Source: a bacterium (GTDB lineage: Bacteria; Patescibacteriota; Andersenbacteria; UBA10190). Taken from it: a stretch of 64,000 nucleotides of DNA. Shown here one piece after another: positions 1-64,000 of the stretch. The stretch is from NCBI GenBank assembly GCA_030698495.1, contig JAUYKA010000033.1, positions 7,840 through 71,839 on the forward strand. Reading direction: 5' to 3'. Numbering within the stretch: position 1 is the stretch's first letter; the number at the start of each line of letters is the position of its first letter. The translations under genes and the position numbers were made by a program. Under the pieces are notes generated by a model that was given only the letters and a program-made list of their open reading frames with translations, did no database searches and was not told the origin of the DNA.

Positions 1-1005
1 AGAACCCGCTGCACCGCCGCAAGGATCATTCGAATCCGCCCCCAAATTACACGTATCAATATTCACCGAAGTCTCTACCGGATAACCGCAATTAGGTATC
101 CCATCCCCGAAATCACACCACGCACTACCGCAGCTCGGATCGGGATCACGCCCGATAACATGCGGCACGCAAAATTGAGGGTTGACTACATCAGGCAGCC
201 AGGCAATGACCTGACAGTTGTTGCGGGCAACGGATACCTGGCATATCTGACCCGCTCCACCACCCCCGCCACCGCCGGGCGGCTGGATATTAGGCACCGG
301 ATCCCCGAAGCCCGACCAGCCCGAATCGCACTCGCTGCTGCACGTCCAGCCGTCGGGCAGGTTCTCGTCCAGACAGGGCTCCACGCATTGTTCACTGCAA
401 CAAACATCCACCCCCGGACAATCACTGGAATCCGCGCAAGCCAGCGCGTCATCAGCCGAAATCCACCCCACTTGCACCGTTTGCTGCGTGGCCTTGGTGG
501 AAGGAATACTGACCGCCACTTCTCCCTGTTTATAGTCAGCCGTGGTTTCATCTAGCGTAGGCGTACTTTGAGCATGTGCTACCGACATCGGTAAGATTGG
601 CACGGTCTGCTTGGTCAGATAACCGTTCTCTTGATCATCCACCAGACTAATAATAGTGGTTACGGTATAAGTGACGTTATCACGAATAACATCCTCCGTA
701 CGCTGGATGATTCCGTCCGGCTCGCAGTAGTTATAGGTTATGCCGTTAGCTTCTTTATTCGCGCAATCGGCCGGCTCGGTATAGCCGACACTGTCATACG
801 GTAAAGCCCTGATGATTTCCGCTTTTTCGTTGGCAATGGCTTGCGCTTGCGCCAACAACTCATTATTAAACGCTGTTTTCGTACCTAGTGTAGCCAGACC
901 GACTACAGCCATAGTAAGAGTGGCCAGGACAAAAACGCCAATCAATAATTCTATTAAAGACATCCCCCTTTGCTCGAATAAAACCCGGCCAAGCTTGCTT
1001 GTCAT
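1..1005 (-). CDS. Type IV pilin/pseudopilin-like protein, 3' end runs off the window. N-terminus has a prepilin-type signal (leader MTSKLGRVLFEQRG | MSLIELLIGVFVLATL, Glu at +5). Cys-rich, Gly-rich C-terminal region.
   Basis: Own translation of the reverse strand from 1005 downward is open to position 1. The G/MxxxE prepilin cleavage motif and hydrophobic helix are classic class III signal features. An alternative internal ATG at 963 has a strong AAAGGGGG RBS. The C-terminus contains CCSEQC, CSSEC and a GGGGGGAG run. Confidence 0.6.
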   Translation of the reverse strand, partial: MTSKLGRVLFEQRGMSLIELLIGVFVLATLTMAVVGLATLGTKTAFNNELLAQAQAIANEKAEIIRALPYDSVGYTEPADCANKEANGITYNYCEPDGIIQRTEDVIRDNVTYTVTTIISLVDDQENGYLTKQTVPILPMSVAHAQSTPTLDETTADYKQGEVAVSIPSTKATQQTVQVGWISADDALACADSSDCPGVDVCCSEQCVEPCLDENLPDGWTCSSECDSGWSGFGDPVPNIQPPGGGGGGGAGQICQVSVARNNCQVIAWLPDVVNPQFCVPHVIGRDPDPSCGSAWCDFGDGIPNCGYPVETSVNIDTCNLGADSNDPCGGAAGS

Positions 1006-1048
1006 AGATTACGGCGGCATTAATATCGTTATTATACTGTATATCTTT

Positions 1049-1092
1049 ATATATATAAAAAAGTCCCAAGAGGTTTTTCTGCCTCTTGGGAC
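1049..1092 (-). terminator. Rho-independent terminator downstream of the 1100..2086 gene.
   Basis: Stem cccaagagg/cctcttggg followed on the minus strand by the run TTTTTTATATAT. Confidence 0.6.
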
Positions 1093-1099
1093 TAACATA

Positions 1100-2086
1100 C
1101 TACTCCTTAACAGCCACCTTCGGACTGCGACTCGCGGTTCTGGTAGTTTCCATCCTGACCGCAATGCAAGTTAGCGGATCTCCTTTCCAAACGAACAGCG
1201 GCACGAAGGTTCGTCTCTTCAGATCAACCAAGTGGAGATACGACCCTTCCTTGTGCTTGAAAGCCACGATGAAGTTTGTACCGCAAGGGGTAAGAAGACC
1301 ATCGTAAGACAGACGCTGACCTCGTCCGCAGTAGATGGTCATAACTTCTTTCGTGCCCTCAAACACATGTACGGCTTCCTTGCCGTCCTTCTGGTTTGGT
1401 CCGTACATATTCATGTGCTTTATCTGCGTGGCCGCCCAGCGATTCGTGCCGCGAATTGACGCCACGCTGCCGTCCCGCTCCAGCAACCTCTTGCGTTCAC
1501 GGGAAGCCGTGCCATCACCCAGCTTGACTGCATACACGCCGGGACGCGGGTACTCTGTCGCCACTAGCAGCAGTTCGTTGGTAATGGCAATGCTGATATG
1601 CTGATAAACTGTCCCGTCGCCACCCCGATTGGCAAAGTATTTGCGCGTCTTGCCATCGGCGGTCATCCCGGCCACGTAATCAGTCGTACCGTCCGCCATG
1701 AACACCTCGAAGGGATTTTCTCTGATCGCCATACTGCACGGGTCAGCCACGAAATTCCTGTCAAAGGAGAAAGTATACACCTCTCCTTCTTCGTTGATGC
1801 CGACCAACTGTCCTGTCTTGGGCAGCGAAGCCACCTTGCTGGTATTGGGAATGGCTACAAGCACCTCTCTGCCAGACACGCCAATAGCTGCCGGCACCCC
1901 CTCCAGCTTCACCTCTCGCAGCACGTTTCCTTTCCAGTCAGTGGTGTATAGCTTGCCGTAACCGATAACCGGATGCTTGATCCTCTCACCACACCCCAGA
2001 TACAGCAGCGTCTCCGAGTTGTCTTCGGCTCCCACCGCCACGGCGCAAGCCGCTAGTGTCAGCACCACCAAGATGAACCGTCTCAT
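1100..2086 (-). CDS. Secreted hypothetical protein with an N-terminal signal peptide.
   Basis: 328-aa ORF. N-terminus MRRFILVVLTLAACAVAVGA is signal-peptide-like. No motif recognised. Confidence 0.5.
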   Translation of the reverse strand: MRRFILVVLTLAACAVAVGAEDNSETLLYLGCGERIKHPVIGYGKLYTTDWKGNVLREVKLEGVPAAIGVSGREVLVAIPNTSKVASLPKTGQLVGINEEGEVYTFSFDRNFVADPCSMAIRENPFEVFMADGTTDYVAGMTADGKTRKYFANRGGDGTVYQHISIAITNELLLVATEYPRPGVYAVKLGDGTASRERKRLLERDGSVASIRGTNRWAATQIKHMNMYGPNQKDGKEAVHVFEGTKEVMTIYCGRGQRLSYDGLLTPCGTNFIVAFKHKEGSYLHLVDLKRRTFVPLFVWKGDPLTCIAVRMETTRTASRSPKVAVKE

Positions 2087-2213
2087 GGCTTTCTCCTCGT
2101 TCGTATTGTATTTGATTGTGGAAAAAACCGTCCTTGGAATCTACACCCCTACTATTTAGATAAAAATCAAATTTGTCAAGTGCCATTTTGTCAACTGTAA
2201 GTGTTAAATATTG

Positions 2214-2246
2214 ATCACGGGATTTTTGCTGGCGGTGCGGGGATAG
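2214..2246 (+). repeat. Short (33 bp) copy of the 68-bp repeat family (gatcacgggatttTgctggcggtgcgggg).
   Basis: Matches the 3' half of the elements at 16088-16163 and 22282-22355, with one extra T. Confidence 0.6.
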
Positions 2247-2257
2247 GGGCTATATAG

Positions 2258-2605
2258 TTATTTCCGTGAGTCAATTTGTTTGGCGGTAATATGGGCTTCT
2301 TTTTCTTGGTGAGTCATGTTTTTCACTTCATTTTCGTATTTTAGGTGAGTAATTTCGTGTTCAATTACCTGTTCCAGAAATTGCGGTGTTGCTTTTCGGG
2401 GACAAATATATATTTTATTGGGTAAGTAATAGCTACCCCATACTCCCCCGCTAATCCAGTAACAATCAATGTCTTCCGGAAACTGGTGTTTGATGGCAGG
2501 TTGTTTTAACACTAACCAGTTAAAAGCTATTTTTATTGTCTGCCAAGGATTAGGCCAAAATATCGCCAATTTTTGTTGTTTGTGCCAGCGTAAATGAAGC
2601 AACAA
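2258..2605 (-). CDS. Small HExxH zinc-metallopeptidase-like protein (HEITH motif; SprT/WLM/ImmA-like). The 5' end is embedded in repeat element B and has no ATG start (first in-frame start is TTG).
   Basis: 115-aa ORF containing ...ICPRKATPQFLEQVIEHEITHLK. The first 7 codons (LLLHLRW) lie inside the duplicated element. Confidence 0.4.
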   Translation of the reverse strand: MLLHLRWHKQQKLAIFWPNPWQTIKIAFNWLVLKQPAIKHQFPEDIDCYWISGGVWGSYYLPNKIYICPRKATPQFLEQVIEHEITHLKYENEVKNMTHQEKEAHITAKQIDSRK

Positions 2606-2830
2606 ATCCAGTTGTGTTTTTATATCTATGAAAAAATTGTAATGGTATTTAATCGTGCATTAAATGATAAAAGATTATTAAAGAAAAAACACGACATCCT
2701 TGTCGTGCTTGGGGGCGTTGGTGCACCGTGGCGCGTCCTTGCCGCGACATGGCGGAGGGGGACATTGGCACTTGCCGACGATCTTACCGTTCGTGATTCC
2801 TCTGGGTCGATTCGGTTTGTTTTAATTGAA
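2583..2830 (+). repeat. Repeat element B, copy 1 (about 250 bp, near-identical to 24420-24670). Contains an internal hairpin cacgaca-tcctt-tgtcgtg preceded by A6.
   Basis: Direct sequence comparison shows only 3 substitutions over about 250 bp. Confidence 0.8.
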
Positions 2831-2896
2831 TTTCAGTATACGTTCTTTTTAACTGCTGCTGGAGCCGTTATTGCGGGTGCTCTAGAAATAATTTTA

Positions 2897-3586
2897 TCAA
2901 TCAATGCTATTCAGATTCAAAGACTTAATGAAATCAGTTTCTGCTTTTGAAAGCTTAATCTTAAACACTTGTTGGAATGTTTTATCAAAATTTGGTGGGT
3001 AATAAATCCGATCGAGCTTCTTTAACAACGTTAAAAGCGTTTTGATGGAATAGCGTTTGATTAGGAAGTATACAAACAAACAGGCATACTTATAGGCTTC
3101 ATAATTCGCGTGCTTATCCCAGCCCTGTTGGGTGGAGATTTTCTCATAAAAACTCTTCTCAATATAGTAGTTAGCACTTGATGAGTAGTCTTGAACTTGG
3201 CCCGCTAAATACATAGCTAACCCCTCGTTAAGCCATAAAGGCACTGTCTTGCCTCTTGCCGGATGAGAAATGAAAATATGGGCGATCTCATGCTTTAATA
3301 TCGAAGTGAATTCAGCTCGGTTATGAGTACTATACTTTTCCATCGCATCTGGATGAAAAATATTTAATGTATTTTCTTGAGAAATGTTGCCCACTTCCCA
3401 TTCCTGGGTATGTCTCCCCAGTTGTTTATCAAAACTTTTTCGTGAAAAGTGTAGTCGAATAGTCATGGGTGCGTTGAGCTTAGTCTCAAATAGCTTTTGA
3501 AAATTTTTCGTAATAGAAAAAACTTCTTGCTCAAGAAGGTGCTTCTCTTCTCTGTTTCTAAATCCTAATATAGTTGTCTGTTGCAT
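2897..3586 (-). CDS. Peptidase MA-like (gluzincin) domain protein: HEIAH ... NEGLAMY.
   Basis: HExxH followed about 17 aa later by NExxAxY, the layout typical of the Peptidase_MA_2 family. Confidence 0.6.
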   Translation of the reverse strand: MQQTTILGFRNREEKHLLEQEVFSITKNFQKLFETKLNAPMTIRLHFSRKSFDKQLGRHTQEWEVGNISQENTLNIFHPDAMEKYSTHNRAEFTSILKHEIAHIFISHPARGKTVPLWLNEGLAMYLAGQVQDYSSSANYYIEKSFYEKISTQQGWDKHANYEAYKYACLFVYFLIKRYSIKTLLTLLKKLDRIYYPPNFDKTFQQVFKIKLSKAETDFIKSLNLNSID

Positions 3587-3766
3587 GAATTTGACTAAAT
3601 GAAAAGTGGTAAGGGCTACACACCTTTACCACTAAATCACACATCTGTCTGAAACACCAGTTACTTGTTGCAGCCAGTGTTTTGACATGATACGCACTGA
3701 CACGACTTGCAGCTTCGGCCTATCGCATCGTCCACGATCCTGGCAGGAGTGTTTGATTTACTCCTG

Positions 3767-4077
3767 TCATAGGCACGGTTCAATACCACGCTGGAATTCG
3801 TAAAGAACTCCTTCAGGGTTAACTTTGCCAAAGTTAGTAAAGACAATGACCGGAATTTTCTTGGTTTCTTCCTTATCTTCAATTCGCGCAGCACGTCTAA
3901 GCCGCTACGGTCTTATCAAGCAAGATAGCTTTAGGCTGTTTTTCGACTGTCTGCTTCACGCCTTCGTCGTCAGTTGAAACTGCCACTACCTCAAAACCCT
4001 TGCCTTGGAACTCCACCGTATACATTAGTATCTGGTCTGGATCGTCTTCGATGATAAGGATGAGGGGTTTATTGGGT
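3767..4077 (-). pseudogene. Frameshifted CheY-like response-regulator receiver domain.
   Basis: Three reading frames each carry a consecutive part of a receiver domain: KPLILIIEDDPDQILMYTVEFQGKGFEVVAVSTDDEGVKQTVEKQPKAILLD, then DVLRELK, then IEDKEETKKIPVIVFTNFGKVNPEGVLYEFQRGIEPCL. There are two frame changes within about 60 bp, and no in-frame ATG. Confidence 0.55.
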
Positions 4078-4177
4078 ATAGGTTCTTACCAATTTAGTGT
4101 AAACCGACTTGATTTTTACCGCAATTTACTTCAACTAACTTCATACAGCTCACAAAACACGATTATTAACTTATTAT

Positions 4178-4633
4178 CTAGATTTTACTTCTATAATCCT
4201 CGATTGCCGCTCTTAAAGCTTGATCGCCAAGCACACTGCAATGCACCTTTATTGCAGGCAACCCTCCCAAGCGAGACAAAATGCCCACAGGCCTTAACAT
4301 AAGAGCGTCGTCAATGTGCATACCTCCTTTTTCGGTCACAATAACACTCATCATGCTCGTACTAGCAATAGCCGATGCGCAACCAAATGTCTTCCACTTA
4401 CATTCGGCGATACGATTTTCCCTTACTACAATCCACACCTTCATAACGTCACCGCATTGCGGTGAACCGACTTGTCCTACACCTGAAGCCCGCCTAGCAA
4501 AATCATGCTCATCTTTGTCATTTGTAATGATATTCTGAGGATTGAAAAAATGAGATTTAACGGTATCCGTGTAAAACCAATCGAGACCATCTTCTGCGGC
4601 AGAGTTAACACTCATAAAACTTTTCTCTCTCAA
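4178..4633 (-). CDS. iscU: Fe-S cluster assembly scaffold, NifU/IscU-like.
   Basis: Conserved Cys-containing scaffold motifs (GSPQCGD, GCASAIAS, HCSVL). ATGA start/stop overlap with the upstream cysteine desulfurase. Confidence 0.8.
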   Translation of the reverse strand: MREKSFMSVNSAAEDGLDWFYTDTVKSHFFNPQNIITNDKDEHDFARRASGVGQVGSPQCGDVMKVWIVVRENRIAECKWKTFGCASAIASTSMMSVIVTEKGGMHIDDALMLRPVGILSRLGGLPAIKVHCSVLGDQALRAAIEDYRSKI

Positions 4634-5820
4634 ACATAAACATCCTTCAACTTAATATTTATAGGCGACATCTGACGCAACTTTTCTACGATACTCGGCA
4701 GTTTAGCTAGCAGGAAATCAAGGTGCTGTTGTTTGGTAAAACGACCTAGTGTAAATCGTATACTACCATGCACAGCGTCGCCGGAGACCCCTATGGCTGT
4801 TAAGACATGTGATGGTTTTAGTTTTTTGGAATTACACGCACTGCCTGTCGCAGCATATATTCCCAATTCATTCAGATGCAGTATAAGCGCTTCACCCTCA
4901 ATATCGAGAAAGGTAATATTCACGTTGTTAGGTAGCCTCTGTTTTACGTCTCCATTCAAAATAGTTTTTGGAATAGTCCGTATAACATCTTTAACAAGGT
5001 AATCTCTGAGAGTAGAGAGACGCTCATTTTCAGATGCACAATCAGCTTGCGCGATTTCAAGCGCTTTTGCTAATCCCACTATTCCGGCCACATTTTCCGT
5101 TCCACTACGAATCCCTCTTTCTTGGCCTCCCCCATGAAATATCGGCTGCAAAACAACTCCATTGCGAACATACAATAAACCAATACCCTTCGGTCCATAA
5201 ATCTTACTGCCATTAAGCGTCAGAAGATCAACCTGCAAGGTATTAACATTCAAATCGAGTACCCCGGCAGCTTGACAGGCATCGGTATGAAATAGAATTC
5301 TCCGTTTATGACATATCGCTCCAATTTCAGCGATGGGTTGGATTGTGCCAATCTCATTATTTGCATACATAACCGAAACTAGAATAGTGTCTGGTCGTAG
5401 GGCGGCCCTTATATCCTGCACATTAACTAAGCCACGCTGATCTGGTTTTATATACGTCACTTCAAAATTATTATGTTCCAAAAAACGGCATGTTTCTAAA
5501 ACAGAGACGTGCTCAATCGCTGTGGTAATGATGTGTCCGCTCATTTTTTGACGAGCTACCCCTTGCAAAGCCAAGTTAATACTTTCTGTGCCGCCGCTTG
5601 TAAACACTATTTCACTTAATTGGCACCGTAATATTGTAGCAATTGTTTCTCGTGCCTTCGTGATTGCTCGATAAGCTTCTAGCCCCTTAAAATGCAAGCT
5701 ACCCGGATTGCCATAAAAGACGTTTTCAAGAGGTCGTATAGCGTCTTGCACTTCAGGGTGCAACGGCGTAGCAGCGGCATAGTCTAGATATATATCTTCC
5801 ACATAACTACCATATACCAA
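4630..5820 (-). CDS. iscS: Cysteine desulfurase (IscS/NifS family, PLP-dependent).
   Basis: Aminotransferase class V motifs and the active-site region ATGSACNS. Operon partner of iscU. Confidence 0.85.
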   Translation of the reverse strand: MVYGSYVEDIYLDYAAATPLHPEVQDAIRPLENVFYGNPGSLHFKGLEAYRAITKARETIATILRCQLSEIVFTSGGTESINLALQGVARQKMSGHIITTAIEHVSVLETCRFLEHNNFEVTYIKPDQRGLVNVQDIRAALRPDTILVSVMYANNEIGTIQPIAEIGAICHKRRILFHTDACQAAGVLDLNVNTLQVDLLTLNGSKIYGPKGIGLLYVRNGVVLQPIFHGGGQERGIRSGTENVAGIVGLAKALEIAQADCASENERLSTLRDYLVKDVIRTIPKTILNGDVKQRLPNNVNITFLDIEGEALILHLNELGIYAATGSACNSKKLKPSHVLTAIGVSGDAVHGSIRFTLGRFTKQQHLDFLLAKLPSIVEKLRQMSPINIKLKDVYV

Positions 5821-5886
5821 GTTGCCAACAAGGCAAACGCTTGATTACGATGGTATTATATTTTGATTAATATCGTAGATATAAGG

Positions 5887-6624
5887 ATGTTTAAGCCACC
5901 ACGCCCCAAAATAGGCATCGCCAGCCAAATAACCTCAATTGAAAAGCACGGCAATCTTTTGTTCGTCGTTATAAAAAAGCCAGAAGGCTTTTCCTTTCTG
6001 GCCGGACAATACGTTACTCTTCGACTACCTTCGCTTGAGGGTAAAAGCGAGGGCGTTTGTGCTAGAGCTATGTCATTAGCATCTGCTCCGCACGAGAACG
6101 ACTTAGTCATTGCTATGCAATTAAGCGATTCATTATATAAACAAGAAATGCAAAAACTGTCTGATGGAGATTTAGTTGAAATAGATGGACCATTCGGCTA
6201 CTTCACGATGCATGAGACGCTCGAACCAGCTATATTTCTAGCCGGCGGAATAGGTATCGCCCCTTTTCGGTCTCTCCTGCTCGCAGAAAAAGCAAATGGC
6301 TGGCCGCATGACATTACTTTGTTTTACTCCGTCGGTCATCTTGAGAACGCCGCTTTTTTATCCGAACTCGCTTTATTACAGAATAACCGATTCCGGATAA
6401 TAGTTACCGTAACCCGTTCTCGAATAAATGAGAAATTCGGAGTCACTATGGAAAGCGGCCGAATTTGCACTGCCATGATACAAAAATACGTGTCAAATTT
6501 ACCGGATAATTTTTGTTATATTGTTGGGGCACCCTTGATGGTATCTGATATATATTGCCAATTGTGCGAATCAGACATTGATCCGCGTAAAATAATGACG
6601 GAGCTATTTACTGGATACGAATAA
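5887..6624 (+). CDS. Ferredoxin-NADP reductase-like FAD/NAD(P)-binding oxidoreductase.
   Basis: FAD-binding RxYS-like motif (RAMSLAS) and NAD-binding GGxGxxP (LAGGIGIAPF). Start assigned to the ATG with AAGGA RBS at 5887; the track ORF begins at a TTG at 5863. Confidence 0.6.
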   Translation: MFKPPRPKIGIASQITSIEKHGNLLFVVIKKPEGFSFLAGQYVTLRLPSLEGKSEGVCARAMSLASAPHENDLVIAMQLSDSLYKQEMQKLSDGDLVEIDGPFGYFTMHETLEPAIFLAGGIGIAPFRSLLLAEKANGWPHDITLFYSVGHLENAAFLSELALLQNNRFRIIVTVTRSRINEKFGVTMESGRICTAMIQKYVSNLPDNFCYIVGAPLMVSDIYCQLCESDIDPRKIMTELFTGYE

Positions 6625-6694
6625 TTAACTTAACAATTAGCAACATGCTTCACTAACCCAATACAACGCTATACTACGACACGCATGTAAGTCT

Positions 6695-8563
6695 CTACAT
6701 CTTCTCCGGAACGGCGATACTTAATAAAGCTAGTCCCTTTTTTATCACAAGAGCAACACCGTTGCTCAAAGCCAACCTTGATTCGCGCAACTGCTTGTCT
6801 TCGGTTTTTAGAATCGAAATCTCCCCATAAAAAGCGTTGAATAATTGAGATAATTCCTCTAGGTAAACACAAATTAGGTGAGGAGAGTTGGCTTGCTGAG
6901 CCCTAAGAACAGCCTCAGGAAATAACGCTAATTTTCTAGCCAGATCAAATTCGCTCCGATTTGTGAACGAGAATAATTGCTTAGCCAGGTTATTAAAATT
7001 GATTTGGCCATAGACCTCAACGAACTTCTTAAGCATCGAATTAATGCGGACGTAGGAGTATTGCAGGTAAACCGCACTTTTGCTCTCAAAGTCCAGCATC
7101 TTCTCCCAATCAAACGAGATGTTTTGCATCCTGGATTGATGCAGGTCGTTATAAACAATAGCCCCAATCCCGACTATCTCCGAAATCTTTTCTAACTCTC
7201 CTGGGTCTAAATCTGGATTTTTTTGCAGTAATATTTCCTTGGATTTTTGCACGGACTGGGACATCAGGTCTTCCAGCTCAATGACAGTACCCTGCCTAGT
7301 AGACATCTTTTTACCGTCACGCAACACCATGCCAAACCCAATATGTTTAGCTGTGACATTATCCGGCAAATATCCGGCGCGCCGACTTAACTCAAAAAGT
7401 TGCTGGAAGTTAAGACTTTGCTCATTACCAACCACATAGAGAATAACATCTGGTTGGAAGGTCTTAATCCTGAACCGGAGCGTGGCTAAATCGCGGGTTA
7501 AATAAAGACTAGATCCGTCTTGCTTTCTTAAAAGGAAAGATGGAATACCGCCCATCTGATCCACCACCACCGCAGCGGACGCCTCATCTTTTCTAGCCAA
7601 GCCTTTGGCCAGATATTCATCCACGATCCTATCTGCTTGCTCAACGAAGTAGCTTTCACCGATATTGGTGTCGAATTTGATGCCCAAACGGTGATAGATC
7701 CGCTCAAAATCTTTGATGCTCAAATCCCGAAACCGCTTCCATAGTGCGACTAGTTTAGGGTCTTTCTTCTCTAGTCTTGCGAATAACTCGCGAGCCTTGT
7801 CCTTCACTTCCGGATGTTCTTCGGCAAAATAGTGAAATTGAACATATAAATTTTTGAGCTCTTTGATGGGATTCTCTGCTACTTTTTTTTCGTCACCCCA
7901 CTGCTGGTAAGCGTAAATGAGGGAACCGAATTGCGTTCCCCAATCGCCCAAGTGGTTGTCTCTGATTACACTGTAACCGGTTGCGTGATAAATCTTGGCC
8001 AGGGCTTGCCCGATGATGGTGGATCGCAAGTGGCCAACCCCCAACGGTTTAGCTATATTGGGCGCAGAATAATCTATTAGAGCGACTAGACCAGCATTTA
8101 CATTGCTCTCTCCATAATGGTCGCCTAGTTCAAAAATATTGGCCAGAATGTTTTGATAAAAGATCTTCTGACGCACTTCAAGATTTACAAACGCTCCCAC
8201 AACTGAGGCTTTTTCAATAAAGATTGTCTGGTCTTCGCCAATACCCTTAGCAATTTTATTTGCCAGTACATTTGGATTCTCTCTGAGCTGCTTAGCTAGA
8301 CCAAATCCCCCTAATGCAAAGTCGCCAGGTATATGTGGCGGCGGTACTGATAGTTCTATTTCTGCCATCTCATGGATACCTGTTACTTCTTGCACGACCC
8401 TCCTTACTTCTTTTTTGAGTTGCTCAAGTGGATAGCTGGAAAAATCGATATATTTCCGATTTTCTTTTTCTGCCTGAAGATTTTTATCCACAACGTCAAC
8501 AGCTTGAGCCAATTCCAATCTGTATTGTTCAAACTCGTCCTGGTTGCTATCTTTTGTGTTCAT
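6695..8563 (-). CDS. argS: Arginyl-tRNA synthetase.
   Basis: Class I HIGH-region (SAPNIAKPLGVGHLRS), ArgRS-typical HLGDWGTQFG motif, 622 aa. Confidence 0.85.
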   Translation of the reverse strand: MNTKDSNQDEFEQYRLELAQAVDVVDKNLQAEKENRKYIDFSSYPLEQLKKEVRRVVQEVTGIHEMAEIELSVPPPHIPGDFALGGFGLAKQLRENPNVLANKIAKGIGEDQTIFIEKASVVGAFVNLEVRQKIFYQNILANIFELGDHYGESNVNAGLVALIDYSAPNIAKPLGVGHLRSTIIGQALAKIYHATGYSVIRDNHLGDWGTQFGSLIYAYQQWGDEKKVAENPIKELKNLYVQFHYFAEEHPEVKDKARELFARLEKKDPKLVALWKRFRDLSIKDFERIYHRLGIKFDTNIGESYFVEQADRIVDEYLAKGLARKDEASAAVVVDQMGGIPSFLLRKQDGSSLYLTRDLATLRFRIKTFQPDVILYVVGNEQSLNFQQLFELSRRAGYLPDNVTAKHIGFGMVLRDGKKMSTRQGTVIELEDLMSQSVQKSKEILLQKNPDLDPGELEKISEIVGIGAIVYNDLHQSRMQNISFDWEKMLDFESKSAVYLQYSYVRINSMLKKFVEVYGQINFNNLAKQLFSFTNRSEFDLARKLALFPEAVLRAQQANSPHLICVYLEELSQLFNAFYGEISILKTEDKQLRESRLALSNGVALVIKKGLALLSIAVPEKM

Positions 8564-8692
8564 GTCAACCTTTATATTACGACATTCTAAATGCTACCAC
8601 ATTATATACAACACCAATAAAGGTCAACGTGACGCAGTTCCTACCCGCCATTGCACCCGCCTTCTAGGAGATCCTCTATTAAAATATTCAGA

Positions 8693-9472
8693 TTACTTAT
8701 TGCTATATGTCCTTATCATATCTTGTGCGATTTTGATTTTTAAATTCTTATCTCTTTTATAGAATATGGAGCCTTTTGCTTGCTTTTCATCGCAATGCCT
8801 AACTTTTACCGCCCAGTTTTCGAAAAAAGCGATAGGAATGTTATTCTTAACAAATTCATTTGAAATAACATCCTCATAATTGCAATCATCTGTATACTTG
8901 GAAAAATTATAGATTCCATTGCTATGTGCAAAATCTAAAAACCTTTGATTGTGATAAACCAAAAAATGAGATGACACTCTATTAACGTCCCTAACATTTT
9001 TTTCTAGCGGACGACCAATATCTTCCAACTTCCACACCCAACAATCATAATCAATTACACTGGAAATTAAACATGTTTCTGGATGTCTATCAAAAAAAGC
9101 AGATATCTCCCCCAAGGCGTCATAATCATTTTTTTCCAAAACCGCAATAACATCACTTTCAATCTCTATCGTGTAGTCGCTTTTACCAGAAAGAGCATGA
9201 AAGTGAGCATTATTAGACGGATCTCCAGGACAAATAAAGTTCTTGTTCGCTTTATTTCGTATCCTTACTTCGTCAATATTGAGTTTGTCACGAAAGTGAA
9301 TAATTTGTTCTATAGAGCTGTCGGTTGCTCCGTCAACTTGCGCAATGACTTCGTATTTACAGCTTGAATTTTTAGTTAATGCATCTACGCTGATAGGCAA
9401 TGTTATATTCCAAAGATCAAGCTCATTTGCCACAATGGATATTATTTGAAATTTTGGTCGGTCATTCAACAT
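8693..9472 (-). CDS. GT2-like glycosyltransferase (GT-A fold), last gene of the AT-rich operon.
   Basis: N-terminal IISIV...EVIAQVDGATDSS resembles the DxD/DGSTD region of family-2 glycosyltransferases. Very low GC. Confidence 0.4.
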   Translation of the reverse strand: MLNDRPKFQIISIVANELDLWNITLPISVDALTKNSSCKYEVIAQVDGATDSSIEQIIHFRDKLNIDEVRIRNKANKNFICPGDPSNNAHFHALSGKSDYTIEIESDVIAVLEKNDYDALGEISAFFDRHPETCLISSVIDYDCWVWKLEDIGRPLEKNVRDVNRVSSHFLVYHNQRFLDFAHSNGIYNFSKYTDDCNYEDVISNEFVKNNIPIAFFENWAVKVRHCDEKQAKGSIFYKRDKNLKIKIAQDMIRTYSNK

Positions 9473-11400
9473 ACCGAAGAATCATAAACAGCATAATCTC
9501 CATCTTCGCTAAATAAGCTGGAGCTACTGTTTTTAATCCACAACGGAAAATATCTTTTATTTCTTTCACCAAAAACTACCGCTCGAGAAGGCATTGGATT
9601 GACTGTTGATTCTTCCCCATTTTTATTAAATGCAAGAATTCCAATAATCTCAGGCACAAGCAAACAAGATCTGTTTTTATCATTGATTGTTATATTAAAC
9701 CCGATTTCTTGCGTTCCTACTGGAATGGGGAATTCTAAGACATTTTCTTCTTTCACTATGCCAGTTGTATCGTGAGAAGCAGTGTCTTTAAATGGCACTT
9801 CTATAAAACCAGTATTTTGTTTGTGCTCATGAACAACTAAATCTCTTTTCTTTCTAAGCGTATATTTTTCATACTCAGCAACGTCTTTATAGAAACAAAT
9901 CTCATCCCACTGATATTTATGTTTGACACTCTTATCGATAAGAATATTTATTTCATCCAAATGATCACCCACAACTCTCACTCTCAACTTATGATTGCTA
10001 AAAGAAAGAAAGGTTGTATGTTCCTTCATCGTTACACAAACTTCTTCTTGTCCAATGCGGCCTATGATCCTTGGGGAAAACGCACCCCTCCCTTGGGGCG
10101 GGACTGCATTAATCGCACCGGAAAAATATGGATTTCCCAATTTTTCTAAAACACCTCTTCTTTTTTCTATTAGCTCAGATATAAAGTAAGACTGTAGTTT
10201 AATAAAATGTTTTATGAGTTGGCATTTTACACCGTCCGGTTTTTTAACAGTCTTATTCACAAGCCACCCCTGATAATAACAACCGCCGCCGCATAAATAT
10301 CTTGCCCAACATTTATTACATGGCTTCCTATTCTCAACGGTTTGGTTCATAAAGAGATCCTTTGCGGCCTCACTCACGCCTTCTTCTATACTGCCAATAT
10401 CTTGCCCTTTAGCCCCTACGAAATGAGCGCAAGGATACAATTTCCCATCCCAATCAACATATAATCCTGATTTTCCACAATTGCATCGATATCTCAATAT
10501 CGATCTATTTAATATTCTATAAAAATATCTGAAAAAATAATCCTCTGGGTTTATTGCTTTTAGATACTGCGCAAGCTCATCGTCAGAACTAGCGAGTAGA
10601 AAATCTATGAATTGGCTATATGCTTGTTTAAACTTCGGCAGATTTTCCTCATTCAAAGCAAAGCTTTCTTCGTGGCCGCTATTGACCGGCTTCATGTAAA
10701 TCGATGATTTTATGCCTAGATCAAAAATGTGTTTAAAATTTTTAGAGATATCCAATGTCTCCGCTGTTATAACAGAACAAGCGCCAATGTCGATTTTTTC
10801 CCTTATGGCAAATTGAATTAATTGAGCCAGATCATTATAAGTGCCCTTTTTATTCTTATATCTTCTAAATTTATCATGGTCTTCTTGCACTCCGTCGATA
10901 CTTATGTCCATTGGACTGCCTAAACGTTTTACCATTTTATCGGGAGTAAATATCAAACCGTTAGACATATTAGCTCCCACCCAAACAGTCTTATTGAATT
11001 TTTTACATAGCTTTTTAATGTGGTCTTTTAAGATTTTGTGATACCCCTCAGCGATAAAAGGTTCTCCGGCAACACCAAAATCAATTCTGGCAAACCTCTG
11101 ATCTTCCGATAAGCTCTTAAAAAACAAATCGATTGCCTCTATCGCGGTTCTCATGGTCATCATTTTCGTATTATTTTCCAGTTCTCGTTTCCGAAATACA
11201 CAATACCGACAATCCAAATTACATGACATTGATATACATAATTGAAGCTGTGGGCTTATTTCCTTGAATTCTTTTTTCCACTTAGAAGGCTTACTGTTGG
11301 GTAAATCTGGAATGCTTACACCAAAATCATCTATGCAAAAAACAGAGGATGTGTTTTCATCTATTGCGAATTTTTTATTCTTATGTGTAAATTTTTTCAT
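9466..11400 (-). CDS. Radical SAM enzyme with a SPASM domain and a roughly 230-aa C-terminal extension of unknown function (644 aa).
   Basis: CNLDCRYC (Cx3Cx2C) near the N-terminus. SPASM-type Cys clusters CNCGKSG...C and CNKCWARYLCGGGCYYQG. Confidence 0.8.
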   Translation of the reverse strand: MKKFTHKNKKFAIDENTSSVFCIDDFGVSIPDLPNSKPSKWKKEFKEISPQLQLCISMSCNLDCRYCVFRKRELENNTKMMTMRTAIEAIDLFFKSLSEDQRFARIDFGVAGEPFIAEGYHKILKDHIKKLCKKFNKTVWVGANMSNGLIFTPDKMVKRLGSPMDISIDGVQEDHDKFRRYKNKKGTYNDLAQLIQFAIREKIDIGACSVITAETLDISKNFKHIFDLGIKSSIYMKPVNSGHEESFALNEENLPKFKQAYSQFIDFLLASSDDELAQYLKAINPEDYFFRYFYRILNRSILRYRCNCGKSGLYVDWDGKLYPCAHFVGAKGQDIGSIEEGVSEAAKDLFMNQTVENRKPCNKCWARYLCGGGCYYQGWLVNKTVKKPDGVKCQLIKHFIKLQSYFISELIEKRRGVLEKLGNPYFSGAINAVPPQGRGAFSPRIIGRIGQEEVCVTMKEHTTFLSFSNHKLRVRVVGDHLDEINILIDKSVKHKYQWDEICFYKDVAEYEKYTLRKKRDLVVHEHKQNTGFIEVPFKDTASHDTTGIVKEENVLEFPIPVGTQEIGFNITINDKNRSCLLVPEIIGILAFNKNGEESTVNPMPSRAVVFGERNKRYFPLWIKNSSSSLFSEDGDYAVYDSSVC

Positions 11401-11407
11401 GTCTTAT

Positions 11408-13084
11408 TCAAATTACCTTATATCTAGTTTTTATATCCTGCAAAGCGCCGGCTAGTAATTCATATTTTCCTAATCCCTCAATCTTACTATTTCTAATACA
11501 AATTAAGTCATTTATAATACTCTTCAGTTCCAACCTCGCTTTGTCTGGACATATTTTTAGTTTCTCAAAAACCTCCGGAGAGGCAACCTCTTGGTTATTC
11601 ATAAGCGCTATCCTAGTAACTAGAAACCTCGCCTCTTCAAATAATGATTTAAAAGTTGATATTGTTCTTGTTTTCTCATATTCTGTTTGTTGCTTCCATA
11701 ACGCATCCTTGTAAACTATCCTTTTGTATCTCTCTAAATACTCAAGAAACAATTTGTTATTTCCAGAAACCAATCTTAACTCAAATACCTCAAAAAGATC
11801 CCTTGATTCACCATTTACTACTACGTCTTTTTCTACAGGCCTACCATGAGTCCCCTCGGATCTAACTCCGAGATACGCAAGTAATTCACATGTCAAATTT
11901 TCAATTGGAATAACTGGATAAGTTTTATTGCCTTTAAACATAACAATTTCAAAATCAAGATCGCTTTCCTTGGTTAAAACAAATTCTCCGTATGACCCCC
12001 TGGCTATAATATTTATCTCTGCATAATCTATGTCGACTAACCCACATACTGCTTTAACGATGCTTCTTAGAATGTCGTCATAAATTTCAGCGCTACAGTC
12101 TTTCTGTGCTTCTTTAATTGTATTGATCATTTTCTTATACCCCGCTTCATCGCCCAGAGCGACGATTAGGCTTGCTAAATGAAACTTTGCCTGGTTTCCT
12201 TTTTTAACAGCCATGATTTTTTTCGTTATGCCTAATAATACCCTGAGATCGTCAATACTATTTTGTCTTTTTTTGTACATCAGTAGCGTCCACGTGAAGG
12301 ATATTCTTGCGGAAACTAATTCATCTACAAAATGTCCAACCTCGAATGGTCTCGAATCTTTGTTGATTAATGGTTTTTCTGCATCAATAGTCAATTGGTC
12401 AAAATAATTGAAAAATTTATTTCTGTCTTGATATGCCATGGTTTTCCATCCAACCTTTTCAACTCTGTCCATCTTTCTAGCTTTATTGGAAAAACAATAC
12501 TTGCGTTCAAGAAGTTTGACATATTCCTCGACCAAATCTTCTTCAAAGGATTGAAATAAATTGATTTTCAAAAATAATAGATACCTTCGATCTATACCCG
12601 AATCTTCAACCTTAAATAATTTCTCAAAATCTATTAAGAAGTATGTTTTATTCAAGTAAAACATATTACGTAGCGCTAACCCCCTCCAAAGATAACCGTT
12701 TTGAAGAAAATGATTGTTTATACGAACCACATCTTCAAAAAGCAACTCCTTGTTCATCAAAGGATTCTGGTTCAATGGAAGCCCTAAATCCTCAAAAATA
12801 AAGAAACTATCTGCCCTGCTAATAGGCATTAAGACCTTAGCATCTGTTACATTATTCTTACGCAATAGCTGGTCTGCTAACTTTAGATTTTCTATTTCTT
12901 TCTGTTTGCATTTTTTAATGATATAACTTTTGTTTTTAATCCTAGAATATATTTTAATTACATCATTTTTAAATGGATTAACATTTTCTAGTTCAAGAAC
13001 TCGTAAATCATTTTCTCTTGTTATAATGCCTTTCCTTTTTAATAACTTGATAATTGCACTGTTCATAAAATTTAACTCCAGCAA
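11408..13084 (-). CDS. Two-domain protein: N-terminal aminoglycoside/choline-kinase-like fold (IDFE Brenner-type motif, non-canonical catalytic loop) followed by a Pol-beta-type nucleotidyltransferase domain (GS-x10-DLDFE).
   Basis: Motifs YLWRGLALRNMFY...FLIDFEKLF and ARGSYGEFVLTKESDLDFEIV read from the translation. Confidence 0.5.
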   Translation of the reverse strand: MLELNFMNSAIIKLLKRKGIITRENDLRVLELENVNPFKNDVIKIYSRIKNKSYIIKKCKQKEIENLKLADQLLRKNNVTDAKVLMPISRADSFFIFEDLGLPLNQNPLMNKELLFEDVVRINNHFLQNGYLWRGLALRNMFYLNKTYFLIDFEKLFKVEDSGIDRRYLLFLKINLFQSFEEDLVEEYVKLLERKYCFSNKARKMDRVEKVGWKTMAYQDRNKFFNYFDQLTIDAEKPLINKDSRPFEVGHFVDELVSARISFTWTLLMYKKRQNSIDDLRVLLGITKKIMAVKKGNQAKFHLASLIVALGDEAGYKKMINTIKEAQKDCSAEIYDDILRSIVKAVCGLVDIDYAEINIIARGSYGEFVLTKESDLDFEIVMFKGNKTYPVIPIENLTCELLAYLGVRSEGTHGRPVEKDVVVNGESRDLFEVFELRLVSGNNKLFLEYLERYKRIVYKDALWKQQTEYEKTRTISTFKSLFEEARFLVTRIALMNNQEVASPEVFEKLKICPDKARLELKSIINDLICIRNSKIEGLGKYELLAGALQDIKTRYKVI

Positions 13085-14733
13085 GCTGGACTATTACCCC
13101 CGGAAGTGCAAACTTCCGTTTCTTTGGCCCCACCTAAGTTTATCAGACTGTCTATCTCATTATTATACTTATTGATAGTCTCCTCTATGGCTATAGCCAA
13201 TAGTTCATTAGACTGCCACAGACTTTCCTTATCAGTTGAAGGATTACCAATAGTTGTACCAATCACTGTATATGTAATTTTTTCATCATTAGTAATTTTC
13301 CGATTAAAATCATTCAACTTAAACTCATCCATGCAGACATTACCTGCTTTATACAATCGGTCAGAAACCATACTTGTATACTTGCTCACCAAAGAACTGA
13401 TTGCGTTTTTGTCCTTAACGCGCTTAATATCATCTAGTCTTCTTTTGGGAAATACCACAAAAGAAATTCTATAAAAATCTAGATCGTTAAAAACTATAAC
13501 ATTTTCATTTTTCATTAAAATTTGATACCAATAATTTGCTAAATACTGCCTCCGTTCAATTAACTTACCGATAGCTCTCAATCCGATCCCCTTGATTGTT
13601 AACCAGAGCTTCAGAGACTCAAAGCCTCTTGACCCCATGAATGGCGTAGCTAAACCTAAATCCAAATACTCTTTAGCATTAACCTTATCGGGGTACCTAG
13701 AAAAAACATTTGTGGAATTAGGATTTTTAAACAAAACATAACTGCTAGAGTAGGGAATAAACAATGACTTGTGAGGATCTAACGACACTGAGTCTGCGTT
13801 CTCTATGCCTTTTAATAGGTGTTTGTATTTTTCTGAAAACAAAAAACTACCGCCATGGCATGCATCAACGTGCAACCAGACATTATACCGCTGACACATG
13901 CGAGAGATAGCTTCCAGATCATCTAAACCGCTAGTCCTACAATTTCCCGCGACCGCCACGACAAAAAATGGGATTTGATCTTTTGCAGAATTCTCAATAG
14001 CGTTTTTAATATTCAGCACCGAGGATGTGTAATTTTTTCCTGGCTCAGCCCAGATAATCGAATTAGATCCTAGTCCCAACCATGAGCAAGCGCTTTTATA
14101 GGAATAATGCTCAATACCCCTAGTCATTACGATGACTGGTTTTTGCTCAACAGAATGAATGCCCCGTTCCTTGATTGAAGGAAATCTATTATTTAACGCA
14201 GTCAGTAAGGCCACATAGTTAGAAAGATTGCCCCCCGTAGTCCACATACCACCAACCTTAGAAAGGGAATTAATCTCTGGCAGTGGTATAGTTTGATATC
14301 CTATTAATTCTCTTAACCAGTTTATAAGCTGGATTTCTATTATTGTTCCTATAGGAGCACTCCGATCAAAAGCTATCTGATTTTGATTTAAAAACTGAGA
14401 ATATATTGCTCCACCAATTGCATATTTCGAATTTCCGCCATCGGGAAAAGCAAGATATTTCTTATCAGCTTGAAGAATCGAGTATTCACCGATCATGTCT
14501 AATAATTTATCCAGATCATTGTCTGAAATTGAATTCTGCGGAATATGTTCGTCAAGTAAAAAGCGCAGCTCTTTGGGGCTCATATAATTAAACACTTTAT
14601 TTTTTCGTAATTTACCCGAATAGAAGTCCAGGCCTTTCCGAATAAACTTATGAAAAAAATCTTCCTCCAATAATGCTTTTTCGGAAGGATCTAGCAAGTA
14701 TTGTGAAACAAATTGGGAGTCTATTTTTCTCAT
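13072..14733 (-). CDS. Group II PLP-dependent amino-acid decarboxylase.
   Basis: MWTTGGNLSNYVAL, HVDACHGGSF and SLDPHKSLF (PLP-lysine) motifs. 553 aa. Confidence 0.75.
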   Translation of the reverse strand: MRKIDSQFVSQYLLDPSEKALLEEDFFHKFIRKGLDFYSGKLRKNKVFNYMSPKELRFLLDEHIPQNSISDNDLDKLLDMIGEYSILQADKKYLAFPDGGNSKYAIGGAIYSQFLNQNQIAFDRSAPIGTIIEIQLINWLRELIGYQTIPLPEINSLSKVGGMWTTGGNLSNYVALLTALNNRFPSIKERGIHSVEQKPVIVMTRGIEHYSYKSACSWLGLGSNSIIWAEPGKNYTSSVLNIKNAIENSAKDQIPFFVVAVAGNCRTSGLDDLEAISRMCQRYNVWLHVDACHGGSFLFSEKYKHLLKGIENADSVSLDPHKSLFIPYSSSYVLFKNPNSTNVFSRYPDKVNAKEYLDLGLATPFMGSRGFESLKLWLTIKGIGLRAIGKLIERRQYLANYWYQILMKNENVIVFNDLDFYRISFVVFPKRRLDDIKRVKDKNAISSLVSKYTSMVSDRLYKAGNVCMDEFKLNDFNRKITNDEKITYTVIGTTIGNPSTDKESLWQSNELLAIAIEETINKYNNEIDSLINLGGAKETEVCTSGGNSPACWS

Positions 14734-14815
14734 AATAATTCATCGAAACTGTATTGACGTTGGACTTACACAAAAAACAGTTTGCACGTAAACATAGCCA
14801 ATGATTCAATATATG

Positions 14816-15913
14816 TCAATAATATGTTTCGCCAAAAGAGATGTTATCCCCCTCTATCGATATTAAGGCTGCCCTTTGCGGATCAATAATTGGCGTTGTC
14901 ATATACATGTCTCGACCATTATATCGACCACTAGTTATCCTAGCAGCCATACGACAACCACCCTCGCATAACATCAAGGCGTTGCACGTTCGACATTCTT
15001 CTGGAAGCATTTTTGGCGATGCCCAAGATTTCATCCTCAGCCAAGTACTCAAAAATTTATCTGGTAAAACGTTGCCAAAGACAACGTCAGAATGGACGCA
15101 TGGTCTCATCGTTCCCGCTGATGAAACAACACAAGACGATACTGCGGCTGAGCAAATTCTGTTTCCGAAGAAACGAACAAACTCTGCTTCTTCGCGCTCA
15201 CCAAAAAGACACCTAGCGACCGGTTCAAGAACATCAACTTTGAGGGACAACTCCTTGTCTATGCGCATCAACTCTCTTAAGCAACGCTTACACTCTACCC
15301 CCGAAAGACAAAGGGGTATATTCGCTCTACATGACGGTAACATGGGGCCTGCACAGAAAGTGCTAACCCCGAGACGCTTTAAGGCCAGAGCTGTATCAAA
15401 TATGAAGTCTAGATTCATTTTTGATACGACCATATTAACGGCAACAGAAAGGTTAACCGCCAATAGACTTTCTATGCCCTTGATAGTTCGGCCGTAATTA
15501 CCACCAGCCCCGGCAATAGTGTTGTGTATGTCCTCTGGACCAAGCACTGAAACCAAGACATGCTTTAAGCCTTGCTCCTTTAGCGCTCGCGCATCTTTGC
15601 ATTGAATTAGAGCCGCATTTGTGTTAAGTCCCGTTTCAATTCCATATGACGTTGCAAGAGCAATGAGCTTAAGCAAGATTTCTTTTCGAAGCATCGGTTC
15701 GCCACCCGTAAACGTTACTAAGCCCACTTTAGCATCTCGCAACTGATCAATGACCATGCTATAGTCATTCATCCCTAATTCGTCTTGGTCTTTTACGAGA
15801 CTATGCCTCCAATAGTTGTAGCAGTGTCTGCATTCTTGATTGCACTGCGAAGTCAATTCTATTTGTACATCTAATGGCGCTGAGAGCCTTTCCATTGCTT
15901 GTCCTCCAAACAA
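14816..15913 (-). CDS. Radical SAM/SPASM-domain maturase-like enzyme (365 aa), first gene of the operon.
   Basis: CNQECRHC radical-SAM motif. C-terminal CSAAVSSC...C and CRTCNALMLCEGGCRMAA SPASM clusters. Confidence 0.8.
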   Translation of the reverse strand: MFGGQAMERLSAPLDVQIELTSQCNQECRHCYNYWRHSLVKDQDELGMNDYSMVIDQLRDAKVGLVTFTGGEPMLRKEILLKLIALATSYGIETGLNTNAALIQCKDARALKEQGLKHVLVSVLGPEDIHNTIAGAGGNYGRTIKGIESLLAVNLSVAVNMVVSKMNLDFIFDTALALKRLGVSTFCAGPMLPSCRANIPLCLSGVECKRCLRELMRIDKELSLKVDVLEPVARCLFGEREEAEFVRFFGNRICSAAVSSCVVSSAGTMRPCVHSDVVFGNVLPDKFLSTWLRMKSWASPKMLPEECRTCNALMLCEGGCRMAARITSGRYNGRDMYMTTPIIDPQRAALISIEGDNISFGETYY

Positions 15914-16087
15914 ATAAACAAGTTTTTAAAAGAACAGCAAGTAAGTGTACAACTATTTTTTACTAATGCAATCAGTAGAACCAACAATATGTCAATTTGC
16001 ATTGGCATACATAGTCATTCTGTTTCCTACCTGCAAACCTAACGATGTGACTAGCCATGCCATCTTAATTTGGTTTGTTATAGATCG

Positions 16088-16163
16088 TCTGAACAATGCC
16101 GACGAGTGGGAGTCGCAGGTGCTGGATTTTGATCACGGGATTTTGCTGGCGGTGCGGGGGTAA
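16088..16163 (+). repeat. 68-bp repeat (gccgacgagtgggagtcgcaggtgctggattttgatcacgggattttgctggcggtgcgggggtaa), copy 2.
   Basis: Direct repeat of 22282-22355, with 3 substitutions. Confidence 0.8.
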
Positions 16164-16309
16164 GGACTACTTTTAAAAACAAGATCGAACTCGAGCTGCT
16201 GCTGTTTGACTAAATGTGACTGTTTGCAGATAATGGAAAGTGCTGTAAACTCTAGTGTTTGGGGTTATTGTTGACTGTTCTTCACAACAACTGATAAAGG
16301 GGTACGGCA

Positions 16310-17380
16310 ATGAGCTGCACAGCTGAAGCGACCGAGGAGGTTGGCCATCACGAGACAAAACGAGACTATTTGCTGGTGATGGACCTGCCGGAGATGGTGC
16401 ACGGTCTGCGCCTGACCGGGCTGAACGTTCCGCCGCGAAACCATGACATCTTTGCCAAGATCAAGGAAGATCTGGCGAAGCTGTTCGGTGTAGTGATGCC
16501 CAAGTACGTCGGTGAAAGCGAGATCACCCTGAAGGTGATCGATATGCAAGAGCTGTCTGATCAGATACTGGCCAAGGCGGTGCAGATGGTCGACAGCATG
16601 AAGCAAGGCTACATTGTGAGCACTTGCATGGATATCGCAAGCATTGTGCTTCACGGCAAAGTCTTCGAAGCTAACCGGCTGATCGACAATACTGGCTCGG
16701 TATTGGGTATCGGACCTAGGCCGGGGCACTATAGCCTGCGGAAGCAGGTGGAAAGCGTGATCACGGACGCGGCTGGTCAACCCATTATCCTGGTGGAAGA
16801 CGGGTTGTTTACCGGGACGACGATGTACGAGGTGATCCGCGAGTTTCAGGCGCGCGGTGCGGAAGTCGAAGCGGTGGTGCTTGGCTTCGCGTTTCCGAAA
16901 GCGAAAGATAAGCTGGCGTCGCTTGCCATGGCACCGAGTGTTCATACGGTCGAGACGGTTCATAATCCGCTCGACTGGGTGCCCGATCACGACTTCTTCC
17001 CGTTCGTGCCCAATTGCGGCCGGGTACTGGGAACTCGTATCAATGGCCAGGTTCATCCGATTTACTCGCATCTGGGGTTCTCGTACAGCGTGCCCTATCT
17101 GTACGGATTCTGCCCCATGGGCGATTGGATCGGCCTGTCGTTGTCGGAGGCACAAGCGAGGGAGCTGACTTGGAACATCCTTCATCTGGACTGCGAGCTG
17201 TTCAGGGTCATCGATGCGATGAACGGTGGAAAAGGCTTCAAGCTCCATGAGTTGGGCAACGCCAGGCCACGCGTTTCCATCCCCTACCGCGTCAATCAGA
17301 AGCATCTGCCGGAGAACGAGAACGATATGACTATCGGCAGGCATCTGGCGGAAGAGACGATGCGCGCCAGTCCGCACTAG
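16310..17380 (+). CDS. Phosphoribosyltransferase-domain protein with a C-terminal extension.
   Basis: PRPP-binding motif ILVEDGLFTGTT. GC-rich. The antisense ORF 16265..17389 is judged an artefact. Confidence 0.55.
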   Translation: MSCTAEATEEVGHHETKRDYLLVMDLPEMVHGLRLTGLNVPPRNHDIFAKIKEDLAKLFGVVMPKYVGESEITLKVIDMQELSDQILAKAVQMVDSMKQGYIVSTCMDIASIVLHGKVFEANRLIDNTGSVLGIGPRPGHYSLRKQVESVITDAAGQPIILVEDGLFTGTTMYEVIREFQARGAEVEAVVLGFAFPKAKDKLASLAMAPSVHTVETVHNPLDWVPDHDFFPFVPNCGRVLGTRINGQVHPIYSHLGFSYSVPYLYGFCPMGDWIGLSLSEAQARELTWNILHLDCELFRVIDAMNGGKGFKLHELGNARPRVSIPYRVNQKHLPENENDMTIGRHLAEETMRASPH

Positions 17381-17389
17381 CGACAACAC

Positions 17390-17425
17390 AGCCGCTTTCT
17401 AACAAAAGAAAGCGGCTTTTCAATA
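17390..17425 (+). terminator. Rho-independent terminator after the PRTase gene.
   Basis: agccgctttct/agaaagcggct stem followed by a TTTT run. Confidence 0.6.
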
Positions 17426-17482
17426 TATGAAAAACCGAATTCATATGGGTGAATATGAATTCGGTTGATGGCTTGCATGGTG

Positions 17483-18130
17483 TCAGCCGGCAAGAACGGT
17501 TCTGTTGTTTGGGGTGACATGCTCAACGAAAGAGAGAACATCGGAGAAGCAGAGATCCGCGTCGGCGCAATCGCTTCCAATTATAATCGTGCGCATGCCG
17601 AGTGATTTGGCGGGCAGGAGGTCTGTGTTCCAGTTATCGCCTATACTGTAGGCGTTGGTCGGAGAGATTTTATACCGGCGCAGACATTCGAGAAAGACTC
17701 TGGAGGTGCACGTCCATTTTACGGGACATGTTTCCGGTTCTCGCCAACCAATGACATCGTCGAAGTCGGAAGAAAGATATCCCAGCTTGGCCAACATCGC
17801 ATGCGCCATATACGTTGGCGAGCCGGTGTAGACCACTTTTTTCCCGGATAGCGACCGGGTTGCGGCTACAATATCAGGCTGCGGAACGATAAGTTCCAGG
17901 GGAGCGGCACAGAGTCGTTTCGCCCAGGCGCTAAAAGGGATGTTCAGGGCGGACAGCGCCAGTTCTCCCCGTCCTTGGCAGGCTTGTCGAAAGTAGGCAA
18001 GCATAGTCATGCCCTCATCTCCGCTGAATTCTTTAATCAATTGTTCCAGCGTCCTTGAATAAACGGTGGTATAGAACTCTGGATTTCTATTGAGAGTACC
18101 GTCTAGGTCGAACACGAAAAGACGTTTCAT
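17483..18130 (-). CDS. HAD-superfamily hydrolase.
   Basis: Motif I FVFDLDGTL. Confidence 0.7.
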   Translation of the reverse strand: MKRLFVFDLDGTLNRNPEFYTTVYSRTLEQLIKEFSGDEGMTMLAYFRQACQGRGELALSALNIPFSAWAKRLCAAPLELIVPQPDIVAATRSLSGKKVVYTGSPTYMAHAMLAKLGYLSSDFDDVIGWREPETCPVKWTCTSRVFLECLRRYKISPTNAYSIGDNWNTDLLPAKSLGMRTIIIGSDCADADLCFSDVLSFVEHVTPNNRTVLAG

Positions 18131-18209
18131 CGTTTTCTCCACTCAAAGTTGTAAGGAACATCTTTTAGGCAACCAGAAGTATGATAACTGTCAAATGATG
18201 ATTATCGCG

Positions 18210-18923
18210 CTACTGATTGTCTAAAAATTCGGTGGTTTTAGTGGTGGCAAATCGCAGGCATTCTTCTGCCGGTTTTTGTCGCAGATAGTTGATTATGTAG
18301 TAAGCAAAAAAGGTGTCGCCGGCGCCGATGGAGTGGTTAAATTCAATTTTGGTATCAGGTGCGGAAATATATTTTTTACCTTTGGCAAAGAGGACGCTTC
18401 CTTTATCTCCATTGGTAACGATGAGCATCTTTTGTTTCAATGTGTCTACTGCCTCTGGCGGCAGATATTCAATTTCTTCCGCCGTTGCTTTCAAGCAGCT
18501 AATGGCATTAATTGTGTCTGAAGTAATATTCCATTGATGTTTTTTGCCATGGGTAATTCCTTCTCGCACATACCCCTGAATATCAATAAATACTAGACCC
18601 CGGTATTCAGATAAACCGGTAAGACTGATTTCGTTTAGAACGGAAGAAATAATTAGTGCCCGATTTTTGATGGCAGCAAAGTTTACCGACAATACGGGCG
18701 GCTCGTAGGTAATGCGGCCGAATTCTCCGTCTTTAGTAATTTTAACTTCTACCTCGGCTGTTGGGGGCGCCATGACATCAAAAGCGCAGTTTTCTTTTTT
18801 AAATATGTTAGACAGGAAAAAGGCAGGGCCGCCGGGCTGTTCTTTTAGCAATTTGCCGGTTTCGTCCACCAGGCGATCGTTAGCAAAGGTCGCCAGGAGA
18901 GCAATGTCTTTAGGCTTGTTCAT
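18210..18923 (-). CDS. PfkB-family (ribokinase-like) carbohydrate kinase.
   Basis: C-terminal NHSIGAGDTFFAYY signature (GAGD anion hole). Confidence 0.6.
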   Translation of the reverse strand: MNKPKDIALLATFANDRLVDETGKLLKEQPGGPAFFLSNIFKKENCAFDVMAPPTAEVEVKITKDGEFGRITYEPPVLSVNFAAIKNRALIISSVLNEISLTGLSEYRGLVFIDIQGYVREGITHGKKHQWNITSDTINAISCLKATAEEIEYLPPEAVDTLKQKMLIVTNGDKGSVLFAKGKKYISAPDTKIEFNHSIGAGDTFFAYYIINYLRQKPAEECLRFATTKTTEFLDNQ

Positions 18924-19461
18924 ACTGTTGACGGGCTGATTTAACGGCCATTTTGACTGCTTCCTCACTGTTAGTTGCTGATTGTACTTGAATGCGTTTT
19001 CTACTGTCTAAATACTCTCCAGCTAATTTGTCAGCCCAACCGCCTGTTCCAGTCAGGGCAATTATGGGTATACCGGCTTGATAGGCAATGGCTGCCTCCG
19101 TGAGTGTTCCGGATCCGCCGCTGATTAGAATTATAGCGTCGCAACTTAGAACTAGCGTTAGTTCTCTGCCGCCGCCACGCTCAAGACCAGTAGCAATAAC
19201 CACGTCGGTGTTTTTTTCACGAATGTTTAGTCCCTTTCCGTAAGTAACACCAATGGTTAACCCACCGGATTTTTTAGCACCGCGGGCGGCGGCAGTAGAC
19301 AAGGAATCAACATCTTTTTCCGCACCAAAGACCAATACGGCACCAGCTTTAGCTAGACGAGAGCCGATATCTTCCGCAATTTCAGCGATTTTCTGGGAAT
19401 ATTTTTGATCGGCAGCTGATCCCATAACGCCTATTTGTAGTTTTCGTTGATTGGTATTCAT
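18910..19461 (-). CDS. LOG-family (TIGR00725-type Rossmann) protein, cytokinin riboside 5'-monophosphate phosphoribohydrolase-like.
   Basis: PGGxGTxxE motif (ISGGSGTLTEAA). 183 aa. Confidence 0.7.
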   Translation of the reverse strand: MNTNQRKLQIGVMGSAADQKYSQKIAEIAEDIGSRLAKAGAVLVFGAEKDVDSLSTAAARGAKKSGGLTIGVTYGKGLNIREKNTDVVIATGLERGGGRELTLVLSCDAIILISGGSGTLTEAAIAYQAGIPIIALTGTGGWADKLAGEYLDSRKRIQVQSATNSEEAVKMAVKSARQQYEQA

Positions 19462-19757
19462 CCGATTTTAGTGGTTAAGAAATAAAAAATCCTTCGCGTA
19501 AGAAGGAAATAGTATATTGTTATAAAAATACTATTTCCTTAAGAAGGATGGTTATGATGATGTAAATTGTGGATGTTTTGAATCATTGCGAATACCGGTT
19601 TTGTAAAGTTGTTTTGTTTGTTAAAGTGTACTTTAAATAGGCTGTGTGTCAAGGAGAGTGATTGACGGCACATGTTTTGTATATTAGCTTTAAGTGTTAT
19701 GACAGTTTTTGTTCGAACGTTGACAACCACAATATCTTCTGGGAAAGGGGTGTCGTT

Positions 19758-21164
19758 ATGAGTACGCCATCACAAACCGTCAAGCCGGAACTGGTAGGAG
19801 GAACAAGAGACCTGCTGCCGGCGGAGGCGTTGGCACAGAACACCGTGATTGCCAGGGTACGGAAGGTCTACGAATCCTTCGGCTTCGTGCCCTTGGAAAC
19901 GCCATGCCTGGAGAGATGGGATGTGTTGACCGGCGGCGCGCCTGACTTCAACAAGAGCCTGTTCAGAACGACTATCGTCAGGGGCTCTGAAGATGCCGGC
20001 ATTGATGCGGAGGAGCTGGGCAGCAGTGATTCAACGCTGCGTTTTGACTTGACGGTGCCTTTGGCCAGAGTTGTGTCCGCTTATCCGACTCTGCCGCGGC
20101 CGTTTAAGCGCTACCAGATAGGCCGGGTGTTCCGCGGTGAACGGCCGCAGGCGGGTCGCTTTCGGGAGTTTACTCAGTTTGATTTTGATATCGTTGGTTC
20201 CCGCTCTATCCTGGCTGACGTGGAAGTCATCCAGGTAATGTACGCGGCCATGCGCGCGTTGGGAGTTGAGGATTTTGTGATTCGTTTCAATACGCGCAAA
20301 GTCCTAAACGGATTGGCCGACTTGGTTGGTTGCACGAACGCCAAAGAGCTTCTTCGCATCATTGATAAGTTGGACAAGAAAGGTTTTGATGGCGTAGCGG
20401 AGGCTTTGCGACGTCAACCGGTCAATGAGTTTGATGATGCCGCTCTGGCTTTTTCTGATGCGCAAGTGGACCGGGTTCTCGGTTTCCTGAAACTACAGGG
20501 TGCGGATACACAAACCACACTGGCGGGATTGAAAGACCTGTTTGTCGGCACGACCAGCGAAGCGGCGGTTGAGGGTATCAAAGAGCTGACTACTATCGTG
20601 GAAATGTTGAAAGCGCTCGGTATCCCCCAAGCAAACTGGTCAGTGGATCTGTCAGTCGCCCGCGGGTTGGATTACTACAACGGTCCCGTTTTCGAGACTA
20701 GTCTGACAGACATGCCGGAATTGGGCAGTGTTTTATCGGGCGGACGGTTCGACGGACTGATGGACCGCTTTGTGCCGGGAAGCAATATTGCCGGTGTTGG
20801 CGCTTCCGTAGGCATCGACCGCATGGTAATCGGTCTGCAGAAGCTAGGCTTGTTGCCAAGCGTGAACTCGGTTACGCAAGTCCTGGTGACGGTATTCGCC
20901 GAAGAGCTGCGTACGGTGTCGCTGGTACTGGCCAGCGAGCTGCGCGACAAAGGAGCCAAGACTGAAATCTACTTTGGCGAAGACCGCACTTTGCGAGCCC
21001 AGCTGGCATACGCGACCAAGCAGGGAATCCCTTATGTAGTGATTGCCGGCCCGGAAGAGATTGAGAAAGGAACGGTGCAGCTGAAGGACATGAGCGCAAG
21101 AAAGCAGGAGGTGTTGACAAGAGATGCTTGCGCGGATACGATAATGGCCAAGCTCAATTCTTGA
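19758..21164 (+). CDS. hisS: Histidyl-tRNA synthetase.
   Basis: Class II motifs including FREFTQFDFDIVG and LSGGRFDGL. Start at the ATG with GAAAGGGG RBS at 19758. Confidence 0.85.
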   Translation: MSTPSQTVKPELVGGTRDLLPAEALAQNTVIARVRKVYESFGFVPLETPCLERWDVLTGGAPDFNKSLFRTTIVRGSEDAGIDAEELGSSDSTLRFDLTVPLARVVSAYPTLPRPFKRYQIGRVFRGERPQAGRFREFTQFDFDIVGSRSILADVEVIQVMYAAMRALGVEDFVIRFNTRKVLNGLADLVGCTNAKELLRIIDKLDKKGFDGVAEALRRQPVNEFDDAALAFSDAQVDRVLGFLKLQGADTQTTLAGLKDLFVGTTSEAAVEGIKELTTIVEMLKALGIPQANWSVDLSVARGLDYYNGPVFETSLTDMPELGSVLSGGRFDGLMDRFVPGSNIAGVGASVGIDRMVIGLQKLGLLPSVNSVTQVLVTVFAEELRTVSLVLASELRDKGAKTEIYFGEDRTLRAQLAYATKQGIPYVVIAGPEEIEKGTVQLKDMSARKQEVLTRDACADTIMAKLNS

Positions 21165-21185
21165 ATTTGTTCTCTATATGAAGGT

Positions 21186-21259
21186 GGGTACGTGGCTCAA
21201 TTGGTTAGAGCGCGAGGTTGTGACCCTCGAGGTTACGGGTTCGAATCCCGTCGTACCCC
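21186..21259 (+). tRNA. tRNA-His (anticodon GTG), immediately downstream of hisS.
   Basis: Cloverleaf read manually. Acceptor GGGTACG/CGTACCC, D-arm GCTC-AATTGGTTA-GAGC, anticodon arm CGAGG-TTGTGAC-CCTCG, T-arm ACGGG-TTCGAAT-CCCGT. CCA is not encoded. Confidence 0.8.
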
Positions 21260-21269
21260 CTTCTCTTTC

Positions 21270-21295
21270 AACTCGCCTTGTGCGAGTTTTTTTGT
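21270..21295 (+). terminator. Terminator after tRNA-His.
   Basis: aactcgc-cttgt-gcgagtt followed by a T7 run. Confidence 0.7.
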
Positions 21296-21300
21296 TTATA

Positions 21301-21338
21301 TAAAAAGAAAAGCCGTAAGTAGGGTTTTACTTACGGCC
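21301..21338 (-). terminator. Terminator for the minus-strand amidohydrolase gene.
   Basis: gccgtaagta/acttacggc stem with a T-run on the minus strand. Confidence 0.6.
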
Positions 21339-21349
21339 ATGAAGGTCGG

Positions 21350-22189
21350 TTATCGGTCGAATAGCAAGGTTGCATTTTCCCAAAATACTAATTTCTGCTC
21401 TCGCTCGTTCATCGGCAGTGTTTTCACTGCTGCCAGATATTCCTTTTGGCTGTAGAGAGGCCAATCAGTGCCAAAAAGGCACTTGCTGAACCCTCCGGCA
21501 ATGTTGGCAAAAGTAGTCATAGCTCCTTGAAATTCTACGAGTTCCGTTGATAAGACTGTCTTGTATTCCGTAAAGAAACCAGACAAGTCAACATATAGAT
21601 TATTGTGTTTCGCAATAGCTTTAGCGGTTTCTTGTACCCACGGGTTACCAAAGTGCGCCATAATTATCTTAAGATCAGGATGTTGTTCGGCTAGTGCTTC
21701 AATGTTTCTTGGGTGTGTTTGCTCTTGGTTGCCAAGTGTTCCTTCTTGGAGAAATCCTGTGTGAAAAATGACAGGAACCCGCAATGTAGCGCAGAGCTTG
21801 TAGATTGTTTGCGGTCTTTGGTCGACAGGAAAGTAGTTTTCGTATCCAGGATAGAACTTTACGCCACAAATAGCTTTGGTTTCAATTTGCTGACATATCT
21901 CGTGCTCTTGTTGGGCCGCTTCGCGTCTTAGGGAAAAATTGCCTACAACTTTAAGACGAGGATTATTAGCGCATTGTTTGATGGCTTCGTCGGAAGATAC
22001 ACCTTGCCAGTCGTCCCCGCTGTCAAAATCGTCTGAAACTACAATAGAAATTGCAATTCCCGCATTATCCATTGAGTCTTGTAAGTCTTGTGCGGTTACT
22101 ATTTGATAATCCTTGCCAATTGCTCCTATATGCACATGAGAGTCAATAACGAGAGTGGGCGCTTTTTTCTCTTGGCTTGATAAATCCAT
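21350..22189 (-). CDS. Amidohydrolase-2 family metal-dependent hydrolase (TIM barrel).
   Basis: IDSHVHIG motif. Paralogue (about 55% identity by eye) of 35389..36201. Confidence 0.65.
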   Translation of the reverse strand: MDLSSQEKKAPTLVIDSHVHIGAIGKDYQIVTAQDLQDSMDNAGIAISIVVSDDFDSGDDWQGVSSDEAIKQCANNPRLKVVGNFSLRREAAQQEHEICQQIETKAICGVKFYPGYENYFPVDQRPQTIYKLCATLRVPVIFHTGFLQEGTLGNQEQTHPRNIEALAEQHPDLKIIMAHFGNPWVQETAKAIAKHNNLYVDLSGFFTEYKTVLSTELVEFQGAMTTFANIAGGFSKCLFGTDWPLYSQKEYLAAVKTLPMNEREQKLVFWENATLLFDR

Positions 22190-22281
22190 GGTATTTCTCC
22201 ATGTGTTTCGGTTTTTTGTTGTGAACGTACAGAAATAAATATTTACAGCCAGTTATGATAACAAGTTTTTAAAATAATACC

Positions 22282-22355
22282 AATGGCAATGCCGACGAAT
22301 GGGAATCGCAGGTGCTGGACTTTGATCACGGGATTTTGCTGGCGGTGCGGGGGTA
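22282..22355 (+). repeat. 68-bp repeat, copy 3.
   Basis: Direct repeat of 16088-16163. Confidence 0.8.
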
Positions 22356-22361
22356 AATCAA

Positions 22362-22883
22362 TTAGCGGTAAACGGCTATCAGTTGCTGGATTATCATGTC
22401 TTCCCATGTGGTGATTTGGTTTGTTTTGAAGTCAAACCAGACACGCAGGAAGTCGGCGCGGGTGATGGCGCGCATTTTGCCTATTTCCGGGTCCTGTAAA
22501 TAAATTTTCTGATCATCGAGACCGACAACGACCGAATAGTGGCCGTCGGGTACTTCGGAATCGCCGTAGTCGGAGCGGCCGCGAGTGAACCAATTAACGA
22601 TAACCGGCACTTTTTTGTCGAGCCAGTGTTGAATGTCGTCAAACGAAGCCTCGTTCTGAATGGTTACTGTGAAGCCGTAAGTCTCGGCGGTTTGTCTGAT
22701 AGCCGCGTCATCAATGCCTATCTCCGGATCGCGGCCGCAGAGCCGGGCTAATTCTTCTTCGCTTTTGGCTACGCCATAGTAGTCTAATACCATCTTTAAA
22801 CTGGCCGGACCGCAGTAACTACCATGCAGGGTTTCCTGAAAGGGTTTGACTGTAAGTAGTGGTGTTTTGAGACTCTTTGCCAT
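22362..22883 (-). CDS. Peptidase C39-like (papain-fold) domain protein.
   Basis: HGSYCGPASLKMVLDYYG active-site Cys region, and a downstream DGHYSVVVG His. Confidence 0.6.
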   Translation of the reverse strand: MAKSLKTPLLTVKPFQETLHGSYCGPASLKMVLDYYGVAKSEEELARLCGRDPEIGIDDAAIRQTAETYGFTVTIQNEASFDDIQHWLDKKVPVIVNWFTRGRSDYGDSEVPDGHYSVVVGLDDQKIYLQDPEIGKMRAITRADFLRVWFDFKTNQITTWEDMIIQQLIAVYR

Positions 22884-22919
22884 ACTTTAATATTAACTTA
22901 AGACTATTATAACAAAATT

Positions 22920-23240
22920 ATGGAATTCGCAGACATAATTGCCAAGGCCAAGGATATTCGGGCGGCATACGAAAAGTACGAGAAAAAGACATATGGTAAA
23001 ACATGGAGTGAGGCGAATATTGCCGAGGGCTTTGTCGGCGATGTCGGCGATTTGATGAAATTAGTGCTGGCTAAGCAGGGCGTGAGGCAGATAGAAAATG
23101 TTGATGAAAAGCTGGCGCATGAATTATCTGATTGCTTATGGTCTATTATTGTTTTGGCTGATTTGTACAGTGTTGATTTGGAAGAGTCTTTTTTAAAAAC
23201 TATGAACGAAGTGGAAGCGAGAATTGATGATAACGGCTAA
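22920..23240 (+). CDS. MazG-like nucleotide pyrophosphohydrolase (small all-alpha NTP-PPase).
   Basis: 106 aa with EGFVGDVGDLMK and AHELSDCLW acidic motifs. Confidence 0.55.
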   Translation: MEFADIIAKAKDIRAAYEKYEKKTYGKTWSEANIAEGFVGDVGDLMKLVLAKQGVRQIENVDEKLAHELSDCLWSIIVLADLYSVDLEESFLKTMNEVEARIDDNG

Positions 23241-23270
23241 TTTTTTTATTAAGCGTAAACATCTATACCT

Positions 23271-23855
23271 ATGAAACAAAGCGGAAGTTCCAAGAAAACA
23301 ATCAGACGCTGGCGGATTAAAAGCTCGAAATATATTTTAAGAGATCGTTGGTTGAAAGTTCGCGCCGATGAATGTATTACCGATGATGGTGTTGTTATTT
23401 CGCCATATTATGTTCTTGAATATCCGGATTGGATTCACTTGGTCGTGCTGAACGATAAAGATGAAATCATGATAGCCCGGCAATATCGGCACGCTCTCGG
23501 TAAAATTAATTATGAGTTGCCTTGCGGTACTATTGATGCGACTGATAAAACGCCAATAGCGGCCGCTAAAAGAGAGTTATTAGAGGAAACCGGTTTCGCC
23601 GGAAAGTTTATAAAGGTTGCTAAAATGTCCGCAAACCCCGCAACACACGCCAATTTTATTCATATTTTTCTAGTCACCGATCCGGTAAAGAAATCGCGTC
23701 CGCAAGAAGACCCAAAAGAAGTGCTTGATTTTGAGTTTATGAGTCTTAAACGGGTTCTTGATTTAATAGACCGGGGCAAATTTAGTCAGGCTTTGCATTT
23801 GAATAGTATCGTGCTAGCTATGCGCAAGGCAGGTAAAACTACTTTGAGTTTGTAA
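23271..23855 (+). CDS. NUDIX hydrolase.
   Basis: Nudix box GTIDATDKTPIAAAKRELLEETGF. Confidence 0.8.
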   Translation: MKQSGSSKKTIRRWRIKSSKYILRDRWLKVRADECITDDGVVISPYYVLEYPDWIHLVVLNDKDEIMIARQYRHALGKINYELPCGTIDATDKTPIAAAKRELLEETGFAGKFIKVAKMSANPATHANFIHIFLVTDPVKKSRPQEDPKEVLDFEFMSLKRVLDLIDRGKFSQALHLNSIVLAMRKAGKTTLSL

Positions 23856-23863
23856 TACAGACT

Positions 23864-24256
23864 ATGAAAAAGAGCGTAAATACAATTATGCAAAATGGCG
23901 AGGGGAAGTATTTGCTGCAGATGCGGGACGGGGTAGAGGGTATTTGTAATCCACTGAAGTGGAATTTCTTTGGCGGCGGTGTTGTTGGTGGAGAGAAGCC
24001 GGTTGCGGCCGCGGCGCGGGAGACGCAGGAGGAGTTGGGAATTGAGGTAAAACAGAATGATTTTGAATTATTGGGTGAGCTGCGGCCGCGGGATGATCGG
24101 TTGGTGTATGTGGTTCGATATAAGCCGAAATTGGAGTGGAGTGACTTTACGGTAAAAGAAGGCGCGGGAGCCGGGTTTTTTGCCCAAAACGAGCTGCTGC
24201 GAATCGATATTACCGACGTTACGCGAAGGCTGGCGGAGAAGTTTTTGCGAAATTAG
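23864..24256 (+). CDS. NUDIX hydrolase.
   Basis: Nudix box GGGVVGGEKPVAAAARETQEELGI. Confidence 0.8.
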   Translation: MKKSVNTIMQNGEGKYLLQMRDGVEGICNPLKWNFFGGGVVGGEKPVAAAARETQEELGIEVKQNDFELLGELRPRDDRLVYVVRYKPKLEWSDFTVKEGAGAGFFAQNELLRIDITDVTRRLAEKFLRN

Positions 24257-24311
24257 CAAAGAATAAGCACTGCAAGCTAGGTTTAACCTATGTTGCAGTT
24301 CTTCTTTTGAG

Positions 24312-24670
24312 AGTTGGATAATTTCTGTTTCGCCGGATGCCGGCTCTTCGGACCGGAATGACATAATGCGTTTGGCAACAAGTTTGGCTTGGTATAGACT
24401 AAAATTGCATTTTTGTTTCTGGTGCCAGCGTAAATGAAGCAACAAATCCAGTTGTGTTTTTATATCTATGAAAAAATTGTAATGGTATTTAATCATGCAT
24501 TAAATGATAAAAGATTATTAAAGAAAAAACACGACATCCTTGTCGTGCTTGGGGGCGTTGGTTCACCGTGGCGTGTCCTTGCCGCGACATGGCGGAGGGG
24601 GACATTGGCACTTGCCGACGATCTTACCGTTCGTGATTCCTCTGGGTCGATGTTTGGGCACAATCTTTGT
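24312..24670 (+). repeat. Composite repeat: element A (24312-24420) joined to element B (24420-24670).
   Basis: The A part recurs at 27107-27215 and the B part at 2583-2830. Confidence 0.8.
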
Positions 24671-24814
24671 GCTCATTCTGGTGGTTAGTACCCTCCTTTC
24701 AACGAGGGTTGTTTTGTTAAGACTTAAAGTACGCTTCGGCCGGCGTCCGGTAATTAAGGGATTGGTGCAGCCGCTCGTGGTTGTAGAAGCGGCTACACTA
24801 TACGGGAGTCTCAT

Positions 24815-25585
24815 ATGTATCTGAACTTAGGCGCCCCACTAGCTTTCTTTCGTGTAAAGGCTAGAATGTTAGTGGGTTTTATTGCTATGAAATATCCGAT
24901 TATTAACTTTAAATTTGATCAATCGCTAGACCAAGACGTTGCTTGGATGTTTTACAATAATCAAGAATTCGGAGGCACCCATTTTTGGAGCGAAAGAGCC
25001 CTGGTATATCATCCGGTTCTTCAAAACATGGATAGGGTTAAGGGCCCCAAAAAATTTCTTAATCAATATATTGCTGATTTTTACAGTTCTCACGCTAATG
25101 AGCTTAAGCTATTAGGCGATGATATTGTCGAGGGTTTTCAGCAAGTACAAGATAGCTACTTTTCATTAGTTGATAAAATTTTTAAGGGTTATCCTTGGCC
25201 AAGAAAAGAATTTACCGGCTGTTTTTCCATATTTGATTTTTGCCCTCGCTTTCTTGATTGGGGTGGGTTTCAAGTCAGTCTTTTTGATAAAAAAGAACAT
25301 CAGTTATATGTGATTTTTCACGAGATGGTGCACTTTATTTTTTATGATTACGCGCAAATAAATTTCCCTGACACGCTAGGACAGATGGATACAGACGAAG
25401 GTAAGTTTTGGGATTTGGCAGAAGTATTTAATGTGGTAGTACAAAGCTTGGATGATTTTAAGCGATTGCAGGGCAAAGTTGACTCTATGGGATACCCTGA
25501 CCATAAATCATTGATACTGAAAGGCAAAAATTTATGGGCAAAGAATCCAGATGTGCGTCAATGGATTTTGGATATGATGGCATAG
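24815..25585 (+). CDS. Hypothetical protein with an HExxH motif (IFHEMVHFIF).
   Basis: 256-aa ORF with GGGAG RBS. No family recognised beyond the putative zinc-binding motif. Confidence 0.45.
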   Translation: MYLNLGAPLAFFRVKARMLVGFIAMKYPIINFKFDQSLDQDVAWMFYNNQEFGGTHFWSERALVYHPVLQNMDRVKGPKKFLNQYIADFYSSHANELKLLGDDIVEGFQQVQDSYFSLVDKIFKGYPWPRKEFTGCFSIFDFCPRFLDWGGFQVSLFDKKEHQLYVIFHEMVHFIFYDYAQINFPDTLGQMDTDEGKFWDLAEVFNVVVQSLDDFKRLQGKVDSMGYPDHKSLILKGKNLWAKNPDVRQWILDMMA

Positions 25586-25639
25586 CATTACACTCGCCGA
25601 TAACGCGGTGGATTACGGCCCCCTGATGCAAGACTTTAT

Positions 25640-25730
25640 CGACCGGCTTTACTAAAGAAGAGTTGCTAAAGCTGGATATTACGGACGCTACGCGGATGCT
25701 GGTGAAGAAATATTTGTAGGATTTGCGGCA
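25640..25730 (+). pseudogene. Remnant of a NUDIX-hydrolase C-terminus.
   Basis: Translates to TGFTKEELLKLDITDATRMLVKKYL*, homologous to the C-terminus (AGFFAQNELLRIDITDVTRRLAEKFL) of the NUDIX gene at 23864..24256. No upstream body. Confidence 0.55.
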
Positions 25731-25812
25731 TAAAGCACTCCTTTACTTTTTTGTGGCAATATGATAATATTAGAACTGTAATCTAGGTTTAAACTATACT
25801 ACAGTTCTAATT

Positions 25813-26397
25813 ATGAATAAAGGAGACTATATTTCAGCAATATTACGGGCCAAGGGGACGGTTTTTACGGCTAGTGAGATAATGCTGATATGGAACGAGA
25901 CAGGAAGTGCCGCGGCCAGAGCAAGGATAAATTATTATGCTAGGAACGGCGATATTTACCGAATTCGACGCGGTATTTATGCAAAAGATAAGGATTATAA
26001 CCGCCGCGAGCTGGCTACTAAAGTTTATATTCCCTCTTATGTTAGTTTCGAGACGGTGCTGGCAGAAGCGGGTATAATTTCTCAATTTTACAAGCAGATT
26101 TTTGTTGCTTCATATTTGTCGCGTGAATTGGAAATTGGTGGACAAAAATATGCATACAAGCATATTAAAGACGAAATTCTTACTAATCCGTCCGGTATTG
26201 TTAATGACAGCACTTTTTCGACAGCTTCCGCAGAACGGGCTTTTTTGGATGTACTTTATTTAAATGTGGATTATCATTTTGATAACCTGCGCCCGTTGAA
26301 TTGGGAAAGGGTGTTTGAATTGTTGCCTATTTATGGCGGCATACGCCGCATGGAAGAAGTAGTGAGAAAAATTTACAAATCGTATCAGACGGAATAA
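25813..26397 (+). CDS. AbiEi-like antitoxin/transcriptional regulator (type IV TA / abortive infection).
   Basis: N-terminal wHTH-like region. Immediately upstream, same strand, of a DUF1814/AbiEii nucleotidyltransferase. Confidence 0.5.
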   Translation: MNKGDYISAILRAKGTVFTASEIMLIWNETGSAAARARINYYARNGDIYRIRRGIYAKDKDYNRRELATKVYIPSYVSFETVLAEAGIISQFYKQIFVASYLSRELEIGGQKYAYKHIKDEILTNPSGIVNDSTFSTASAERAFLDVLYLNVDYHFDNLRPLNWERVFELLPIYGGIRRMEEVVRKIYKSYQTE

Positions 26398-26401
26398 AAA
26401 T

Positions 26402-27103
26402 ATGTCTCTTGATATTGCCATTCATAGAAGCGTGTTAATAAAGATACTGAAGGATATTTATACGGATTCCTCTTTGGGCCCCAGTTTGGGTTTTAAGGGG
26501 GGTACGGCGGTATATTTGTTTTATAATCTAAATCGCTTTTCGGTTGATTTGGATTTTGATTTGCTGACTGTTGATGAAGAAGGTTATGTTTTTGAGCGTG
26601 TGAAGAAAATTCTAAAAAAGTACGGGTTGGTAAAAGATGCGGTGAAAAAAAGATATAACTTGTTTTTTATGATGGCTTACGATGATAAAGTCCCCGGAGC
26701 ACAGAATATAAAAGTGGAGATTAACCGACGGGATTTCGGCTCAAAGTATGAGTCAAAAAGTTATTTGGGGATTCCGGTAAAGGTAATGGTGCGGGAAGAT
26801 ATGGCGGCACACAAGTTGGTGGCGATGCTGGAGCGCATTGGCCGGACTAATCGTGATATTTATGATGTTTTTTTCTTTTTGCAAAACGATTGGCCGATAA
26901 ATAAATCAATAGTGGAGGCTCGCACCGGGCTTGGATGGAATGAATATCTGAAAAAGGTGATTGATAAATTAGAGAAGTTGGCGAATCGCAACATTTTGGC
27001 CGGCATGGGCGAATTACTGGACGAAAAGCAAAAAGCATGGGTTAAGGAGAATTTAAAAAGAGAGGTCGTTTTTCTATTGAAGTTGAAGCTGGAGAAGGAG
27101 TAA
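26402..27103 (+). CDS. AbiEii/AbiGii-family nucleotidyltransferase toxin (DUF1814).
   Basis: GFKGGTAVYLFYNLNRFSVDLDFD motif. Confidence 0.65.
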   Translation: MSLDIAIHRSVLIKILKDIYTDSSLGPSLGFKGGTAVYLFYNLNRFSVDLDFDLLTVDEEGYVFERVKKILKKYGLVKDAVKKRYNLFFMMAYDDKVPGAQNIKVEINRRDFGSKYESKSYLGIPVKVMVREDMAAHKLVAMLERIGRTNRDIYDVFFFLQNDWPINKSIVEARTGLGWNEYLKKVIDKLEKLANRNILAGMGELLDEKQKAWVKENLKREVVFLLKLKLEKE

Positions 27104-27106
27104 AAT

Positions 27107-27215
27107 TTTCTGTTTCGCCGGATGCCGGCTCTTCTGACCGGAATGACATAATGAGTTTGGCTAAACGTTTGGCTTGTTATAGACTTTAATTGCATTTTTG
27201 TTTCTTTGACAATTT
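27107..27215 (+). repeat. Repeat element A, second copy, ending in TTGACA just upstream of the lectin gene.
   Basis: About 90% identical to 24312-24420. Confidence 0.75.
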
Positions 27216-27229
27216 GCGGAGGAAGAGCG

Positions 27230-29086
27230 ATGAAACGCTTCTTGGCGATTGTGGTTTTGGGTGTTTTGCTTTCCGTTGACGTCGCGCAGGCACAATACAT
27301 CGGACGAATCGCGGAGAATCCCGTTACCGGGCATACCTATTACAGCATCAGAGATGCCGACGGGTGGAGTGGCGTGTATTGGCCGGTGGCCGATTACTAC
27401 GCTCGGAACTTGGGCGGACACTTGGCAACCATCAACGACGCGGCCGAAAACGCTTGGATTACGCGTGCTTTCCCGGGTGAGCCATATTTGTGGATTGGGT
27501 TGAACGATGTGGAGCAAGAAGGTCGTTTTGCGTGGTCGAGCGGTCAATCAGTGACGTATACAAACTGGGCGCCGGGAGAGCCGAATAACTATGGGGGTAA
27601 CGAGGATTATGTCCGGATGCGCAATTACACAGGCGCGCAGTCGAAGTGGAACGACTTGGGTTTGACCACACAAGATGATCCGAATTGGCCGATTTGGGGG
27701 CTGGTGGAGGTGCCAACGCAACCGTCAAACACACGAGTAATCATGACGGCGTTGAATCCGGCCAATTGGCACACTTATAAGCTGATTGGATCCGACGGCG
27801 GTTCGGGCGGTGTGAGTTGGTACAAAGCAGAAATGGCGGCGAAGCAGTTAGGCGGACATTTGGTGACGATTAACAACCAGAAAGAGAATGATTGGGTTGT
27901 GTCTAAGTTCGGCTCGCACAGTAATTTGTGGATAGGTTTAAGCGACCCGGACCATGACGGACAATTTACGTGGTCGAGCGGTGCGCCGGTGACATACACC
28001 AACTGGGAGCCGGGGGAGCCGAATAACTATTTCGACAACGAGGGATTCGCGCATGTGGATGCCAGAGTTACCGGCGGCGTTTGGAACGACACCAGTGGCG
28101 ACTTGTCGTACATGCTGGATCATAACGCGTTCGGCGTGGTGGAAGTGGCTTATGACGCGCCGCAGTTTCTGTTTCGGGATTCGGGAGATGATATGCCGTG
28201 GATCGATCATGTCGGGTTCTACCCTGGCGGAAATCAGAAGGTGTGGGAGGCGCATTTATGGGGTTATGCTACTGGTGTATATGTTGATCCCGATACTGAT
28301 CAGGGTGTTTCTGTTGATCGCGCATCTGGTGTGCAACAGCAGCATACATTGGCTTCGTTCTATGAAAATCGACTGACTTCGTCTGGCGGAAGTAGTCCTA
28401 CGGTCGCTGAACATTCGACGAGCGTTGCTATTTCACAAAGTGATGCGGATCAGATCAATGACTGGATCATTGAAAATGCACAGGGGGCGGGATATATTAT
28501 TGGTTCCGCTAATTTACAGAAGGGCTATTATCTCAACAGATATTCGTGCGTTGGTCTACTGGAGCGAGCTGCAGAAGAAGTTGGTGTCCACAGTGGCCAA
28601 GGTTATATACCCAACAGTATGGAAGGGCTTTCTATAAGAGACAAGAACGTCTTCAGCCCCAGTCTGCTGTATTACTGCCTTGTGTATCCGGAAGTGTGGG
28701 ATGAAAACTATCTTGTCGGGCAAGTTGACCCTGTGGATTTTATTCTGACAGATCCGCTAGGACGACGCCTCGGTCATGTTCAGGGAACTGTTTTTGATGA
28801 GATTCCTAATGCTGATTTGGTGGTAGAGGATGAGGATTACGAGTGGTTTCTGATTCCGGAACGTGTGCCGGGGGTTTACAGGGTGGATTTTTTCGGACTT
28901 GGCGAGGAGTACGCAGCACAGTTTGACTTGATGGATCCGGTACACGGTCTGACGACATGGCAGTACTCCGGGTACCTGGCCGAAGGTGAGTTGTTCAGTG
29001 TGTCGCTCGTGCCGGAGCCGACAACATTTGTTCTCTTCGTGCTTGGTGCTTTGAGCTTGTTGGCTTGGCGTCGAAGAAGGCGCTGA
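27230..29086 (+). CDS. Secreted protein with two tandem C-type lectin-like domains and a C-terminal PEP-CTERM sorting signal.
   Basis: Signal peptide MKRFLAIVVLGVLLSVDVAQA. Two WIGL...EPN...WND-containing CTLDs (GEPNNYGGNEDYV and GEPNNYFDNEGFAHV). C-terminus VPEPTTFVLFVLGALSLLAWRRRRR. Confidence 0.75.
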   Translation: MKRFLAIVVLGVLLSVDVAQAQYIGRIAENPVTGHTYYSIRDADGWSGVYWPVADYYARNLGGHLATINDAAENAWITRAFPGEPYLWIGLNDVEQEGRFAWSSGQSVTYTNWAPGEPNNYGGNEDYVRMRNYTGAQSKWNDLGLTTQDDPNWPIWGLVEVPTQPSNTRVIMTALNPANWHTYKLIGSDGGSGGVSWYKAEMAAKQLGGHLVTINNQKENDWVVSKFGSHSNLWIGLSDPDHDGQFTWSSGAPVTYTNWEPGEPNNYFDNEGFAHVDARVTGGVWNDTSGDLSYMLDHNAFGVVEVAYDAPQFLFRDSGDDMPWIDHVGFYPGGNQKVWEAHLWGYATGVYVDPDTDQGVSVDRASGVQQQHTLASFYENRLTSSGGSSPTVAEHSTSVAISQSDADQINDWIIENAQGAGYIIGSANLQKGYYLNRYSCVGLLERAAEEVGVHSGQGYIPNSMEGLSIRDKNVFSPSLLYYCLVYPEVWDENYLVGQVDPVDFILTDPLGRRLGHVQGTVFDEIPNADLVVEDEDYEWFLIPERVPGVYRVDFFGLGEEYAAQFDLMDPVHGLTTWQYSGYLAEGELFSVSLVPEPTTFVLFVLGALSLLAWRRRRR

Positions 29087-29107
29087 TGTTAGCTTTGCGT
29101 GTTCGTT

Positions 29108-29141
29108 CCCCTAGGTAGTTATGCCTAGGGGATTTTTTTGT
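29108..29141 (+). terminator. Terminator after the lectin gene.
   Basis: cccctagg-tagttatg-cctagggg followed by a T7 run. Confidence 0.75.
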
Positions 29142-29764
29142 TTGCTGGTATTATTAAGGCATTAGCGCAATTTAATATAGTTATGAAGTACTATCTGGGT
29201 TTGTTTCTTTCTTTTTTGTTGATGCTTGGTTTTCCTAGCTTGGCATTTGCTGATGTTGGTATCCCAATGATTGTTTATACGTGGCCGGCAATGATTCTAG
29301 CTTTAATTCCTGTTGTTCTGATAGAAGCTTATGTTATATCTGATTTATTACGTGTTGGCTTTAAAAAAACGGTTATTCCTTCGAGTGTTGCCAATATAGT
29401 TACAACAGTTGTGGGTATTCCTCTGTCTTGGGGCTTGCTGTTTGTTTTTGGATTGTTAATAATGCTTTTTGGCTCCTCGTTTGATATTTCAAGTATTAGG
29501 CAGGGTATTGTATCGGTCTTAGTGATAGCATCTTGGGTTGCGCCAATGGGCGGGCAAACTTTTTGGTTTACTTTCTATTCTTTAGTCACTTCTTTTGTCG
29601 TTGCCTTCTTGGTTTCCGTGCTAATGGAATATTGGATCTTGAGGTTGTTTTTCAGGGGGGCTGATAAAAAACTAGTTAAGAAGACTGTTTGGATAGCAAA
29701 TGCTGCGTCGTACGCCTTGTTGATTGTTTCAAGCTTGATACTCTTTTACTTTTTTCTGGATTAA
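29138..29764 (+). CDS. Polytopic membrane protein of unknown function.
   Basis: About 6 hydrophobic segments; no motif recognised. Confidence 0.45.
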   Translation: MFAGIIKALAQFNIVMKYYLGLFLSFLLMLGFPSLAFADVGIPMIVYTWPAMILALIPVVLIEAYVISDLLRVGFKKTVIPSSVANIVTTVVGIPLSWGLLFVFGLLIMLFGSSFDISSIRQGIVSVLVIASWVAPMGGQTFWFTFYSLVTSFVVAFLVSVLMEYWILRLFFRGADKKLVKKTVWIANAASYALLIVSSLILFYFFLD

Positions 29765-29828
29765 GGAGTAGTTTTACCAGGTTAGCACAGCTGTACAAAA
29801 GCTGTTTTTTTGACGTATCTTTACATTT

Positions 29829-30944
29829 ATGAGCAGTGAGTCCCCTACTATACGAACGTTGGCCGCGGAGGCGGTGGCGCGGGGCGCGGTAGATTTGTCG
29901 CAGGGCGTGGTGCACGCGACGCCGCCGAAGGTGCTGTTTGATTTGTTCGGCAAATTAAGCGATGACCAGCTGGTAAACGGGTACGGACCGTCGCAGGGCG
30001 ATCCCCTGTTTTTGCGGGCGGTACTGGAAATAGTTCAAGGGGAGAATAAGGCGGTTGAACAGGAAAACTTGTTGGCAACTATCGGGGTTATCGGCGGAAT
30101 TTTTTCGGCGCTGGAGTCGTATTGCGAGCCGGGTGATGCCGTGTTAATGCTGGAGCCATGTTTTCCTGGTTATCCGTGGGTGGTGGAAGCGGCGGGTTTG
30201 AAACCGGTGTACGTGCCGCATCAAAAAGATGGCTGGGGTGTTGATTGGGTCGATTTTGAGAACAAGGCCAAGACTGCTAAGGCGGTTTTAGTGGCCAGTC
30301 CGGGAAATCCGTCGGGGTATTTGTGGAAAAAAGATGAGCTGGAGAAATTATTGGTTGTGGCGGCGAAATATAATCTGTTAGTTATTGCCGACGAGATTTA
30401 TGATCGGTTTATCTGGGAAGGCGAGTTTGTTTCTCTGATGGATGAAGCGATAGAAGATAGCCGGATTGTGGTTCTGCGCGGTTTTTCCAAGAGTCTGGCC
30501 ATGGCCGGCTGGCGAGTTGGCTGGGCGGTGGCGACGCCCGATAGAATTGCGGCGATGCAAAAGGTGCATGACAAGGTTTGTCCCGGCGGGGTGTCTCCTC
30601 TGCAACGCGTGGTGGGTATGGGTTGGCTGGAAAAAGCATCGGAATTAAGGGCTTTTACAGCTAAATTAACGGCTCAAGCACGGATGAGCCGTTTAGCGCT
30701 GGCGGATATTTTTAAGAAGCTTGGCATGGAGCCGATAATGCCCGATGGGGCGATTTACATGATGGTGCGGCACAATAGAAATGACGATATGGCCGCGATG
30801 CGGGAATTACTTGATAAAGGCGTGGCGGTAACGCCGGGCCGGATATTCTACGGGGACGGTAAAAAGGGAACGGATTTTATCCGGGCGCATTTTGCGCTGA
30901 CTGACGAGGACTTGCGGAAGGTGAAGGAAAGGCTTTTGGGGTAG
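29829..30944 (+). CDS. Class I/II PLP-dependent aminotransferase.
   Basis: RGFSKSLAMAGWRVGW (PLP-lysine) region. Confidence 0.7.
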   Translation: MSSESPTIRTLAAEAVARGAVDLSQGVVHATPPKVLFDLFGKLSDDQLVNGYGPSQGDPLFLRAVLEIVQGENKAVEQENLLATIGVIGGIFSALESYCEPGDAVLMLEPCFPGYPWVVEAAGLKPVYVPHQKDGWGVDWVDFENKAKTAKAVLVASPGNPSGYLWKKDELEKLLVVAAKYNLLVIADEIYDRFIWEGEFVSLMDEAIEDSRIVVLRGFSKSLAMAGWRVGWAVATPDRIAAMQKVHDKVCPGGVSPLQRVVGMGWLEKASELRAFTAKLTAQARMSRLALADIFKKLGMEPIMPDGAIYMMVRHNRNDDMAAMRELLDKGVAVTPGRIFYGDGKKGTDFIRAHFALTDEDLRKVKERLLG

Positions 30945-30979
30945 GTTAAGAATGCCTTTTACCCCACCCCGTCCTCCCC

Positions 30980-32236
30980 TTATGAAGGGGAGGAGGCGTT
31001 TCCCCAGCCAATCATTTTCAAGAACGCTTCGATGTTGGCGTTGTATTGTTTGGTGAATTCTTTAGTGTCTTTGGCTCGCTTCTTTACATCAGCAGGACTG
31101 TCGTAATCGGGAATGAGCCAGGAAGAAACAGACGCTACGGCACGATTGTCTATGAGCGGCTGGCCGGTGAGGATTTTGCGGACTGCGGCTGATACAATGA
31201 CACCGTTAAGCAGGGCGGCGCCGCCCAATTGCGGCCAAGTGGGAATAGTTTTGCCTATTTCCAGCAGGGATTCTTGTAAACGCGGTTCGGTGACGTCATA
31301 GCCGATCAGTTTTTCGCCGATCATTTGGCCGATGAGCGGCAAAGGCAAGTTTTTATCAAGCACTTGTTCGGCGATATCCTCCCCCGCCCGGCCGTGGAAG
31401 TAGGGAATGTTATCGTCGAGGTCGTGGCGTTCGATATCCAGAATGCCGCTGTCGCCGTTATCGGCGGCCATGACGACAGGGATTTTTCTTTTTTTGGCTT
31501 CCTGACGAATACGAATTTTCATACCGAGCTGGTCGATTTCGTCGATGACAACATCGAGCCCGTCAAAAAAATCGTTGATATTGTCTTCGGTGAGGCCGTC
31601 GGGATAAAAAGTAATGTCGGCGTAAGGGTCGAGTTCATATATTTGGCGGGCGGCCATGTAGGTTTTAGGTTCGGTTAATTCGGATATACTGCCGCGGATG
31701 CGATTTAGGTTGGTTAGTTCTAATGTGTCCGGATCAGCTAATTTTAGATGTTTGCCGCCGCCGGTTAAGACAATGGATAGGGCAACGCTGTTGCCCACCG
31801 ACAGGCCGGCAATGCCGATGGTGCTGTGGTAATATTTGGTTTGCTCGTCGGCGGGAATGATGTTGCGGTTGCGTCCGGTTCTGACTTGCTGGTAGCCGTC
31901 GTCGTCTAAAATATGCAGTAAGATATGGCGCCAGGATAAGTAAACCCACTTGCCGGCTTGCCATGGTTCTTGCTGGCCGTAGTGTTCTTTGGCGTGTTGC
32001 TCAAATTGCTTGTCGCGCTCTGGCGGATTTACGTGCAGGGCTGGATTGTTTAAGACAAAAAGCTCTTTGAGTTGGGTAGCATAAGTATCAATGATTTTTG
32101 TGTGGGGTTTTTGGTCGAGCAGATCTTTGATTTTCTGCTGATCGGCTTCCTGTTTTAAATCAAAGAATACTGGTTTTGGTGCCACGACCGCAGTGGATTT
32201 AGTTGGCTGTAAACGATTAGACAGGTCGTCTAACAT
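30980..32236 (-). CDS. ThiF/MoeB/HesA-family E1-like protein with a roughly 120-aa N-terminal extension.
   Basis: Rossmann motif IGIAGLSVGNSVAL, and LADPDTLELTNLNRI. Confidence 0.6.
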   Translation of the reverse strand: MLDDLSNRLQPTKSTAVVAPKPVFFDLKQEADQQKIKDLLDQKPHTKIIDTYATQLKELFVLNNPALHVNPPERDKQFEQHAKEHYGQQEPWQAGKWVYLSWRHILLHILDDDGYQQVRTGRNRNIIPADEQTKYYHSTIGIAGLSVGNSVALSIVLTGGGKHLKLADPDTLELTNLNRIRGSISELTEPKTYMAARQIYELDPYADITFYPDGLTEDNINDFFDGLDVVIDEIDQLGMKIRIRQEAKKRKIPVVMAADNGDSGILDIERHDLDDNIPYFHGRAGEDIAEQVLDKNLPLPLIGQMIGEKLIGYDVTEPRLQESLLEIGKTIPTWPQLGGAALLNGVIVSAAVRKILTGQPLIDNRAVASVSSWLIPDYDSPADVKKRAKDTKEFTKQYNANIEAFLKMIGWGNASSPS

Positions 32237-32608
32237 AGTTTTTTTGAGGTGGATTATTAATTTAATGTATCAATTGATGGGGGTCAGATCAAATTGCCAT
32301 TGTTTCTCGGCTGCCGAGATTGCCACGCCCGTCAATATTTTGCTGAAGCAAAACATAGGCGGGTTCCAGCCGTCGCACAAGGCTATGGCCGGCACGGCGC
32401 AATGACGGCGACTTTCACGTCAGTGAGAAATTACATGTATTTGACGAAAATGGGTTATTGGTGCTATATATAGATTATATGGAACAACTATATATGCAGC
32501 CGAAGAGTTTGTTTATCACAGTCACTAATCGTGACGCGAATTTCGGTTGGTCTAACCAGGGCTGCTTAAGTGTAAATATAGTGTAAAAATATCTAATTAC
32601 TTTTACTT

Positions 32609-32648
32609 GAACGCCTTGGTGAGATGAACCAAGGCGTTCTTTGTTTAT
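32609..32648 (+). terminator. Orphan rho-independent terminator with no annotated gene upstream.
   Basis: gaacgccttgg-tgagatga-ccaaggcgttc followed by TTTGTTTAT. Confidence 0.6.
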
Positions 32649-32759
32649 CTCAAAAGTTCTTTGTTAATTCATGGATTACCCGACTGGATCAGGCAATAAC
32701 AAGTGGTGTGGATCCCGGGTCAAGCCCGGGATGACCCAAAGACACGAAAGGAGAAAATC

Positions 32760-33989
32760 ATGGCCACAGAAATCTTACAACTGAAAAGCGAGGGGATTAG
32801 GAAAGCTGTTGGCGGCGTGCGCGGCAACATCTGGAAAATGTACGCGATTGCGGCGGTAAATGATGCGATGTTTCTAATTCCTGTCATTGTCCCCTTCTTC
32901 CGGGAAAACGGACTGACTATAGGGGATGTTTTCTGGTTGCAGGGAATTTTTGCTCTGGCAATAGTGGTGCTGGAAATACCGTCAGGATATCTGTCGGACA
33001 GATGGGGGCGGAAAAAAACCATGCTGGTCGGCTCGGTAATGGGCGTGACGGGCATGTTGTGGTATGGATTGTCGTTTAGTTTCTGGGGCTTTGTGGTTGG
33101 CGAAATTATGCTGGCCGTGGGAAACAGCTGCTTTTCCGGAACTCAAGAAGCAATGATTGGCGATACTCTGTTGGAACTGAATGAAGGAGACGATTACCGA
33201 CGAGTAGCCGGACAGCAAAGGTTTTACGGTTTTTCGGCAGAAGCGGTTGCCAGTGTTGCCGGCGGTTTAATCGCGCTGGTTTCTTTGCGGGCAACAGTAT
33301 GGGCAACAATAATTCCTTTCGCGATTAGCCTAGTGCTGGTTACCCTCCTGCAAGAGCCGAAACGCCATAAGCTGCAGGAAACGCGTCACTTTCGGGCAAT
33401 GTGGGATATAACCACGCATACGTTGGTGCGGAATATCCCCCTGCGAAGCGTTGTTGTGATAAACGCGGTGATATCCTGTTTAACGCTAACCCTGGTGTGG
33501 TTTACCCAGCCGTATCAGACGCTGGTCGGTTTGCCCCTGGTGCTTTTCGGTGTAACGCACGCGGTGATAATGATCTGTGCCGGATTGGCGTCGAAGTGGA
33601 CGCATAAATTCCAGGGAAGAGTAGACGATCGGATAATACTGATGTTAATAGCGGGTGTAGTGGTCGGCAGTTACGTTGCTCTGGGAGCAGTGACATCGCT
33701 TTGGGGTCTGGCCTGGCTGTTCACGGGTCGGGTGATGTGGGGGTTTTTAACGCCCATAACCAGCGACATGGTGAATCGCATGACCGTGTCCAGCGTTAGA
33801 GCCACTGTTCACTCGGCCAGCTCGTTCGCTAGAAGCTTGCTATTCGCGGCGGTGTCGCCTATGGTCGGGTACATTGCCGATGTGCTGACACTGAATCAGG
33901 CATTGATGCTGACAGGCGTGGTAAGCGGGGTGGTTGTAACGATTGTTTTCTTGCTGACGGCTCCCGTGTGGCGTTTGATGCCGAAGTAG
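32760..33989 (+). CDS. Major facilitator superfamily transporter.
   Basis: MFS motif A GYLSDRWGRKKTML, about 12 TM segments, AAAGGAG RBS. Confidence 0.75.
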   Translation: MATEILQLKSEGIRKAVGGVRGNIWKMYAIAAVNDAMFLIPVIVPFFRENGLTIGDVFWLQGIFALAIVVLEIPSGYLSDRWGRKKTMLVGSVMGVTGMLWYGLSFSFWGFVVGEIMLAVGNSCFSGTQEAMIGDTLLELNEGDDYRRVAGQQRFYGFSAEAVASVAGGLIALVSLRATVWATIIPFAISLVLVTLLQEPKRHKLQETRHFRAMWDITTHTLVRNIPLRSVVVINAVISCLTLTLVWFTQPYQTLVGLPLVLFGVTHAVIMICAGLASKWTHKFQGRVDDRIILMLIAGVVVGSYVALGAVTSLWGLAWLFTGRVMWGFLTPITSDMVNRMTVSSVRATVHSASSFARSLLFAAVSPMVGYIADVLTLNQALMLTGVVSGVVVTIVFLLTAPVWRLMPK

Positions 33990-34189
33990 TGGGTTATAAG
34001 CGGTGCGAGTATCTTGCGCCGCTTTTTCTTTTTTTTGACATCTTTGCCGTATGTCTGCTATGGTTTTGATATGAGTTTAGTAAAAAGCAACCGCATATTG
34101 GCGAATTTAAACTATTGGCACAGCATGGTTGGTTTTTGCTATAACCTGCATGTTGTCTGATACCGGAGATAAATAGGATTTAGATTGGC

Positions 34190-34228
34190 AAAAACCGACC
34201 CGCGAAAAACGGGTCGGTTTTTTATTTG
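34190..34228 (+). terminator. Terminator downstream of the MFS gene.
   Basis: aaaccgacccg/cgggtcggttt stem followed by a T-run. Confidence 0.65.
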
Positions 34229-34316
34229 TCTTCAGGCACAAGGAAACCCCTTCTGCGTGGAGATAATAAAAACTCCATTTTGTTCTTTACAAACAAGTCG
34301 TTTAAGGAGAGTCGCT

Positions 34317-35306
34317 ATGTACGTGAACAGCAGGGCGCGGTTGGCGGAGTTGCTGGAGGAGCGCAAGGGAAATCGCGAGCGGATTCGGCAGAGGATCAAT
34401 GAGTTCGCGGCCGGTTTGTACGGCATAGAAGATTTTATGTCGTTGGTGCAAAAGCATTTCGGAAGTTTTCGCGCGGAAGATATTTGCTACGGAACTTTGT
34501 GCCGGCAGGTGGTATCTATTATGGCGGAAGATGTCGCTACCTACCTCGCTTGTCCCCTGTTGGGACTGCGCCCGCTGGCGATGCAGTTTGTCCGTGATGT
34601 TTTTATTAAGGACAATCCGGATAAATTGCGGCGGATTAAACTGCCGTGGGTGTCGTGGTCGAAGAAAGGCAATATGGTAATGCGGCACGAGCGGGTTGTG
34701 TCGGAGACGAACGAGGAGTTGCAGAGCAAAGCGTTTACGCACATAACCACGACGGGAGGCGAGACGCTGCTTGATTATCACGGCCGGCTGCGGCGTCGGG
34801 TTTTCGGCGACAGTTATGATACGGGCGATGTTTCCGCTTTTTGGCGCGATTGTATGTTTTCGGCCGCCCGTAAGCCGTCTGGCGTATATCGTCTTTTGCC
34901 GGACGGCCGCGAGGAGAAGGTTGGCTGGGATAGAGCGGATCCGGTTCGGGACGATTTGCGTCCGGCGGCCAGTTGGTATTACCCCTTGTTTTGCTGTCTG
35001 TTTCTGGACGGCGATTGGGTGCTGCTGGAGACGTATGAAGATCTCGGCAACAGTGCAAAAGGCAGAGAGATTAAACAGGGGTTCGAGCGGTGGGCGTCAA
35101 TTCTGGAACAGACGGTGGGTTATTCGCCGTTGGTACTGCAGTTGCCATGCGATACCAAGACGATGTACTATAACCGGCACTTGTTGGATGACGGGATGTC
35201 GCTTCCCCGGTGCGCGAAAGAGTTGGCCGGAGAGGATAATATTCCGGAAAGCTTTAAGAAGGCTACGGATCTTGTTCTCAACATTGGCCGGACCAAACTC
35301 CTTTAA
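34317..35306 (+). CDS. Hypothetical protein (330 aa).
   Basis: AAGGAG RBS 8 nt upstream of the ATG. No motif recognised. The upstream part of the track ORF overlaps a terminator and was trimmed. Confidence 0.5.
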   Translation: MYVNSRARLAELLEERKGNRERIRQRINEFAAGLYGIEDFMSLVQKHFGSFRAEDICYGTLCRQVVSIMAEDVATYLACPLLGLRPLAMQFVRDVFIKDNPDKLRRIKLPWVSWSKKGNMVMRHERVVSETNEELQSKAFTHITTTGGETLLDYHGRLRRRVFGDSYDTGDVSAFWRDCMFSAARKPSGVYRLLPDGREEKVGWDRADPVRDDLRPAASWYYPLFCCLFLDGDWVLLETYEDLGNSAKGREIKQGFERWASILEQTVGYSPLVLQLPCDTKTMYYNRHLLDDGMSLPRCAKELAGEDNIPESFKKATDLVLNIGRTKLL

Positions 35307-35318
35307 TTGACCATCGCA

Positions 35319-35355
35319 GCAGGGTGAGAATTTTCACTCTCACCCTGCTATTCTT
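35319..35355 (+). terminator. Terminator.
   Basis: gcagggtgaga/tctcaccctgc stem followed by a T-rich tail. Confidence 0.6.
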
Positions 35356-35388
35356 AATTTATAAGATATTAATAAGTAAGAGATTATT

Positions 35389-36201
35389 ATGATAATTGAC
35401 GCTCACACACATATAGGCAATATCAGCCAAAGATCGGGTCAGTCAGTCTCAATGACTGATCTGTTACGCTCCATGGATGAAGCGGGCATTGATATGTCTT
35501 TGATTATCGCGGATGCTATGGATTTGGGAGACGGGCGACAGGGTCTGTCGGCGAATGATTTGGTTAAACAGCGCGGGGAGAATAAGCGGCTAAGAGTAAT
35601 CGGAAATGTTTCGATCAACCGAAATCTTAAGAAGCAATTACGGGAACTGGGTAGAATGGCAGAAGCGGGTGAAATTGTAGGTATTAAGCTTTATCCGGGT
35701 TATGAAGATTACTATCCGATTGATAAGCGATTGTGGCCGGTGTATGAATTCTGTCAATTAAATAATCTGGCGGCGGTTTTTCATACCGGTGTATTAATGG
35801 AAGGCACTAATGGGGTATTACAGCAGGTTCATCCTTTAAAAATAGACGAGGTGGCGGTTAAGTTTCCGGGGCTGTGCATAGTGATGGCGCATTTGGGCAA
35901 CCCGTGGCTATTGGATGCCGCCGCGGTTATATTAAAAAACAAGAATGTTTACGCCGATTTGTCCGGGTTTTTTGCCGAATTTGAGACGATAAAGGAGGAG
36001 GACGTGGACAGATTCAAGCAGCGCGTGAAAAAGGAGTTTACCGATTTTGCCGGCAATTTGAAGAAGTGCATGTTTGGGACGGATTGGCCGCTTTACAGCC
36101 AGCCAGAATATTTGGATGCGGTGAAAGCTTTGCCGATGAGCGATGAGGAGCGAGAATTGGTGCTGGGCGGAAACGCGATGAAGGTTTACGGGCTGGAGTA
36201 G
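35389..36201 (+). CDS. Amidohydrolase-2 family metal-dependent hydrolase, paralogue of 21350..22189.
   Basis: IDAHTHIG, and shared blocks KLYPGYEDYYP, MAHLGNPW, YADLSGFF, FGTDWPLYSQPEYL. Confidence 0.65.
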   Translation: MIIDAHTHIGNISQRSGQSVSMTDLLRSMDEAGIDMSLIIADAMDLGDGRQGLSANDLVKQRGENKRLRVIGNVSINRNLKKQLRELGRMAEAGEIVGIKLYPGYEDYYPIDKRLWPVYEFCQLNNLAAVFHTGVLMEGTNGVLQQVHPLKIDEVAVKFPGLCIVMAHLGNPWLLDAAAVILKNKNVYADLSGFFAEFETIKEEDVDRFKQRVKKEFTDFAGNLKKCMFGTDWPLYSQPEYLDAVKALPMSDEERELVLGGNAMKVYGLE

Positions 36202-36273
36202 GGTGCAAAATAGATACCCCGATCCCAACTTCGCATAAAGCTACGCTGGGCATGGCAAGTCGTGGTATGACGT

Positions 36274-37218
36274 TTACGCTTTGGTAAATTGTATCGGTTC
36301 ACCCCAGAATTTGGCGGCTTGAGCTGAAACTTTTTGCGGGTCACCGGAAGTAACAAAACGGCGTTGACCTGTTTTGTCCAGGCTTGTGGCTATGGCTGAA
36401 TGACGGTTAAGATAGTCAGCCAGTTTGGCGGCGACTATTTTGGGTTGTTCATATAGAGTGACGCTTTCGGGTAAGAGAGAGTGAATCTGGTCGGCAACTA
36501 GTTCGTAATGAGTACAGCCGAGGAGTAAAGATATTTTTTCTGATGTAGAGATTGCCGCGCCCGACTTTTTAGGAAAAAGTTGGCCTCGCAATGACGTTAT
36601 GCAGTTCTGAAGTATCTTGTTGATGTTTTGTTGAGAACTGTTGTCTTCAATAGCTTTAACTAACCCCGGGCAGGCTTGTTGGTAAACTTTGATATTGGAA
36701 TTACGCTTGTGGATTTCGTGCTCATACGCTTTTGAGGCAACGGTTTGCGGAGTGGCAAGTACACCTAGCACCAGCGCAGAAGTCTGCGCTGGTGAATTTT
36801 CAATTTTCAATTTCCAATTTTCAGAGTTTCGCCACGAGACTCCAGTGATCTGTTCGATTGTTGGCACAATTATGCCTAAAACTTTTTTGTCGGGATGAAG
36901 GCGTGGCAGCCATTCCTGCTGTAAGCGACGAAGGGCCACAGCTGAAGCAGTGTTGCAGGCTAAAATTACTAGCTGGGCGCCTTGTGAGAACAGATATTCT
37001 ACGCCCGTAATAGTGTGCTGGTATATTTCTTCCGGTTGACGGGAGCCATAAGGAGCGCGAGCGTTGTCGCCAAAGTAAATGTATGAATATTGAGGCAGTT
37101 GATGGCTGATTTCTTTGAAGATTGTCAGGCCGCCATAGCCGGAGTCAAAGAGGCCGATCCAGCCGGCGGCATCGCTGTTGGGTTTTTTGTCAGAGTCTGA
37201 CATTATTTGCGCAAGCAA
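36274..37218 (-). CDS. murI: Glutamate racemase carrying an in-frame insertion encoded by a heptamer tandem repeat.
   Basis: GLFDSGYGGLT, ILACNTAS and GCTHY motifs. Insert WRNSENWKLKIENSPAQ corresponds to (gaaaatt)n at 36794-36824. Confidence 0.75.
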   Translation of the reverse strand: MLAQIMSDSDKKPNSDAAGWIGLFDSGYGGLTIFKEISHQLPQYSYIYFGDNARAPYGSRQPEEIYQHTITGVEYLFSQGAQLVILACNTASAVALRRLQQEWLPRLHPDKKVLGIIVPTIEQITGVSWRNSENWKLKIENSPAQTSALVLGVLATPQTVASKAYEHEIHKRNSNIKVYQQACPGLVKAIEDNSSQQNINKILQNCITSLRGQLFPKKSGAAISTSEKISLLLGCTHYELVADQIHSLLPESVTLYEQPKIVAAKLADYLNRHSAIATSLDKTGQRRFVTSGDPQKVSAQAAKFWGEPIQFTKA

Positions 37219-38174
37219 TCCCGGGCAGTGCGACGCGGCGTGGCTTTGAGGTTGTGGCGCAGGCTGTGTCCAATACGTAAAATAGCGTGGGGCAGTAAAT
37301 TGGTGCCCAGGATCTGTTGGGTTTGGTGGCGGTATTTATCCCCCGCTTCGATGGCGGCGGCCATAGGGGCGGCAGCCAGACCGGCTTTGGTGGCTTCCAG
37401 CCAGAGGGTTTCCATGTCTATACCAACGCGCAGCCAGTCTTGAGGTGAGTCGGCCGAAGTGGCAAAGACGGCAATAGTAGAGGCGCTGGCTATTTGTTTG
37501 GCAGTGTTGGTTTGTTCCTGTTTGTGAATAGGCAGAATTAAGACCGCCCAGGGTAAGACGGGAGTAAGCGGCGCGGGAATAAGCATGGCGTAACCGGGCA
37601 TGCCGTCGGGCTGTCTGGTCCAGTTGCTGCGCACCCAATGAGAGAGTTCACGGCGAAAATCTTTGCGGGCCAGGGTGGCGTATGAACCGGCTCCGGTTAT
37701 GGCAGCCAGTTTATCAATTTGCTCGTGTGTTTCTACGGGAATGACTGCGAGAGACTGAAGGGACGGTAAATGATTTTTTTCGTCAGCGGTTAGCGGTTCT
37801 TTATTGTATTCGGAACGATCGGTTCGTCGTTGATTTATGACCGGGAAGAGTGAAGCAAGGTGAGAATCGGTGCCGGAATTGTTGAGGCGCAGACGGGCTA
37901 TTAGCATATTTTCTCCTTCACCATCAGGGAAAAAATCTATATCGGTATGGTGGTTATGGTGGGCGGCGGCAATTAGACAGTTGGCGATAAGACAACCAAG
38001 ACTGGTGTAAAGCTGGCGATGGGTGGGGTCTGATACCATTAAATGCCGGCGGTGATCAATGTATATATCGATAGTGTTGTCGCTGATATTAAAGAGCCAG
38101 GGTTGGGTGTTGTGCGCGGAGGGAGCCAAGACTGCCGCCGGGAGAATTTGTTCGATTATTTGATGGCTAGTCAT
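37203..38174 (-). CDS. Nitroreductase-family protein.
   Basis: APSAHNTQPW motif. Confidence 0.6.
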   Translation of the reverse strand: MTSHQIIEQILPAAVLAPSAHNTQPWLFNISDNTIDIYIDHRRHLMVSDPTHRQLYTSLGCLIANCLIAAAHHNHHTDIDFFPDGEGENMLIARLRLNNSGTDSHLASLFPVINQRRTDRSEYNKEPLTADEKNHLPSLQSLAVIPVETHEQIDKLAAITGAGSYATLARKDFRRELSHWVRSNWTRQPDGMPGYAMLIPAPLTPVLPWAVLILPIHKQEQTNTAKQIASASTIAVFATSADSPQDWLRVGIDMETLWLEATKAGLAAAPMAAAIEAGDKYRHQTQQILGTNLLPHAILRIGHSLRHNLKATPRRTARDCLRK

Positions 38175-38202
38175 GTTTTTGTATTTAGTATCTTGTATTT
38201 CG

Positions 38203-38634
38203 TTACGAGGCGTTGACGATGAGGTTAAATAGGCTGGGGTGGGAAGGCTGATACTGACCGGTCATGTATTCCTGCTTGTTAATCCAGACATATTCTTCGA
38301 TGCGTTCGTTGGTAGGATTGGCCGTAAGATCGATATTCATATGCAAAGGATGACAACGGAAAAGGGTGGAGATTATTTGATTGCTGTCTTTTACCCGGTA
38401 AAAATACCACATGCCTAAAGGCGCTTGAATTTCGACATCAAGATTGGTTTCTTCTTTTACTTCCCGATGCAGAGCGTCATAAGGCGATTCGCTGTGCTGG
38501 ACCTTGCCGCCGGGAACATCCCAGAAGATGAGCTCGCCTTCGTCCATGTTAATGATCTGCTTGATAAGTAAAAATTTGTCGTCGTCAAAAATGAGGGCGT
38601 GGACGGCAGGCAGAATCTTTTTTTCTTCAGCCAT
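38203..38634 (-). CDS. NUDIX hydrolase.
   Basis: GGKVQHSESPYDALHREVKEETNL. Confidence 0.8.
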   Translation of the reverse strand: MAEEKKILPAVHALIFDDDKFLLIKQIINMDEGELIFWDVPGGKVQHSESPYDALHREVKEETNLDVEIQAPLGMWYFYRVKDSNQIISTLFRCHPLHMNIDLTANPTNERIEEYVWINKQEYMTGQYQPSHPSLFNLIVNAS

Positions 38635-38677
38635 AAGTTTAAAAGTGTTTAGTATTTAGTATCTTGTATTTAGTATG

Positions 38678-39682
38678 TTACTGGCCACTTTGTTTGTACA
38701 TTTTTTCGCTTTCTGCCTTCAAAGGACGCCACCAGGATTCGTTGGCTCGATACCAATCTACAGTTTTTTGCAGCCACTGGGCAAATGTATGTTGCGGTTC
38801 CCAGTCAAGGTTTTTATTTATTTTACGCCAATCAACGGCGTAGCGGCGGTCGTGACCGGGACGGTCTTTAACATATTCAATTTTATCTTCGCCGAGATTC
38901 ATGTATTCAAGCAGTATTTGAGCCACGGCAAGGTTGTTGACATCATCGGTCATGCCGCCGATTAGATATGTCTCCCCTATTTTCCCTTTTTGCAGTACGG
39001 CATCAATGGCGCGACAGTGGTCGGTGACATAAAGCCAGTCGCGGACGTATTTGCCATCACCGTAGATTTTAACCTTATCGCCGTCGATAAGGTTGGTGAT
39101 CATGCGGGGAATAAACTTTTCCGGATGTTGATATGGGCCGAAATTGTTGGAACAGTTGGTGATGGTAATCGGCAGATCGAAAGTTGTGTGATAAGCGCGG
39201 ACAAGATGGTCTGATCCGGCTTTGGAAGCGGAATAGGGGCTGTGGGGCTCATATAAAGTTTTTTCGGTAAATTTTTCTTCGGAATCAAGTGGCAGGGCGC
39301 CAAATACTTCATCCGTAGAAACGTGGTGAAACCGCTTATTGTGTTTTCTGGCAGCTTCAAGCAAAACAAAGGTGCCTTTAACATTAGTCTCAACAAAAGC
39401 TTCGGGACCCAGAATTGAACGGTCAACATGAGATTCGGCGGCAAAATGAACGATTATGTCGGCTGCCTCCACCAGTTCGTCCACTATTTCCGGATTACAA
39501 ATGTCGCCTTTGACGAAGGTGTAGTTGGAGTTGGCGGCTATTTCTTTTAAATTATCAAGATTACCGGCATAGGTTAGGGCATCCAAGTTGGTGATTTGAT
39601 CGTCGGGATGCTCTTTGAACCAGTAATGAATGAAGTTACTGCCGATGAATCCCGCCCCGCCGGTGACTAGTAGTTTGCTCAT
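38678..39682 (-). CDS. rfbB: dTDP-glucose 4,6-dehydratase.
   Basis: GGAGFIGS, YSASKAGSDHLVRAY and ITNCSNNFGPYQHPEKFIP motifs. Confidence 0.85.
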   Translation of the reverse strand: MSKLLVTGGAGFIGSNFIHYWFKEHPDDQITNLDALTYAGNLDNLKEIAANSNYTFVKGDICNPEIVDELVEAADIIVHFAAESHVDRSILGPEAFVETNVKGTFVLLEAARKHNKRFHHVSTDEVFGALPLDSEEKFTEKTLYEPHSPYSASKAGSDHLVRAYHTTFDLPITITNCSNNFGPYQHPEKFIPRMITNLIDGDKVKIYGDGKYVRDWLYVTDHCRAIDAVLQKGKIGETYLIGGMTDDVNNLAVAQILLEYMNLGEDKIEYVKDRPGHDRRYAVDWRKINKNLDWEPQHTFAQWLQKTVDWYRANESWWRPLKAESEKMYKQSGQ

Positions 39683-39763
39683 GAGGTAAGTATTTAGTAT
39701 TTATCTATTAGGGGCAAGTATGGCGCGGTGGTATTTCCAATTGTATAAGGGTACAGTGTATTT

Positions 39764-40174
39764 ATGACTAAAGTGATAAAATTATCTGCGGATGCGGATG
39801 ACAAAACCGCTTTGCGCGGGGCAGGAGTAAGTTTGATGGTTATGTTTGGTTCCCACGTGACGGGCAACCGACATCCAGGCAGTGATATTGATATTGGCGT
39901 GCTGTTTAAGGATTTGAAGCAAAAAGAAGCGGATCCGGTGGATGTTTACGGCACTTTATCTGATGTCTTGGCGCGGATTTTCCCGGGTAAGCGACTGGAT
40001 ATAGTGTATTTACATGAGGCGCCTTTGAGCTTGCGGTTTCGAGCAGCAATGGAAGGAGAGCTTTTATACGCCGAGTCGCCAACTTTGGCGGCTGATTTTA
40101 AAGAATACGCCATGAAAATGTATTTTGATTTTAAGCCTGTGGAGGAAGAATTTAAGCAAGTAATATTCGGATAA
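39764..40174 (+). CDS. MntA-like minimal nucleotidyltransferase (type VII TA antitoxin).
   Basis: GS...GSDIDIGV motif. Followed by a HEPN/DUF86 gene. Confidence 0.65.
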   Translation: MTKVIKLSADADDKTALRGAGVSLMVMFGSHVTGNRHPGSDIDIGVLFKDLKQKEADPVDVYGTLSDVLARIFPGKRLDIVYLHEAPLSLRFRAAMEGELLYAESPTLAADFKEYAMKMYFDFKPVEEEFKQVIFG

Positions 40175-40203
40175 TTGATAATCGGTAACAATGTTTCAAC
40201 TAT

Positions 40204-40659
40204 ATGATGGTAGTGAACGCTCCTCTTGATGAAGAGAAACTAAAGAATCTCCTGGCGGAAGTACGAGAGAATGTGGAATCTTTGCGGCCGTTTGCTGATA
40301 TGACGGAAGCAGATTTTCGAAAGGAAGGAAATAATTACGCTATTACCGAGCATCATTTCCGCCGGGCTTTGGAAGGAGTTTTAACCATAGGAACACACTT
40401 ACTGTCGCGTTTGCCTGCTAAAACAAACGACTATCAAGAGGTGATTGTGTCGCTGGGGAAGCACGGCGTTGTGCCGGAAGAATTCGCGGCACAAAATCGC
40501 AAATTGGCCGGCTATCGTAACCGCTTGGTGCATTTATATTGGGAAATATCCGATAAAGAATTGCATGATGTTATTAAGCGGCACTTGGGCGACTTAGAGC
40601 AGTTTTGTGCGTATTTTGTGAAATATATTGGCGAGAAGAGGAATCTTGGAGAAAAATAG
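40204..40659 (+). CDS. HepT-like HEPN (DUF86) toxin.
   Basis: Rx4HxY motif YRNRLVHLYW. Confidence 0.65.
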   Translation: MMVVNAPLDEEKLKNLLAEVRENVESLRPFADMTEADFRKEGNNYAITEHHFRRALEGVLTIGTHLLSRLPAKTNDYQEVIVSLGKHGVVPEEFAAQNRKLAGYRNRLVHLYWEISDKELHDVIKRHLGDLEQFCAYFVKYIGEKRNLGEK

Positions 40660-40668
40660 ATAGGTAAG

Positions 40669-41079
40669 CTATGAAGTCAGGAGCAAATCTTTGAGTGGTT
40701 TTATGGCTTTGGTAAATTTTATGTTGTCCAGATCCGGCGCGGAGAAAAAATCGTAGCCAACACATTCATCGGAATCTATAAAGTTGAAGCTTGGTAGTTC
40801 AATTTTAAAACAGACATAAACTAAATGTGTATCGGTTTTTTCCCAATAGGCGGTCCAGGCGAAGCGCGGGTTTTTGTCGATAACATTGCAATCGACTCCC
40901 ATTTCTTCCTGACATTCCCTTTTTAGCGCTTCGGAAAATGTTTCGCCGTGCTCCAGCCTGCCTCCGGGTAGGTCCCATTTTCCGTTCGGTTCTTCAAGAA
41001 GCATTACTTGGCCTTTTTTATTAAAAACAAGGCCCTTTACGTCAACATGAAATTGCTTGCTATTTTGTTTTGTTGTCAT
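40669..41079 (-). CDS. NUDIX hydrolase.
   Basis: LPGGRLEHGETFSEALKRECQEEMGV. ATGA overlap with metG. Confidence 0.8.
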   Translation of the reverse strand: MTTKQNSKQFHVDVKGLVFNKKGQVMLLEEPNGKWDLPGGRLEHGETFSEALKRECQEEMGVDCNVIDKNPRFAWTAYWEKTDTHLVYVCFKIELPSFNFIDSDECVGYDFFSAPDLDNIKFTKAIKPLKDLLLTS

Positions 41080-42521
41080 GATTTGCGGGCGAATAGCGGC
41101 TCTTGGGGTTTTTTGATAGGACGGGCTTCCAGGAGCTTGGTTAGTTTGGCGTGAGTTTCAGGGAGAAAGGGGGCGATTTGATTATTAACTGCAACCAATA
41201 TAGAGAAAATTCCTGCAAGCGTTCCTTCTATTTCTTTTGTTTTATTCTGTTTTGCCAATTCCCAAGGCTTGTTGTCTTCAATCCATTTGTCTGCAACTCC
41301 AAGTGCCTGCCATATGTTTTCTAATGCAGAACTAAAATCAAGATTTTCAGTTAATATCCCGGCTTCGTAGAGTAATTTCTGAACTAATGTTGAAGATGCT
41401 ACTGGCAGATCCGGATCAAGCTCTGGTGTAAACCTCTCAATCATATTAAGAGTGCGGGAAACAAGGTTGCCGAGGCCGTTAGCCAAATCGGCGTTGTAGC
41501 GTTCCTTTAAGCGTTCGGGGGAGAAATCACCGTCTTTGCCGAAGGGAATGTCGCGCAAGAGAAAGTAGCGAATGGCGTCGCTGCCGTATTCTTGGGACAA
41601 CTCAACCGGATCAATGGCGTTGCCCAAGGATTTACTGATTTTTTGGCCGTCGATGGTAAAAAAGCCATGGGCGAAAACCTTTTTAGGTAATTTTTCACCG
41701 ATAGCCTCCAGCAGCGCCGGCCAGATAACGCAGTGAAATTTAATAATGTCTTTGCCGACAATGTGAACGTCGGCCGGCCACCATTTGTTAAATTTGGCTT
41801 CATCTTTACCGTAGCCAATGGCGGAGCAGTAGTTAAAAAGCTCATCCAGCCAGACATAGATGGTTTGGCTGGCATCCCAAGGCAAGGGCAGAGCGAATTT
41901 GGCGGTGCGCCGGGAGATGGCGATGTCTTCTAGACCTTGTTCTATAAAAGACAGGACTTCGTTTTTGCGCTCAACCGGTTCTATTTGTAGTTGGCCGCTG
42001 GTGATTTTTTCTTGGAGAAAATCACCGTATTCGGAAAGCTTAAAAAACCAGTTTTTCTCTTTTGTTTTTTCCGGCGGTTGGCCGTGATCGGGGCAGTTGC
42101 CATGTTCGTCCAGCTCCGATTCTTTAATAAACGCTTCGTGACCAACACAGTAAAGACCGGCATATTCGGCTTCGTATAGCTGGCCGGATTCTTTTAGTTT
42201 TTTAAAAAAATTGGTGACAGCGGCGGCGTGGCGCGACTCGGTGGTGCGAATAAAGTCATCGTATTGAATGCCCAGGGTCTCCCAGGCGGTCTTGAAATAT
42301 TCAGAGTTGGTATCGACAAAAGATTGGGGAGCTTGTCCGGTGGCTTCAGCGCTGTTGGCAATTTTGGTGCCATGTTCGGCAACGCCGGTAAGAAAGAAGG
42401 TGTCGTCCCCTTTTATTTTATGCCAGCGCGCCAGAACATCGGCGGCGATAGTAGGATAGGCCGAGCCGATGTGCGGTTTGGCGTTGACGTAGTATATGGG
42501 GGTGGTGACGTAATACTTCAC
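41076..42521 (-). CDS. metG: Methionyl-tRNA synthetase (short form), GTG start.
   Basis: HIGH region PHIGSAY, KMSKS as KISKSLGN. Confidence 0.85.
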   Translation of the reverse strand: MKYYVTTPIYYVNAKPHIGSAYPTIAADVLARWHKIKGDDTFFLTGVAEHGTKIANSAEATGQAPQSFVDTNSEYFKTAWETLGIQYDDFIRTTESRHAAAVTNFFKKLKESGQLYEAEYAGLYCVGHEAFIKESELDEHGNCPDHGQPPEKTKEKNWFFKLSEYGDFLQEKITSGQLQIEPVERKNEVLSFIEQGLEDIAISRRTAKFALPLPWDASQTIYVWLDELFNYCSAIGYGKDEAKFNKWWPADVHIVGKDIIKFHCVIWPALLEAIGEKLPKKVFAHGFFTIDGQKISKSLGNAIDPVELSQEYGSDAIRYFLLRDIPFGKDGDFSPERLKERYNADLANGLGNLVSRTLNMIERFTPELDPDLPVASSTLVQKLLYEAGILTENLDFSSALENIWQALGVADKWIEDNKPWELAKQNKTKEIEGTLAGIFSILVAVNNQIAPFLPETHAKLTKLLEARPIKKPQEPLFARKS

Positions 42522-42633
42522 AAATTTTTAATTAATAATTTTTAATTTTTAATCAATTTATAAATGACTCAATTATTAATTACTCTACATTTTTTCTGTT
42601 TCGGAGGTTACTAAGACTATAGCAGGATTTTCT

Positions 42634-42708
42634 TTAGTAGTAAGTAGTCAGTAGTAAGGGGACGGTGACGAGCAGTTCTTACTGCTAGCTACTTACTGCT
42701 AGCTACTA
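42634..42708 (+). repeat. Imperfect long palindrome containing a TAGTAGTAAGTAGTCAGTAGTAAGGGGACG-type motif (family with 43954-43990).
   Basis: ttagtagtaagtagtcagtagtaagggg...cttactgctagctacttactgctagctacta. Confidence 0.55.
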
Positions 42709-43231
42709 AATCTTTCAAATCGTAGATGTATACGGCGCCGGATTTGGGAGTACGCACGATTTGTTCCGGGGCAACATCTTTAAAGGGGAAAACATAAGAG
42801 AGAAGGTATTTGGCGCGGGGAAGGTTTTGTTTGGCCAGGTAGGTTTTTAAGCGCGGCATATTGTCCGGCATGAGGAAAGCGAAGACTACTGTGGTTTCGG
42901 GGGGAAGTTTTTGCTTGTAGAAATTGCGGAGGCGGATTTTAATTGTTTCATTGTTTTTCACTACGCGCAGCCAAGAGACAAACCACATAATAGGAGAAAG
43001 TTCATAACCGACAGCTTTGGCGCCGACAGAGTTGGCTGATAATAAGACTTTGCCGTCGCCGGCGCCCAGGTCAATTACAAAGTCGTCTTGTCCGAGGCCG
43101 ATTAGTTTGAATGCTTTATTAATGGCCGGCTGGCGCGTGGGAGCGTAGGGCGCGCCGATAAAACCAGCATAAGCGGTGGGAATAAGCAGGGCGACGCCGA
43201 AGAGAATTAAAAGGAGAAGAAACAAGGGCAT
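42689..43231 (-). CDS. Class I SAM-dependent methyltransferase with an N-terminal hydrophobic segment.
   Basis: Motif I VIDLGAGDGKVL. Confidence 0.6.
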   Translation of the reverse strand: MPLFLLLLILFGVALLIPTAYAGFIGAPYAPTRQPAINKAFKLIGLGQDDFVIDLGAGDGKVLLSANSVGAKAVGYELSPIMWFVSWLRVVKNNETIKIRLRNFYKQKLPPETTVVFAFLMPDNMPRLKTYLAKQNLPRAKYLLSYVFPFKDVAPEQIVRTPKSGAVYIYDLKDLVASSK

Positions 43232-43325
43232 GTTTTAGTCATTAGGGCATTAGTTATTAGGCATTAGTACAATGTAGCTTTCGCCTGCGGGCGAAAGCTA
43301 CTATTTACTAAGACTAATAGTTTAA

Positions 43326-43872
43326 CTACGTCGCCTTAACTTTTAGTTTGCGCGTGACAGCGGCGTTGGCCTTGGGTATGCGAATAGTTAAGACGCCATT
43401 TTTAATTTTGGCTTCGGCGCGGTCCGCGTCTATTTCCACCGGTAAAATAATCGAGCGGGAGAAAGTTCCCCAGTAACATTCCTGATAGAAGTAATCTTCC
43501 GGATCAATGTCATATTGCTGGCGACGCTCACCGCGAATAGTGACCATGTCGTTGGTGATAGAAACATCAAGGTCGTCGGGAGAAACACCGGCGATAGTGC
43601 TTTGCACGACAATGTTTTGGTCGTCTTGAAACACGTCAACAGTCAACTGGCCTTCCTGCTCTTCTTCATTACCGGCGTTTTCGTCGGAGTATGTTTCTTC
43701 CGGCTCGGCTTCAGTTTCTTCCATTGTTTCCGCCAGCTCCTCATCAGGTTCCGGTTGAACGGCAACGGTTTGGTCGCCGTTGTCTTCATATTGCACTTCT
43801 TCCTGACCGGAGCTACCTAATAAACGGGCGCCGGTAATGCGTTCAAAAAAGCTGCGTGGTTCTTGTGGCATA
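43326..43872 (-). CDS. Small heat-shock protein (Hsp20/alpha-crystallin).
   Basis: Alpha-crystallin domain ...GVLTIRIPK. AAGGAGG RBS upstream of the ATG at 43872. Confidence 0.75.
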
Positions 43873-43953
43873 TGTTTTATCCTCCTTTGAATTAGTGTAG
43901 CAGATATTACTGGAAATAGTATAGCAATATTTTTTACATGTGCACATACCGAA

Positions 43954-43990
43954 TTAGTAGTAGGTAGTAGGCAGCAAGGGACGAGACGCA
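43954..43990 (+). repeat. Second copy of the TAGTAGTAGGTAGTAGGCAGCAAGGGACGAGACG motif, upstream of hsp20.
   Basis: Aligns with 42634-42672. Confidence 0.5.
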
Positions 43991-44016
43991 TTACAGACCG
44001 ATAATGTATTTTTTTG

Positions 44017-46578
44017 CTATTGCAGAAGTGCTTTGCTGACAATCATCTCTTTCAGCTTGGCTTGACTGTCCGCAATGAGGCGCTTTTTGGCAGTAACAAT
44101 TTCCTTCGGCGCCTTGCCTTTCATTTGCGTCAGGGATTCAGACTGGCGTTTTACAAATTGTTCCAGTTTAGTTGTTTCTTGGAGCAGTTTTTGGCGCGCT
44201 TGACGGATAACGTCGTCAGTTAGTTCGTCAGAGGCGATGGCGATGGTTTCTCCACCGGCAAGAGGCAGTTTGGTCATGTTTTCCCGCGCCTTTTTAAGCA
44301 GGGACACTTTTGCCAGTGATGATAGAATCTCGGGCATGATGGCGTCAGAAACATAGAGATCAATGGTAACACTGGGTGAGATACCAAACAGCGCTCGGGC
44401 GCTGCGCACGGCCGCGACTATATTTTGAAAACGGGTTATTTTTTTGTCCGCCTTTTGGTCCGGTTTGGTTTTGGCTTCAGGCCAAGGAGAAGTAATAAGC
44501 ATGTCTTTGTTGCCAAACTGCTGCCAGAGAACTTCGGTGATGTGCGGCACGAAGGGATGGAGCAGAGAAAGAATTTTGGTGAAAACAGACCGGGCGTTGG
44601 CCGTTGATCCTTTTATTTTAAGAACTTCCACGTACCAGTCGGCGTAATCTTTCCAGATAAAGTCGTAAATCAGGCGGGCGGCTTCGCCGAAGCGATACTG
44701 ATCGATAAGTTCTCCGGTCTGTTTGATAACGGCGTCACAGCGACGGTTAATCCATTGGTCAAAGATGGTGGCTTCGTCGCGAGAAGGTAAGTTTTGTAAA
44801 AAACGCGCCAGATTCCAGATTTTGTTGGCAAAGTTGCGCGCGGAGACGATAGCGTTCTCATCGAACTTAATGGCCTGGTTGTCGTAACTCATCTGATACA
44901 TGAGACCGAAACGGGTGGCATCAGAGCCGTATTTGTTAATTAATTTCAGAGGGTCAACGCCGGTGCCTAAGCTCTTGCTCATGCGCCGTCCGTTTTTGTC
45001 CAGAACGGTGGGGTGGATGAATACATCCTTAAAAGGAATACGCTGTTCGATTTGGGGTCGTTGATATTCCTCCCCTTTTAACAGCTCCAGGCCGGAGAAA
45101 ATCATGCGCGCCACCCACAGATATAAAATGTCGCGGGCGGTAACCAAAACAGAAGTAGGGTAGAATCGATGCAAATCGTCAGCGGCGTCCGGCCAACCTA
45201 GTGTAGCAAATGGCCACAGGGCGGCGGAAAACCAGGTATCAAGAACATCAGGATCTTGTTCATAGTCCCCCGCCGGCTTATCTTCCGCCACAATAAAGTT
45301 ACCTTCTTCATGATCGGTGCCGTGGGTGTCTTTTTTCCACCAAACCGGCAAACGATGTCCCAGCCAGATTTGACGATTAATATTCCAGTCACGGATATTA
45401 TGCATCCAATCCAGAAAATGTTTTTTCCAGCGCGGTCCGTAAAAGCGGATGAGGTCGTCTTCGACGACGGCGATCGTTTCGTCTTTTAGTTTCTGCATAT
45501 TCAGAAACCACTGACGGGATATTTGCGGTTCGATTAAGCCTTTACCGCGGTCGTTGCGAGCGACATTGTGGACGTAATTGGCGTTTACATGCACCAAAAG
45601 ACCTTTTTTCGCCAGTTTGGCGACAATTTTAGGCCGAGCTTCTTCGATGTCCATGCCGGCAAATTCAGCGGCAATAGGCATTAGTTTGCCGTTGAAGTCG
45701 ATAATTTGTTCCCGGTCCAGGTTATGCCGTTCGGCAATATCAAAATCAGTCGCATCGTGCCAGGGCGTGATAGTCATAACGCCGGTACCGAAGGAGGGGT
45801 CGATTGATTCATCTTTTATAACGGTGGCGTTGACGGGTCCGTTTATCCATTCGCAAGTGAATGTATCGCCGTGTTTGTATTGAGCATAGCGTTTATCGTC
45901 CGGGTGCATGACGACGTATTTGTCGCCGAATTTTGTTTCCGGACGAGCAGTGCTTATTTGGAAATGACCATATTGAAAGGTGTAATAAGGAGCGGTTTCT
46001 TCGTGCCAATCTATTTCTATGTCAGAAACGGTGGTTTGGGATTTGGGATCCCAATTAACCAGGCGCCGGCCGCGATAAATTAATCCTTTGGCGTAATAAT
46101 GGATGAAAGCTTTATTAACGGCTTGAACATATTTTGTGTCCATAGTGAAGCGCTCGCGGCTCCAATCGCAGGAGGCACCGAGACGTTTCATTTGATTAAT
46201 AATGGCTTTGCCGGTTTTGTCATACCACTCATCGGCGCGTTTCATAAATTCTTCCCGGCCAATGTCGTAGCGGGTTTTGCCTTCTTGGTGCAGTTGCTCT
46301 TCCAGCACTTTGTTGGTGGCAATAGCGGCATGGTCCGTACCGGGTAACCAAAGCGCGGGGCGGCCCAGCATGCGGTTATAGCGCATAAGAATGTCCATAA
46401 TGGTGTCCTGCAGGGCGTGCCCCATATGGAGCGTGCCGGTGATGTTGGGCGGCGGAAGCATGATTACATAGGGATTATTCCCGTTTTTTGGCGGCGTGAA
46501 GGCGCCGGATTCCTCCCATTTCCGGTATACTTCTGCTTCATACTCGGCGGGATTGTATTGTTTGGGTAGAGATAGCAT
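44017..46578 (-). CDS. valS: Valyl-tRNA synthetase.
   Basis: HIGH (PPNITGTLHMGHAL), KMSKS (RMSKSLGTG), 853 aa. Confidence 0.9.
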   Translation of the reverse strand: MLSLPKQYNPAEYEAEVYRKWEESGAFTPPKNGNNPYVIMLPPPNITGTLHMGHALQDTIMDILMRYNRMLGRPALWLPGTDHAAIATNKVLEEQLHQEGKTRYDIGREEFMKRADEWYDKTGKAIINQMKRLGASCDWSRERFTMDTKYVQAVNKAFIHYYAKGLIYRGRRLVNWDPKSQTTVSDIEIDWHEETAPYYTFQYGHFQISTARPETKFGDKYVVMHPDDKRYAQYKHGDTFTCEWINGPVNATVIKDESIDPSFGTGVMTITPWHDATDFDIAERHNLDREQIIDFNGKLMPIAAEFAGMDIEEARPKIVAKLAKKGLLVHVNANYVHNVARNDRGKGLIEPQISRQWFLNMQKLKDETIAVVEDDLIRFYGPRWKKHFLDWMHNIRDWNINRQIWLGHRLPVWWKKDTHGTDHEEGNFIVAEDKPAGDYEQDPDVLDTWFSAALWPFATLGWPDAADDLHRFYPTSVLVTARDILYLWVARMIFSGLELLKGEEYQRPQIEQRIPFKDVFIHPTVLDKNGRRMSKSLGTGVDPLKLINKYGSDATRFGLMYQMSYDNQAIKFDENAIVSARNFANKIWNLARFLQNLPSRDEATIFDQWINRRCDAVIKQTGELIDQYRFGEAARLIYDFIWKDYADWYVEVLKIKGSTANARSVFTKILSLLHPFVPHITEVLWQQFGNKDMLITSPWPEAKTKPDQKADKKITRFQNIVAAVRSARALFGISPSVTIDLYVSDAIMPEILSSLAKVSLLKKARENMTKLPLAGGETIAIASDELTDDVIRQARQKLLQETTKLEQFVKRQSESLTQMKGKAPKEIVTAKKRLIADSQAKLKEMIVSKALLQ

Positions 46579-46624
46579 ATATAATAACTTTGTTTATATT
46601 GGCATAAATTTGCGGGGATATAAA

Positions 46625-46768
46625 GGGCTGTAAGCAATTTTCAATTCTCAATTTTCAATTTCCATAGAATACTCAATTATTCAATGATCAAATGCACGAA
46701 ATAATGTGTGTTTGGTGCTTTTTAATATTGTTTATTGAAAATTGAATGGAAATTGGTAATTGGAAATT
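46625..46768 (+). repeat. Inverted pair of caattttcaattctcaattttcaatttcc heptamer-repeat blocks upstream of valS.
   Basis: 46625-46653, and its reverse complement at 46748-46768. The same heptamer occurs inside murI. Confidence 0.6.
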
Positions 46769-46902
46769 ATAATTTAACTAAATAGTTACTATGATTCCCT
46801 GCGGATATTCGTGCCTACTAACATAATATCTGGCTAACAATGCATATCCGACAACGTTTCTCGAGAAAATCAATATGGCGCTAGGGGGTAGGATGCGGTA
46901 GA

Positions 46903-47352
46903 GTGATAAAAGTTATGTCTTACGTGCTTACTGTCGGCTCGCTTCACTTTTTGCCCGGTGAGGCTTTGCGCGTACAAGAAGAATGCTCCTGTGAGGAGGC
47001 ACGACAAGGGTGTTTGCCTAGTTTTGTTTTTAGCCTGGAAGGACAAATAAGGTTTCGGACAGCTCTGCGGCACTTGGCTGTTTGTGAGAAAAGCCAGTGC
47101 CGGAAGCTGCGGCGTTATGTATTGGGCGGTATGCGGGACAAGTTGAGTTGGTTAATGGACGAGGAGTGTTTATTGGGGTGTGTGTTAGTTCAGCCGTCTT
47201 TGTACGGCGCCAAGCGGGTTATTCTGCAAAATAAGGATTTTGTTTCCGTCGCTCATCATTTAGCCAAGTGTCCCAAGGAAAGCTGCGCGCAGCTGCGCCG
47301 GGCACTGCTTTTGACAGTCAGAGACGAAGTGCGGGTGACGACGATAGAGTAA
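46903..47352 (+). CDS. Cys-rich hypothetical protein with an internal duplication.
   Basis: Two repeats of HLAxCxKxxCxxLRR. The 3' end overlaps the tsaD 3' end. Confidence 0.35.
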   Translation: MIKVMSYVLTVGSLHFLPGEALRVQEECSCEEARQGCLPSFVFSLEGQIRFRTALRHLAVCEKSQCRKLRRYVLGGMRDKLSWLMDEECLLGCVLVQPSLYGAKRVILQNKDFVSVAHHLAKCPKESCAQLRRALLLTVRDEVRVTTIE

Positions 47353-48556
47353 AATCTTCAATGCTTATACGAGCGGTTGCGTCTATTGCACGCCAAGTGG
47401 CGGTGCGTTTTTTGGTATAGGCATAACAAGCAACTTGGCCGATCATAATGGCATTGTCGCCGCATAGTTCTGTCGGGGCAATATGGAGGGGTGTTTGGTG
47501 TTCATCCGCCATACTTTGCATCTGACAACGCAAGATTTTATTGGCAGCCACTCCGCCGGCTAAAAGAAGCGTGCGGGGTTGGAATTGGTCAATAGCCTGT
47601 TTTGTTTTACCAATGAGTACATCAATAACTGTTTGCTGAAAACCGGCGGCGATGTCAGTTTTTACCGCTTGGGATAAGGACTCTTTTTTCTCCAGATCGC
47701 GAACTTTGTAGAGCACTTCGGTTTTAAGCCCGGAAAAACTGAAATCCAGATCACCAGAGTTGAGCATGGGGCGGGTGAATTTAAAGATGTTCGGATCGCC
47801 TGTTTTGGCCAGTTCGCTTATAGCCGGACCGCCCGGATAAGGCAGCCCGAGCAAACGCGCTACCTTGTCAAAAGCTTCTCCCGCAGCGTCGTCTCTCGTT
47901 GAACCCAAAACTTGGTATTGCAGGTGGTCTTTAACTAAAACCAATAAGGTGTGCCCCCCGGAAACGATGAGCGCAAGAGCGGGAAAGGGTTTGAAATTTG
48001 GGTTTTGGGTTTTGTTTGGGATTTGGGATTTGGGATTTGGGATTTTCGAGGCATGCGAGAGCAATGCCGAGTAGATGTGTCCTTCAATATGATGAACGGG
48101 AACAAGCAGCTTGCCCCACGCGTAGGCTAGTGTACGGGCGGCGTTAACACCAATAACGAGGGCGGGCATGAGCCCGGGGCCGACGGTGACGGCGATGGCG
48201 TCTATGCCAATTTTTGACCTTTGCCTGCCCCGCGCCGTGCCGGCCATAGCTCGGAGGGAGCGACGGCTGGTAGCCTTCCTCGGACCCTGGGCTCGCAAGT
48301 TCAGGGTGGCGAAGTGGGGACATTTGACCTTTGACTTACGAATAACATCAAAAATCATCGGGGAGATAATAGAAGCATGTTCTCTGGCGGCTACTTCGGG
48401 CACTACACCGCCGGTAAGGGTATGAATATCAACTTGCGAGGACACGGCGGAGGCCAGCACTTCCGGGGGTTTACCGGCCTGTTGTTGCACGACGGCAACG
48501 CCCGTTTCGTCGCAGGATGTTTCGATGGCTAAAATAGTGATTGGTTCTTTTGGCAT
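47318..48556 (-). CDS. tsaD: tRNA N6-adenosine threonylcarbamoyltransferase TsaD (Kae1/YgjD family) with two in-frame insertions.
   Basis: ILAIETSCDETGVAVV, HIEGH, LIVSGGHT and GGVAANKILR motifs. 412 aa against about 340 typical. Confidence 0.8.
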   Translation of the reverse strand: MPKEPITILAIETSCDETGVAVVQQQAGKPPEVLASAVSSQVDIHTLTGGVVPEVAAREHASIISPMIFDVIRKSKVKCPHFATLNLRAQGPRKATSRRSLRAMAGTARGRQRSKIGIDAIAVTVGPGLMPALVIGVNAARTLAYAWGKLLVPVHHIEGHIYSALLSHASKIPNPKSQIPNKTQNPNFKPFPALALIVSGGHTLLVLVKDHLQYQVLGSTRDDAAGEAFDKVARLLGLPYPGGPAISELAKTGDPNIFKFTRPMLNSGDLDFSFSGLKTEVLYKVRDLEKKESLSQAVKTDIAAGFQQTVIDVLIGKTKQAIDQFQPRTLLLAGGVAANKILRCQMQSMADEHQTPLHIAPTELCGDNAIMIGQVACYAYTKKRTATWRAIDATARISIEDFTLSSSPALRL

Positions 48557-48700
48557 ACCAAGAGCTTGTCATATTGCAACGGTTTTGTCATGATTTGTTT
48601 TCATTATGTTGCTTTAGGTTGGAATTTTATGTATAAATGATGCGCAGCAGCGCATACCATTATTTTGAGTTTTGCGTTTTGCATTTTACATTTAATTTAT

Positions 48701-48772
48701 GGCTCCATCGTCTAACGGCTAGGACGGTGCCCTTTCAAGGCGCAAATAGGGGTTCGATTCCCCTTGGAGCTA
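48701..48772 (+). tRNA. tRNA-Glu (anticodon TTC).
   Basis: Manual fold: anticodon loop CTTTCAA, T-arm GGGGT-TCGATTC-CCCCT, 3-bp D-stem, G1-U72 wobble. Confidence 0.65.
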
Positions 48773-48832
48773 CTAATCAAAACTTTATAATACTTGCATA
48801 ACTTTATAAAGTTTGGTAAAATAAGCTTATCT

Positions 48833-49756
48833 ATGAACTACGTAGATAAGTTGGTAATATTGCAGAAAGTAACAGAGAAGACCCAGACCGAACTGGCGGA
48901 TTTTTTAGGTGTATCATTTCCCACGCTTAACAGCTGGTTGAACGGGAAAAGCATACCGCGCAATAAAGCGCAGGAAAGAATTGACTTGCTATATCAGGAA
49001 TATACCGGCGTAGATCGTGTTGATGAATCGTCGCTATCAGCAAAAAAGCAAAAAATTGCAGCTTTACAAAAAAAGTATCCGGATCCGCTTAACACAATAA
49101 TCAGACGCAAAGACCTATACGACACTTTCGTCCTGGAACTTACCTATCACACCAACAGCATTGAAGGCAGTACTCTTAACGAGCCGGAAGTAAAAGCAGT
49201 CATTTTCGATAATGCCGTTATTCCCGATAAAACCGTAATAGAACATCAGGAAGCAAAAAATCATCAGGCTGCCTTAGCTAGCCTGTTCAAACAGTTAAAT
49301 GACAATCGCGAAACCAGGATTTCTGAAGATGAAATCAAAAAAATGCACGCCATCTTGATGAACGGTATTTACCCCAATGCCGGACAATACCGCACGCATC
49401 CTGTCAGAATAGTCAGTTCCCGAGTCGTCACGGCTAATTATATAAAAATTGAGGAGCTGATGAGAAAGCACGTAACAGAGTTAAAGAAAAAACCCGCCGA
49501 TGTTTTTACTCACCTGGTCCAAACTCACGCGCACTTTGAACAAATCCATCCGTTTTCCGACGGCAATGGCCGCGTCGGCCGCTTGCTCCTGCATGCTCTT
49601 GCTGCGCGCTACAGCCTGCCTCCCGTCTTAATTAAACGCGAGAAGAAACAGGCATACTATACTTATCTTGAACGGGCTCAGATTAAAGATGAGTATATGT
49701 TTCTAGAATCATTCATCTGCGACGCAATTCTTGAGGCGTACAAACTGCTGAAGTAA
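48833..49756 (+). CDS. Fic-family protein with an N-terminal HTH.
   Basis: Fic motif HPFSDGNGRVGR. XRE-like HTH QTELADFLGVSFPTLNSWL. Confidence 0.8.
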   Translation: MNYVDKLVILQKVTEKTQTELADFLGVSFPTLNSWLNGKSIPRNKAQERIDLLYQEYTGVDRVDESSLSAKKQKIAALQKKYPDPLNTIIRRKDLYDTFVLELTYHTNSIEGSTLNEPEVKAVIFDNAVIPDKTVIEHQEAKNHQAALASLFKQLNDNRETRISEDEIKKMHAILMNGIYPNAGQYRTHPVRIVSSRVVTANYIKIEELMRKHVTELKKKPADVFTHLVQTHAHFEQIHPFSDGNGRVGRLLLHALAARYSLPPVLIKREKKQAYYTYLERAQIKDEYMFLESFICDAILEAYKLLK

Positions 49757-50011
49757 ATTAAAGGCAATAAAAAGAGGAGTTTTTGATTTAGCTTCTCAAA
49801 GATAGTTCTAATCTCCTGTACTACGGGTCTGCCATGAAGTGTCCCCCAAAAGGTGGCCACACAAAGATGAAGCGACTGTTGTATGAAGGAAAACTACAGT
49901 AGCCACTTTTTGGTAGTGGTGGATTATGAAGACTACGTAGGCGATAAACACACGACAACATTTCATCTCGATTCTTGATACAACGACGGTTTCAGGATTG
50001 GTTGATTTGCG

Positions 50012-50059
50012 ATAAAAAAATCCCCGCCATAGACTCACTTAGTGTGAATCTTGCGGGGA
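50012..50059 (-). terminator. Terminator (ccccgc...gcgggg with T8 on the minus strand) after the fusion gene.
   Basis: One of three similar AAAAAATCCCCGC-type terminators, at 50012, 51654 and 53131. Confidence 0.65.
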
Positions 50060-50068
50060 GAACTGGCG

Positions 50069-51577
50069 CTAAGCAGCTGTAAGCGCTGCCAGCAACAAGG
50101 ATACAAGAGAGACATCAATGCCCCACTTGGCCAGCCAGTGTCGTTCTGGGTGCATTAGAAGCAACGCAAACGTGGCTTGCGTAACGCCTAAACTGTACCC
50201 GGCTGATTGAAGTGCTTGCACCGGGATCATGGCCAGAGGAACAACTACCAAGGGGCACAGCCCGATCAGCACAAATACGCTCATCGCGTGTCCATATCTC
50301 ACAACAATTGTTTCCTTGTAACCACGATCATGTTCAACGTCTGCCATGTCCTTAACGATTTCTCGCATGAATACAATCAGTGTTAGCGCTACAAAAAGTA
50401 GCAACGGTGCCATCGACAATTTCATTTGATACACCGCCCCACACAGTACGGGAGCAGCAGAGCAAAGAGCAACGATAACAGCCTGTCCAATGTACCAACG
50501 CCGAACTGGGGGTAATGAGTAACAGATACCTGTGACCCACACCAATACAACGAACAACGCTAGCCAGACTTTTGAGAGGGCGAGAGAAACCAGTAGTAAT
50601 ATGAACGTGAACACACCAAAGGCCAGGCAGAGTTGCATCACACTCCATGTGTGGGTAATGGCCACAGCACCCGGTTTCCACGTGTCGTGCTGCCTATCCA
50701 TAATGTCGTTGAACAACATTATGCAGGCTGCAACACAAGAAAAAGCGCTTGCAGTCACAAAAGCCAGAGCTGGTACGCTTCCGGACAACTTGAAACCCGC
50801 AATCACAACCGCAAAAGCGTACAGCGCCGTTAACAAACGAGGCGCTTTCACAAACTGACCTAAGGTAAGTACAGTCCCCTGCAATTTGTTACACGTATGT
50901 TGGCACCACCAACCAATGAGACTGTAAATTGGCGCGCGAACAACAAGGTCTCGGAAGAACTTACTGTTTATGAACTCCTGCACTTCTTTTACATATTGCT
51001 CATGGTCGGCGGTAAGAAAACAGTTTTTCTCACCACGTTGCCGATCCCTAGACAGATCAAGCAGGTCGTCCACCATTTGCAGTTTGCGACCGAATAAGGT
51101 GAGTTGGTCATCTGGATATTCGGCAAGCCAAACGCTGCCTATGACGATGCGGTAGAACTTAAAGGCAATAACGCCTCGCTCAAGTCCATCTTTTGACAGG
51201 TTGCCACTCAGATCGGTCGCGAAGAGGCTATACGCCTGTTCACGTGCTTCCGCACTTTCTACATAGCGATTAAGGAGAGTAGCAAAGAGCGACTGTTTCG
51301 CGTCTTTAGCGTGACACCAGTCTGTTTCGTAATCATAAATTGCCGAGAGAAAGGCGGCGACCATAGCCAAACGCAACTGACTTGCAGGCTTGCCAACGTC
51401 CGCAAACCCCAACAGACAACTGTAGAGGTTCACAGACTTAACCCACAAACGCAGACGATCTAGCGCCTTTATGGTTTTGAGAGACCACAAGACGGACAGA
51501 CAAAAGCAGCACATCCGGATATGTTGGAACATGTGATTACCCTTTGAATTGGGAAGTAACAATCGTTTAAGCCGCAA
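50069..51577 (-). CDS. Fusion protein: N-terminal squalene/phytoene-synthase-like domain plus C-terminal UbiA-family prenyltransferase domain.
   Basis: N-terminal DYETD and DLLDLSRDRQRGEKNCFL (DxxxDxxxGRxY-like) Asp-rich motifs. C-terminal NDIMDRQHD and KDMADVEHD UbiA motifs, with multiple TM helices. Confidence 0.6.
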   Translation of the reverse strand: MRLKRLLLPNSKGNHMFQHIRMCCFCLSVLWSLKTIKALDRLRLWVKSVNLYSCLLGFADVGKPASQLRLAMVAAFLSAIYDYETDWCHAKDAKQSLFATLLNRYVESAEAREQAYSLFATDLSGNLSKDGLERGVIAFKFYRIVIGSVWLAEYPDDQLTLFGRKLQMVDDLLDLSRDRQRGEKNCFLTADHEQYVKEVQEFINSKFFRDLVVRAPIYSLIGWWCQHTCNKLQGTVLTLGQFVKAPRLLTALYAFAVVIAGFKLSGSVPALAFVTASAFSCVAACIMLFNDIMDRQHDTWKPGAVAITHTWSVMQLCLAFGVFTFILLLVSLALSKVWLALFVVLVWVTGICYSLPPVRRWYIGQAVIVALCSAAPVLCGAVYQMKLSMAPLLLFVALTLIVFMREIVKDMADVEHDRGYKETIVVRYGHAMSVFVLIGLCPLVVVPLAMIPVQALQSAGYSLGVTQATFALLLMHPERHWLAKWGIDVSLVSLLLAALTAA

Positions 51578-51653
51578 TGCTTATGTTAGGATAGTTGTTC
51601 GCTTATGACTAGAAGCGCTGAAATCTTACGCGGTCCGCAGAAATAACTGTCTT

Positions 51654-51702
51654 AAATAAAAAATCCCCGCAGAGACTCACAAGTTGTGAATTTCTACGGG
51701 GT
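51654..51702 (-). terminator. Terminator after the 51734..52711 gene.
   Basis: ccccgc...cgggg stem with an A-run on the plus strand (T-run on the minus strand). Confidence 0.6.
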
Positions 51703-51733
51703 TTGTGATCGATGGAGCACGAGTTTACTCGAG

Positions 51734-52711
51734 CTACATGACCGAGACTTTTTCGTCTGACTTGAATGCGTCGCGCAATTCCGGCTGTTCATTCCACAGC
51801 TTCACGACCGTGTTGGTGAGATTGCGAAGCTGAGGCAGTGTGCCTCCCATTCCGAGCACATACATACTCTTTGAGTCAGGACGCAACTGGAAAGAGATCC
51901 AGCTACTAGCGTCTTGGAGCATCACGCGCTCATATCCGCACATTTCGACGCACAGGACTTTGACTGGACCGAACTGTCCAGACGCGCCACGATATTCACC
52001 CTTAACTCGGATGTCCATCATGCCGTTGAAGTAGACCTGCTCCTGAAAACGTTGGCATAGCTCGGCGAGACGACCGTCGATAGAGAGCAGGTCAGTATTC
52101 CCGTCGAGCGCACCATGCATCAGGATGTCGCTGCTGAGAAAGAGGTTGTCGTAAACACTGGACTCCTCCTCTAACTTGTAAAAACCGACATCAGGCTTCC
52201 CGTAAACCGTCACGCAGACAGAGCGGTCACAGAACTCACCGAAAACGTTGTGACTGTCCCCTGAGCTCTTGTGATAAGCCTCGACCGTAACCCAAACTAG
52301 ACACTTGACCTGATCGTGCATGGCGCCCGAGAGAGAATCGCCATCTTCTTGTGCCCAAAGAGCACAGTGAGCGTAACGTGGCTTATATCCACGTTGTTGC
52401 TTGGTCGGCCACTCGACCGACTTGGCAATAGTATCATCTTCGTTGATTGCGAAGAGGTACTCGCCTTGGCGCATTACTTGGTCCTTGCGCGGGCCTTTGG
52501 TAAAGCCGACCCAAGAGGAATCGTTGGCAAGACCGACGTTATCGGCGAGGCGGTACATCAGGTCTCCGTCTGCCTTTTGCACTTTGATCGTGAGGTCGTT
52601 GATGGTGGCACCACCCTTGCCGTCCAAAGGTTCTAGTTTCAGTGCGAGAAGCTTTCCTAGGCAAGGAAACTGCTTTAGTAGCTTCTGATTCTTTCTGGCG
52701 TTAGGTCTCAT
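51734..52711 (-). CDS. Hypothetical protein (325 aa).
   Basis: Long ORF with typical coding composition. No motif recognised. Confidence 0.45.
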   Translation of the reverse strand: MRPNARKNQKLLKQFPCLGKLLALKLEPLDGKGGATINDLTIKVQKADGDLMYRLADNVGLANDSSWVGFTKGPRKDQVMRQGEYLFAINEDDTIAKSVEWPTKQQRGYKPRYAHCALWAQEDGDSLSGAMHDQVKCLVWVTVEAYHKSSGDSHNVFGEFCDRSVCVTVYGKPDVGFYKLEEESSVYDNLFLSSDILMHGALDGNTDLLSIDGRLAELCQRFQEQVYFNGMMDIRVKGEYRGASGQFGPVKVLCVEMCGYERVMLQDASSWISFQLRPDSKSMYVLGMGGTLPQLRNLTNTVVKLWNEQPELRDAFKSDEKVSVM

Positions 52712-53130
52712 TCTAGGGCTCCCTACGTTCTGTAGATTGGCAAAGAACTAGCGTTCCGCTAGTTTTGTGAGCGGAATTGCTCACGGCTTATATCTAGCAT
52801 GTAAACATCAATATGTCAATGGTTAGCGATTCGAGGGGTTCGACACTGGTCGCAGCAATAGCCATATTGGGCTTTTGGGCTATATAGCAACTGCTGCCGC
52901 ACGTGTCTCTAGCTGCGCCATTCGGCGTATTGCGGCTGTTATAGGGTTCCACTGGTTTAACAGCTGGGCTACTCGAGAATCGGTTACCGAAGGTAACCTT
53001 ATATAATAATATCTTCCTTGAATTCGAGAACTCCGAGAGAAGCGCCAACCAGGCGCTGGTTCGAGGAGCTACCTTAATATAGGCCGTGTAAGCGACTATT
53101 AGCCGCTTCGTCAACGGATATATTTGATTC

Positions 53131-53163
53131 ATAAAAAATCCCCGCCGATCATAACGGCGAGAG
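53131..53163 (-). terminator. Terminator after the toxin gene.
   Basis: cccgccg-atcataa-cggcgag stem with a T-run on the minus strand. Confidence 0.55.
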
Positions 53164-53172
53164 GAAAATATA

Positions 53173-53346
53173 ATTATTGTAGCTACAGGCGTTTCGGGGC
53201 CACGTCGTAAACACGAGAGCAGTGTTGGATTATGAGAATTTTTACAGCATGACCGGCAATCCGAAAGATAACGCGATAATCTCCTACGTGTAGTTTCCGG
53301 TATCCTTTTAAAGACCGCCGGAGCGGTTTGCCATATAGATAAACGA
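53173..53346 (-). CDS. RelE/ParE-family toxin, short (57 aa, possibly N-terminally truncated).
   Basis: Own translation MFRVVYLYGKPLRRSLKGYRKLHVGDYRVIFRIAGHAVKILIIQHCSRVYDVAPKRL. The (K)LxVGDYRVIFRI...ILxIxHCxxVY signature is characteristic. Absent from the ORF track because under 60 aa. Confidence 0.55.
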
Positions 53347-53348
53347 CA

Positions 53349-53545
53349 CGAAACATCACTACCAGGCTTTATCGTGGGAAAGATAGCGGGCGTTATTAGT
53401 ATCCCGCTTGCGGGCAATGGCATTCCACGCCTGGTCCTCTTCCAGCTCAAGGGCAATTTCAAGCAGACGAGTTGCTTGCGTGGCTTGGGGTACCCTATCG
53501 CGACGGGCCAGCTTATCTAAGGCGATGCTGACGTCGGGGGGGGCA
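53349..53545 (-). CDS. Ribbon-helix-helix antitoxin-like ORF directly upstream of the toxin. The start is unclear and a G8 homopolymer lies at its 5' end.
   Basis: Translation ...PPDVSIALDKLARRDRVPQATQATRLLEIALELEEDQAWNAIARKRD. A 4-bp gap separates it from the toxin start. No in-frame ATG; a TTG start would come into frame with a 9-G tract. Confidence 0.4.
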
Positions 53546-53641
53546 AACTTATGTTCAAACGTTTTTTGGATGTAGGTATGTTATACGTGTATCACTTGTG
53601 TCAAGGCGTGAATCGGCATAAAAAAACAAAGCCGGCTAGTT

Positions 53642-54223
53642 TTACCTAGACCGGCTTATCGGCAGATATCCTGCCAGCGTGGCATGCAGTGCCGCGGTAA
53701 GGGTGGACGGTTCGGTGATTTGGCCAGTGCGTACAAGATCCCAGAACTCTTGAGGTTCGGCTTCCAGCACCTCGATGGTTTCATCGGCATCCAGGCGGCG
53801 TTTGCCGGTGAAGGAACAGTCTAGCGCCAGAAATACCCGGAAGAAGCTTGGCGACTTTCTCGTGCTGATATGGTGCCGGTGAAGTTTTAACATACGACCG
53901 GCACGGAAACCGGTTTCTTCCTCAAGCTCTCGAGTAGCTGTTAACTCAAGGTTTTCTCCCTCTTCCGCCGTGCCAGCCGAAAACTCGATCACTATGTCAT
54001 GGACACCTTGTTTGTACTGACGCACAAGTATGAGTTTCCCTTCGGTGGTGATAGCACACACGATAGCGAAATTTCTCCCGCCGAAGAGCGAAAAATCATG
54101 TTCTTGGCCGTCCGGGTCTCGAAAGACTTGTTTCTGAAGATAGGCACCAAAGAGTTTCGCGAGTTGTTCAGGAACACCTACCTTACTCCAGGGCTTAATA
54201 TTGGCGGCAATAATTGTTTTCAA
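53642..54223 (-). CDS. NUDIX hydrolase.
   Basis: GTAEEGENLELTATRELEEETGF. Confidence 0.8.
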   Translation of the reverse strand: MKTIIAANIKPWSKVGVPEQLAKLFGAYLQKQVFRDPDGQEHDFSLFGGRNFAIVCAITTEGKLILVRQYKQGVHDIVIEFSAGTAEEGENLELTATRELEEETGFRAGRMLKLHRHHISTRKSPSFFRVFLALDCSFTGKRRLDADETIEVLEAEPQEFWDLVRTGQITEPSTLTAALHATLAGYLPISRSR

Positions 54224-54326
54224 AGGACATCTCCTTCTAGCTTTAGGACAGAAGGGTACATAGCTACGCTAATGGCAGCTATATACAATAGGGTATTTTT
54301 TAAAAAATATCAAGGCAAGATGTTTT

Positions 54327-55805
54327 CTAGTTGTTTTTAGCGTCAAGCGCGTAGTGCGGTCCCAGTTGGGCTAATTCTTCTTTGATTACTTCGTGACCAT
54401 TGTTGTTGGGATGATAACCATCAAAGCTTATTAGGTTTTGTTGGTCGGGGTCGATAGCGCCGCTTGAGCCGTTAAACGCCCGGTGAACTTGAGCAACGAG
54501 GATTCTTCCGGGATTGCTAGTGTTTATATGGTGGTTCACAAAGTTTAAATATTGATTAAGAATAATAAAATCATTACCAGCGTCATTGGGCCAGGTATCG
54601 ATGCGGCTATCTGCGGCGACAAAAGGATTGTAGATATCCATAGTAAATGAGATGGCGTCTAAGCCCCTTAGTTGTGATATGGTGGCGACAATTTTGTCCC
54701 AGTTATTATTAAAAGTGGTGACCGTTTCGCGCAAGCATTGCTGGTTGTCTTCTCCTCCGCATTTTTTATTTTTATAGAGTTCGCGGGCTTTTCTTAAATC
54801 GTTACCCCCAATGTTCCAGGTGATGACATAAGCAGATGCTACTTTATCCCTTAAGGAAGTGTTGTTTTGCAGGGTATGGAGTAGGTCGGCGCTATCTGAT
54901 CCACTTCTACTTTGGTTGTCTAATCTAATATTTGTATCAAAGAAGGTAGCCAGGTGGCTGCGGTAGCGAATCGGATAACCACGCAGGGCTATGTATCCGG
55001 CGGCAACGGAATCACCCAAGGCGAGATAGGTTTTATCAGGCGCTGGACACCAAAATCCCAAGAAACAGTCGGGCGGGAGATAGGGCGGTAATGTCGGGGA
55101 CGGCGCGGGCTGTTTTTTGACGATTACAGTTACGGAGTTACTTGGTTGACCGGAGATATTGATAATGTGGAGAGAATAGTTTCCCGGCGGTAAAATACCG
55201 GGTACCGGCGTTTTAATTTCATTATCGGAGGCAGTGTAATATTGTTTATAAGCTTCCTGTTGGTTATTGGAAAAAATAACGCGGCCATAACCGGTAAAGC
55301 CGGAACCGGTAATGGTTAAGGTGTCGTTTATATCAACTTCAGGGGGCGAGACATTCGAAATAACTGATGGTGCAGTTGGAGAAGGTGTAGGGGTGAGGGT
55401 GGGAGCGGGAGGGGAAGAAGGATTAGCGGGAGGCAAAGGTGTGGCAGGAGGTAAAGATTGTGATTGTAATGGTTCGATGCGCAAAGACAGGCTGTTACTG
55501 ATATTGTCGCTCCCTTCGACAACGGAAATTTGGTAATTTCCCGGCGCTATGAAATTGGGTACGGGGACAGCAGAATTGCGACCGTCAGGGGAAGTAAAAT
55601 ATTTGTTGGCGGCGGTAGTATTTGATTGGAACTGTAAGGAGCCATAGTAGGGTAGGTTAGAACCGGTGATATTGATTTCTTGTCCAACGATAGCTATAGG
55701 GGGAGATACTGTTTGTAGAACAGGGTTGGCTTGAGCACGAACAAATACTGGGGGCACAATGAGCGCCAATAAACACAAAAAAATTGTGAGCTTTCGTAAT
55801 AACAT
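54327..55805 (-). CDS. Secreted SGNH/GDSL-family hydrolase with two N-terminal Ig-like (IPT/TIG-like) repeats and Pro/Ser/Thr-rich linkers.
   Basis: Signal peptide. GDSVAAGY (block I), WNIGGNDL (block III) and DGYHPNNNGHEVI (block V). Confidence 0.65.
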   Translation of the reverse strand: MLLRKLTIFLCLLALIVPPVFVRAQANPVLQTVSPPIAIVGQEINITGSNLPYYGSLQFQSNTTAANKYFTSPDGRNSAVPVPNFIAPGNYQISVVEGSDNISNSLSLRIEPLQSQSLPPATPLPPANPSSPPAPTLTPTPSPTAPSVISNVSPPEVDINDTLTITGSGFTGYGRVIFSNNQQEAYKQYYTASDNEIKTPVPGILPPGNYSLHIINISGQPSNSVTVIVKKQPAPSPTLPPYLPPDCFLGFWCPAPDKTYLALGDSVAAGYIALRGYPIRYRSHLATFFDTNIRLDNQSRSGSDSADLLHTLQNNTSLRDKVASAYVITWNIGGNDLRKARELYKNKKCGGEDNQQCLRETVTTFNNNWDKIVATISQLRGLDAISFTMDIYNPFVAADSRIDTWPNDAGNDFIILNQYLNFVNHHINTSNPGRILVAQVHRAFNGSSGAIDPDQQNLISFDGYHPNNNGHEVIKEELAQLGPHYALDAKNN

Positions 55806-55858
55806 GATTTTAGGTAACTGGATACCCTACATTGCCAGCGGGATAATAGCAAGTATCG

Positions 55859-57025
55859 TTATGTCAAAAATTCCAGAAAATTGTTTTGGTGGATGGTTTG
55901 GGGGGCGGTGCGGTAGAGATTATAAAAGGCGCGGGAGGGTTTGGCATCGAGTTCCTCGAAATGCGTATCGAAGGCATGAAGCGTATTCCCCTGCTTGACG
56001 ACTAGATCTACGGTACTGCCGGCGCGCGATTGCCAGAAGTATAAGTCTTCCTGGCGATTGTAGGTGCGGCTTTGTTTAAAAATTTCCGCCATAACCCAAT
56101 TTTGCCACAACGCCTTAATGTCACTGCGATTGGTCGAGACAACCCATTCGCGCTGGAGGGCGTTTTTAACACCGTTATCCCAGAAGTAATATTTGCGGCC
56201 TTTGTTTATTTCTTTGTCGCCATTGGTGGAATAGGCTGGCACGCTAAAGATGACATAAATGCCTGCCAATAAATCCAGGTAGCGATTAACGGTCTGGCGG
56301 CTTAGTTTAAGCCGCGCGGCCAGTTGATTGATTGATATCGTTTGGCCGATGGCTTGGGCTAATTCCACCAAGAGGCGGCGGACATCTTCAGGTGAACGTA
56401 CCAGCGAAGCAGTAAAGATGTCTTTGAGCAGATAGTCGCTGATTAGGTTGGTTAAGTATTGCCGGGGATCTTCGGCCAAGTAGCTTTCCGGATAGCTGCC
56501 GAAGATAAGGCGGTTGAGCAGAAGCGCGTTAATTTGGTCGCCGAAATCTTGGTGCATACTGGCGGGTTCGAGGGAGTCGCTGTACCATTTTTGGTCGGCC
56601 AGAATTTCAGAGAATAAGAGCGGCGTCAGCCATAGCTTTTCGTTGCGGCCGGTAAGGTCGGCGGCGGCAGTTTCCAGCAAGGTATGACTGGATGACCCCA
56701 GGAGAATTATTTTGGGCTCGACTTTAGCATCGTACCAGCCTTTGCAAATGCGGCCGATGTCTGATTCGCGCTGGGCTTCGTCTATTATGAGGAGATGAGC
56801 AGCGCCCAGGCTGCGCATGGCGTCGGGCGGAGAAAGTTTGGCGGCGGCTTTGACGCGGGCGCGGTCAATATCAATGTCCATATTGAGCAGGATCCCTTGG
56901 CTATCAGAGATAATGTGCTCAATAAGAGTGGTTTTGCCGACCTGGCGGGCGCCGAGTAAAAAGAGGACTTTCTTGTTCTTGAGGGCAAGTTCGACTTGCG
57001 ACTGGATGATGCGATTAATATACAT
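55859..57025 (-). CDS. AAA-superfamily ATPase (DUF4143-type).
   Basis: Walker A LGARQVGKTT. The 388-aa architecture is typical of PF13173/PF13635 proteins. Confidence 0.6.
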   Translation of the reverse strand: MYINRIIQSQVELALKNKKVLFLLGARQVGKTTLIEHIISDSQGILLNMDIDIDRARVKAAAKLSPPDAMRSLGAAHLLIIDEAQRESDIGRICKGWYDAKVEPKIILLGSSSHTLLETAAADLTGRNEKLWLTPLLFSEILADQKWYSDSLEPASMHQDFGDQINALLLNRLIFGSYPESYLAEDPRQYLTNLISDYLLKDIFTASLVRSPEDVRRLLVELAQAIGQTISINQLAARLKLSRQTVNRYLDLLAGIYVIFSVPAYSTNGDKEINKGRKYYFWDNGVKNALQREWVVSTNRSDIKALWQNWVMAEIFKQSRTYNRQEDLYFWQSRAGSTVDLVVKQGNTLHAFDTHFEELDAKPSRAFYNLYRTAPQTIHQNNFLEFLT

Positions 57026-57135
57026 ATTGATATGTATAGTTTACAAAATATGTAGGTAAATTGTAAAGCTGGTTAATTAAATTATGTATTCCTAGCTCTT
57101 TTGGCTTTACGGTTGATACAAGCTAAACTGGGATT

Positions 57136-58170
57136 ATGTCCGGTAATAATTTTAGGGTTGAGATTGAACGGGGCGGCGTGCTTTTGTGGGTTAATCAAGA
57201 CGACCGATATGAAGCTGACGGTATTTTTAATCCGGCCGTGGCGGGTGATTATTTACTGTATCGTGCCGCCGGATCTGGTAATTATTCTCGGATAATGGCG
57301 GCGCGTTTGTCTTATGATAAGCGGCGGGGAGACGTGAACGCCGACCGTTTGCAGCGGATAATATTGGAACCCATGACGGCATATGAAAAAATGAGTGAGG
57401 AGAACGGAGGTGTGGAGGATCCGCGAGTGACCCGATTGGCTGACGGAAAATACGTAATGCTGTATGTTGGCTATGGGTATCAAAAAGAAACCGATGCTCA
57501 AGAATCAATGATAGCGGCAGCAATTTCAGAAAATGGATTAATATGGGAACGCTTGGGGCGGATTATGTTTGAGCCGCTGCACTGGCAGGGACACATGATT
57601 GATTTGAATAGAGTACCCAACAAAGACGCGGTGCTATTCAGTGAAAAAATTGGCGGCCGTTATGCTCTTTACCACCGCCCGATGTTTTCCGCGGAGAAGG
57701 CGAAAGTAACCGGTGTGCCAAGACGCGCCATCTGGTATGCAGAGGCAGAGCAATTAACCGGACCCTGGAGTAACCATAGGATGGTGGCCATACCGAAGTA
57801 TGACTGGGAGATTAGCGGCATTGGCAGCGGTGTTCCGCCGATTCGCATGGGTAACACTTGGCTGAATATTTATCACGGGTTCATCTATCAAAGAAAACAT
57901 AAGCACTACTGTGCCGGCGCCTTTGTTACTTCAGCTGATAAACCATACCAGATCACCTGGAGGCAGGCAGAGCCAGTTCTTGAACCAATTGTGTATGACG
58001 AGAAGAAGCACAGAAGCAAACACATTGTGTTTCCTACAGCTGTTTGGTCCGGCGCGGGAGAGAGACCGGTGATTATATGGGGCTGCGAAGATAGCAGTAT
58101 TATGTGGGGCTGGTTGAATCTGCGATCGGCACAGGCAGGACCGTCTGCATCTTTGCGGCTGCCTGCTTGA
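57136..58170 (+). CDS. GH130-like glycosidase/phosphorylase (DUF377 beta-propeller).
   Basis: GVEDPRV motif and overall length. Confidence 0.55.
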   Translation: MSGNNFRVEIERGGVLLWVNQDDRYEADGIFNPAVAGDYLLYRAAGSGNYSRIMAARLSYDKRRGDVNADRLQRIILEPMTAYEKMSEENGGVEDPRVTRLADGKYVMLYVGYGYQKETDAQESMIAAAISENGLIWERLGRIMFEPLHWQGHMIDLNRVPNKDAVLFSEKIGGRYALYHRPMFSAEKAKVTGVPRRAIWYAEAEQLTGPWSNHRMVAIPKYDWEISGIGSGVPPIRMGNTWLNIYHGFIYQRKHKHYCAGAFVTSADKPYQITWRQAEPVLEPIVYDEKKHRSKHIVFPTAVWSGAGERPVIIWGCEDSSIMWGWLNLRSAQAGPSASLRLPA

Positions 58171-59200
58171 TAGCGGCAGGTGCGGTGCGCATAAGCAGGT
58201 CAGCGTGCAAATAAGCCAGCATTGACTCCGCCCCGCAATTTGGGTTGATTTGAGTATGATTTAAACCGTCCCGGCACCAGCCTTTCTCGGGATTAACCAG
58301 AGGTTGTTTAAGAGAATTGTGACCAAAAAACCATAAATATGGCGCGGCAACCGTGGCTGGTGAGACGCGATCCGGAAATTCAGCGTGATATTCCAGTAAG
58401 AATTCAAACATGGTTCCGGCTTCGATGGGTTGTTGGTCATACCGCGCCGCCGGCCGGCCGGACTGATACCAGCCTTTATTACCGATGGGATGAAACATGT
58501 CGCCGGTAATAGTTGCTTCACACAAGAAAGACGCGCTGGCGTGGAGAGCGACAAGGTAGTGCGAGCTACGGTTAGACGATCGCACATAACTCAACAAAGC
58601 GTGGGGCAGGAGGGCGTTGGCGTAAGTCAGGCGGTTTTCAAACCAGGGCCAGTCGGTGCGGCGATTAGATGCAAACAACTTAAGAAGCCGGCCGGCCAGT
58701 TCGTTTTGCGCAGACGTTAGAGACGCGGGTATTTTTTTCACCGGCGGCAAAGACAGGGCGATAATGCTTTCCGCTATAGCGCGTTGATGGTGAAGCTGTT
58801 GTAAATGCGGCGTCAGCGCTATCAACCAGTCGCGGGCTTGCCGGCGGCGGACGGATGTTTTGGTTTTAAGTAGTACGGTGGCCAGACTGCGCGCCGTATG
58901 AGCCAGGGTATCTTCAGTGCCGATTTGGTCGAGCCACTTACCATCCGCCTGACGAAAATTACGGAAAACGCCGTTTGGCCGGCGCGCTTGCGTCAAAAAT
59001 TGCCAGCAGGAGTTTAGGAGGGTGTTAGCTTCAGCTGAAGGCTGGTACTGTTCCAGTGATACTAAAAACCGTATCGCCCGGCTATTGTCGTCGGTGCAGT
59101 AGCCTTCCGCTAGAAGCGGTTTTATGCCTTGGGCGTGTTGATACAGTCCGTAGGGACCCATCATGGTGCTAAAATGTCGCAATGAGATTGTGGCTTGCAT
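58100..59200 (-). CDS. Hypothetical protein, possibly (alpha/alpha)6-barrel glycosidase-like.
   Basis: Long ORF convergent with, and overlapping, the GH130 gene. Weak resemblance only. Confidence 0.3.
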   Translation of the reverse strand: MQATISLRHFSTMMGPYGLYQHAQGIKPLLAEGYCTDDNSRAIRFLVSLEQYQPSAEANTLLNSCWQFLTQARRPNGVFRNFRQADGKWLDQIGTEDTLAHTARSLATVLLKTKTSVRRRQARDWLIALTPHLQQLHHQRAIAESIIALSLPPVKKIPASLTSAQNELAGRLLKLFASNRRTDWPWFENRLTYANALLPHALLSYVRSSNRSSHYLVALHASASFLCEATITGDMFHPIGNKGWYQSGRPAARYDQQPIEAGTMFEFLLEYHAEFPDRVSPATVAAPYLWFFGHNSLKQPLVNPEKGWCRDGLNHTQINPNCGAESMLAYLHADLLMRTAPAAIKQAAAKMQTVLPVPIADSTSPT

Positions 59201-59318
59201 GAATGTGTATTGTTGTAGTATTATTTCGGATATCTGTCAAGAAAGTTTTTTTCTTGGGATTAAATTAACTCACGGTTCCGATTGGGGGTAGGATACAAGT
59301 TCTTGGAGAATAGTCTAT

Positions 59319-60422
59319 ATGAACATTGTTCTTATTGTAGCAGAGCACGGATATAGTTTCGTTAATCAGGCTGAAGCCTTAATGAAGGGTTTAAAGCAGA
59401 TTGGCGTTAATTCTAGCCTGGTAAAAGTCAGCGGCGGCCATGTTGATGCCAGTCAGCTTCAGGAAGCCCGGCCTGATATTGTAATAAGCGTCGGCGATTG
59501 GCATGATTATGCTCCTTTAGTAGAAGCACCAATGGTAGCAGGATTTGTGGTAGTGCCTTGGGTAGTTGCCGATGAAGCAAGTGATTTATGGATCGAACAG
59601 TACAATAAATTGCCTCTTATTTTAGTACCCAGCCAGCACGTTAAAGAACAATTAACCAGCAATAAAGTTACGGATAAACTTATCGAGGTTTTGCCCGAGG
59701 CGGTGGACGATGATTTATGGAAGCCATGGGAGGAAAAGCGCCTGGTATCTTTTTTGGAATTGCTTTCCGTGCAAAATGAGATGATAAGGGCTGATTTGCC
59801 CAAGCGGTTTGATTTAATGCAGGCACGGCAAGAAGGCGTGCCGATTATTTTTACGACCGGCGGTTACGCTACGGCTAAAGGCGCACAAGAGGTTATGCGC
59901 GCGCTGGCTACATTGGAAGAAGATTTGCCGTGGATTTATGTTATTAAGACGTGGCCGGCAATAGAAAGTTTGAAGTATACCCAAGAGGAGTTAACTCTGG
60001 CGGAAGAGCTTGGTCTGGCTGACCGGATGCGATATATTATCGGAGAATTTTCCCGGGATTTCATGGTGGGATTGATGAACGCATGTGATATGTACGCTTC
60101 GCCATCGCGGCACGAAGGATTTGGCTTGCCCTTAGTGGAGGCTCAAATGTGCGGCAAGCCGGTAGTAACGGTAGCCGGTACGGCTACTCAAGAGACGGTG
60201 CGCGACGGAGTGACCGGATTCCTGGCGACGAGAGATACCAGTGCAAAAGATATGCGCGCCGATGTGTCCAGTTTGGCGGGCCACCTGCGAGAACTTTTGA
60301 CTAATACCGACCGACGCGCGGAACTGGGGCGCCAGGCATTGAAACTGGCGCGCGCTACCTATCGGCCGGCGGCCATTACGCGACGTCTTTTGAATACGCT
60401 GGCTAAGCACAAACTGCCATGA
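59319..60422 (+). CDS. GT4 (group 1) glycosyltransferase.
   Basis: SPSRHEGFGLPLVEAQMCGKPVV motif. Confidence 0.7.
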   Translation: MNIVLIVAEHGYSFVNQAEALMKGLKQIGVNSSLVKVSGGHVDASQLQEARPDIVISVGDWHDYAPLVEAPMVAGFVVVPWVVADEASDLWIEQYNKLPLILVPSQHVKEQLTSNKVTDKLIEVLPEAVDDDLWKPWEEKRLVSFLELLSVQNEMIRADLPKRFDLMQARQEGVPIIFTTGGYATAKGAQEVMRALATLEEDLPWIYVIKTWPAIESLKYTQEELTLAEELGLADRMRYIIGEFSRDFMVGLMNACDMYASPSRHEGFGLPLVEAQMCGKPVVTVAGTATQETVRDGVTGFLATRDTSAKDMRADVSSLAGHLRELLTNTDRRAELGRQALKLARATYRPAAITRRLLNTLAKHKLP

Positions 60423-61660
60423 AAAATTCATACGCTGAAATACTGGAGTACCAGCAGGAACCATTAAATGTTATTTATATTGCTTCTTATATACCGCGCA
60501 AGTGCGGTATTGCTACTTATACCAAAGACTTAACGAACGCCATTAATTTGCTGAATTCGAGGTCAATGGCGGAAATTCTGGTGATGCATCGCGCCGATAG
60601 TAAGACCGATTATCCCTGGGAGGCCAAATATAAGGTTGATGATACTAACTTGGCTTCTTTTTTAGGAGCGGCAGACTATATCAACAAATCGCACGCCAAC
60701 CTGGTTTCGTTGCAGCATGAATTTGGCCTGTATGGCGGCAATGGCGGCGAATATATTGTACCTTTGGTTGAGTCTCTAAAAGTACCGCTGGTGACGACTT
60801 TTCACACGGTTGTGGCTGATCCGGACAGTAACTACGGCATGGTGCTGCGCCGGATTGCCGCAAGGTCGGAGGCTATTGTCGTAATGATGAATCAACCGGC
60901 TGACCGTCTGGTTAAATACTACGGCGTGCCGCGGAAAAAAATAGTAGTTATCCCCCATGGAGTACCCGATCTGCCTTTTAACAATTCAAGGGCCAGCAAG
61001 AGCAAGAGACGGCTGACCGACCGGTTGGTGTTGGGTAATATTAATCTTTTGTCGCCGGGAAAAGGGATTGAGTACGCGCTGGAAGCGGTGGCGGAAATAT
61101 CCCGACAGTATCCGGAAGTGCTTTATTTGGTTATCGGCCAGACACACCCCGATCTGCTAAAAGCGGAGGGAGAAAAATACCGAAATTATCTTAAAAGGCG
61201 AGTACGGGAATTGGATATTCGTAATAACGTGCGGTTTATTAATGAGTATTTGTCACTTAACGATCTCATAGACTGGCTGAAGACTATTGATATATACGTT
61301 ACACCGTATTTAGATCCGCAGCAGGTTACTTCCGGAGCTTTGGCATATGCCATTGGCGCCGGTAAAGCATGCGTGTCCACATCATATATATATGCCACTG
61401 AAGTTTTAGCCGACGGCCGCGGTGTGTTAGTGCCATTTCGTGATCCGGGCACGATTGCCAAAGCAGTGATTGGGTTACAGAAAAATAATACGCGCCGCAA
61501 AGATATGCAAAAGAAGGCTTATGAGTACGGTCGATTAATGACATGGCCAAACGTGGCCCAGAGCCATTTGCAGTTATTCAGGAGTGTTTTGCACCGGCAT
61601 GCTTGTCAACAACCTGCTGATATACACGAAGATAATTTTGTGCCATCCGTGCAGCCGTAA
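60419..61660 (+). CDS. GT4 (group 1) glycosyltransferase.
   Basis: GT-B C-terminal domain features. ATGA overlap with the upstream GT. Confidence 0.6.
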   Translation: MKNSYAEILEYQQEPLNVIYIASYIPRKCGIATYTKDLTNAINLLNSRSMAEILVMHRADSKTDYPWEAKYKVDDTNLASFLGAADYINKSHANLVSLQHEFGLYGGNGGEYIVPLVESLKVPLVTTFHTVVADPDSNYGMVLRRIAARSEAIVVMMNQPADRLVKYYGVPRKKIVVIPHGVPDLPFNNSRASKSKRRLTDRLVLGNINLLSPGKGIEYALEAVAEISRQYPEVLYLVIGQTHPDLLKAEGEKYRNYLKRRVRELDIRNNVRFINEYLSLNDLIDWLKTIDIYVTPYLDPQQVTSGALAYAIGAGKACVSTSYIYATEVLADGRGVLVPFRDPGTIAKAVIGLQKNNTRRKDMQKKAYEYGRLMTWPNVAQSHLQLFRSVLHRHACQQPADIHEDNFVPSVQP

Positions 61661-62630
61661 ATTTTTCTTCCACATGCTGGCGGCAGCGGGCGCGGTCAAT
61701 GGACGGTAAATGAGATACGGCTTCAATCGCCTCGGCAACATTGGTTACGAGAAAACCGGTTTGGCCGGAGATAATAATTTCCGGCATACTGCCGTGGTTC
61801 ATTGCGATAACGGGTGTGCCGCAAGCCATGGCTTCCACTACCGATAATCCAAACGGTTCGTTAAAGTTGATGGGGTGCAATAAAGCAGCGGCACCGCCGA
61901 GTAAGCGGTTACGTTCGGTCGGACCGACGTTGCCCACATATTTCACCTGATTATTATCAACGTGCGGGGCTATTTTTGAATCGAAGTATTTATCATCATA
62001 AACGCGTCCGGCCATAATAAGCCGGCGTTTGGCCGATCGGGCGATATTAATAGCTTCCGCCGCACCTTTGTCGTTATCAATTCTGGCAAAGAAAAGAAGA
62101 TAATCATCCGGCTGGTCCTGAAAGGTAAACTGCGCGAGGTCAATGCCGTGATGGACGGTGGCAATGTAATCAAGGTCGGGACGGCGGTCGGCTTGGCTGA
62201 TAGCCGCGTAGTACACCCGTTGGTTGTATTTCCTATACACCGGGAGAATGTCGGGTGAAGATATGCCGTGAATGGTGGTTAATACCGGCGTGTTAATTAA
62301 TCGGGAATAGGTTAGCGGCAGGAAATCAAAGTTATTGTGAATCACGTCAAATTCAGCCGCGTGTTCAAAGGCTTCCGAGATGTGCAGGCATTCCCATACC
62401 TTGGCGTTCATTTTGGCGTCTTCGCCATAGCCGTGCGGCGCTACCGCCTGCAAGCGGGCGGAGGTGAGCGAGTCACCGGTAGCAAAAAGGGTGACATCGG
62501 CGCCTTGGCGCACCAATTCTTCGGTTAATACGGAGACAACTTGTTCCCACGGCCCATAGTTGCGGGGCGGGGTACGCCAGGCAATGGGTGAGAGCATGGC
62601 GATGCGCAAGGGTGAAGGGGAATTAGACAT
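61578..62630 (-). CDS. GT4 (group 1) glycosyltransferase.
   Basis: NEPFGLSVVEAMACGTPVIA...GQTGFLV (E-x7-E). Confidence 0.7.
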   Translation of the reverse strand: MSNSPSPLRIAMLSPIAWRTPPRNYGPWEQVVSVLTEELVRQGADVTLFATGDSLTSARLQAVAPHGYGEDAKMNAKVWECLHISEAFEHAAEFDVIHNNFDFLPLTYSRLINTPVLTTIHGISSPDILPVYRKYNQRVYYAAISQADRRPDLDYIATVHHGIDLAQFTFQDQPDDYLLFFARIDNDKGAAEAINIARSAKRRLIMAGRVYDDKYFDSKIAPHVDNNQVKYVGNVGPTERNRLLGGAAALLHPINFNEPFGLSVVEAMACGTPVIAMNHGSMPEIIISGQTGFLVTNVAEAIEAVSHLPSIDRARCRQHVEEKFTAARMAQNYLRVYQQVVDKHAGAKHS

Positions 62631-62653
62631 GGGTTACAAGTACGAAGTTAATT

Positions 62654-63607
62654 TTAAGAACGCAGACTATCAAGGGGGAAAACCGCTCGCCCGATAACGC
62701 GGTCGGCTGCGCCGTAATAAATCCAAAGTTCATTGCCGCGGATAATGGCGCCGCAGGAATAGACAACGTTGGGAATAAAACCTTCTTTTTCGTAAACTTC
62801 TTCCGGCTCCAAAATAGGGCTGGAGTACCAAAGAATGCGGGATGGGTCGCGGCGGTCAAACATCATGAGTCCCAAGCGATAAACTCCATTGTTATCTACA
62901 GCGTGATATACCATAAGGTAGCCGATGTCGGTTAAAATAGGCGGCGATCCGGTGCCGAACTTATTGGCCTGCCACAATTTAGCCGGGGGCCGGGAAACAG
63001 TTTTTGTGTCTTGCCAGCGGTGTAAGTCCGAAGAAAAAGATAGGTTGAGCACGTCTCTTTCCCGATAGTAAACGGCAAACCGGCCGTTAATCTTTTCCGG
63101 CAGAAGCGCGCCGTTTTTGGCCGGTACGTCGGGGAGAAATACGCCATACCTTTGAAAAGTCCGAAAGTTTTGTGTAGTTTGCAGGCCAAGTCGAACACGC
63201 CAGGGAATAGCAGATAGTTCCTTGGGGCTGCTGACATCGGCCCTATGTCCTATCGGATGATAGGAGGAAGATGTGTGTACTATGTAGTATGTTTCGTCGA
63301 TTTTAGTAATTCGGGCGTCTTCGATCCCGAGGCGCTCATAAGGATCGTCCGGGTCGGTGTCGATGGCAGGTAAATTTTGCCTGGTAAAATTCATACCGTC
63401 TTCGCTGGTGGCAATACCCAGGCGGGAGATGCGAAATTCGTCATAAGCCCGGTATAACAGGACAACTTGTCCGTTATATTCAGCCACGCCCGGATTAAAG
63501 GTGCCTTTTTTCTCCCACCAGTAGGCATCACCGGTTCGCGGAGTAATTATTGGCTGGTCGGGCAGGCGCTTGGCGTGTGGTAGTTCTTTATAGACGGGTT
63601 GCGGCAT
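62654..63607 (-). CDS. GH130-like glycosidase/phosphorylase (DUF377).
   Basis: GIEDARI motif. Paralogue of 57136..58170. Confidence 0.55.
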   Translation of the reverse strand: MPQPVYKELPHAKRLPDQPIITPRTGDAYWWEKKGTFNPGVAEYNGQVVLLYRAYDEFRISRLGIATSEDGMNFTRQNLPAIDTDPDDPYERLGIEDARITKIDETYYIVHTSSSYHPIGHRADVSSPKELSAIPWRVRLGLQTTQNFRTFQRYGVFLPDVPAKNGALLPEKINGRFAVYYRERDVLNLSFSSDLHRWQDTKTVSRPPAKLWQANKFGTGSPPILTDIGYLMVYHAVDNNGVYRLGLMMFDRRDPSRILWYSSPILEPEEVYEKEGFIPNVVYSCGAIIRGNELWIYYGAADRVIGRAVFPLDSLRS

Positions 63608-63659
63608 AGAGATGCTTTATATCTTAAGTTAGCTCAAAATTGCGGATAATCAAAAATGA

Positions 63660-64000
63660 TTACCGAAAAAGAAGCAGTAAAGCCGGCCAATGGGAGATCA
63701 GAAGTAATATAAAGCTGATAATTACAGCGCCGCGCACCAGAAGGGTTTCCACGATGCTGTCGGTGGTGACGCGCAGTTCTTCCGGGCCGGGCGGTATTTT
63801 TATATTGATGTGTAGTGGCCAAAACCAGGGGACGCCGCGGTCGGTAATGGTGTCGGCGATAGGGTGGCTAATGTAGCCAATCATGAAAGCGCGCCATAGC
63901 ACTAGCATTGACGGAACAAAGGCCGGATTAATAAATGTGGTTATTCCCTGGTGCAGTAGATAACCGATGAGAATAATGCCGATTAGAGAGTGGGTGACGT
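63660..64000 (-). CDS. Membrane-bound metal-dependent hydrolase-like (DUF457/YdjM-like) protein; the 5' end runs off the window.
   Basis: The frame is open to the window edge (…VTHSLIGIILIGYLLHQG…GYISHPIADTITDRGVPWFWPL…). Confidence 0.4.
   Translation of the reverse strand, partial: VTHSLIGIILIGYLLHQGITTFINPAFVPSMLVLWRAFMIGYISHPIADTITDRGVPWFWPLHINIKIPPGPEELRVTTDSIVETLLVRGAVIISFILLLISHWPALLLLFR

Follow-up and report, generated by a model that had tools for sequence, protein, structure and literature searches.

In lantibiotic operons, a terminator follows the precursor gene, and in lantibiotic/bacteriocin operons of the nisA type the hairpin/T-run stands right after the short precursor ORF and ahead of the processing gene. 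Radical-SAM/SPASM RiPP clusters, such as those for ranthipeptides/SCIFF and sactipeptides, combine a SPASM radical-SAM (rSAM) gene, an overlapping or abutting Cys-rich peptide gene and a peptidase gene in this order. When an internal gene fragment integrates by a Campbell-type single crossover, in turn, two complementary truncated copies with an internal overlap result. The locus described here, located in a 64-kb stretch of DNA (the window) from the metagenome-assembled genome of an uncultured CPR bacterium, can be set beside these systems. It holds two copies each of two short repeats, A and B, which we regard as quite probably left over from illegitimate recombination in which a decaying RiPP-like cassette was split, with B representing a duplicated gene junction and A a copied intergenic stretch. 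The module concerned consists of a Cys-rich peptide gene, a hairpin/T terminator, an AT-rich spacer and the gene for a ~130-aa HExxH...E mini-metallopeptidase. Our interest in the locus is modest and rests on this apparently unannotated RiPP-like cassette.

Ungapped alignment delimits a strict core of B of 230 nt, present in direct orientation at 2582-2811 (B1) and 24422-24651 (B2), with exactly three substitutions (2655 G / 24495 A, 2723 G / 24563 T, 2734 C / 24574 T; 98.7% identity). The preliminary description had the number of substitutions right, but its element of about 250 bp (2583-2830 and 24420-24670) overshoots at 2830 and 24670 by 19 nt. In the minus-strand sense, B consists of gene sequence, in which the larger part of the Cys-rich peptide ORF is followed by terminator, spacer and codons 1-25 of the HExxH gene; about 80% of B is protein-coding, and both of its ends lie inside codons, in each of the two genes. 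B1 carries a 5'-truncated peptide ORF, terminator, spacer and codons 1-25 of a complete HExxH gene, and B2 carries the peptide ORF body, terminator, spacer and HExxH codons 1-25 only.

The order peptide, terminator, HExxH recurs in six unrelated metagenome loci, usually after a radical-SAM/SPASM gene: the full order of rSAM/SPASM, peptide, hairpin-T and HExxH is seen in L005, L006, L014 and L018, and L010 and L015 show the peptide C-terminus, hairpin-T and HExxH at contig ends. B had been proposed to be a promoter cassette spliced onto unrelated genes; with its order conserved in six other loci, it is instead the native upstream region of the HExxH gene. The relatives share the arrangement of the radical-SAM/SPASM RiPP clusters, and the SPASM domain model TIGR04085 scores 27.7 bits on the L005 fragment (cut-off 27), but the rSAM fragment matches the models of named RiPP maturases only far below their cut-offs. 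A further difference is that our window lacks the cognate rSAM and has the module in two separate parts.

The intact Cys-rich peptide ORF (24563..24676, minus strand; 37 codons, MSTKIVPKHRPRGITNGKIVGKCQCPPPPCRGKDTPR followed by the stop), whose first eight codons lie outside the repeat, is a candidate RiPP-type precursor. In tblastn searches against the window, it matched the peptides of L006 (53% over 32 aa, E = 3e-9) and L005 (40% over 40 aa, E = 1e-7), and the peptides have the motifs RPxG...KC.CP.PPCRG in common. Its codons beyond the repeat (STKIVPK) resemble TTNVTPL of L006, and therefore the native 5' end is held by B2. The corresponding fragment in B1 (2678..2811, minus strand) has no start codon, since the homology sets in within codon 9, and its stop has changed from TGA to TGC, so that the frame continues through the terminator to a TAA. 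B1 would thus appear to carry degenerative changes, the peptide stop TGA having become TGC; the direction of this change is uncertain because, in the L005 peptide, CRG is followed by a long tail with Cys that resembles the B1 read-through. NCBIfam and Pfam models gave no match for the peptides or the HExxH protein, apart from Pfam hits below gathering scores.

The T-tailed minus-strand terminator that the preliminary description had placed in B was found in both copies, at 2687..2710 in B1 (10-bp stem, then T6, located downstream of the peptide ORF and upstream of the HExxH start) and at 24527..24550 in B2 (10-bp stem; z = -2.5). A hairpin plus T-run occupies the equivalent position in L005, L006, L014, L015 and L018, with differing sequences, and L010 appears to have the same arrangement, judged by eye from the unfolded sequence. 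By analogy with the lantibiotic operons, the terminator after the precursor gene might act in the native module as a leaky stop, yielding far more peptide than peptidase mRNA. The arrangement resembles those operons, the position of the terminator being kept while its sequence varies; read-through is only a prediction here.

The HExxH mini-metallopeptidase gene (2258..2656, minus strand, 132 codons) has ACG at its conserved start position, 2654-2656. The earlier observation of an ORF at 2258-2605 on the minus strand without an ATG, to which B supplies the 5' codons, was confirmed; in the ORF list, the earliest usable start is a TTG at 2605. Several lines of evidence bear on the original start. 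The tblastx matches from L005, L010, L012 and L013 all start at 2653, the five closest homologues and 28 of 36 family members have their start, M-I-x-Y-x-Y, at the codon reading ATG in B2 and ACG in B1, and profile position 1 coincides with protein residue 1 in most of 63 profile-search matches. This comparison with homologues shows the ATG in B2 to be ancestral and B1 to have lost its start to ACG. The G/A difference between the copies, previously described as a SNP creating an ATG, is thus real but has to be read in the reverse direction, as homologues start at that ATG. Despite the ACG, translation of the HExxH gene might still start at an ATT or TTG. B2 retains a 5' fragment of the gene (24422..24496, minus strand; ATG plus 24 codons, MIKYHYNFFIDIKTQLDLLLHLRWH) fused to the antisense of A1, giving a chimeric ORF at 24068-24496.

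Members of the HExxH family are ~125-140 aa long, with an invariant HExxH plus a downstream Glu, and 63 representatives were found among 1.84 billion proteins. The AF2 model of the protein has a pLDDT of 94. Small size, HExxH and downstream Glu are shared with the minigluzincins (proabylysin/selecase), DUF2268 and SprT-like proteins, but every match to these known minimal zinc metallopeptidases is sub-threshold: PDB fold matches, weak and nearly all to zinc peptidases (including 4jiu and 4qhg), fell below the Foldseek threshold with E >= 0.45, and DUF2268 versus P0004 gave E = 7e-4, under the Pfam gathering score. The HExxH proteins are a separate small family.

Element A is a 99-nt segment, 24322-24420 (A1) and 27107-27205 (A2), both on the plus strand, with eight mismatches (92% identity). 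The repeat and the GCCGGATGCCGGC that it contains had been recognized before, but the length of about 105 bp had been put too high. A1 is joined directly to B2 (junction 24420/24422). A2, identical in L002 and L003, sits where A seems to be native: it follows the AbiEii stop (27103) and precedes the lectin gene, which has its ATG at 27230 and the Shine-Dalgarno sequence GGAGGAAG. Read by eye, A2 may well carry the lectin promoter, TGnTATAGA after the two repeats of GTTTGGC-N5-GTTTGGC, yet a promoter consensus scan of A found sites no more frequent than in shuffles. The TTGACA described as ending A 20 bp before the lectin start is present, but at 27206-27211, outside the repeat and 18 nt before the ATG. 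The nonamer ATTTTTGTT at 2569..2577, within the HExxH coding sequence, recurs unchanged as the tail of A (24409-24417, 27194-27202), so that the B copies share an extra 9-nt match (2569-2577 / 24409-24417) 4 nt left of the B core. ATTTTTGTT is a possible microhomology for joining A1 to B2; by itself the 9-nt match is not significant, with 86 of 500 shuffles scoring as well.

According to the recombination model favored here, B would be a recent direct segmental duplication of the two-gene module junction in the minus-strand sense, and A a 99-bp intergenic segment with its working copy, A2, in front of the lectin gene. A1 would then be an older copy (92%), with which B2 was fused, and the joining may have occurred by illegitimate recombination at the common ATTTTTGTT. 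The module is split with a 230-bp overlap and the truncations are complementary: B2 keeps the start and leader codons of the peptide, with the peptidase gene truncated behind codon 25 and joined there to A1, and B1 keeps the whole peptidase body, with the peptide gene cut before codon 9. As in relics of insertion-duplication or illegitimate recombination, the repeats have the same orientation, the 5' part is missing from one copy and the 3' part from the other, and both share an identical internal segment with its ends inside codons. The unequal ages of the A pair (A1/A2) and the B pair (B1/B2, 98.7%) call for two events or more. A strain with an unsplit module was not found. Unlike the Campbell-type case, the copies are separated not by a plasmid or island but by 21.6 kb of housekeeping chromosome encoding ArgRS, HisRS, tRNA-His, NifS/NifU and two rSAM/SPASM genes, and therefore not by a mobile insert; moreover, the junction partner A1 is an older duplicate, and no integrase or att site is involved. 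We infer that the joints are recombination by-products in a scrambled region and that no transposable A+B element produced them.

Such an element, in the form of a non-autonomous mobile element or a portable promoter/leader cassette (A+B, or each alone) inserting before genes, had been suggested in the preliminary description. Like MITEs, A and B are short, repeated, seemingly intergenic and next to a transposase remnant, namely the C-terminus of an rve-type enzyme (24720..24797, minus strand; CSRFYNHERLHQSLNYRTPAEAYFKS followed by a stop, from six-frame translation; Pfam rve_3, E = 5.6e-5, profile positions 52-67 of 67) directly upstream, in the minus-strand sense, of the B2 peptide gene. The repeats occur at two to three loci, other assemblies have contig breaks in B or close to it, and the 16-nt core of A, TTTGGyTTGkTATAGA, is found once more at 16069-16084. 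However, terminal inverted repeats and target-site duplications are lacking at A and B, and blastn (word size 7) yielded no third copy of either in the window. No similar sequence turned up in the plasmid and phage collections. An exact search of representative genomes with a 22-mer of B came back empty, the only matches to an 18-mer of A were two of 18 nt in viral contigs, read as chance, and the plus-strand ORF of B forms one cluster of two members among 5.8 billion proteins. B is mostly coding, ends inside codons of both genes and is syntenic with unrelated genomes as the conserved native arrangement of two genes, which makes the mobile element highly improbable. It is slightly less improbable that the contig is chimeric at the repeat, or the three SNPs a strain mixture, with the split module existing in no single cell. 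The source is a metagenome-assembled genome and other assemblies fragment here, but L001, an independent MAG contig 100% identical over B2, exactly reproduces both B2 junctions (A1/B2 and B2/peptide-start/transposase-remnant), L004, an independent assembly, reproduces the right junction of B1, and the left one is ordinary gene continuity.

Two further readings concern transcripts. We consider it unlikely, though less so than the foregoing, that the fusion is in use, with a promoter in A1 driving a plus-strand unit through B2 to a hairpin at 24690-24709; this unit would be an antisense RNA to the peptide and the HExxH 5' end or the mRNA of an annotated 84-aa ORF (24434-24688). A1 does contain a promoter-like site (TTGGCA-17-TAGACT), the hairpin just past B2 is terminator-like with a T-rich tail, and the ORF is called in two MAGs. 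Against this stand the shuffle comparison for promoter-like sites, the lack of a homologue of the 84-aa ORF beyond this species among 5.8 billion proteins and its position antisense to two conserved genes. The least probable explanation of all is that the GC-rich half of B is a duplicated minus-strand structured small RNA or cis-regulatory RNA ending at the terminator. The high GC content of this half in an AT-rich setting, with an intrinsic terminator behind it, would be in line with this, as would the folding of the surrounding 201-nt minus-strand stretch (z = -2.3), but this z-score is modest. The Rfam search suggested earlier gave no match for A or B, and none for the GC-rich half of B even at E = 10. 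This half codes for the conserved Cys-rich peptide: what it has in common with L005, L006 and L018 is the amino-acid sequence, with the Cys/Pro motif retained across differences at many third codon positions.

Around B2 there is also the C-terminal part of a NUDIX gene, with a hairpin that is duplicated, as well as gene-end repeats. The scrambled region further includes a type IV toxin-antitoxin pair and additional gene fragments.

Repeat search and blastn placed repeat B at 2569-2811 (B1) and 24409-24651 (B2), and repeat A at 24322-24420 (A1, joined to B2) and 27107-27205 (A2, before the lectin gene), which confirmed the existence of the repeats noted in the preliminary description but trimmed its end coordinates, which overshoot by 10-19 nt. 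In an ungapped alignment with flanks, the strict B core (2582-2811 = 24422-24651) comprises 230 nt with exactly three substitutions between B1 and B2 (2655 G/A, 2723 G/T, 2734 C/T); to its left lie a 4-nt mismatch and then a 9-nt match, ATTTTTGTT, that is also the tail of A. The two 99-nt copies of A differ by 8 mismatches. No further copies of A or B were detected by blastn at word size 7 in the 64-kb window, and a 16-nt A core, TTTGGyTTGkTATAGA, occurs once more, at 16069-16084. Two independent assemblies reproduce the junctions: one (L001) spans the hairpin pal1, A1, B2 and a transposase remnant at 100% identity, and the other (L004) terminates 30 nt within B1, entering from the side of the peptidase-MA gene. 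The latter, upstream of B1 (2897-3586, minus strand), encodes a Peptidase_MA_2 protein that also carries HExxH; the first terminator past its stop on the same strand lies inside B1, 185 nt downstream.

Judged from homology, B comprises portions of two conserved protein-coding genes and their spacer. On the minus strand it contains, in this order, a peptide ORF from codon 9 on, an intrinsic terminator (2710-2687 in B1, 24550-24527 in B2) with a 10-bp stem followed by T6 on the strand of the upstream gene, a spacer of ~30 nt, and codons 1-25 of the HExxH gene. Protein searches with the HExxH ORF aligned the N-termini of two homologues, P0003 and P0004 (MIKYHYNF...), to minus-strand B upstream of the listed TTG start, and tblastx matches from four other loci (L005, L010, L012, L013) all start at window position 2653. 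At L005 and L006, the HExxH gene is preceded by a short ORF and this in turn by the SPASM-type C-terminus of a radical SAM (rSAM) enzyme; the GC-rich half of B is a homologue of that short ORF. The B2 peptide, MSTKIVPKHRPRGITNGKIVGKCQCPPPPCRGKDTPR* (24676-24563, minus strand), was recognized by its homology to two peptides, that of L006 (53% over 32 aa, E = 3e-9) and that of L005 (E = 1e-7), and has an RPxG motif and C.CP.PPCRG / KCQC cores in common with these and with the peptides of L014 and L018. Its shortness, its conserved leader motif and its core rich in Cys are features of a RiPP cassette precursor.

The gene order in relatives is in line with this assignment. Loci L014 and L018 show the succession rSAM gene, Cys-rich peptide, hairpin with T-run and HExxH gene, and two contig ends (L010, L015) retain the C-terminus of the peptide, the hairpin and the HExxH gene. 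An equivalent hairpin plus T-run was found by folding in L005, L006, L014 and L015 and can be seen by eye in L018, constant in position across loci and different in stem sequence. A SPASM-domain rSAM adjoins the peptide in L018, L014 and L005, the fragment in the last scoring 27.7 bits against TIGR04085 (cut-off 27). HExxH family members are also encountered without the peptide (L011, L012, L013, L019), with a NUDIX gene upstream in the case of L013.

Other products of the repeats were considered as well. A structured RNA in A or B was rejected: single-strand folds (A on both strands, B) gave unconvincing z-scores of -0.6 to -2.3, with no significant fold in A, and the covariance-model check of B proposed in the preliminary description yielded no relevant match, as Rfam 15 returned only two tRNAs at gathering score in the window and chance-level matches at E <= 10 for 24200-24900. 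A plus-strand ORF of 72 aa in B is treated as spurious, since its matches among 5.8 billion proteins were confined to the same species.

The two copies of B have kept complementary parts of the module. To the left of B1, the HExxH body is complete to position 2258 with all invariant residues present, and to its right the peptide frame continues without a start. To the right of B2 (24652-24676) follow the start and leader codons that belong to the peptide, still L006-like, and to the left the HExxH frame breaks off past codon 25 and continues into A1 read in antisense, giving a chimeric ORF of 142 aa (24068-24496). Of the three substitutions, one lies in the start codon of the HExxH gene, one in the stop codon of the peptide (B2 TGA, B1 TGC) and one in a further peptide codon (Thr/Ala); were three changes scattered at random over 230 nt, this start and this stop codon would both be hit with a probability of ~1e-3, a rough figure calculated post hoc. 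A profile search among 1.84 billion proteins recovered 63 representatives of the HExxH family, in most of which profile position 1 corresponds to residue 1, and 28 of the 36 aligned family sequences carry Met exactly at the B2 ATG (24494-24496), equivalent to ACG in B1 (2654-2656). As so many family members begin at this very codon, the alignment marks the ATG as certainly ancestral and the start-codon change as derived in B1. The preliminary description had the direction reversed in proposing that a SNP creates an ATG: it is copy 1 that lost it. The annotation of the HExxH gene is corrected accordingly, with its true start position at 2656 and the start codon lost. The change of the stop codon from TGA to TGC probably also arose in B1, because the peptide ends before the hairpin in all relatives, although the longer peptide tail of L005 leaves some doubt about this polarity. 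A very recent duplication of gene fragments and their complementary decay are documented here in the small genome of an uncultured CPR bacterium, labelled Candidatus Andersenbacteria; genomes of this group are commonly held to be streamlined and repeat-poor.

In the HExxH protein, H100, E101, H104 and E120 are invariant among 36 sequences, with the Glu 16 residues past the second His, which corresponds to the zincin (gluzincin-like) motif of HExxH plus a downstream Glu. An AlphaFold model built from the 36 sequences was confident, with a pLDDT of 94; as residues 2-5 form a strand in this model, a protein begun at the TTG (residue 18) would miss a structural element. Foldseek matches in the PDB were not significant, but nearly all were zinc peptidases, minigluzincins among them, and Pfam matches to DUF2268, SprT-like and M48 stayed below threshold. 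By its gene position, the protein is a candidate leader peptidase.

How the repeats were distributed is a separate question, and here the idea of a MITE-like mobile element, put forward in the preliminary description, did not hold up on any count. Terminal inverted repeats were absent from the ends of A1+B2, B1 and A2 with their flanks, where the search turned up just the terminator hairpin inside B and some small pairs, likewise internal, and alignments with flanks revealed no target-site duplications at the A and B copies, the flanks being different and devoid of short direct repeats at the ends; both checks had been among those called for in that description. Each element has two copies in 64 kb, where a MITE has many dispersed ones, and B has coding content, where a MITE has no coding capacity. 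An exact 22-mer of B had 0 matches in 185,579 representative genomes and A+B had no match in plasmid and phage collections; two matches of an A-core 18-mer in viral contigs, restricted to 18 nt, were put down to chance. A single recent tandem segmental duplication, the case that the preliminary description had set against its own proposal, was excluded as well, in the simple form running from B to A: all that the two intervals have in common is a 42-nt match at the NUDIX end and a hairpin match of 48 nt. B1 and B2 are separated by 21.6 kb of ordinary chromosome with ArgRS, NifS/NifU, HisRS, tRNA-His and two rSAM/SPASM genes.

The neighbourhood of B2 is a patchwork, in which the end of a NUDIX gene, pal1, A1, B2, the peptide start, a remnant of an rve transposase, a 256-aa familyless ORF, a second NUDIX-end fragment, the hairpin pal2, AbiEi/AbiEii, A2 and the lectin gene follow one another. 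We infer at least two illegitimate recombination events from the sequence identities: the event behind A (92%) is the older, that behind B (98.7%) is recent. The match ATTTTTGTT near the A1/B2 joint hints at microhomology, which taken alone is not significant. The repeat is probably an ordinary product of illegitimate recombination, and as a lesson for annotation, a near-identical "intergenic" repeat can pass for a mobile promoter element while representing, as here, a duplicated gene junction. The transposase remnant (24720-24797, minus strand) consists of 26 C-terminal codons matching rve_3 (E = 5.6e-5, profile positions 52-67 of 67); its score of 23.3 bits is under the cut-off of 26.5, as just the last 16 profile positions remain. 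No other IS part is visible, and the start of the 256-aa ORF (24815-25585) abuts it.

Element A contains two GTTTGGC repeats 12 nt apart, and TGnTATAGA, conserved in the three copies of the A core, is read as a putative extended -10 element. A TTGGCA-17-TAGACT arrangement in A1 agrees with 9 of 12 positions; such sites number 14 in the region versus 8.2 +/- 2.9 in shuffles, which we counted as not above chance. A promoter in A1, if any, would face antisense into B2, and a plus-strand terminator-like hairpin lies past B2 at 24690-24709. A2, identical in two further assemblies, fills the intergenic stretch that separates the AbiEii stop from the lectin gene (ATG at 27230, Shine-Dalgarno GGAGGAAG). 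The TTGACA described as the end of this copy is present, yet it lies outside the repeat, at a distance of 18 nt from the ATG that includes the Shine-Dalgarno sequence; this position rules it out as the -35 element of the lectin gene. The gene itself (27230-29086, plus strand) encodes two C-type lectin domains and, in a CPR-type genome, a PEP-CTERM sorting signal (25 bits, cut-off 20.7), and carries an internal repeat of 120 nt (27486-27605 / 27924-28043, 76%).

By its sequence relationships, B descends from, and would work like, a radical-SAM RiPP cassette. It differs from an intact one in that the window has no cognate maturase and the module is split, whereas in relatives a SPASM rSAM adjoins the peptide: searches of the window with L005, L006 and P0005 found no homologue of the cognate rSAM, and its expected place next to the B2 peptide is taken by the transposase remnant. 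The two rSAM/SPASM genes present at distances of 7 and 12 kb are unrelated. Since the maturase is absent and the module split, we do not file it as a functional RiPP member. SCIFF/ranthipeptide and the other named NCBIfam RiPP systems are different as well, as the peptides remained unmatched and the rSAM fragments scored 13-20 bits against maturase cut-offs of 265-855. Mildly novel are the cassette, for which neither Pfam nor NCBIfam offers a model, and the complementary decay that it has undergone very recently in this CPR genome; literature searches turned up no description of it. The combination of peptide, terminator and mini-peptidase, with an rSAM partner in relatives, could be a tractable new RiPP system. 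It would be a bold and rather improbable extension that the cassette represents an undescribed RiPP family of CPR/Patescibacteria-type organisms, composed of an rSAM/SPASM enzyme, a Cys-rich peptide with an RPxG leader, a leaky terminator and a 130-aa HExxH...E peptidase of its own, and that here the intact orphan precursor gene of B2 is still expressed, its product being matured in trans by either of the two other rSAM/SPASM enzymes of the window, with a promoter in A1 exerting antisense control.

The two strong hairpins at 24257-24312 and 25762-25820 (z = -3.9 and -4.5) are related, and both follow a NUDIX gene end, the fragment 25648-25716 being similar to 24179-24247. The second stands immediately before the start codon of AbiEi (25813); the first is not followed by AbiE genes. 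According to one report (PMC7319586), AbiEi attaches to inverted repeats within the promoter of its own gene, so the hairpin at 25762-25820 is probably the AbiEi operator.

A third repeat family, D4, is represented by two 70-nt copies with 3 substitutions (16094-16163, 22287-22356) and a copy of 45 nt (2208-2252) that is degenerate and carries a 1-nt insertion. One frame forms a gene end, NADEWESQVLDFDHGILLAVRG*, in which all 3 substitutions are synonymous and the homology ends at the TAA; another is a small Cys/Trp-rich ORF, MPTSGSRRCWILITGFCWRCGGK..., with homology from 2 nt before the ATG. Peptides of both frames had no Pfam match. The genes for the C39 peptidase and for the HExxH protein each have a D4 copy at 5 nt from their 3' end, and the copy D4a has the A core TTTGGTTTGTTATAGA in front of it.

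A low-GC block (8693-15913, minus strand; 0.33-0.38 versus 0.46 for the window) holds a PapB/SCIFF-maturase-like rSAM/SPASM gene of 644 aa (sub-threshold), another rSAM/SPASM gene of 365 aa, a PLP-dependent decarboxylase and two large familyless ORFs, and may be a second, unrelated peptide-modification cluster. GC skew is negative over 1-16 kb, with the 2-3 kb bin as an exception, and turns positive at 16 kb, with the cumulative minimum at ~16 kb where the gene strand switches; no dnaA was seen nearby, and the change at ~16000 may only reflect gene strand bias. Long ORFs overlap on opposite strands at 16265-17389 (minus) and 16310-17380 (plus), of which only the latter has a weak Pfam match (phosphoribosyltransferase, E = 6e-6), and GC skew favours the plus strand. 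Finally, an AT-rich motif of AATTTTC-like heptads, AATTTTCAATTTTCAATTTCCAATTTTCA, recurs at 36795-36826, 42523-42554 and 46636-46667.

Follow-up and report, generated by a model that had tools for sequence, protein, structure and literature searches.

A rare AT-rich gene cassette joining argS to decarboxylase, kinase-like/nucleotidyltransferase, radical-SAM/SPASM and GT-A families

The window analyzed here (the whole 64,000-nucleotide stretch of DNA) carries one version of a conserved unit of five protein families: an arginyl-tRNA synthetase (ArgRS, encoded by argS), a PLP decarboxylase, a protein joining a kinase-like domain to a GlnE-type nucleotidyltransferase (NTase; hereafter KNT), a radical-SAM (rSAM)/SPASM enzyme and a GT-A transferase. 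This unit is rare, with a patchy distribution across several distant uncultured bacteria. The five-family set is not described by curated families or the literature found, which upholds the view of an earlier sequence-only reading that this is an undescribed cluster type. The co-occurrence of the families is established, as are their folds, the fusions and the conserved tails. We tentatively suggest that the cassette could be a biosynthetic cluster that makes or installs a small product, one that contains an amine, is linked to a phosphate, nucleotide or sugar, and has a functional connection to ArgRS. With low confidence, it may be a mobile set of biosynthetic genes, with ArgRS as the target of the product or Arg-tRNA as a requirement for it.

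Gene layout and composition

The four core genes lie on the minus strand and encode the GT-A-fold transferase (8693-9472, 259 aa), the rSAM/SPASM enzyme (9466-11400, 644 aa), KNT (11408-13084, 558 aa; 552 aa in the NCBI call, with ATG at 13066) and the group II PLP decarboxylase (13072-14733, 553 aa). In this order they are joined by a 7-bp overlap, a 7-bp gap and a 13-bp overlap. On the same strand, argS (6695-8563, 622 aa) lies beyond a 129-bp spacer (8564-8692), and a second rSAM/SPASM gene (14816-15913, 365 aa) is separated from the decarboxylase gene by 82 bp. The sequence-only reading had given the coordinates of the four core genes and the 365-aa gene exactly, and had described all junctions as overlapping or about 7 bp, which is correct between the core genes and wrong for the 365-aa gene.

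The 82-bp gap holds the region's best sigma-70-like match, TTGACA-17-TATGTT (14791-14819, minus strand; 10/12 by the scanner, a match to consensus only), directly upstream of the decarboxylase gene. A TTGACA...TATGTT-like sequence in a related locus (L003) aligns with it, and the four-gene transcription unit likely starts at this promoter-like site. The minus-strand spacer next to argS contains a TTGACC...TATAAT-like stretch, and argS may have its own promoter there; as this stretch was read directly and not reported by the scanner, the promoter is suggested rather than called.

GC content is 0.460 over the whole window (2-kb windows: mean 0.458, sd 0.045), and all 11 of the 2-kb windows with GC below 0.38 fall inside 8.0-15.0 kb. 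The four core genes (8693-14733) have a GC of 0.33-0.37 and a GC3 of 0.31-0.35, confirming a compositionally foreign block. An AT-rich block had been proposed from ~8.6 to 15.95 kb; its GC drop is real, and its far end is not, as the 365-aa gene has a flank-like GC of 0.448 and the island therefore ends at ~14.7 kb.

The 365-aa rSAM is NirJ/AhbD-like and scores far under the NCBIfam cut-offs (NirJ2, 117 vs 500; AhbD, 114 vs 500). It was seen only on the window's own contig (L004) and is absent from L001, L003, L007-L011, L012, L015 and L019; its position in related loci is occupied by response regulators, a NUDIX gene or an unrelated 393-aa protein. Because it is missing from these loci, has flank-like GC and lies 82 bp away, it is a neighbor or lineage-specific accessory outside the conserved cassette. 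The earlier grouping into a five-gene operon, in which two co-operating SPASM maturases would use a precursor encoded elsewhere to produce a RiPP or cofactor, is thus highly improbable. All five genes do share a strand and both rSAMs have SPASM domains, and accessory rSAMs do exist, as the partial version L013 contains another rSAM/SPASM gene that is not orthologous; however, the five-gene unit includes a gene missing from related loci, spans a promoter-like site and overlooks argS.

Linkage of argS to the four core families

The window's ArgS is full-length (TIGR00456, 447 bits vs a cut-off of 262), with a helical N-terminal extension of 45-60 aa. Its lineage has GVGH rather than HxGH at the signature, whereas seven other ArgRS sequences and PDB 6AO8/4OBY have HVGH. 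In each of the four complete diverged versions (argS-adjacent loci L001/L003, L012, L015/16 and L019), a full-length argS neighbors the other four families, with differing gene orders and orientations. It is downstream and on the same strand as the core genes in the window, L001 and L003, convergent to them in L012, and the first gene in L015 and L019 (47 bp and 13 bp from the next gene, respectively); in two of the four diverged versions it shares an operon with core families. Judged from these arrangements, adjacency of one gene among thousands in every version, despite reordered genes, is very unlikely to have arisen by chance, and argS belongs to the cassette as a fifth conserved member. 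A fifth, partial version (L013) retains only the decarboxylase and GT-A families with an argS remnant; this remnant is internally deleted, and argS was therefore a dispensable copy there.

GC is lower than in the flanks in four of five versions, by 0.03 to 0.10. The L012 cassette lies on an island that also carries an integrase, a resolvase and a group II intron, and the best 120 matches of its ArgS (52-58% identity) include no Flavobacteriaceae, the family with which its MAG is labelled. Horizontal spread of the cassette family holds, given its patchy distribution and the mobile island of L012. In the window's lineage, relatives at 56-86% protein identity keep synteny and the insertion is therefore old, so the horizontal acquisition proposed earlier applies to the family and not to a recent event here.

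The ArgRS sequences of the cassettes do not group in a single special clade: those of the window type belong to one ArgRS subtype and those of the L012/L015/L019 type to another, the latter catalytically ordinary in appearance. No second, housekeeping argS is shown in any cassette-bearing genome. The window argS may simply be its genome's only ArgRS, considering its host-like GC (0.433), possible own promoter and housekeeping neighbors (nifS/nifU and hisS).

Motifs and closest relatives of the core enzymes

Both rSAM/SPASM assignments made earlier are supported by Pfam and NCBIfam matches and by readable CX3CX2C and 7-Cys SPASM motifs. Neither protein attains the curated cut-off of any NCBIfam family, including that for known maturases such as anSME (74 vs 349), consistent with the combination having been called unusual. 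The 644-aa core enzyme matches PF04055, PF13186 and TIGR04085 (SPASM, 52 bits vs a cut-off of 27). Its best sequence and profile matches, over residues 49-404, are all peptide or protein maturases that form thioethers, namely CteB (SCIFF; top PDB match 5WGG, E 7e-36), PapB (ranthipeptides) and QhpD, with which it shares the full cysteine motifs; by homology, it is assigned to the peptide/protein-modifying type. It differs from these enzymes in scoring about half or less of the curated cut-offs (best equivalog PapB, 170.7 vs 340), and its cassette has no Cys-rich precursor gene. Only 48 residues precede the rSAM core, leaving no RRE-length N-terminal domain. A C-terminal domain of ~220 aa (9469-10143) has zero Pfam or PDB matches and ends in a Val-Cys-COOH (9469-9474) that is invariant in the family (8/8 sequences from four versions); the thioether maturases have neither the domain nor this end.

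The group II PLP decarboxylase call also stands (PF00282, 155.8 bits; DPHK lysine), and the nearest PDB entries are CSAD, GADL1, GAD65/67 and DABA decarboxylase. At its C-terminus, a variable linker is followed by a conserved S-P-A-C-W (13078-13092) and then Ser. The [GS]PAxW tail occurs in all cassette versions and in 25 of the ~27 closest 50%-identity decarboxylase clusters; the Cys position is C, S or G, and the Trp is not strictly C-terminal, being followed by 0-5 variable residues.

KNT consists of an atypical protein-kinase-like domain (~12485-13084), a helical linker, a GlnE/DrrA-type Pol-beta NTase (~11765-12022; motif RGSYGE-x5-SDLDFE) and a helical tail. The kinase-like domain keeps its ATP/Mg ligands and has an invariant Arg, with Gly in place of the catalytic Asp. 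The closest known systems are GlnE/GlnD, DrrA (SidM) and ABC1/UbiB (ADCK3/COQ8), and the best structural matches of the NTase are the protein AMPylators GlnE and DrrA. In contrast to GlnE and ABC1, the two-domain fusion is not a described architecture, the kinase Asp is lost, and the window's KNT has no significant Pfam GlnE or ABC1 match.

These features raise the rather unlikely alternative that the cassette enzymes act on each other instead of on a metabolite. The rSAM would cross-link or oxidize the [GS]PAxW tail or use its own terminal Cys, the NTase and kinase-like domain would covalently regulate the decarboxylase or ArgRS, and the GT-A enzyme would glycosylate protein, the outcome being a decarboxylase that is matured or regulated, or else a RiPP or cofactor with a fused precursor. 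Besides the maturase-like rSAM and AMPylator-like NTase, two proteins have strictly conserved short terminal motifs behind variable linkers, and no separate precursor gene fits the 82-bp or 129-bp spacers; the earlier report of no precursor, transporter or peptidase in the window was accurate. However, the variable Cys excludes a thioether at the decarboxylase tail in most members, nucleotidylation of Trp is impossible, RRE and protease are both absent, and ArgRS and the sugar-nucleotide, sulfotransferase and MatE accessory genes are left unexplained. Just as plausibly, the tail could serve in docking or plug the active site, as the conserved tail of GadB does. Mycofactocin (MftA-F) offers a parallel, as an rSAM/SPASM acts near a C-terminal aromatic residue and a GT-A (GT2) glycosyltransferase acts late. 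The cassette likewise combines an rSAM/SPASM, an aromatic residue near a C-terminus and a GT-A enzyme, but it lacks MftB, MftD and MftE, the MftC model (80 vs 265) is matched only by the non-core 365-aa protein, and the "precursor" would have to be a tail on a 550-aa enzyme, with a Trp that is not always terminal. Taken together, the peptide-type rSAM, AMPylator-like NTase and tail motifs fit chemistry at the protein level no less well than a small-molecule route; the RiPP or cofactor-like pathway first proposed may hold, with support no better than for a small-molecule pathway.

The 259-aa glycosyltransferase-like GT-A protein has invariant E105-x-D107 (DxD-like), GD..N..H (83-90), D141..CW, R165..H169 and H226-C-D..K230 motifs. 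Its top matches include the protein glycosyltransferases COLGALT1, UGGT and GalNAc-T, which would also suit modification of a protein, and in fold it is similar to wall-teichoic-acid enzymes (TarS/TarP) and to polysaccharide synthases. This second resemblance would suit cell-envelope decoration by a Lic/Kennedy-like route, in which the decarboxylase, kinase, NTase and GT-A enzymes would make an NDP-activated amino-alcohol or phospho-amine head group and place it on a glycan or lipid, and argS adjacency would be accidental. Fusions of the kinase-like half of the 558-aa family to decarboxylases in five clusters (HMM E 1e-9 to 3e-17), and of more distant decarboxylases to Pol-beta NTases in both orders, are compatible with such a route, as are the NAD-dependent sugar epimerase, UDP-glucose dehydrogenase, GT2, sulfotransferase and TOD1/MUCI70 genes beside the core in relatives. 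We nevertheless consider it improbable, since argS adjacency is common to every version, the catalytic Asp that a hydroxyl kinase should have is missing from the kinase-like domain, the NTase is GlnE-type and not a LicC/GlmU-type cytidylyltransferase, no core protein matches membrane-transferase, flippase or LicD families in Pfam or NCBIfam, and the peptide-type rSAM is left without a role.

A possible route to an ArgRS-linked product

For the tentatively favored small-molecule cluster, the decarboxylase would convert an amino acid to an amine (its nearest relatives use Asp, Glu, cysteine sulfinate or diaminobutyrate), and the kinase-like and NTase domains would activate an anionic group by phosphorylation followed by nucleotidylation. 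The rSAM/SPASM enzyme might then carry out radical C-H functionalization, and the GT-A enzyme could transfer or accept the nucleotide-activated group, with accessory sugar epimerase, UDP-glucose dehydrogenase, GT2/GT1, sulfotransferase and MatE genes of other versions tailoring and exporting the product. The decarboxylase fusions to kinase-like and Pol-beta NTase domains support such a module. Phage thymidine hypermodification reportedly (NAR 2021) begins with a kinase and a transfer step, followed by tailoring by a PLP decarboxylase or rSAM enzyme. That system and the Lic/Kennedy route resemble the cassette in pairing kinase/nucleotidyl activation with a PLP decarboxylase, an rSAM enzyme and a transferase; however, their families are P-loop kinases and aGPT-Pplases, or LicC/LicD, neither includes an aaRS, and the 259-aa family has no member in IMG/VR viral contigs.

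ArgRS might instead supply Arg-tRNA(Arg) as a building block, a less likely role than that of an insensitive target. In the corresponding assembly scheme, the decarboxylase and kinase/NTase would provide an activated carboxylate, phosphate or amine that accepts Arg, possibly while tethered to the flexible decarboxylase tail, and the rSAM and GT-A enzymes would modify the intermediate, a pearlin- or valanimycin-style use of aminoacyl-tRNA with new enzymes. The conserved and operonic argS linkage is in line with this, and a kinase-like domain with an invariant Arg and no general base would be appropriate for an anionic substrate, for example a carboxylate; the linker and tail recall scaffold peptides, the rSAM is of peptide type, and the literature holds precedents for tRNA-dependent steps that use a cluster-encoded aaRS and for ligation at a peptide C-terminus by a kinase together with a nucleotidyltransferase. 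Set against these points, the known folds of aminoacyl-tRNA-dependent transferases (LanB/PEARL, Fem/GNAT, CDPS or ATE-like) are absent from the cassette, the variable residues after the tail Trp speak against a reaction at a defined free carboxylate, none of the 14 loci has a tRNA gene and the L013 argS has decayed, and the scheme as a whole seems unlikely.

Under the favored small-molecule reading, the co-inherited ArgRS would most likely be the producer's insensitive target copy, as in aaRS-inhibitor clusters. This reading is weakened by the lack of a demonstrated second argS, by a window ArgRS that is perhaps the only copy, by cassette ArgRSs that are not one clade and by the absence of an exporter from the window and its close relatives. 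It is supported by the conserved argS linkage, the folds, the tailoring- and export-type accessory genes, the rare, patchy and AT-rich distribution, and aaRS immunity-gene precedent. The albomycin (SerRS), mupirocin (IleRS) and indolmycin (TrpRS) clusters encode a copy of the targeted aaRS, with radical-SAM enzymes, PLP enzymes and a kinase also found among the albomycin enzymes. Clusters for tiarins and trifolitoxin carry a copy of the targeted aaRS (ArgRS and seven other aaRSs) as an immunity gene, and the trifolitoxin target, ArgRS, is a proven antibiotic target (bioRxiv 10.64898/2025.12.02.691738). Compared with trifolitoxin-type clusters, the cassette lacks TfxB/TfxC nitroreductase-like enzymes, YcaO, a conserved-Gln precursor peptide and GNAT; the GlnE-type NTase/atypical kinase fusion, PAxW-tailed decarboxylase and GT-A enzyme are in turn absent from described aaRS-inhibitor pathways. 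What it shares with these clusters is a full-length aaRS gene co-inherited with biosynthetic genes and a patchy, mobile distribution.

An AT-rich four-gene island beside argS

Five minus-strand open reading frames were recovered exactly at the positions given in the sequence-only reading, which had described them as a single AT-rich operon. Going upstream from the 259-aa gene (8693-9472), the first pair of neighbours overlaps by 7 bp, the second is 7 bp apart, the third overlaps by 13 bp and the fourth is 82 bp apart; this last gap separates the decarboxylase gene (13072-14733) from the gene of a 365-aa radical SAM (rSAM) protein (14816-15913, minus strand) and contains the region's best promoter-like match. 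The drop in GC content is real, as the window has a GC of 0.460 (2-kb windows: mean 0.458, sd 0.045) and all 2-kb windows with a GC below 0.38 lie within 8.0-15.0 kb. However, the AT-rich island comprises four genes (8693-14733; GC 0.33-0.37, GC3 0.31-0.35) and not five, because the 365-aa gene (GC 0.448) and argS on the other side (6695-8563; GC 0.433) both match their surroundings.

Outside the cassette, GC ranges from 0.37 to 0.59 across 500-bp windows between positions 1 and 30000 (e.g., 0.367 for a peptidase-like gene at 2897-3586 and 0.540 for hisS), and at the upstream edge of the AT-rich block it climbs from 0.35 to 0.56 inside 2 kb. The genome is compositionally mosaic, which makes GC alone a weaker sign of recent transfer. 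Directly upstream of the block, two long ORFs on opposite strands (16265-17389, minus; 16310-17380, plus) overlap almost entirely, with a GC of 0.565 and a GC3 of 0.72. The plus-strand frame gave a weak phosphoribosyltransferase match; its minus-strand counterpart is probably a shadow ORF driven by GC. Translation genes are unusually many in the window: hisS (19662-21260 region), followed at once by a tRNA-His(GTG) gene, argS, an 853-aa class I aminoacyl-tRNA synthetase (aaRS) gene (44017-46578) and a tRNA-Glu gene (48701-48773). A 626-aa protein encoded at 27206-29086 combines a PEP-CTERM sorting signal with two C-type lectin domains, which are uncommon in bacteria, and would imply an exosortase-bearing Gram-negative host.

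Cassette enzymes and their terminal motifs

The cassette is made of known superfamilies, and the domains first guessed for the 644-aa, 553-aa and 365-aa proteins were borne out by Pfam and NCBIfam profiles and by motifs. Both the 644-aa and the 365-aa proteins are rSAM/SPASM enzymes. The 365-aa protein (PF04055, 70.8 vs a cut-off of 29.5) looks like NirJ/AhbD, far under the cut-offs of these families. The 644-aa protein (TIGR04085, 52.4 vs 27; PF13186, 23 vs 21.5) carries the cluster motif C60-x3-C64-x2-C67 and SPASM cysteines C306/C308...C324 and C361-x2-C364-x5-C370-x3-C374...C393. Its best family matches are peptide or protein maturases throughout, with scores of no more than about half of each NCBIfam equivalog cut-off (PapB, 170.7/340; SCIFF, 147.2/425; nif11, 135.2/518.7; QhpD, 112.7/453), and the orthologue from L012, a distant relative's locus, gave the same outcome. 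An anaerobic sulfatase maturase, named at the outset as the identity that would undo the idea of a new cluster type, was rejected by score (TIGR03942, 74.3 vs 349.45); the window holds no sulfatase, and the sulfatase-like neighbour found in relatives lacks the FGly motif C/S-x-P/A-x-R. Among solved structures, CteB (5WGG; E 7e-36, residues 49-404) is the only one related by sequence. As this alignment starts at residue 49, leaving 48 residues ahead of the rSAM core, the N-terminus could not accommodate an RRE. An additional domain (residues ~420-644) has no match in Pfam or the PDB, and the protein ends in Val-Cys-COOH in all eight rSAM sequences, which come from four cassette versions.

The 553-aa protein is a group II PLP decarboxylase (PF00282, 155.8 bits vs 27; S-L-D-P-H-K322) that fell under every equivalog cut-off (PanP, 138 vs 606) and whose closest solved relatives are CSAD, GADL1, GAD65/67 and DABA decarboxylase. 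Homologues were collected by running HMMER with the decarboxylase over the complete set of 1.84 billion representatives. A tail motif, [GS]-P-A-x-W, which follows a variable linker and leaves 0-5 residues to the C-terminus, was present in 25 of the ~27 clusters (50% identity) nearest to the query and in every cassette version, and was absent from more distant decarboxylases. Within the tail the Trp is conserved and the Cys of the window's protein is not, and the residues that follow the Trp vary (none, S, N, Y, R, SDP, EDEE, GGNGG and others). In five clusters, one of them represented by an Actinocrinis MAG, the kinase-like half of the 558-aa family is fused N-terminally to the decarboxylase (HMM E 1e-9 to 3e-17), and more distant, tail-less group II decarboxylases are fused to Pol-beta nucleotidyltransferase (NTase) domains at either terminus (P0178, P0182, P0186, P0199; P0191, P0192, P0194, P0198, P0200, P0201). 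P0194 (1170 aa) appears by eye to hold a further, kinase-like domain between decarboxylase and NTase; Pfam returned the latter two domains only. Based on these fusions, decarboxylase, kinase-like domain and NTase can be regarded as one functional module, and the terminal motif together with the kinase-like fusions marks a new group II decarboxylase subfamily.

In the 558-aa protein (11408-13084), the kinase-like half precedes a GlnE-type NTase, the family showing G-[SG]-x9-13-D-x-[DE] on a Pol-beta fold. Residues of the kinase-like domain were assigned from motif spacing and fold match: K57, E63, N140 and D152, placed as the beta3 Lys, alphaC Glu, Mg-binding Asn and DFG Asp, are invariant, and the position five residues ahead of N140 (G135) is Gly in all versions (G-x-x-x-R-N), in contrast to the catalytic-loop Asp (D-x4-N). 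The 259-aa family has the fold and the acidic DxD-type motif of a GT-A glycosyltransferase (GT2-like). A search of 5.8 billion protein clusters gave just 10 close homologues for the 558-aa and 26 for the 259-aa family, no member of the latter was found in IMG/VR, and PDB sequence-profile searches with both proteins and with the rSAM C-terminal domain gave no significant match. Two distant relatives of the 558-aa protein lie outside the cassette: P0011 of Bacillus velezensis (635 aa), which has the same architecture with a kinase-like domain (weak Pfam ABC1) and NTP_transf_2, and a protein of an Actinomycetota MAG (L005, 8945-10684), matched over the NTase half only. The kinase-like/NTase fusion therefore seems to constitute a broader family that has no name, and it and the 259-aa GT-A family, neither of which has a Pfam or NCBIfam model, gain a testable context here.

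Conserved tails, an rSAM enzyme of the peptide type and a GlnE/DrrA-like NTase would all suit protein-level chemistry among the cassette proteins themselves, an explanation that leaves ArgRS and the sugar genes unaccounted for and that we consider unlikely. A distinctly unlikely reading is an enzyme-tethered, tRNA-coupled pathway, in which the decarboxylase's flexible [GS]PAxW tail and the Val-Cys end of the rSAM protein would act as carrier or substrate arms; on these, Arg-tRNA supplied by a dedicated ArgRS, the kinase/NTase protein as activator, and the rSAM and GT-A enzymes would assemble or mature the product. If true, this would represent scaffolded biosynthesis or a protein-derived cofactor made without a separate precursor peptide or known tRNA-dependent folds.

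Neighbourhoods in relatives and the linkage to argS

Neighbourhoods were examined for part of the homologues. Within the window's lineage (L001, L003, L007-L011; 56-86% identity) the order decarboxylase, 558-aa, rSAM, 259-aa is kept. Next comes, as a rule, a gene for an NAD-dependent sugar epimerase, at times together with one for a TOD1/MUCI70-like protein or for a hydrolase of the sulfatase superfamily, and then argS. The 266-aa sulfatase-superfamily protein of L001 (15271-16071) is STM4013/SEN3800-like (121 bits vs a cut-off of 250) and has no formylglycine motif; the literature on STM4011-4015 offered nothing informative. Upstream of the decarboxylase gene each locus differs (an unrelated 393-aa protein, response regulators, NUDIX or SpoU), and among the loci examined the 365-aa rSAM is present on the window's own contig only, so the five-gene unit first proposed did not hold. 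Two candidate counterparts were dismissed: the 393-aa protein of L001 gave a scattered alignment and retains no Cys motif, and a 351-aa rSAM of L013 shares 26% identity over 112 residues only.

All four families together with argS recur in three much more distant versions. L012, from a MAG labelled Flavobacteriaceae, has the order 259-like, rSAM, decarboxylase, epimerase and 558-like, with argS convergent. In L015-L018 the order is argS, PHP, 558-like, rSAM, decarboxylase, 259-like, a 266-aa protein, GT2 and UDP-glucose dehydrogenase. L019, which adjoins Dcm/Vsr genes, has argS, 558-like, rSAM, decarboxylase and 259-like, then two ORFs encoding a 246-aa sulfotransferase-like protein (Pfam under cut-off) and a 127-aa protein without a family match. 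Compared pairwise, the ArgS proteins of different versions are 30-52% identical; the corresponding ranges are 40-48% (decarboxylase), 33-48% (259-aa family), 32-45% (rSAM) and 22-32% (558-aa family). A fifth, partial version ended by the contig edge (L013) holds decarboxylase, 259-like, epimerase, a different rSAM/SPASM, MatE, GT1 and sulfotransferase genes and an argS remnant. Scans of contigs from genomes and metagenomes yielded one distant and one close locus only. In L012 (1887-9601 and 19514-20480), the cassette copy has on one side a phage-type integrase, a KilA-N protein, a group II intron reverse transcriptase and a resolvase, and on the other a protein of >1855 aa with Eco57I, SNF2 and helicase domains; it is thus set in a mobile or defence island. 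Searches for known defence systems with PADLOC returned generic rSAM-core matches to pVip and desulfurase-like matches to SspA/DndA only.

The gene that the sequence-only reading had missed is argS, a gene of housekeeping type that adjoins the four core families through four gene orders; its distance to the next gene is 47 bp in L015 and 13 bp in L019. Because this adjacency persists in four gene orders, with a decayed copy in a fifth, the linkage reads as the signature of functional coupling and not of chance. A Lic/Kennedy-like decoration of the envelope would make argS a bystander; the cassette fits neither the Lic nor the mycofactocin definition, and we consider such decoration quite improbable.

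Candidate pathways and the role of ArgRS

No separate precursor gene, RRE, or leader peptidase/exporter was found in the window and its close relatives. The regions upstream of seven loci hold no conserved small ORF (spacers of 82 and 129 bp), and a precursor ORF or RNA element ahead of the decarboxylase gene was discarded, as the conservation there is promoter-like only. Rfam gave nothing in the region, and the whole window has two tRNAs only. Fused tails could possibly stand in as "cores" for a precursor; the five-gene RiPP operon originally put forward is very improbable. Curated equivalogs failed for rSAM maturases, anSME, MftC, PanP/DABA decarboxylase and NrtL alike, and no description of this gene set was found in the literature.

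Inside a cluster, an aaRS gene is either an immunity copy of the target or a supplier for steps that depend on tRNA, and the target of trifolitoxin was shown to be ArgRS (bioRxiv 10.64898/2025.12.02.691738). Tiarins, the trifolitoxin-like products, are defined by a pair of FMN dehydrogenases, TfxB and TfxC, that have RREs, and by a precursor in which a Gln is conserved (bioRxiv 10.64898/2025.12.02.691738); unlike these, the cassette has no precursor gene and its proteins gave no nitroreductase/SagB-type match in Pfam or NCBIfam. It also differs from PEARL pathways: nothing in it matched a LanB-like domain of the glutamylation type, and the residues beyond the tail Trp vary, in contrast to a scaffold peptide with a defined C-terminal residue. 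Supply of Arg-tRNA as a building block is rather unlikely: the cassette holds no known tRNA-dependent transferase fold, the ends beyond the tail Trp vary, and tRNA genes, tRNA-Arg included, are absent from the 14 loci scanned for them.

We tentatively favour, as a possible explanation, a mobile biosynthetic cassette in which ArgRS protects the producer. The decarboxylase would supply an amine, the kinase-like and NTase domains would activate an intermediate, the rSAM and GT-A enzymes would elaborate it, and variable sugar, sulfate and export genes would tailor the product. Activation of phosph(on)ate or carboxylate groups ahead of ligation is a known task of paired kinases and nucleotidyltransferases (e.g., fosfazinomycin preprint), and the cluster logic, an aaRS inside a cluster, is probably a known one. 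This putative biosynthetic role is proposed from comparative genomics. Should ArgRS serve for immunity or supply, the cassette would mark a class of products, so far unexplored, that either target the arginine arm of translation or are built from it. Its hosts are uncultured lineages, and standard mining rules (precursor, transporter, known maturase family) would overlook it.

The case for a specialised or extra ArgRS copy is mixed. An aaRS gene lies inside the cluster in L001/L003, L012, L015 and L019. Two observations lend indirect support to a second copy. The L013 argS (5171-5914; GCA_030429175.1), located between MatE and the GT1/sulfotransferase genes, is a remnant covering residues ~130-173 and ~424-582 in two frames with the catalytic core deleted, so this copy is dispensable; what had looked like a standalone DALR domain, a candidate tRNA-binding subunit, is this internally deleted gene. 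The L012 ArgS reaches at most 58% identity to any match, and its best 120 matches include none from Flavobacteriaceae, making it atypical for the label of its MAG, although mis-binning is possible. Counting against a specialised or extra copy, the window argS has host-like GC and lies among nifS/nifU and hisS. The NCBIfam family "NrtL" (ArgS-related anticodon-binding protein) gave weak partial matches only, and no paper on it was found.

It also counts against it that window-type and L012-type ArgRS are different subtypes, the latter catalytically ordinary by sequence. Two features of the ArgRS in the window's lineage speak for a specialised enzyme. One is a helical N-terminal extension of 45-60 residues; phmmer matched it to the helical N-terminus of the human cytoplasmic enzyme (4R3Z_B, query residues 7-619). 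The other concerns HxGH, the HIGH signature of class I enzymes. Three ArgRS of this lineage (window, 6695-8563; L001, 16243-18150; L003, 8043-9947) have GVGH at this position, whereas seven other ArgRS and the nearest PDB structures have H-V/I-G-H, and this H-to-G change provides a simple handle for ArgRS biochemistry.

Follow-up and report, generated by a model that had tools for sequence, protein, structure and literature searches.

KinNT, a rare fusion of an Asp-less kinase fold with an AMP-transferase-type domain, is the signature of a mobile gene cassette

What reaction is to be expected of a protein that joins a kinase fold devoid of its catalytic aspartate to an apparently complete nucleotidyltransferase (NTase), and on which substrate would it act? 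The question is raised by an open reading frame, here called KinNT, in a bacterial window (the whole stretch of 64,000 nucleotides analysed; GCA_030698495.1 JAUYKA010000033.1:7840-71839). The preliminary description of the locus had noticed the fusion and suggested nucleotidylation of a small molecule or peptide made by the neighbouring radical SAM (rSAM) enzymes. Based on the collective evidence of this study, KinNT is a rare, unnamed two-domain enzyme composed of an Asp-less kinase fold and an intact AMP-transferase-type domain, and it constitutes the signature gene of an uncharacterised, horizontally mobile cassette. No description of the fusion or of its cassette was found in a literature search. 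The window protein has zero Pfam, NCBIfam and PADLOC matches, and nothing significant was obtained against PDB sequences by phmmer and profile search, the alignment to KSR having an E value of 0.8.

The mechanical call gives an ORF of 558 aa (11408..13084, minus strand) opened by a TTG at 13084 that overlaps the final codons of the upstream decarboxylase gene. The sequence TGGAGTTAAATTTTATG places an ATG at 13066, 5 nt past the decarboxylase stop and 10 nt past a GGAG. The corresponding Met is the start in all homologues, and the NCBI protein has 552 aa; the real coding sequence is therefore most likely 11408..13066, with ATG start. Residue numbers are those of the 558-aa ORF, in which the kinase-like module begins at residue 7.

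11408..13066, minus strand: KinNT coding sequence, 552 aa plus stop (GGAG spacing, homologue starts, NCBI model)
12095..13066, minus strand: protein-kinase-like module, residues 7 to ~330, with N-lobe, catalytic loop, DFG-like IDFE and conserved helical C-lobe (AF2, Foldseek)
12914..12916, minus strand: Lys57, predicted beta3 ATP-binding lysine, at least 90% conserved, on strand E52-58 of the model
12665..12688, minus strand: W133-R-G135-L-A-L-R139-N140, catalytic-loop equivalent, Gly at the HxD Asp position, R139 and N140 invariant
12623..12634, minus strand: I151-D152-F-E154, predicted DFG/Brenner-type metal-binding motif, D152 invariant, 12 residues past N140
11411..12094, minus strand: NTase domain of the GlnE/DrrA/ANT class with C-terminal helical subdomain, residues 331-558 (AF2, Foldseek)
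11954..11998, minus strand: G363-S364-x10-D375-x-D377, the G-x11-D-x-D NTase catalytic motif, invariant in 29/29 diverse members
11825..11827, minus strand: Asp420, predicted third catalytic carboxylate, in R415-P-x-E-x-D420, invariant, on strand E421-423 of the model

The two modules of KinNT

The fold assignments derive from AlphaFold models, Foldseek searches and a 29-sequence alignment covering several phyla, from which all conservation figures for KinNT residues are taken; together they bear out the earlier view of a kinase fold fused to a Pol-beta-type NTase. The strings on which that view was built (YIIKKCK, WRGLALRN, IDFE, GS-x10-DLDFE) are all present in the protein, and they are not chance occurrences, because they are conserved across phyla and the fold was found independently.

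The C-terminal module is an intact NTase of the Pol-beta superfamily, from the class of GlnE, DrrA and the aminoglycoside nucleotidyltransferases (ANTs). The AF2 model of the domain has a pLDDT of 91.2. The motif, rightly called textbook in the preliminary description, reads G363-S364-x10-D375-L-D377-F-E379 and conforms to the superfamily pattern of G[SG]-x9-13-[DE]x[DE] followed by a carboxylate on a later strand, the role predicted for D420. Residues R362, G363, S374, D375, D377, E379 and D420 are invariant. Foldseek returned DrrA (6yx5_B, E 1.3e-4) and then GlnE (3k7d/1v4a, E 6.7e-4) as best matches of the NTase domain, with AadA (5g4a, E 9e-3), ANT(9), ANT(4') and MntA further down. The top neighbours are all O-adenylyltransferases, while the RNA-tailing enzymes Cid1, TUT and CutA rank lower; the structural matches are remote, at TM 0.4-0.56 and 9-12% identity. 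At the level of sequence profiles, NTP_transf_2 is weakly matched by three of ten close members, and distant relatives provide transitive Pfam links to NTP_transf_2 and, weakly, to GlnE and DUF294.

The N-terminal module, in which APH/choline-kinase-like landmarks had been noticed, is confirmed as a kinase fold by Foldseek, one of the checks suggested at the outset. The AlphaFold model of full KinNT (pLDDT 83.2) gave 162 matches in the PDB at E<=1e-3, the best 50 of the 162 being all kinases with probability 1.0; the top match is RioK1 (4otp, TMt 0.48), and Rio2 and eukaryotic protein kinases also occur among the matches. In the profile search, the HKDLKSKN...DFG segment of the KSR pseudokinase aligned to the catalytic loop and DFG region of KinNT at an insignificant E of 0.8. 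The model shows the bilobal fold of the protein-kinase-like (PKL) superfamily, and the ATP/Mg-binding residues of that superfamily (beta3 Lys, alphaC Glu, loop Asn, DFG-type Asp) are present in KinNT; the catalytic-base Asp of HxD is absent, with Gly135 in its place. Invariant are R139, N140 and D152, and at least 90% conserved are K57 (located within the YIIKKCK string), E63, W133 and G135. The C-lobe additionally holds a conserved block of acidic and His residues (D206, E209, E236, H251, D254/E255).

The replacement of the catalytic Asp in WRGLALRN, as read in the preliminary description, is upheld by the alignment and is a property of the family: Gly occupies the HxD Asp position in 50/52 fused representatives (Asp in the other 2/52) and in 7/11 of the kinase-only ones. 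Asp occurs among the fused and kinase-only representatives only in P0009, P0011, P0069, P0078, P0080 and P0082, and the loop at this site, W-x-G-[FL]-x-P-R-N, is family-specific. The pattern of conservation indicates that Gly135 is itself under selection, and the retention of the beta3 Lys, alphaC Glu, Asn140, Asp152 and Arg139 argues that loss of the HxD Asp is not simple decay. Pseudokinase status, to which the earlier term pseudokinase-like refers, is not established, since K57, E63, N140 and D152 are kept. Given that the ATP/Mg-binding set is strongly conserved together with the family-specific R139 and the C-lobe residues, the kinase-like domain is probably a nucleotide binder and could be the site of an atypical catalytic reaction.

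The family is rare, with 78 cluster representatives among 1.84 billion. Its kinase-only relatives cover positions 42-334 of the KinNT profile. Distant relatives that contain the Asp match the Pfam families ABC1, Pkinase, RIO1, Choline_kinase and APH, one of them scoring 0.034 for Choline_kinase and 0.085 for APH; none of ten close members matches these last two profiles, even at E<=10. A candidate class of NTase-only relatives was rejected, at least one of them (P0037) being a fragment on a short contig beside the same rSAM gene. In L005, KinNT is fused to an HlyC-type acyltransferase domain.

A mobile cassette with its own arginyl-tRNA synthetase

The strongest contextual clue, missed in the preliminary description, is that KinNT is tied across phyla to a PLP-dependent decarboxylase, a GT-A-like protein and a paralogue of arginyl-tRNA synthetase (ArgRS). 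In the window, the cassette genes flank KinNT as follows.

6695..8563, minus strand: cassette-linked arginyl-tRNA synthetase, with Add-1 N domain, catalytic domain and DALR; HIGH motif is GVGH
8693..9472, minus strand: GT-A/GT2-like protein, 259 aa, universal cassette member conserved across loci
9466..11400, minus strand: radical SAM/SPASM enzyme, 644 aa, PapB/SCIFF/QhpD-like core plus ~230-aa C-terminal extension
13072..14733, minus strand: group II PLP-dependent decarboxylase, obligate KinNT partner (Pfam Pyridoxal_deC 1.7e-45)
13075..13089, minus strand: P-A-C-W-S tail at the extreme C-terminus of the decarboxylase, matching the [SG]PA[GSC]W motif found throughout its family
14816..15913, minus strand: second and smaller radical SAM/SPASM enzyme, resembling NirJ/AhbD/PqqE; conservation with its counterpart, the second rSAM of other cassettes, is weak

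The core around KinNT consists of the group II decarboxylase and the GT-A-like protein, joined in nearly all loci by an rSAM/SPASM enzyme of ~650 aa and, wherever the fetched contig extends far enough, by ArgRS. Such loci were found in the window's lineage (L001-L003), in Bacillus velezensis (L004), in L005/L006, L007 and L009, and in 17 GTDB genomes comprising Kitasatospora, Streptomyces, Dactylosporangium, Rhizomonospora, an Actinomycetota MAG and Ca. Thiodiazotropha; metagenomes also carry the cassette, and the high-GC loci were compared by tblastn with defined proteins. The distribution among genomes is sporadic, and the GC content of the four core genes is 33-37% as against 42-56% in the flanks. 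This difference supports horizontal transfer of the cassette. KinNT is first in the biosynthetic operon of actinomycetes and mid-operon in the window; it adjoins ArgRS in actinomycetes, L005, L009 and L016, and is not adjacent to it in Bacillus or the window. The Kitasatospora cassette measures roughly 12 kb. Genes for glycosyltransferase and sulfotransferase often accompany the cassette, and those for GT1 and an NDP-sugar epimerase are also among the companions. The L007 operon includes a MATE exporter; a universally conserved transporter was not found across the cassettes. As side observations, L009 lies in a context of integrase, KilA-N and an Eco57I-like helicase, and L019/L020 in one with pPIWI-RE. 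Neither KinNT nor the GT-A-like protein nor ArgRS matched any PADLOC model; the similarity of the rSAMs to pVip and, weakly, of the decarboxylase to SspA/DndA was only generic.

The decarboxylase (~550 aa) is the best conserved partner, its identity to the window's copy being 40-47% in almost every other lineage. Its nearest solved structures are CSAD, GADL1, GAD65/67 and DABA decarboxylase, and it is thus similar to enzymes that decarboxylate acidic and cationic amino acids; its C-terminal PAxW tail is invariant and flexible. No part of the core persists more than the trio of decarboxylase, kinase-like and NTase modules, which is kept even in the distant cassette of L029. A more distant kinase-only relative, too, lies between rSAM and PLP decarboxylase genes. 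Outside the Bacillus locus and a short Ca. Thiodiazotropha contig, every cassette has the large rSAM conserved at 30-39% identity; this enzyme is closest to the peptide and protein thioether-forming maturases PapB, SCIFF and QhpD. It lacks the N-terminal RRE region of the SCIFF/Nif11 maturase models, matching them from model position ~80-97 at protein residue ~50. Between the second rSAM of the window and the corresponding enzymes of L005, L017, L022 and L023, identity is 24-29%. Two of seven GT-A-like members match Glycos_transf_2 (8.8e-5).

ArgRS belongs to the cassette, and one Kitasatospora genome has two cassette copies, each with an ArgRS of its own. The actinomycete copy scores 461 bits against an NCBIfam argS cut-off of 262 bits. 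An altered HIGH motif common to all cassette ArgRSs was considered and rejected: the motif is GVGH in the window lineage, SIGH in Bacillus and HVGH in the others, and deviates only in the former two. For the window lineage, the ArgRS found in the cassette might also be the housekeeping enzyme. A preprint on the tiarins (10.64898/2025.12.02.691738) gives a precedent for aminoacyl-tRNA synthetase (aaRS) copies encoded in biosynthetic gene clusters, ArgRS included, that act as self-immunity; for the tiarins, the target is predicted by the ArgRS specificity of the cluster copy. The context thus points to a pathway linked to arginine or ArgRS. A role in tRNA recoding was dropped, as no cassette locus holds a tRNA gene.

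Proposed function and alternatives

We tentatively propose, with somewhat less than even confidence, that KinNT transfers a nucleotidyl group to a small-molecule intermediate derived from the decarboxylase, with ArgRS as immunity factor or supplier of Arg-tRNA. The partner decarboxylase would produce a small amine-bearing intermediate, to a hydroxyl or phosphate of which the NTase module would attach NMP taken from NTP, with AMP the likeliest case. The kinase-like module, which lacks the Asp but has a conserved acidic C-lobe, would bind nucleotide and/or the cationic substrate, and could either present the substrate to the NTase site or perform an atypical priming phosphoryl transfer. The rSAM, glycosyl- and sulfotransferases would then elaborate the nucleotide-linked product. 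The cassette ArgRS would most likely shield the producer from an ArgRS-directed product or, alternatively, supply Arg-tRNA for one step. Several points weigh against this proposal. The two best NTase matches, DrrA and GlnE, AMPylate proteins, so the target may be a protein. A kinase fold without its catalytic Asp is unlikely to act as an ordinary kinase, and the role assigned to the N-terminal module is therefore a guess. An rSAM resembling PapB, SCIFF and QhpD is better suited to peptides or proteins as substrate than to a small molecule. The lack of a transporter common to all cassettes also counts against the proposal, as does the chance that the ArgRS of the window lineage is its housekeeping enzyme.

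A bolder extension, which we regard as unlikely but worth stating, is that the cassette makes a non-ribosomal, nucleotide-linked arginine mimic, a natural analogue of arginyl-adenylate, for which the ArgRS would be the resistant copy of the target. The PLP decarboxylase would strip the carboxylate from an arginine-like precursor, KinNT would build an AMP (phospho)ester imitating the aminoacyl-adenylate, and the rSAM, glycosyl- and sulfotransferases would decorate or mask the analogue. In a more exotic variant, the intermediates could be built on the PAxW arm of the decarboxylase with Arg-tRNA, as in pearlin-type scaffold biosynthesis.

Rather improbable is a protein AMPylation switch, in which the NTase adenylylates Tyr/Ser/Thr of ArgRS, of the decarboxylase or of its tail region, with the kinase-like domain as a regulatory module that senses nucleotide or ligand, or as a docking module. 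GlnE acts on glutamine synthetase and DrrA on Rab1, and it is these protein adenylyltransferases that come closest to the NTase domain, with MntA, which AMPylates its HEPN partner, also among the matches; aminoglycoside ANTs, however, score nearly as high. Regulation of a neighbour would suit the position of KinNT directly beside ArgRS in actinomycetes, L005, L009 and L016, though not its separation from ArgRS in Bacillus and the window. The invariant, flexible tail of the decarboxylase speaks for the switch, but its invariant residues P, A and W are not AMPylatable, and conserved Tyr/Ser/Thr were not found in it.

Less probable again is activation in the manner of the Kennedy pathway: an amino alcohol from the decarboxylase would be phosphorylated by the kinase-like module via a non-canonical base, the NTase would condense the resulting phosphoester with NTP to an NDP-activated amine, and the GT-A-like protein would transfer it to a glycan or other acceptor. 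The scheme would make use of the persistent trio (retained in L029), of the GT-A-like, GT1, NDP-sugar epimerase and sulfotransferase genes alongside, and of the conserved ATP-binding residues; IDFE moreover resembles the choline/ethanolamine-kinase motif, and one relative weakly matches Choline_kinase/APH. Yet the catalytic Asp is missing in 50/52 fused members, and Pol-beta-fold NTases of the GlnE/ANT class are known to transfer to hydroxyls and are not known for pyrophosphorylase-type NDP-X synthesis. The scheme also leaves ArgRS without a role.

We consider self-resistance quite unlikely. An APH-like/ANT-like KinNT would mask a toxic cassette product in the producer, as in aminoglycoside producers, redundantly with a resistant ArgRS. 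AadA, ANT(9) and ANT(4') among the structural neighbours, the weak APH matches of kinase-module relatives, and the frequent adjacency to ArgRS, as often seen for immunity genes, are consistent with it. The universal conservation of KinNT in the cassettes is instead that expected for a core biosynthetic step, and its place at the head of the actinomycete biosynthetic operon and within that of the window also speaks against self-resistance.

That KinNT nucleotidylates a ribosomal peptide cross-linked by the PapB/QhpD-like rSAMs, a form of the earlier suggestion of a peptide target, is very unlikely. The large rSAM is indeed most like peptide maturases, and L005 combines a 54-aa Gly-rich ORF bearing a double-glycine-like leader with the KinNT-HlyC-type fusion; an ABC/HlyD exporter lies near the L005 cassette. 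That ORF is restricted to L005/L006, without counterpart in other loci, and small-ORF scans of the window and related loci revealed no conserved precursor ORF in ~25 cassettes, so the conserved precursor expected of a RiPP cluster is absent from them and the RiPP reading is weak. The window and actinomycete operons are packed too tightly to hide a small precursor ORF, and the rSAM, as noted, is without the RRE region.

Scarcely credible is an RNA-directed function, whether on tRNA-Arg or Arg-tRNA (MenT/CCA-like) or in an anti-phage system manipulating arginine decoding: ArgRS is constantly associated, L009 and L019/L020 lie in mobile or defence contexts and RIO kinases, which give the best kinase-fold match, associate with RNA, but tRNA genes are absent from all loci, Cid1, TUT and CutA score worse than adenylyltransferases, PADLOC has no match for KinNT, and the family pI of 5.1 to 9.7 is not uniformly basic, for which reason nucleic-acid binding deduced from a basic pI was rejected.

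If the proposed transfer to a small molecule is true, an Asp-less, Gly-selected kinase fold whose ATP site is intact would be added to the few kinase folds, such as SelO and SidJ, that perform other chemistry, and an adenylyltransferase of the GlnE/DrrA class would acquire a role in secondary metabolism. Some 80 orphan protein clusters would gain a functional context, as would two or more further families without a name, those of the GT-A-like protein and of the tailed decarboxylase. The cassette would offer a testable starting point towards a new natural product that is directed at ArgRS or depends on Arg-tRNA, and a ready one, because the Kitasatospora, Streptomyces and Bacillus velezensis that have it can be cultured and because it carries its own ArgRS. 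Trifolitoxin was the only natural ArgRS inhibitor to surface in the literature searched.

Comparison with known systems

KinNT shares with GlnE and the AMPylation domain of DrrA/SidM a helical subdomain C-terminal to the Pol-beta NTase core and the G-x11-D-x-D spacing. It differs from GlnE in having a single NTase domain instead of the tandem AR/AT pair, from DrrA in lacking GEF/P4M domains, and from both in the fusion to a kinase-like domain. Membership of the GlnE/GlnD family, which would have spoken against the preliminary description, does not apply: there is no Pfam or NCBIfam match, including no direct one to GlnE (PF03710) or GlnD_UR_UTase, the architecture is neither tandem NTase nor NTase+HD+ACT, and the annotated neighbourhoods showed no gene for glutamine synthetase or PII. 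The AadA/ANT(3'')(9), ANT(9) and ANT(4') enzymes have the same two-subdomain NTase architecture at similar size (~250-290 aa), and their reaction, the adenylylation of hydroxyls on cationic small molecules, is the one proposed for KinNT. They are stand-alone resistance proteins without kinase fold or decarboxylase/rSAM/ArgRS cassette, at 11-13% identity and with no sequence-level match, the similarity being one of fold.

On the kinase side, KinNT has the PKL fold of RIO, ABC1/UbiB and choline/APH kinases with beta3 Lys, alphaC Glu, loop Asn and DFG-like Asp, and it may, like the AMPylase SelO and the glutamylase SidJ, use that fold for chemistry beyond O-phosphorylation. Unlike all of these, it has a conserved Gly for the HxD Asp, and a GxGxxG-type glycine-rich loop is absent. 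The window protein has no Pfam match to the RIO, ABC1/UbiB, choline/APH or SelO families, which places it outside SelO/YdiU (UPF0061), and SelO is absent among the Foldseek matches listed.

At the level of the pathway, the neighbourhood of decarboxylase, kinase-like/NTase and GT-A-like protein has the same shape as LicA-LicC, ethanolamine kinase plus ECT, and the bifunctional HldE, FKP and CobU, whose logic is to convert a decarboxylase-derived amine, by kinase and NTase, into a nucleotide-activated building block for a transferase. Their NTases belong to the GT-A/cytidylyltransferase or P-loop types, and their kinases retain the catalytic base; none of these systems is known to include an aaRS. 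Resistant aaRSs accompany the clusters of albomycin (SerRS), mupirocin (IleRS) and agrocin 84 (LeuRS). The tiarins/trifolitoxin-ArgRS clusters likewise have an extra aaRS copy travelling with them, but their biosynthetic enzymes are wholly different, the KinNT cassette having neither TfxB/TfxC-type enzymes nor a precursor peptide. By analogy with these clusters, the ArgRS that travels with KinNT may serve the immunity of its producer.

KinNT and its neighbours in the window

Read mechanically, the open reading frame of KinNT, the kinase-like/nucleotidyltransferase (NTase) fusion, spans 11408..13084 on the minus strand (558 aa from a TTG), with its first six codons overlapping the end of the upstream gene. 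An ATG at 13066 closely follows the upstream stop and a GGAG (TGGAGT-TAA-ATTTT-ATG), all homologues start at this Met, and the deposited NCBI protein has 552 aa; based on this collective evidence, the gene is taken as 11408..13066. Residue numbers are those of the original frame, in which every motif of the preliminary description was located: K57 in YIIKKCK, W133-R-G-L-A-L-R-N140, I151-D-F-E154 and G363-S-x10-D375-L-D377-F-E. KinNT is third of six co-directional, closely packed genes.

Cassette genes in the window, in order of transcription
14816-15913, minus strand: radical SAM (rSAM)/SPASM enzyme, 365 aa
13072-14733, minus strand: group II PLP decarboxylase, 553 aa (tail motif at 13075-13089, minus strand)
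11408-13066, minus strand: KinNT
9466-11400, minus strand: rSAM/SPASM enzyme, 644 aa, of which ~230 aa extend the C-terminus
8693-9472, minus strand: GT-A-like protein, 259 aa
6695-8563, minus strand: arginyl-tRNA synthetase (ArgRS)

The four central genes (8693-14733) have 33-37% GC compared to 42-56% in flanking genes, which suggests horizontal acquisition. Genes of ordinary housekeeping kinds make up both flanks: NifS, NifU and an FNR-like gene lie on one side; on the other are HisRS and, upstream of the cassette at 16310-19461, a PRTase-like gene (plus strand) followed by a HAD hydrolase, a PfkB-type kinase fragment and a SLOG cluster-4 (LOG-like) protein. This cluster looks like a nucleotide-centred module and is not kept beside the cassette in other loci. 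Elsewhere in the window, an AbiEi-like antitoxin and AbiEii nucleotidyltransferase toxin form a type IV toxin-antitoxin pair (25813-27103).

Kinase-like and nucleotidyltransferase modules of KinNT

KinNT matches nothing in Pfam, NCBIfam, PADLOC models or PDB sequences, and few proteins belong to its family. Among 5.8 billion clusters, a word-indexed search returned 10 full-length relatives at 42-60% identity and one partial match in Bacillus velezensis; when 1.84 billion representatives were searched exhaustively with a profile, just 78 proteins fell within E<=1e-3. The AlphaFold2 model, built from a 10-sequence alignment, is confident (pLDDT 83.2, pTM 0.77). The kinase fold proposed earlier for the N-terminal half is borne out by Foldseek against the PDB: among 162 matches at E<=1e-3, the best 50 are all kinases, albeit as remote structural matches, headed by human RioK1 (E 3e-5, TMt 0.48) and followed by Rio2, Syk and Abl. 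Residues 105-153 align weakly to the KSR pseudokinase over its catalytic loop and DFG (GILHKDLKSKNVFY...ITDFG; profile, E 0.8). Distant relatives that contain the Asp reach Pfam ABC1 above cut-off (24.5 bits), and also Pkinase, RIO1, Choline_kinase and APH.

The family loop reads G[IV]xWxG[FL]xPRN, then [LI]ID[WFL]E[DK]. As proposed, Gly replaces the catalytic Asp of HxD, and it does so in 50/52 fused representatives and 7/11 kinase-only relatives; six family proteins keep Asp. In a 29-member alignment covering the whole family, at ~20% identity to the window protein, R139, N140, D152 and D206 of the kinase-like half are invariant, as are R362, G363, S374, D375, D377, E379, E395, R415, P416, D420, R428, E432 and R486 of the NTase half, with K57, E63, W133, G135, E209, E236, G250, H251, S364 and E418 at least 90% conserved; the NTase catalytic set and the kinase nucleotide/Mg-binding set are therefore both intact. 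Of the pseudokinase assignment, the missing Asp thus stands, but a conserved Gly in an apparently intact ATP site does not fit a decaying pseudokinase, and we infer that nucleotide would still be bound there, with a change either in the chemistry or in how the acceptor is activated. The helical C-lobe holds a conserved acid-rich block (LDxFE ... TLxSExP ... PxxxGHxxDE), found also in kinase-only relatives, which may form a pocket that takes a cationic substrate.

Modelled separately, residues 322-558 reach pLDDT 91.2. Their best structural match, a remote one, is to Legionella DrrA in its AMPylation domain (E 1.3e-4, TMq 0.56), followed by both E. coli GlnE NTase domains, then the aminoglycoside adenylyltransferases AadA, ANT(9) and ANT(4') and the MntA antitoxin; scores are poorer for RNA uridylyl/adenylyl-transferases. 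The textbook NTase motif noted earlier is thus upheld by fold and by the invariance of G363, D375 and D377, whose spacing (G363-x11-D375-x-D377) we take to be the one known from GlnE, DrrA and kanamycin NTase. KinNT is not a member of GlnE/GlnD, the well-characterised family against which it was to be checked; the likeness is structural only. Alignment and predicted models together show KinNT to be an intact GlnE/DrrA/ANT-class NTase joined to a kinase fold that lacks the Asp but keeps a competent ATP site.

The cassette and its partners across bacteria

Cassette partners surround every KinNT homologue whose locus was retrieved; the linkage to the decarboxylase is obligate, and KinNT is linked also to rSAM enzymes, the GT-A-like protein and ArgRS. 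The pattern R[DE][LY]HEWxEL located a further 17 GTDB genomes.

Loci with the cassette
L001-L003: close relatives
L004: B. velezensis CP178718
L005/L006: high-GC metagenomic lineage
L007: GCA_030429175
L009: GCA_001729995
GTDB genomes: eleven Kitasatospora loci; two Streptomyces, including S. rubellomurinus ATCC 31215; Dactylosporangium; Rhizomonospora; an Actinomycetota MAG; Ca. Thiodiazotropha

Partner conservation (tblastn identity to the window proteins)
PLP decarboxylase: 40-47% (31% in the L013 MAG); beyond the end of L011
Large rSAM enzyme: 30-39%; missing from L016, a short contig, and from the Bacillus locus
GT-A-like protein: 29-37%; no match in L021; the L007 and L011 sequences stop before reaching it
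ArgRS: 32-39%; L021/L026 give no match at window level; L007 and L025 do not extend far enough

The actinomycete order is ArgRS (divergent), KinNT, rSAM, GT1/GT4, second rSAM, decarboxylase, GT-A-like protein, sulfotransferase, APS-kinase-like P-loop protein and a convergent methyltransferase. Additional genes encode an NDP-sugar epimerase (L001/L003, L009), a sulfatase-fold protein (L001/L003), a MATE exporter (L007) and, in Bacillus, sugar-nucleotide and carrier-protein functions. A pPIWI-RE Argonaute-like module adjoins Kitasatospora cassettes (L019/L020, 3863-6847), and the L009 cassette lies beside a phage integrase, KilA-N and an 1855-aa Eco57I/helicase protein (1747-3202, 14128-19695). 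The metagenome contig L029 reads rSAM (456 aa), P0073, a 348-aa unknown, a distant PLP decarboxylase and an HD-domain protein with, by eye, a GS...DFD-like stretch. P0073 (1872-3146) is a kinase-only relative of the Gly form, and its position between rSAM and decarboxylase implies that the partnership of these three predates the fusion.

The decarboxylase resembles CSAD, GAD, DABA and Lys decarboxylases. Its extreme C-terminus, after a variable linker of ~20 aa, is an invariant [SG]PA[GSC]W plus 0 or 1 residue (SPACWS, SPAGWN, SPASW, GPAGW), present in the window and in L001, L003, L004, L005, L009, L015, L016, L020, L021 and L026; this tail could be an active-site plug, docking tail or carrier arm. 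The GT-A-like protein likewise represents a family without a name; it has no PDB match, and 2/7 members match Glycos_transf_2. Its invariant residues include E68-x-R70-x-R72, G83-D84, N87-N88-x-H90, E105-x-D107, C144-W145, N164-R165, S168-H169, N198-Y-E-D201 and H226-C-D228.

Kitasatospora sp. NPDC056446 carries two cassette copies (L014, L018; 82-85% nucleotide identity over ~11.5 kb), each with its own ArgRS, the two being 91% identical; ArgRS is thus a cassette gene and not an accident of synteny. The cassette ArgRSs contain N-terminal, catalytic and DALR domains and align best to E. coli-type and yeast-type ArgRS structures; the actinomycete copy scores 461 bits with the NCBIfam argS model, against a cut-off of 262. 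At the site of the class I HIGH signature, HVGH is the normal reading. Most copies read HVGH...PFKTR, the window lineage GVGH...KMSTR and Bacillus SIGH...KMSTR, the KMSTR/PFKTR loop being present wherever readable. N169, Y354, D358 and Q382, presumably arginine-binding as in yeast ArgRS, are invariant in five aligned copies. A tRNA-recoding module was considered and rejected, no tRNA gene being found in any cassette locus.

Proposed function and relation to known systems

From sequence, predicted structure with its remote matches, and gene neighbourhood, we tentatively propose a single scheme, possible though short of probable. The NTase would transfer AMP/NMP onto a small cationic intermediate derived from the decarboxylase, at a hydroxyl or phosphate group, the kinase-like module would bind nucleotide and/or substrate or perform an atypical priming step, and the nucleotide-linked compound would then be tailored further. 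The ArgRS may supply Arg-tRNA or be a resistant copy of the product's target, the latter because in tiarins BGC-encoded aaRSs, ArgRS included, mark the target (10.64898/2025.12.02.691738).

Among the alternatives, AMPylation of a cassette protein in the manner of GlnE/DrrA is unlikely, and a Kennedy-like kinase-then-NTase route, giving an NDP-activated amine for the GT-A-like protein, slightly more so. That KinNT is an APH/ANT-like self-resistance enzyme seems improbable. Tailoring of a ribosomal peptide (RiPP), akin to the nucleotidylated product of the rSAM enzymes suggested earlier, is very doubtful: the operons lack space for a precursor gene, and an evident RiPP system was rejected. A 54-aa frame in L005 (7632-7796, minus strand; MDKKSLVDQLLEDMEASKSDVLH-GGGGGGGGGGGGFDTAFDGTNWGGGGGESAA) does have a double-glycine-like leader and poly-Gly core. 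The KinNT homologue there, P0030 (1050 aa; 10001-13153), is extended at its C-terminus by a region carrying an HExxH motif and a HlyC-type acyltransferase domain, and adjoins an ABC/HlyD exporter; frame, extension and exporter are seen in no other lineage. An RNA/tRNA-directed or defence role is least probable, some copies adjoining mobile/defence genes (L009, L019/L020) but the cassette proteins not being a defence system listed by PADLOC.

There is a real chance that the cassette encodes an ArgRS-directed or Arg-tRNA-dependent metabolite of a new class. The literature searched contained no description of the KinNT family, the Gly substitution, the architecture or the ArgRS cassette. What appears new is the family itself, lacking a Pfam or NCBIfam profile, the Gly selected in place of the catalytic base, the combination of a protein-kinase-like (PKL) fold with a GlnE-class NTase, and a cross-phylum cassette with its own ArgRS. 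Both folds of KinNT are already well known, and kinase/NTase bifunctionality has precedent in other folds, namely HldE, FKP, CobU and LicA/LicC.
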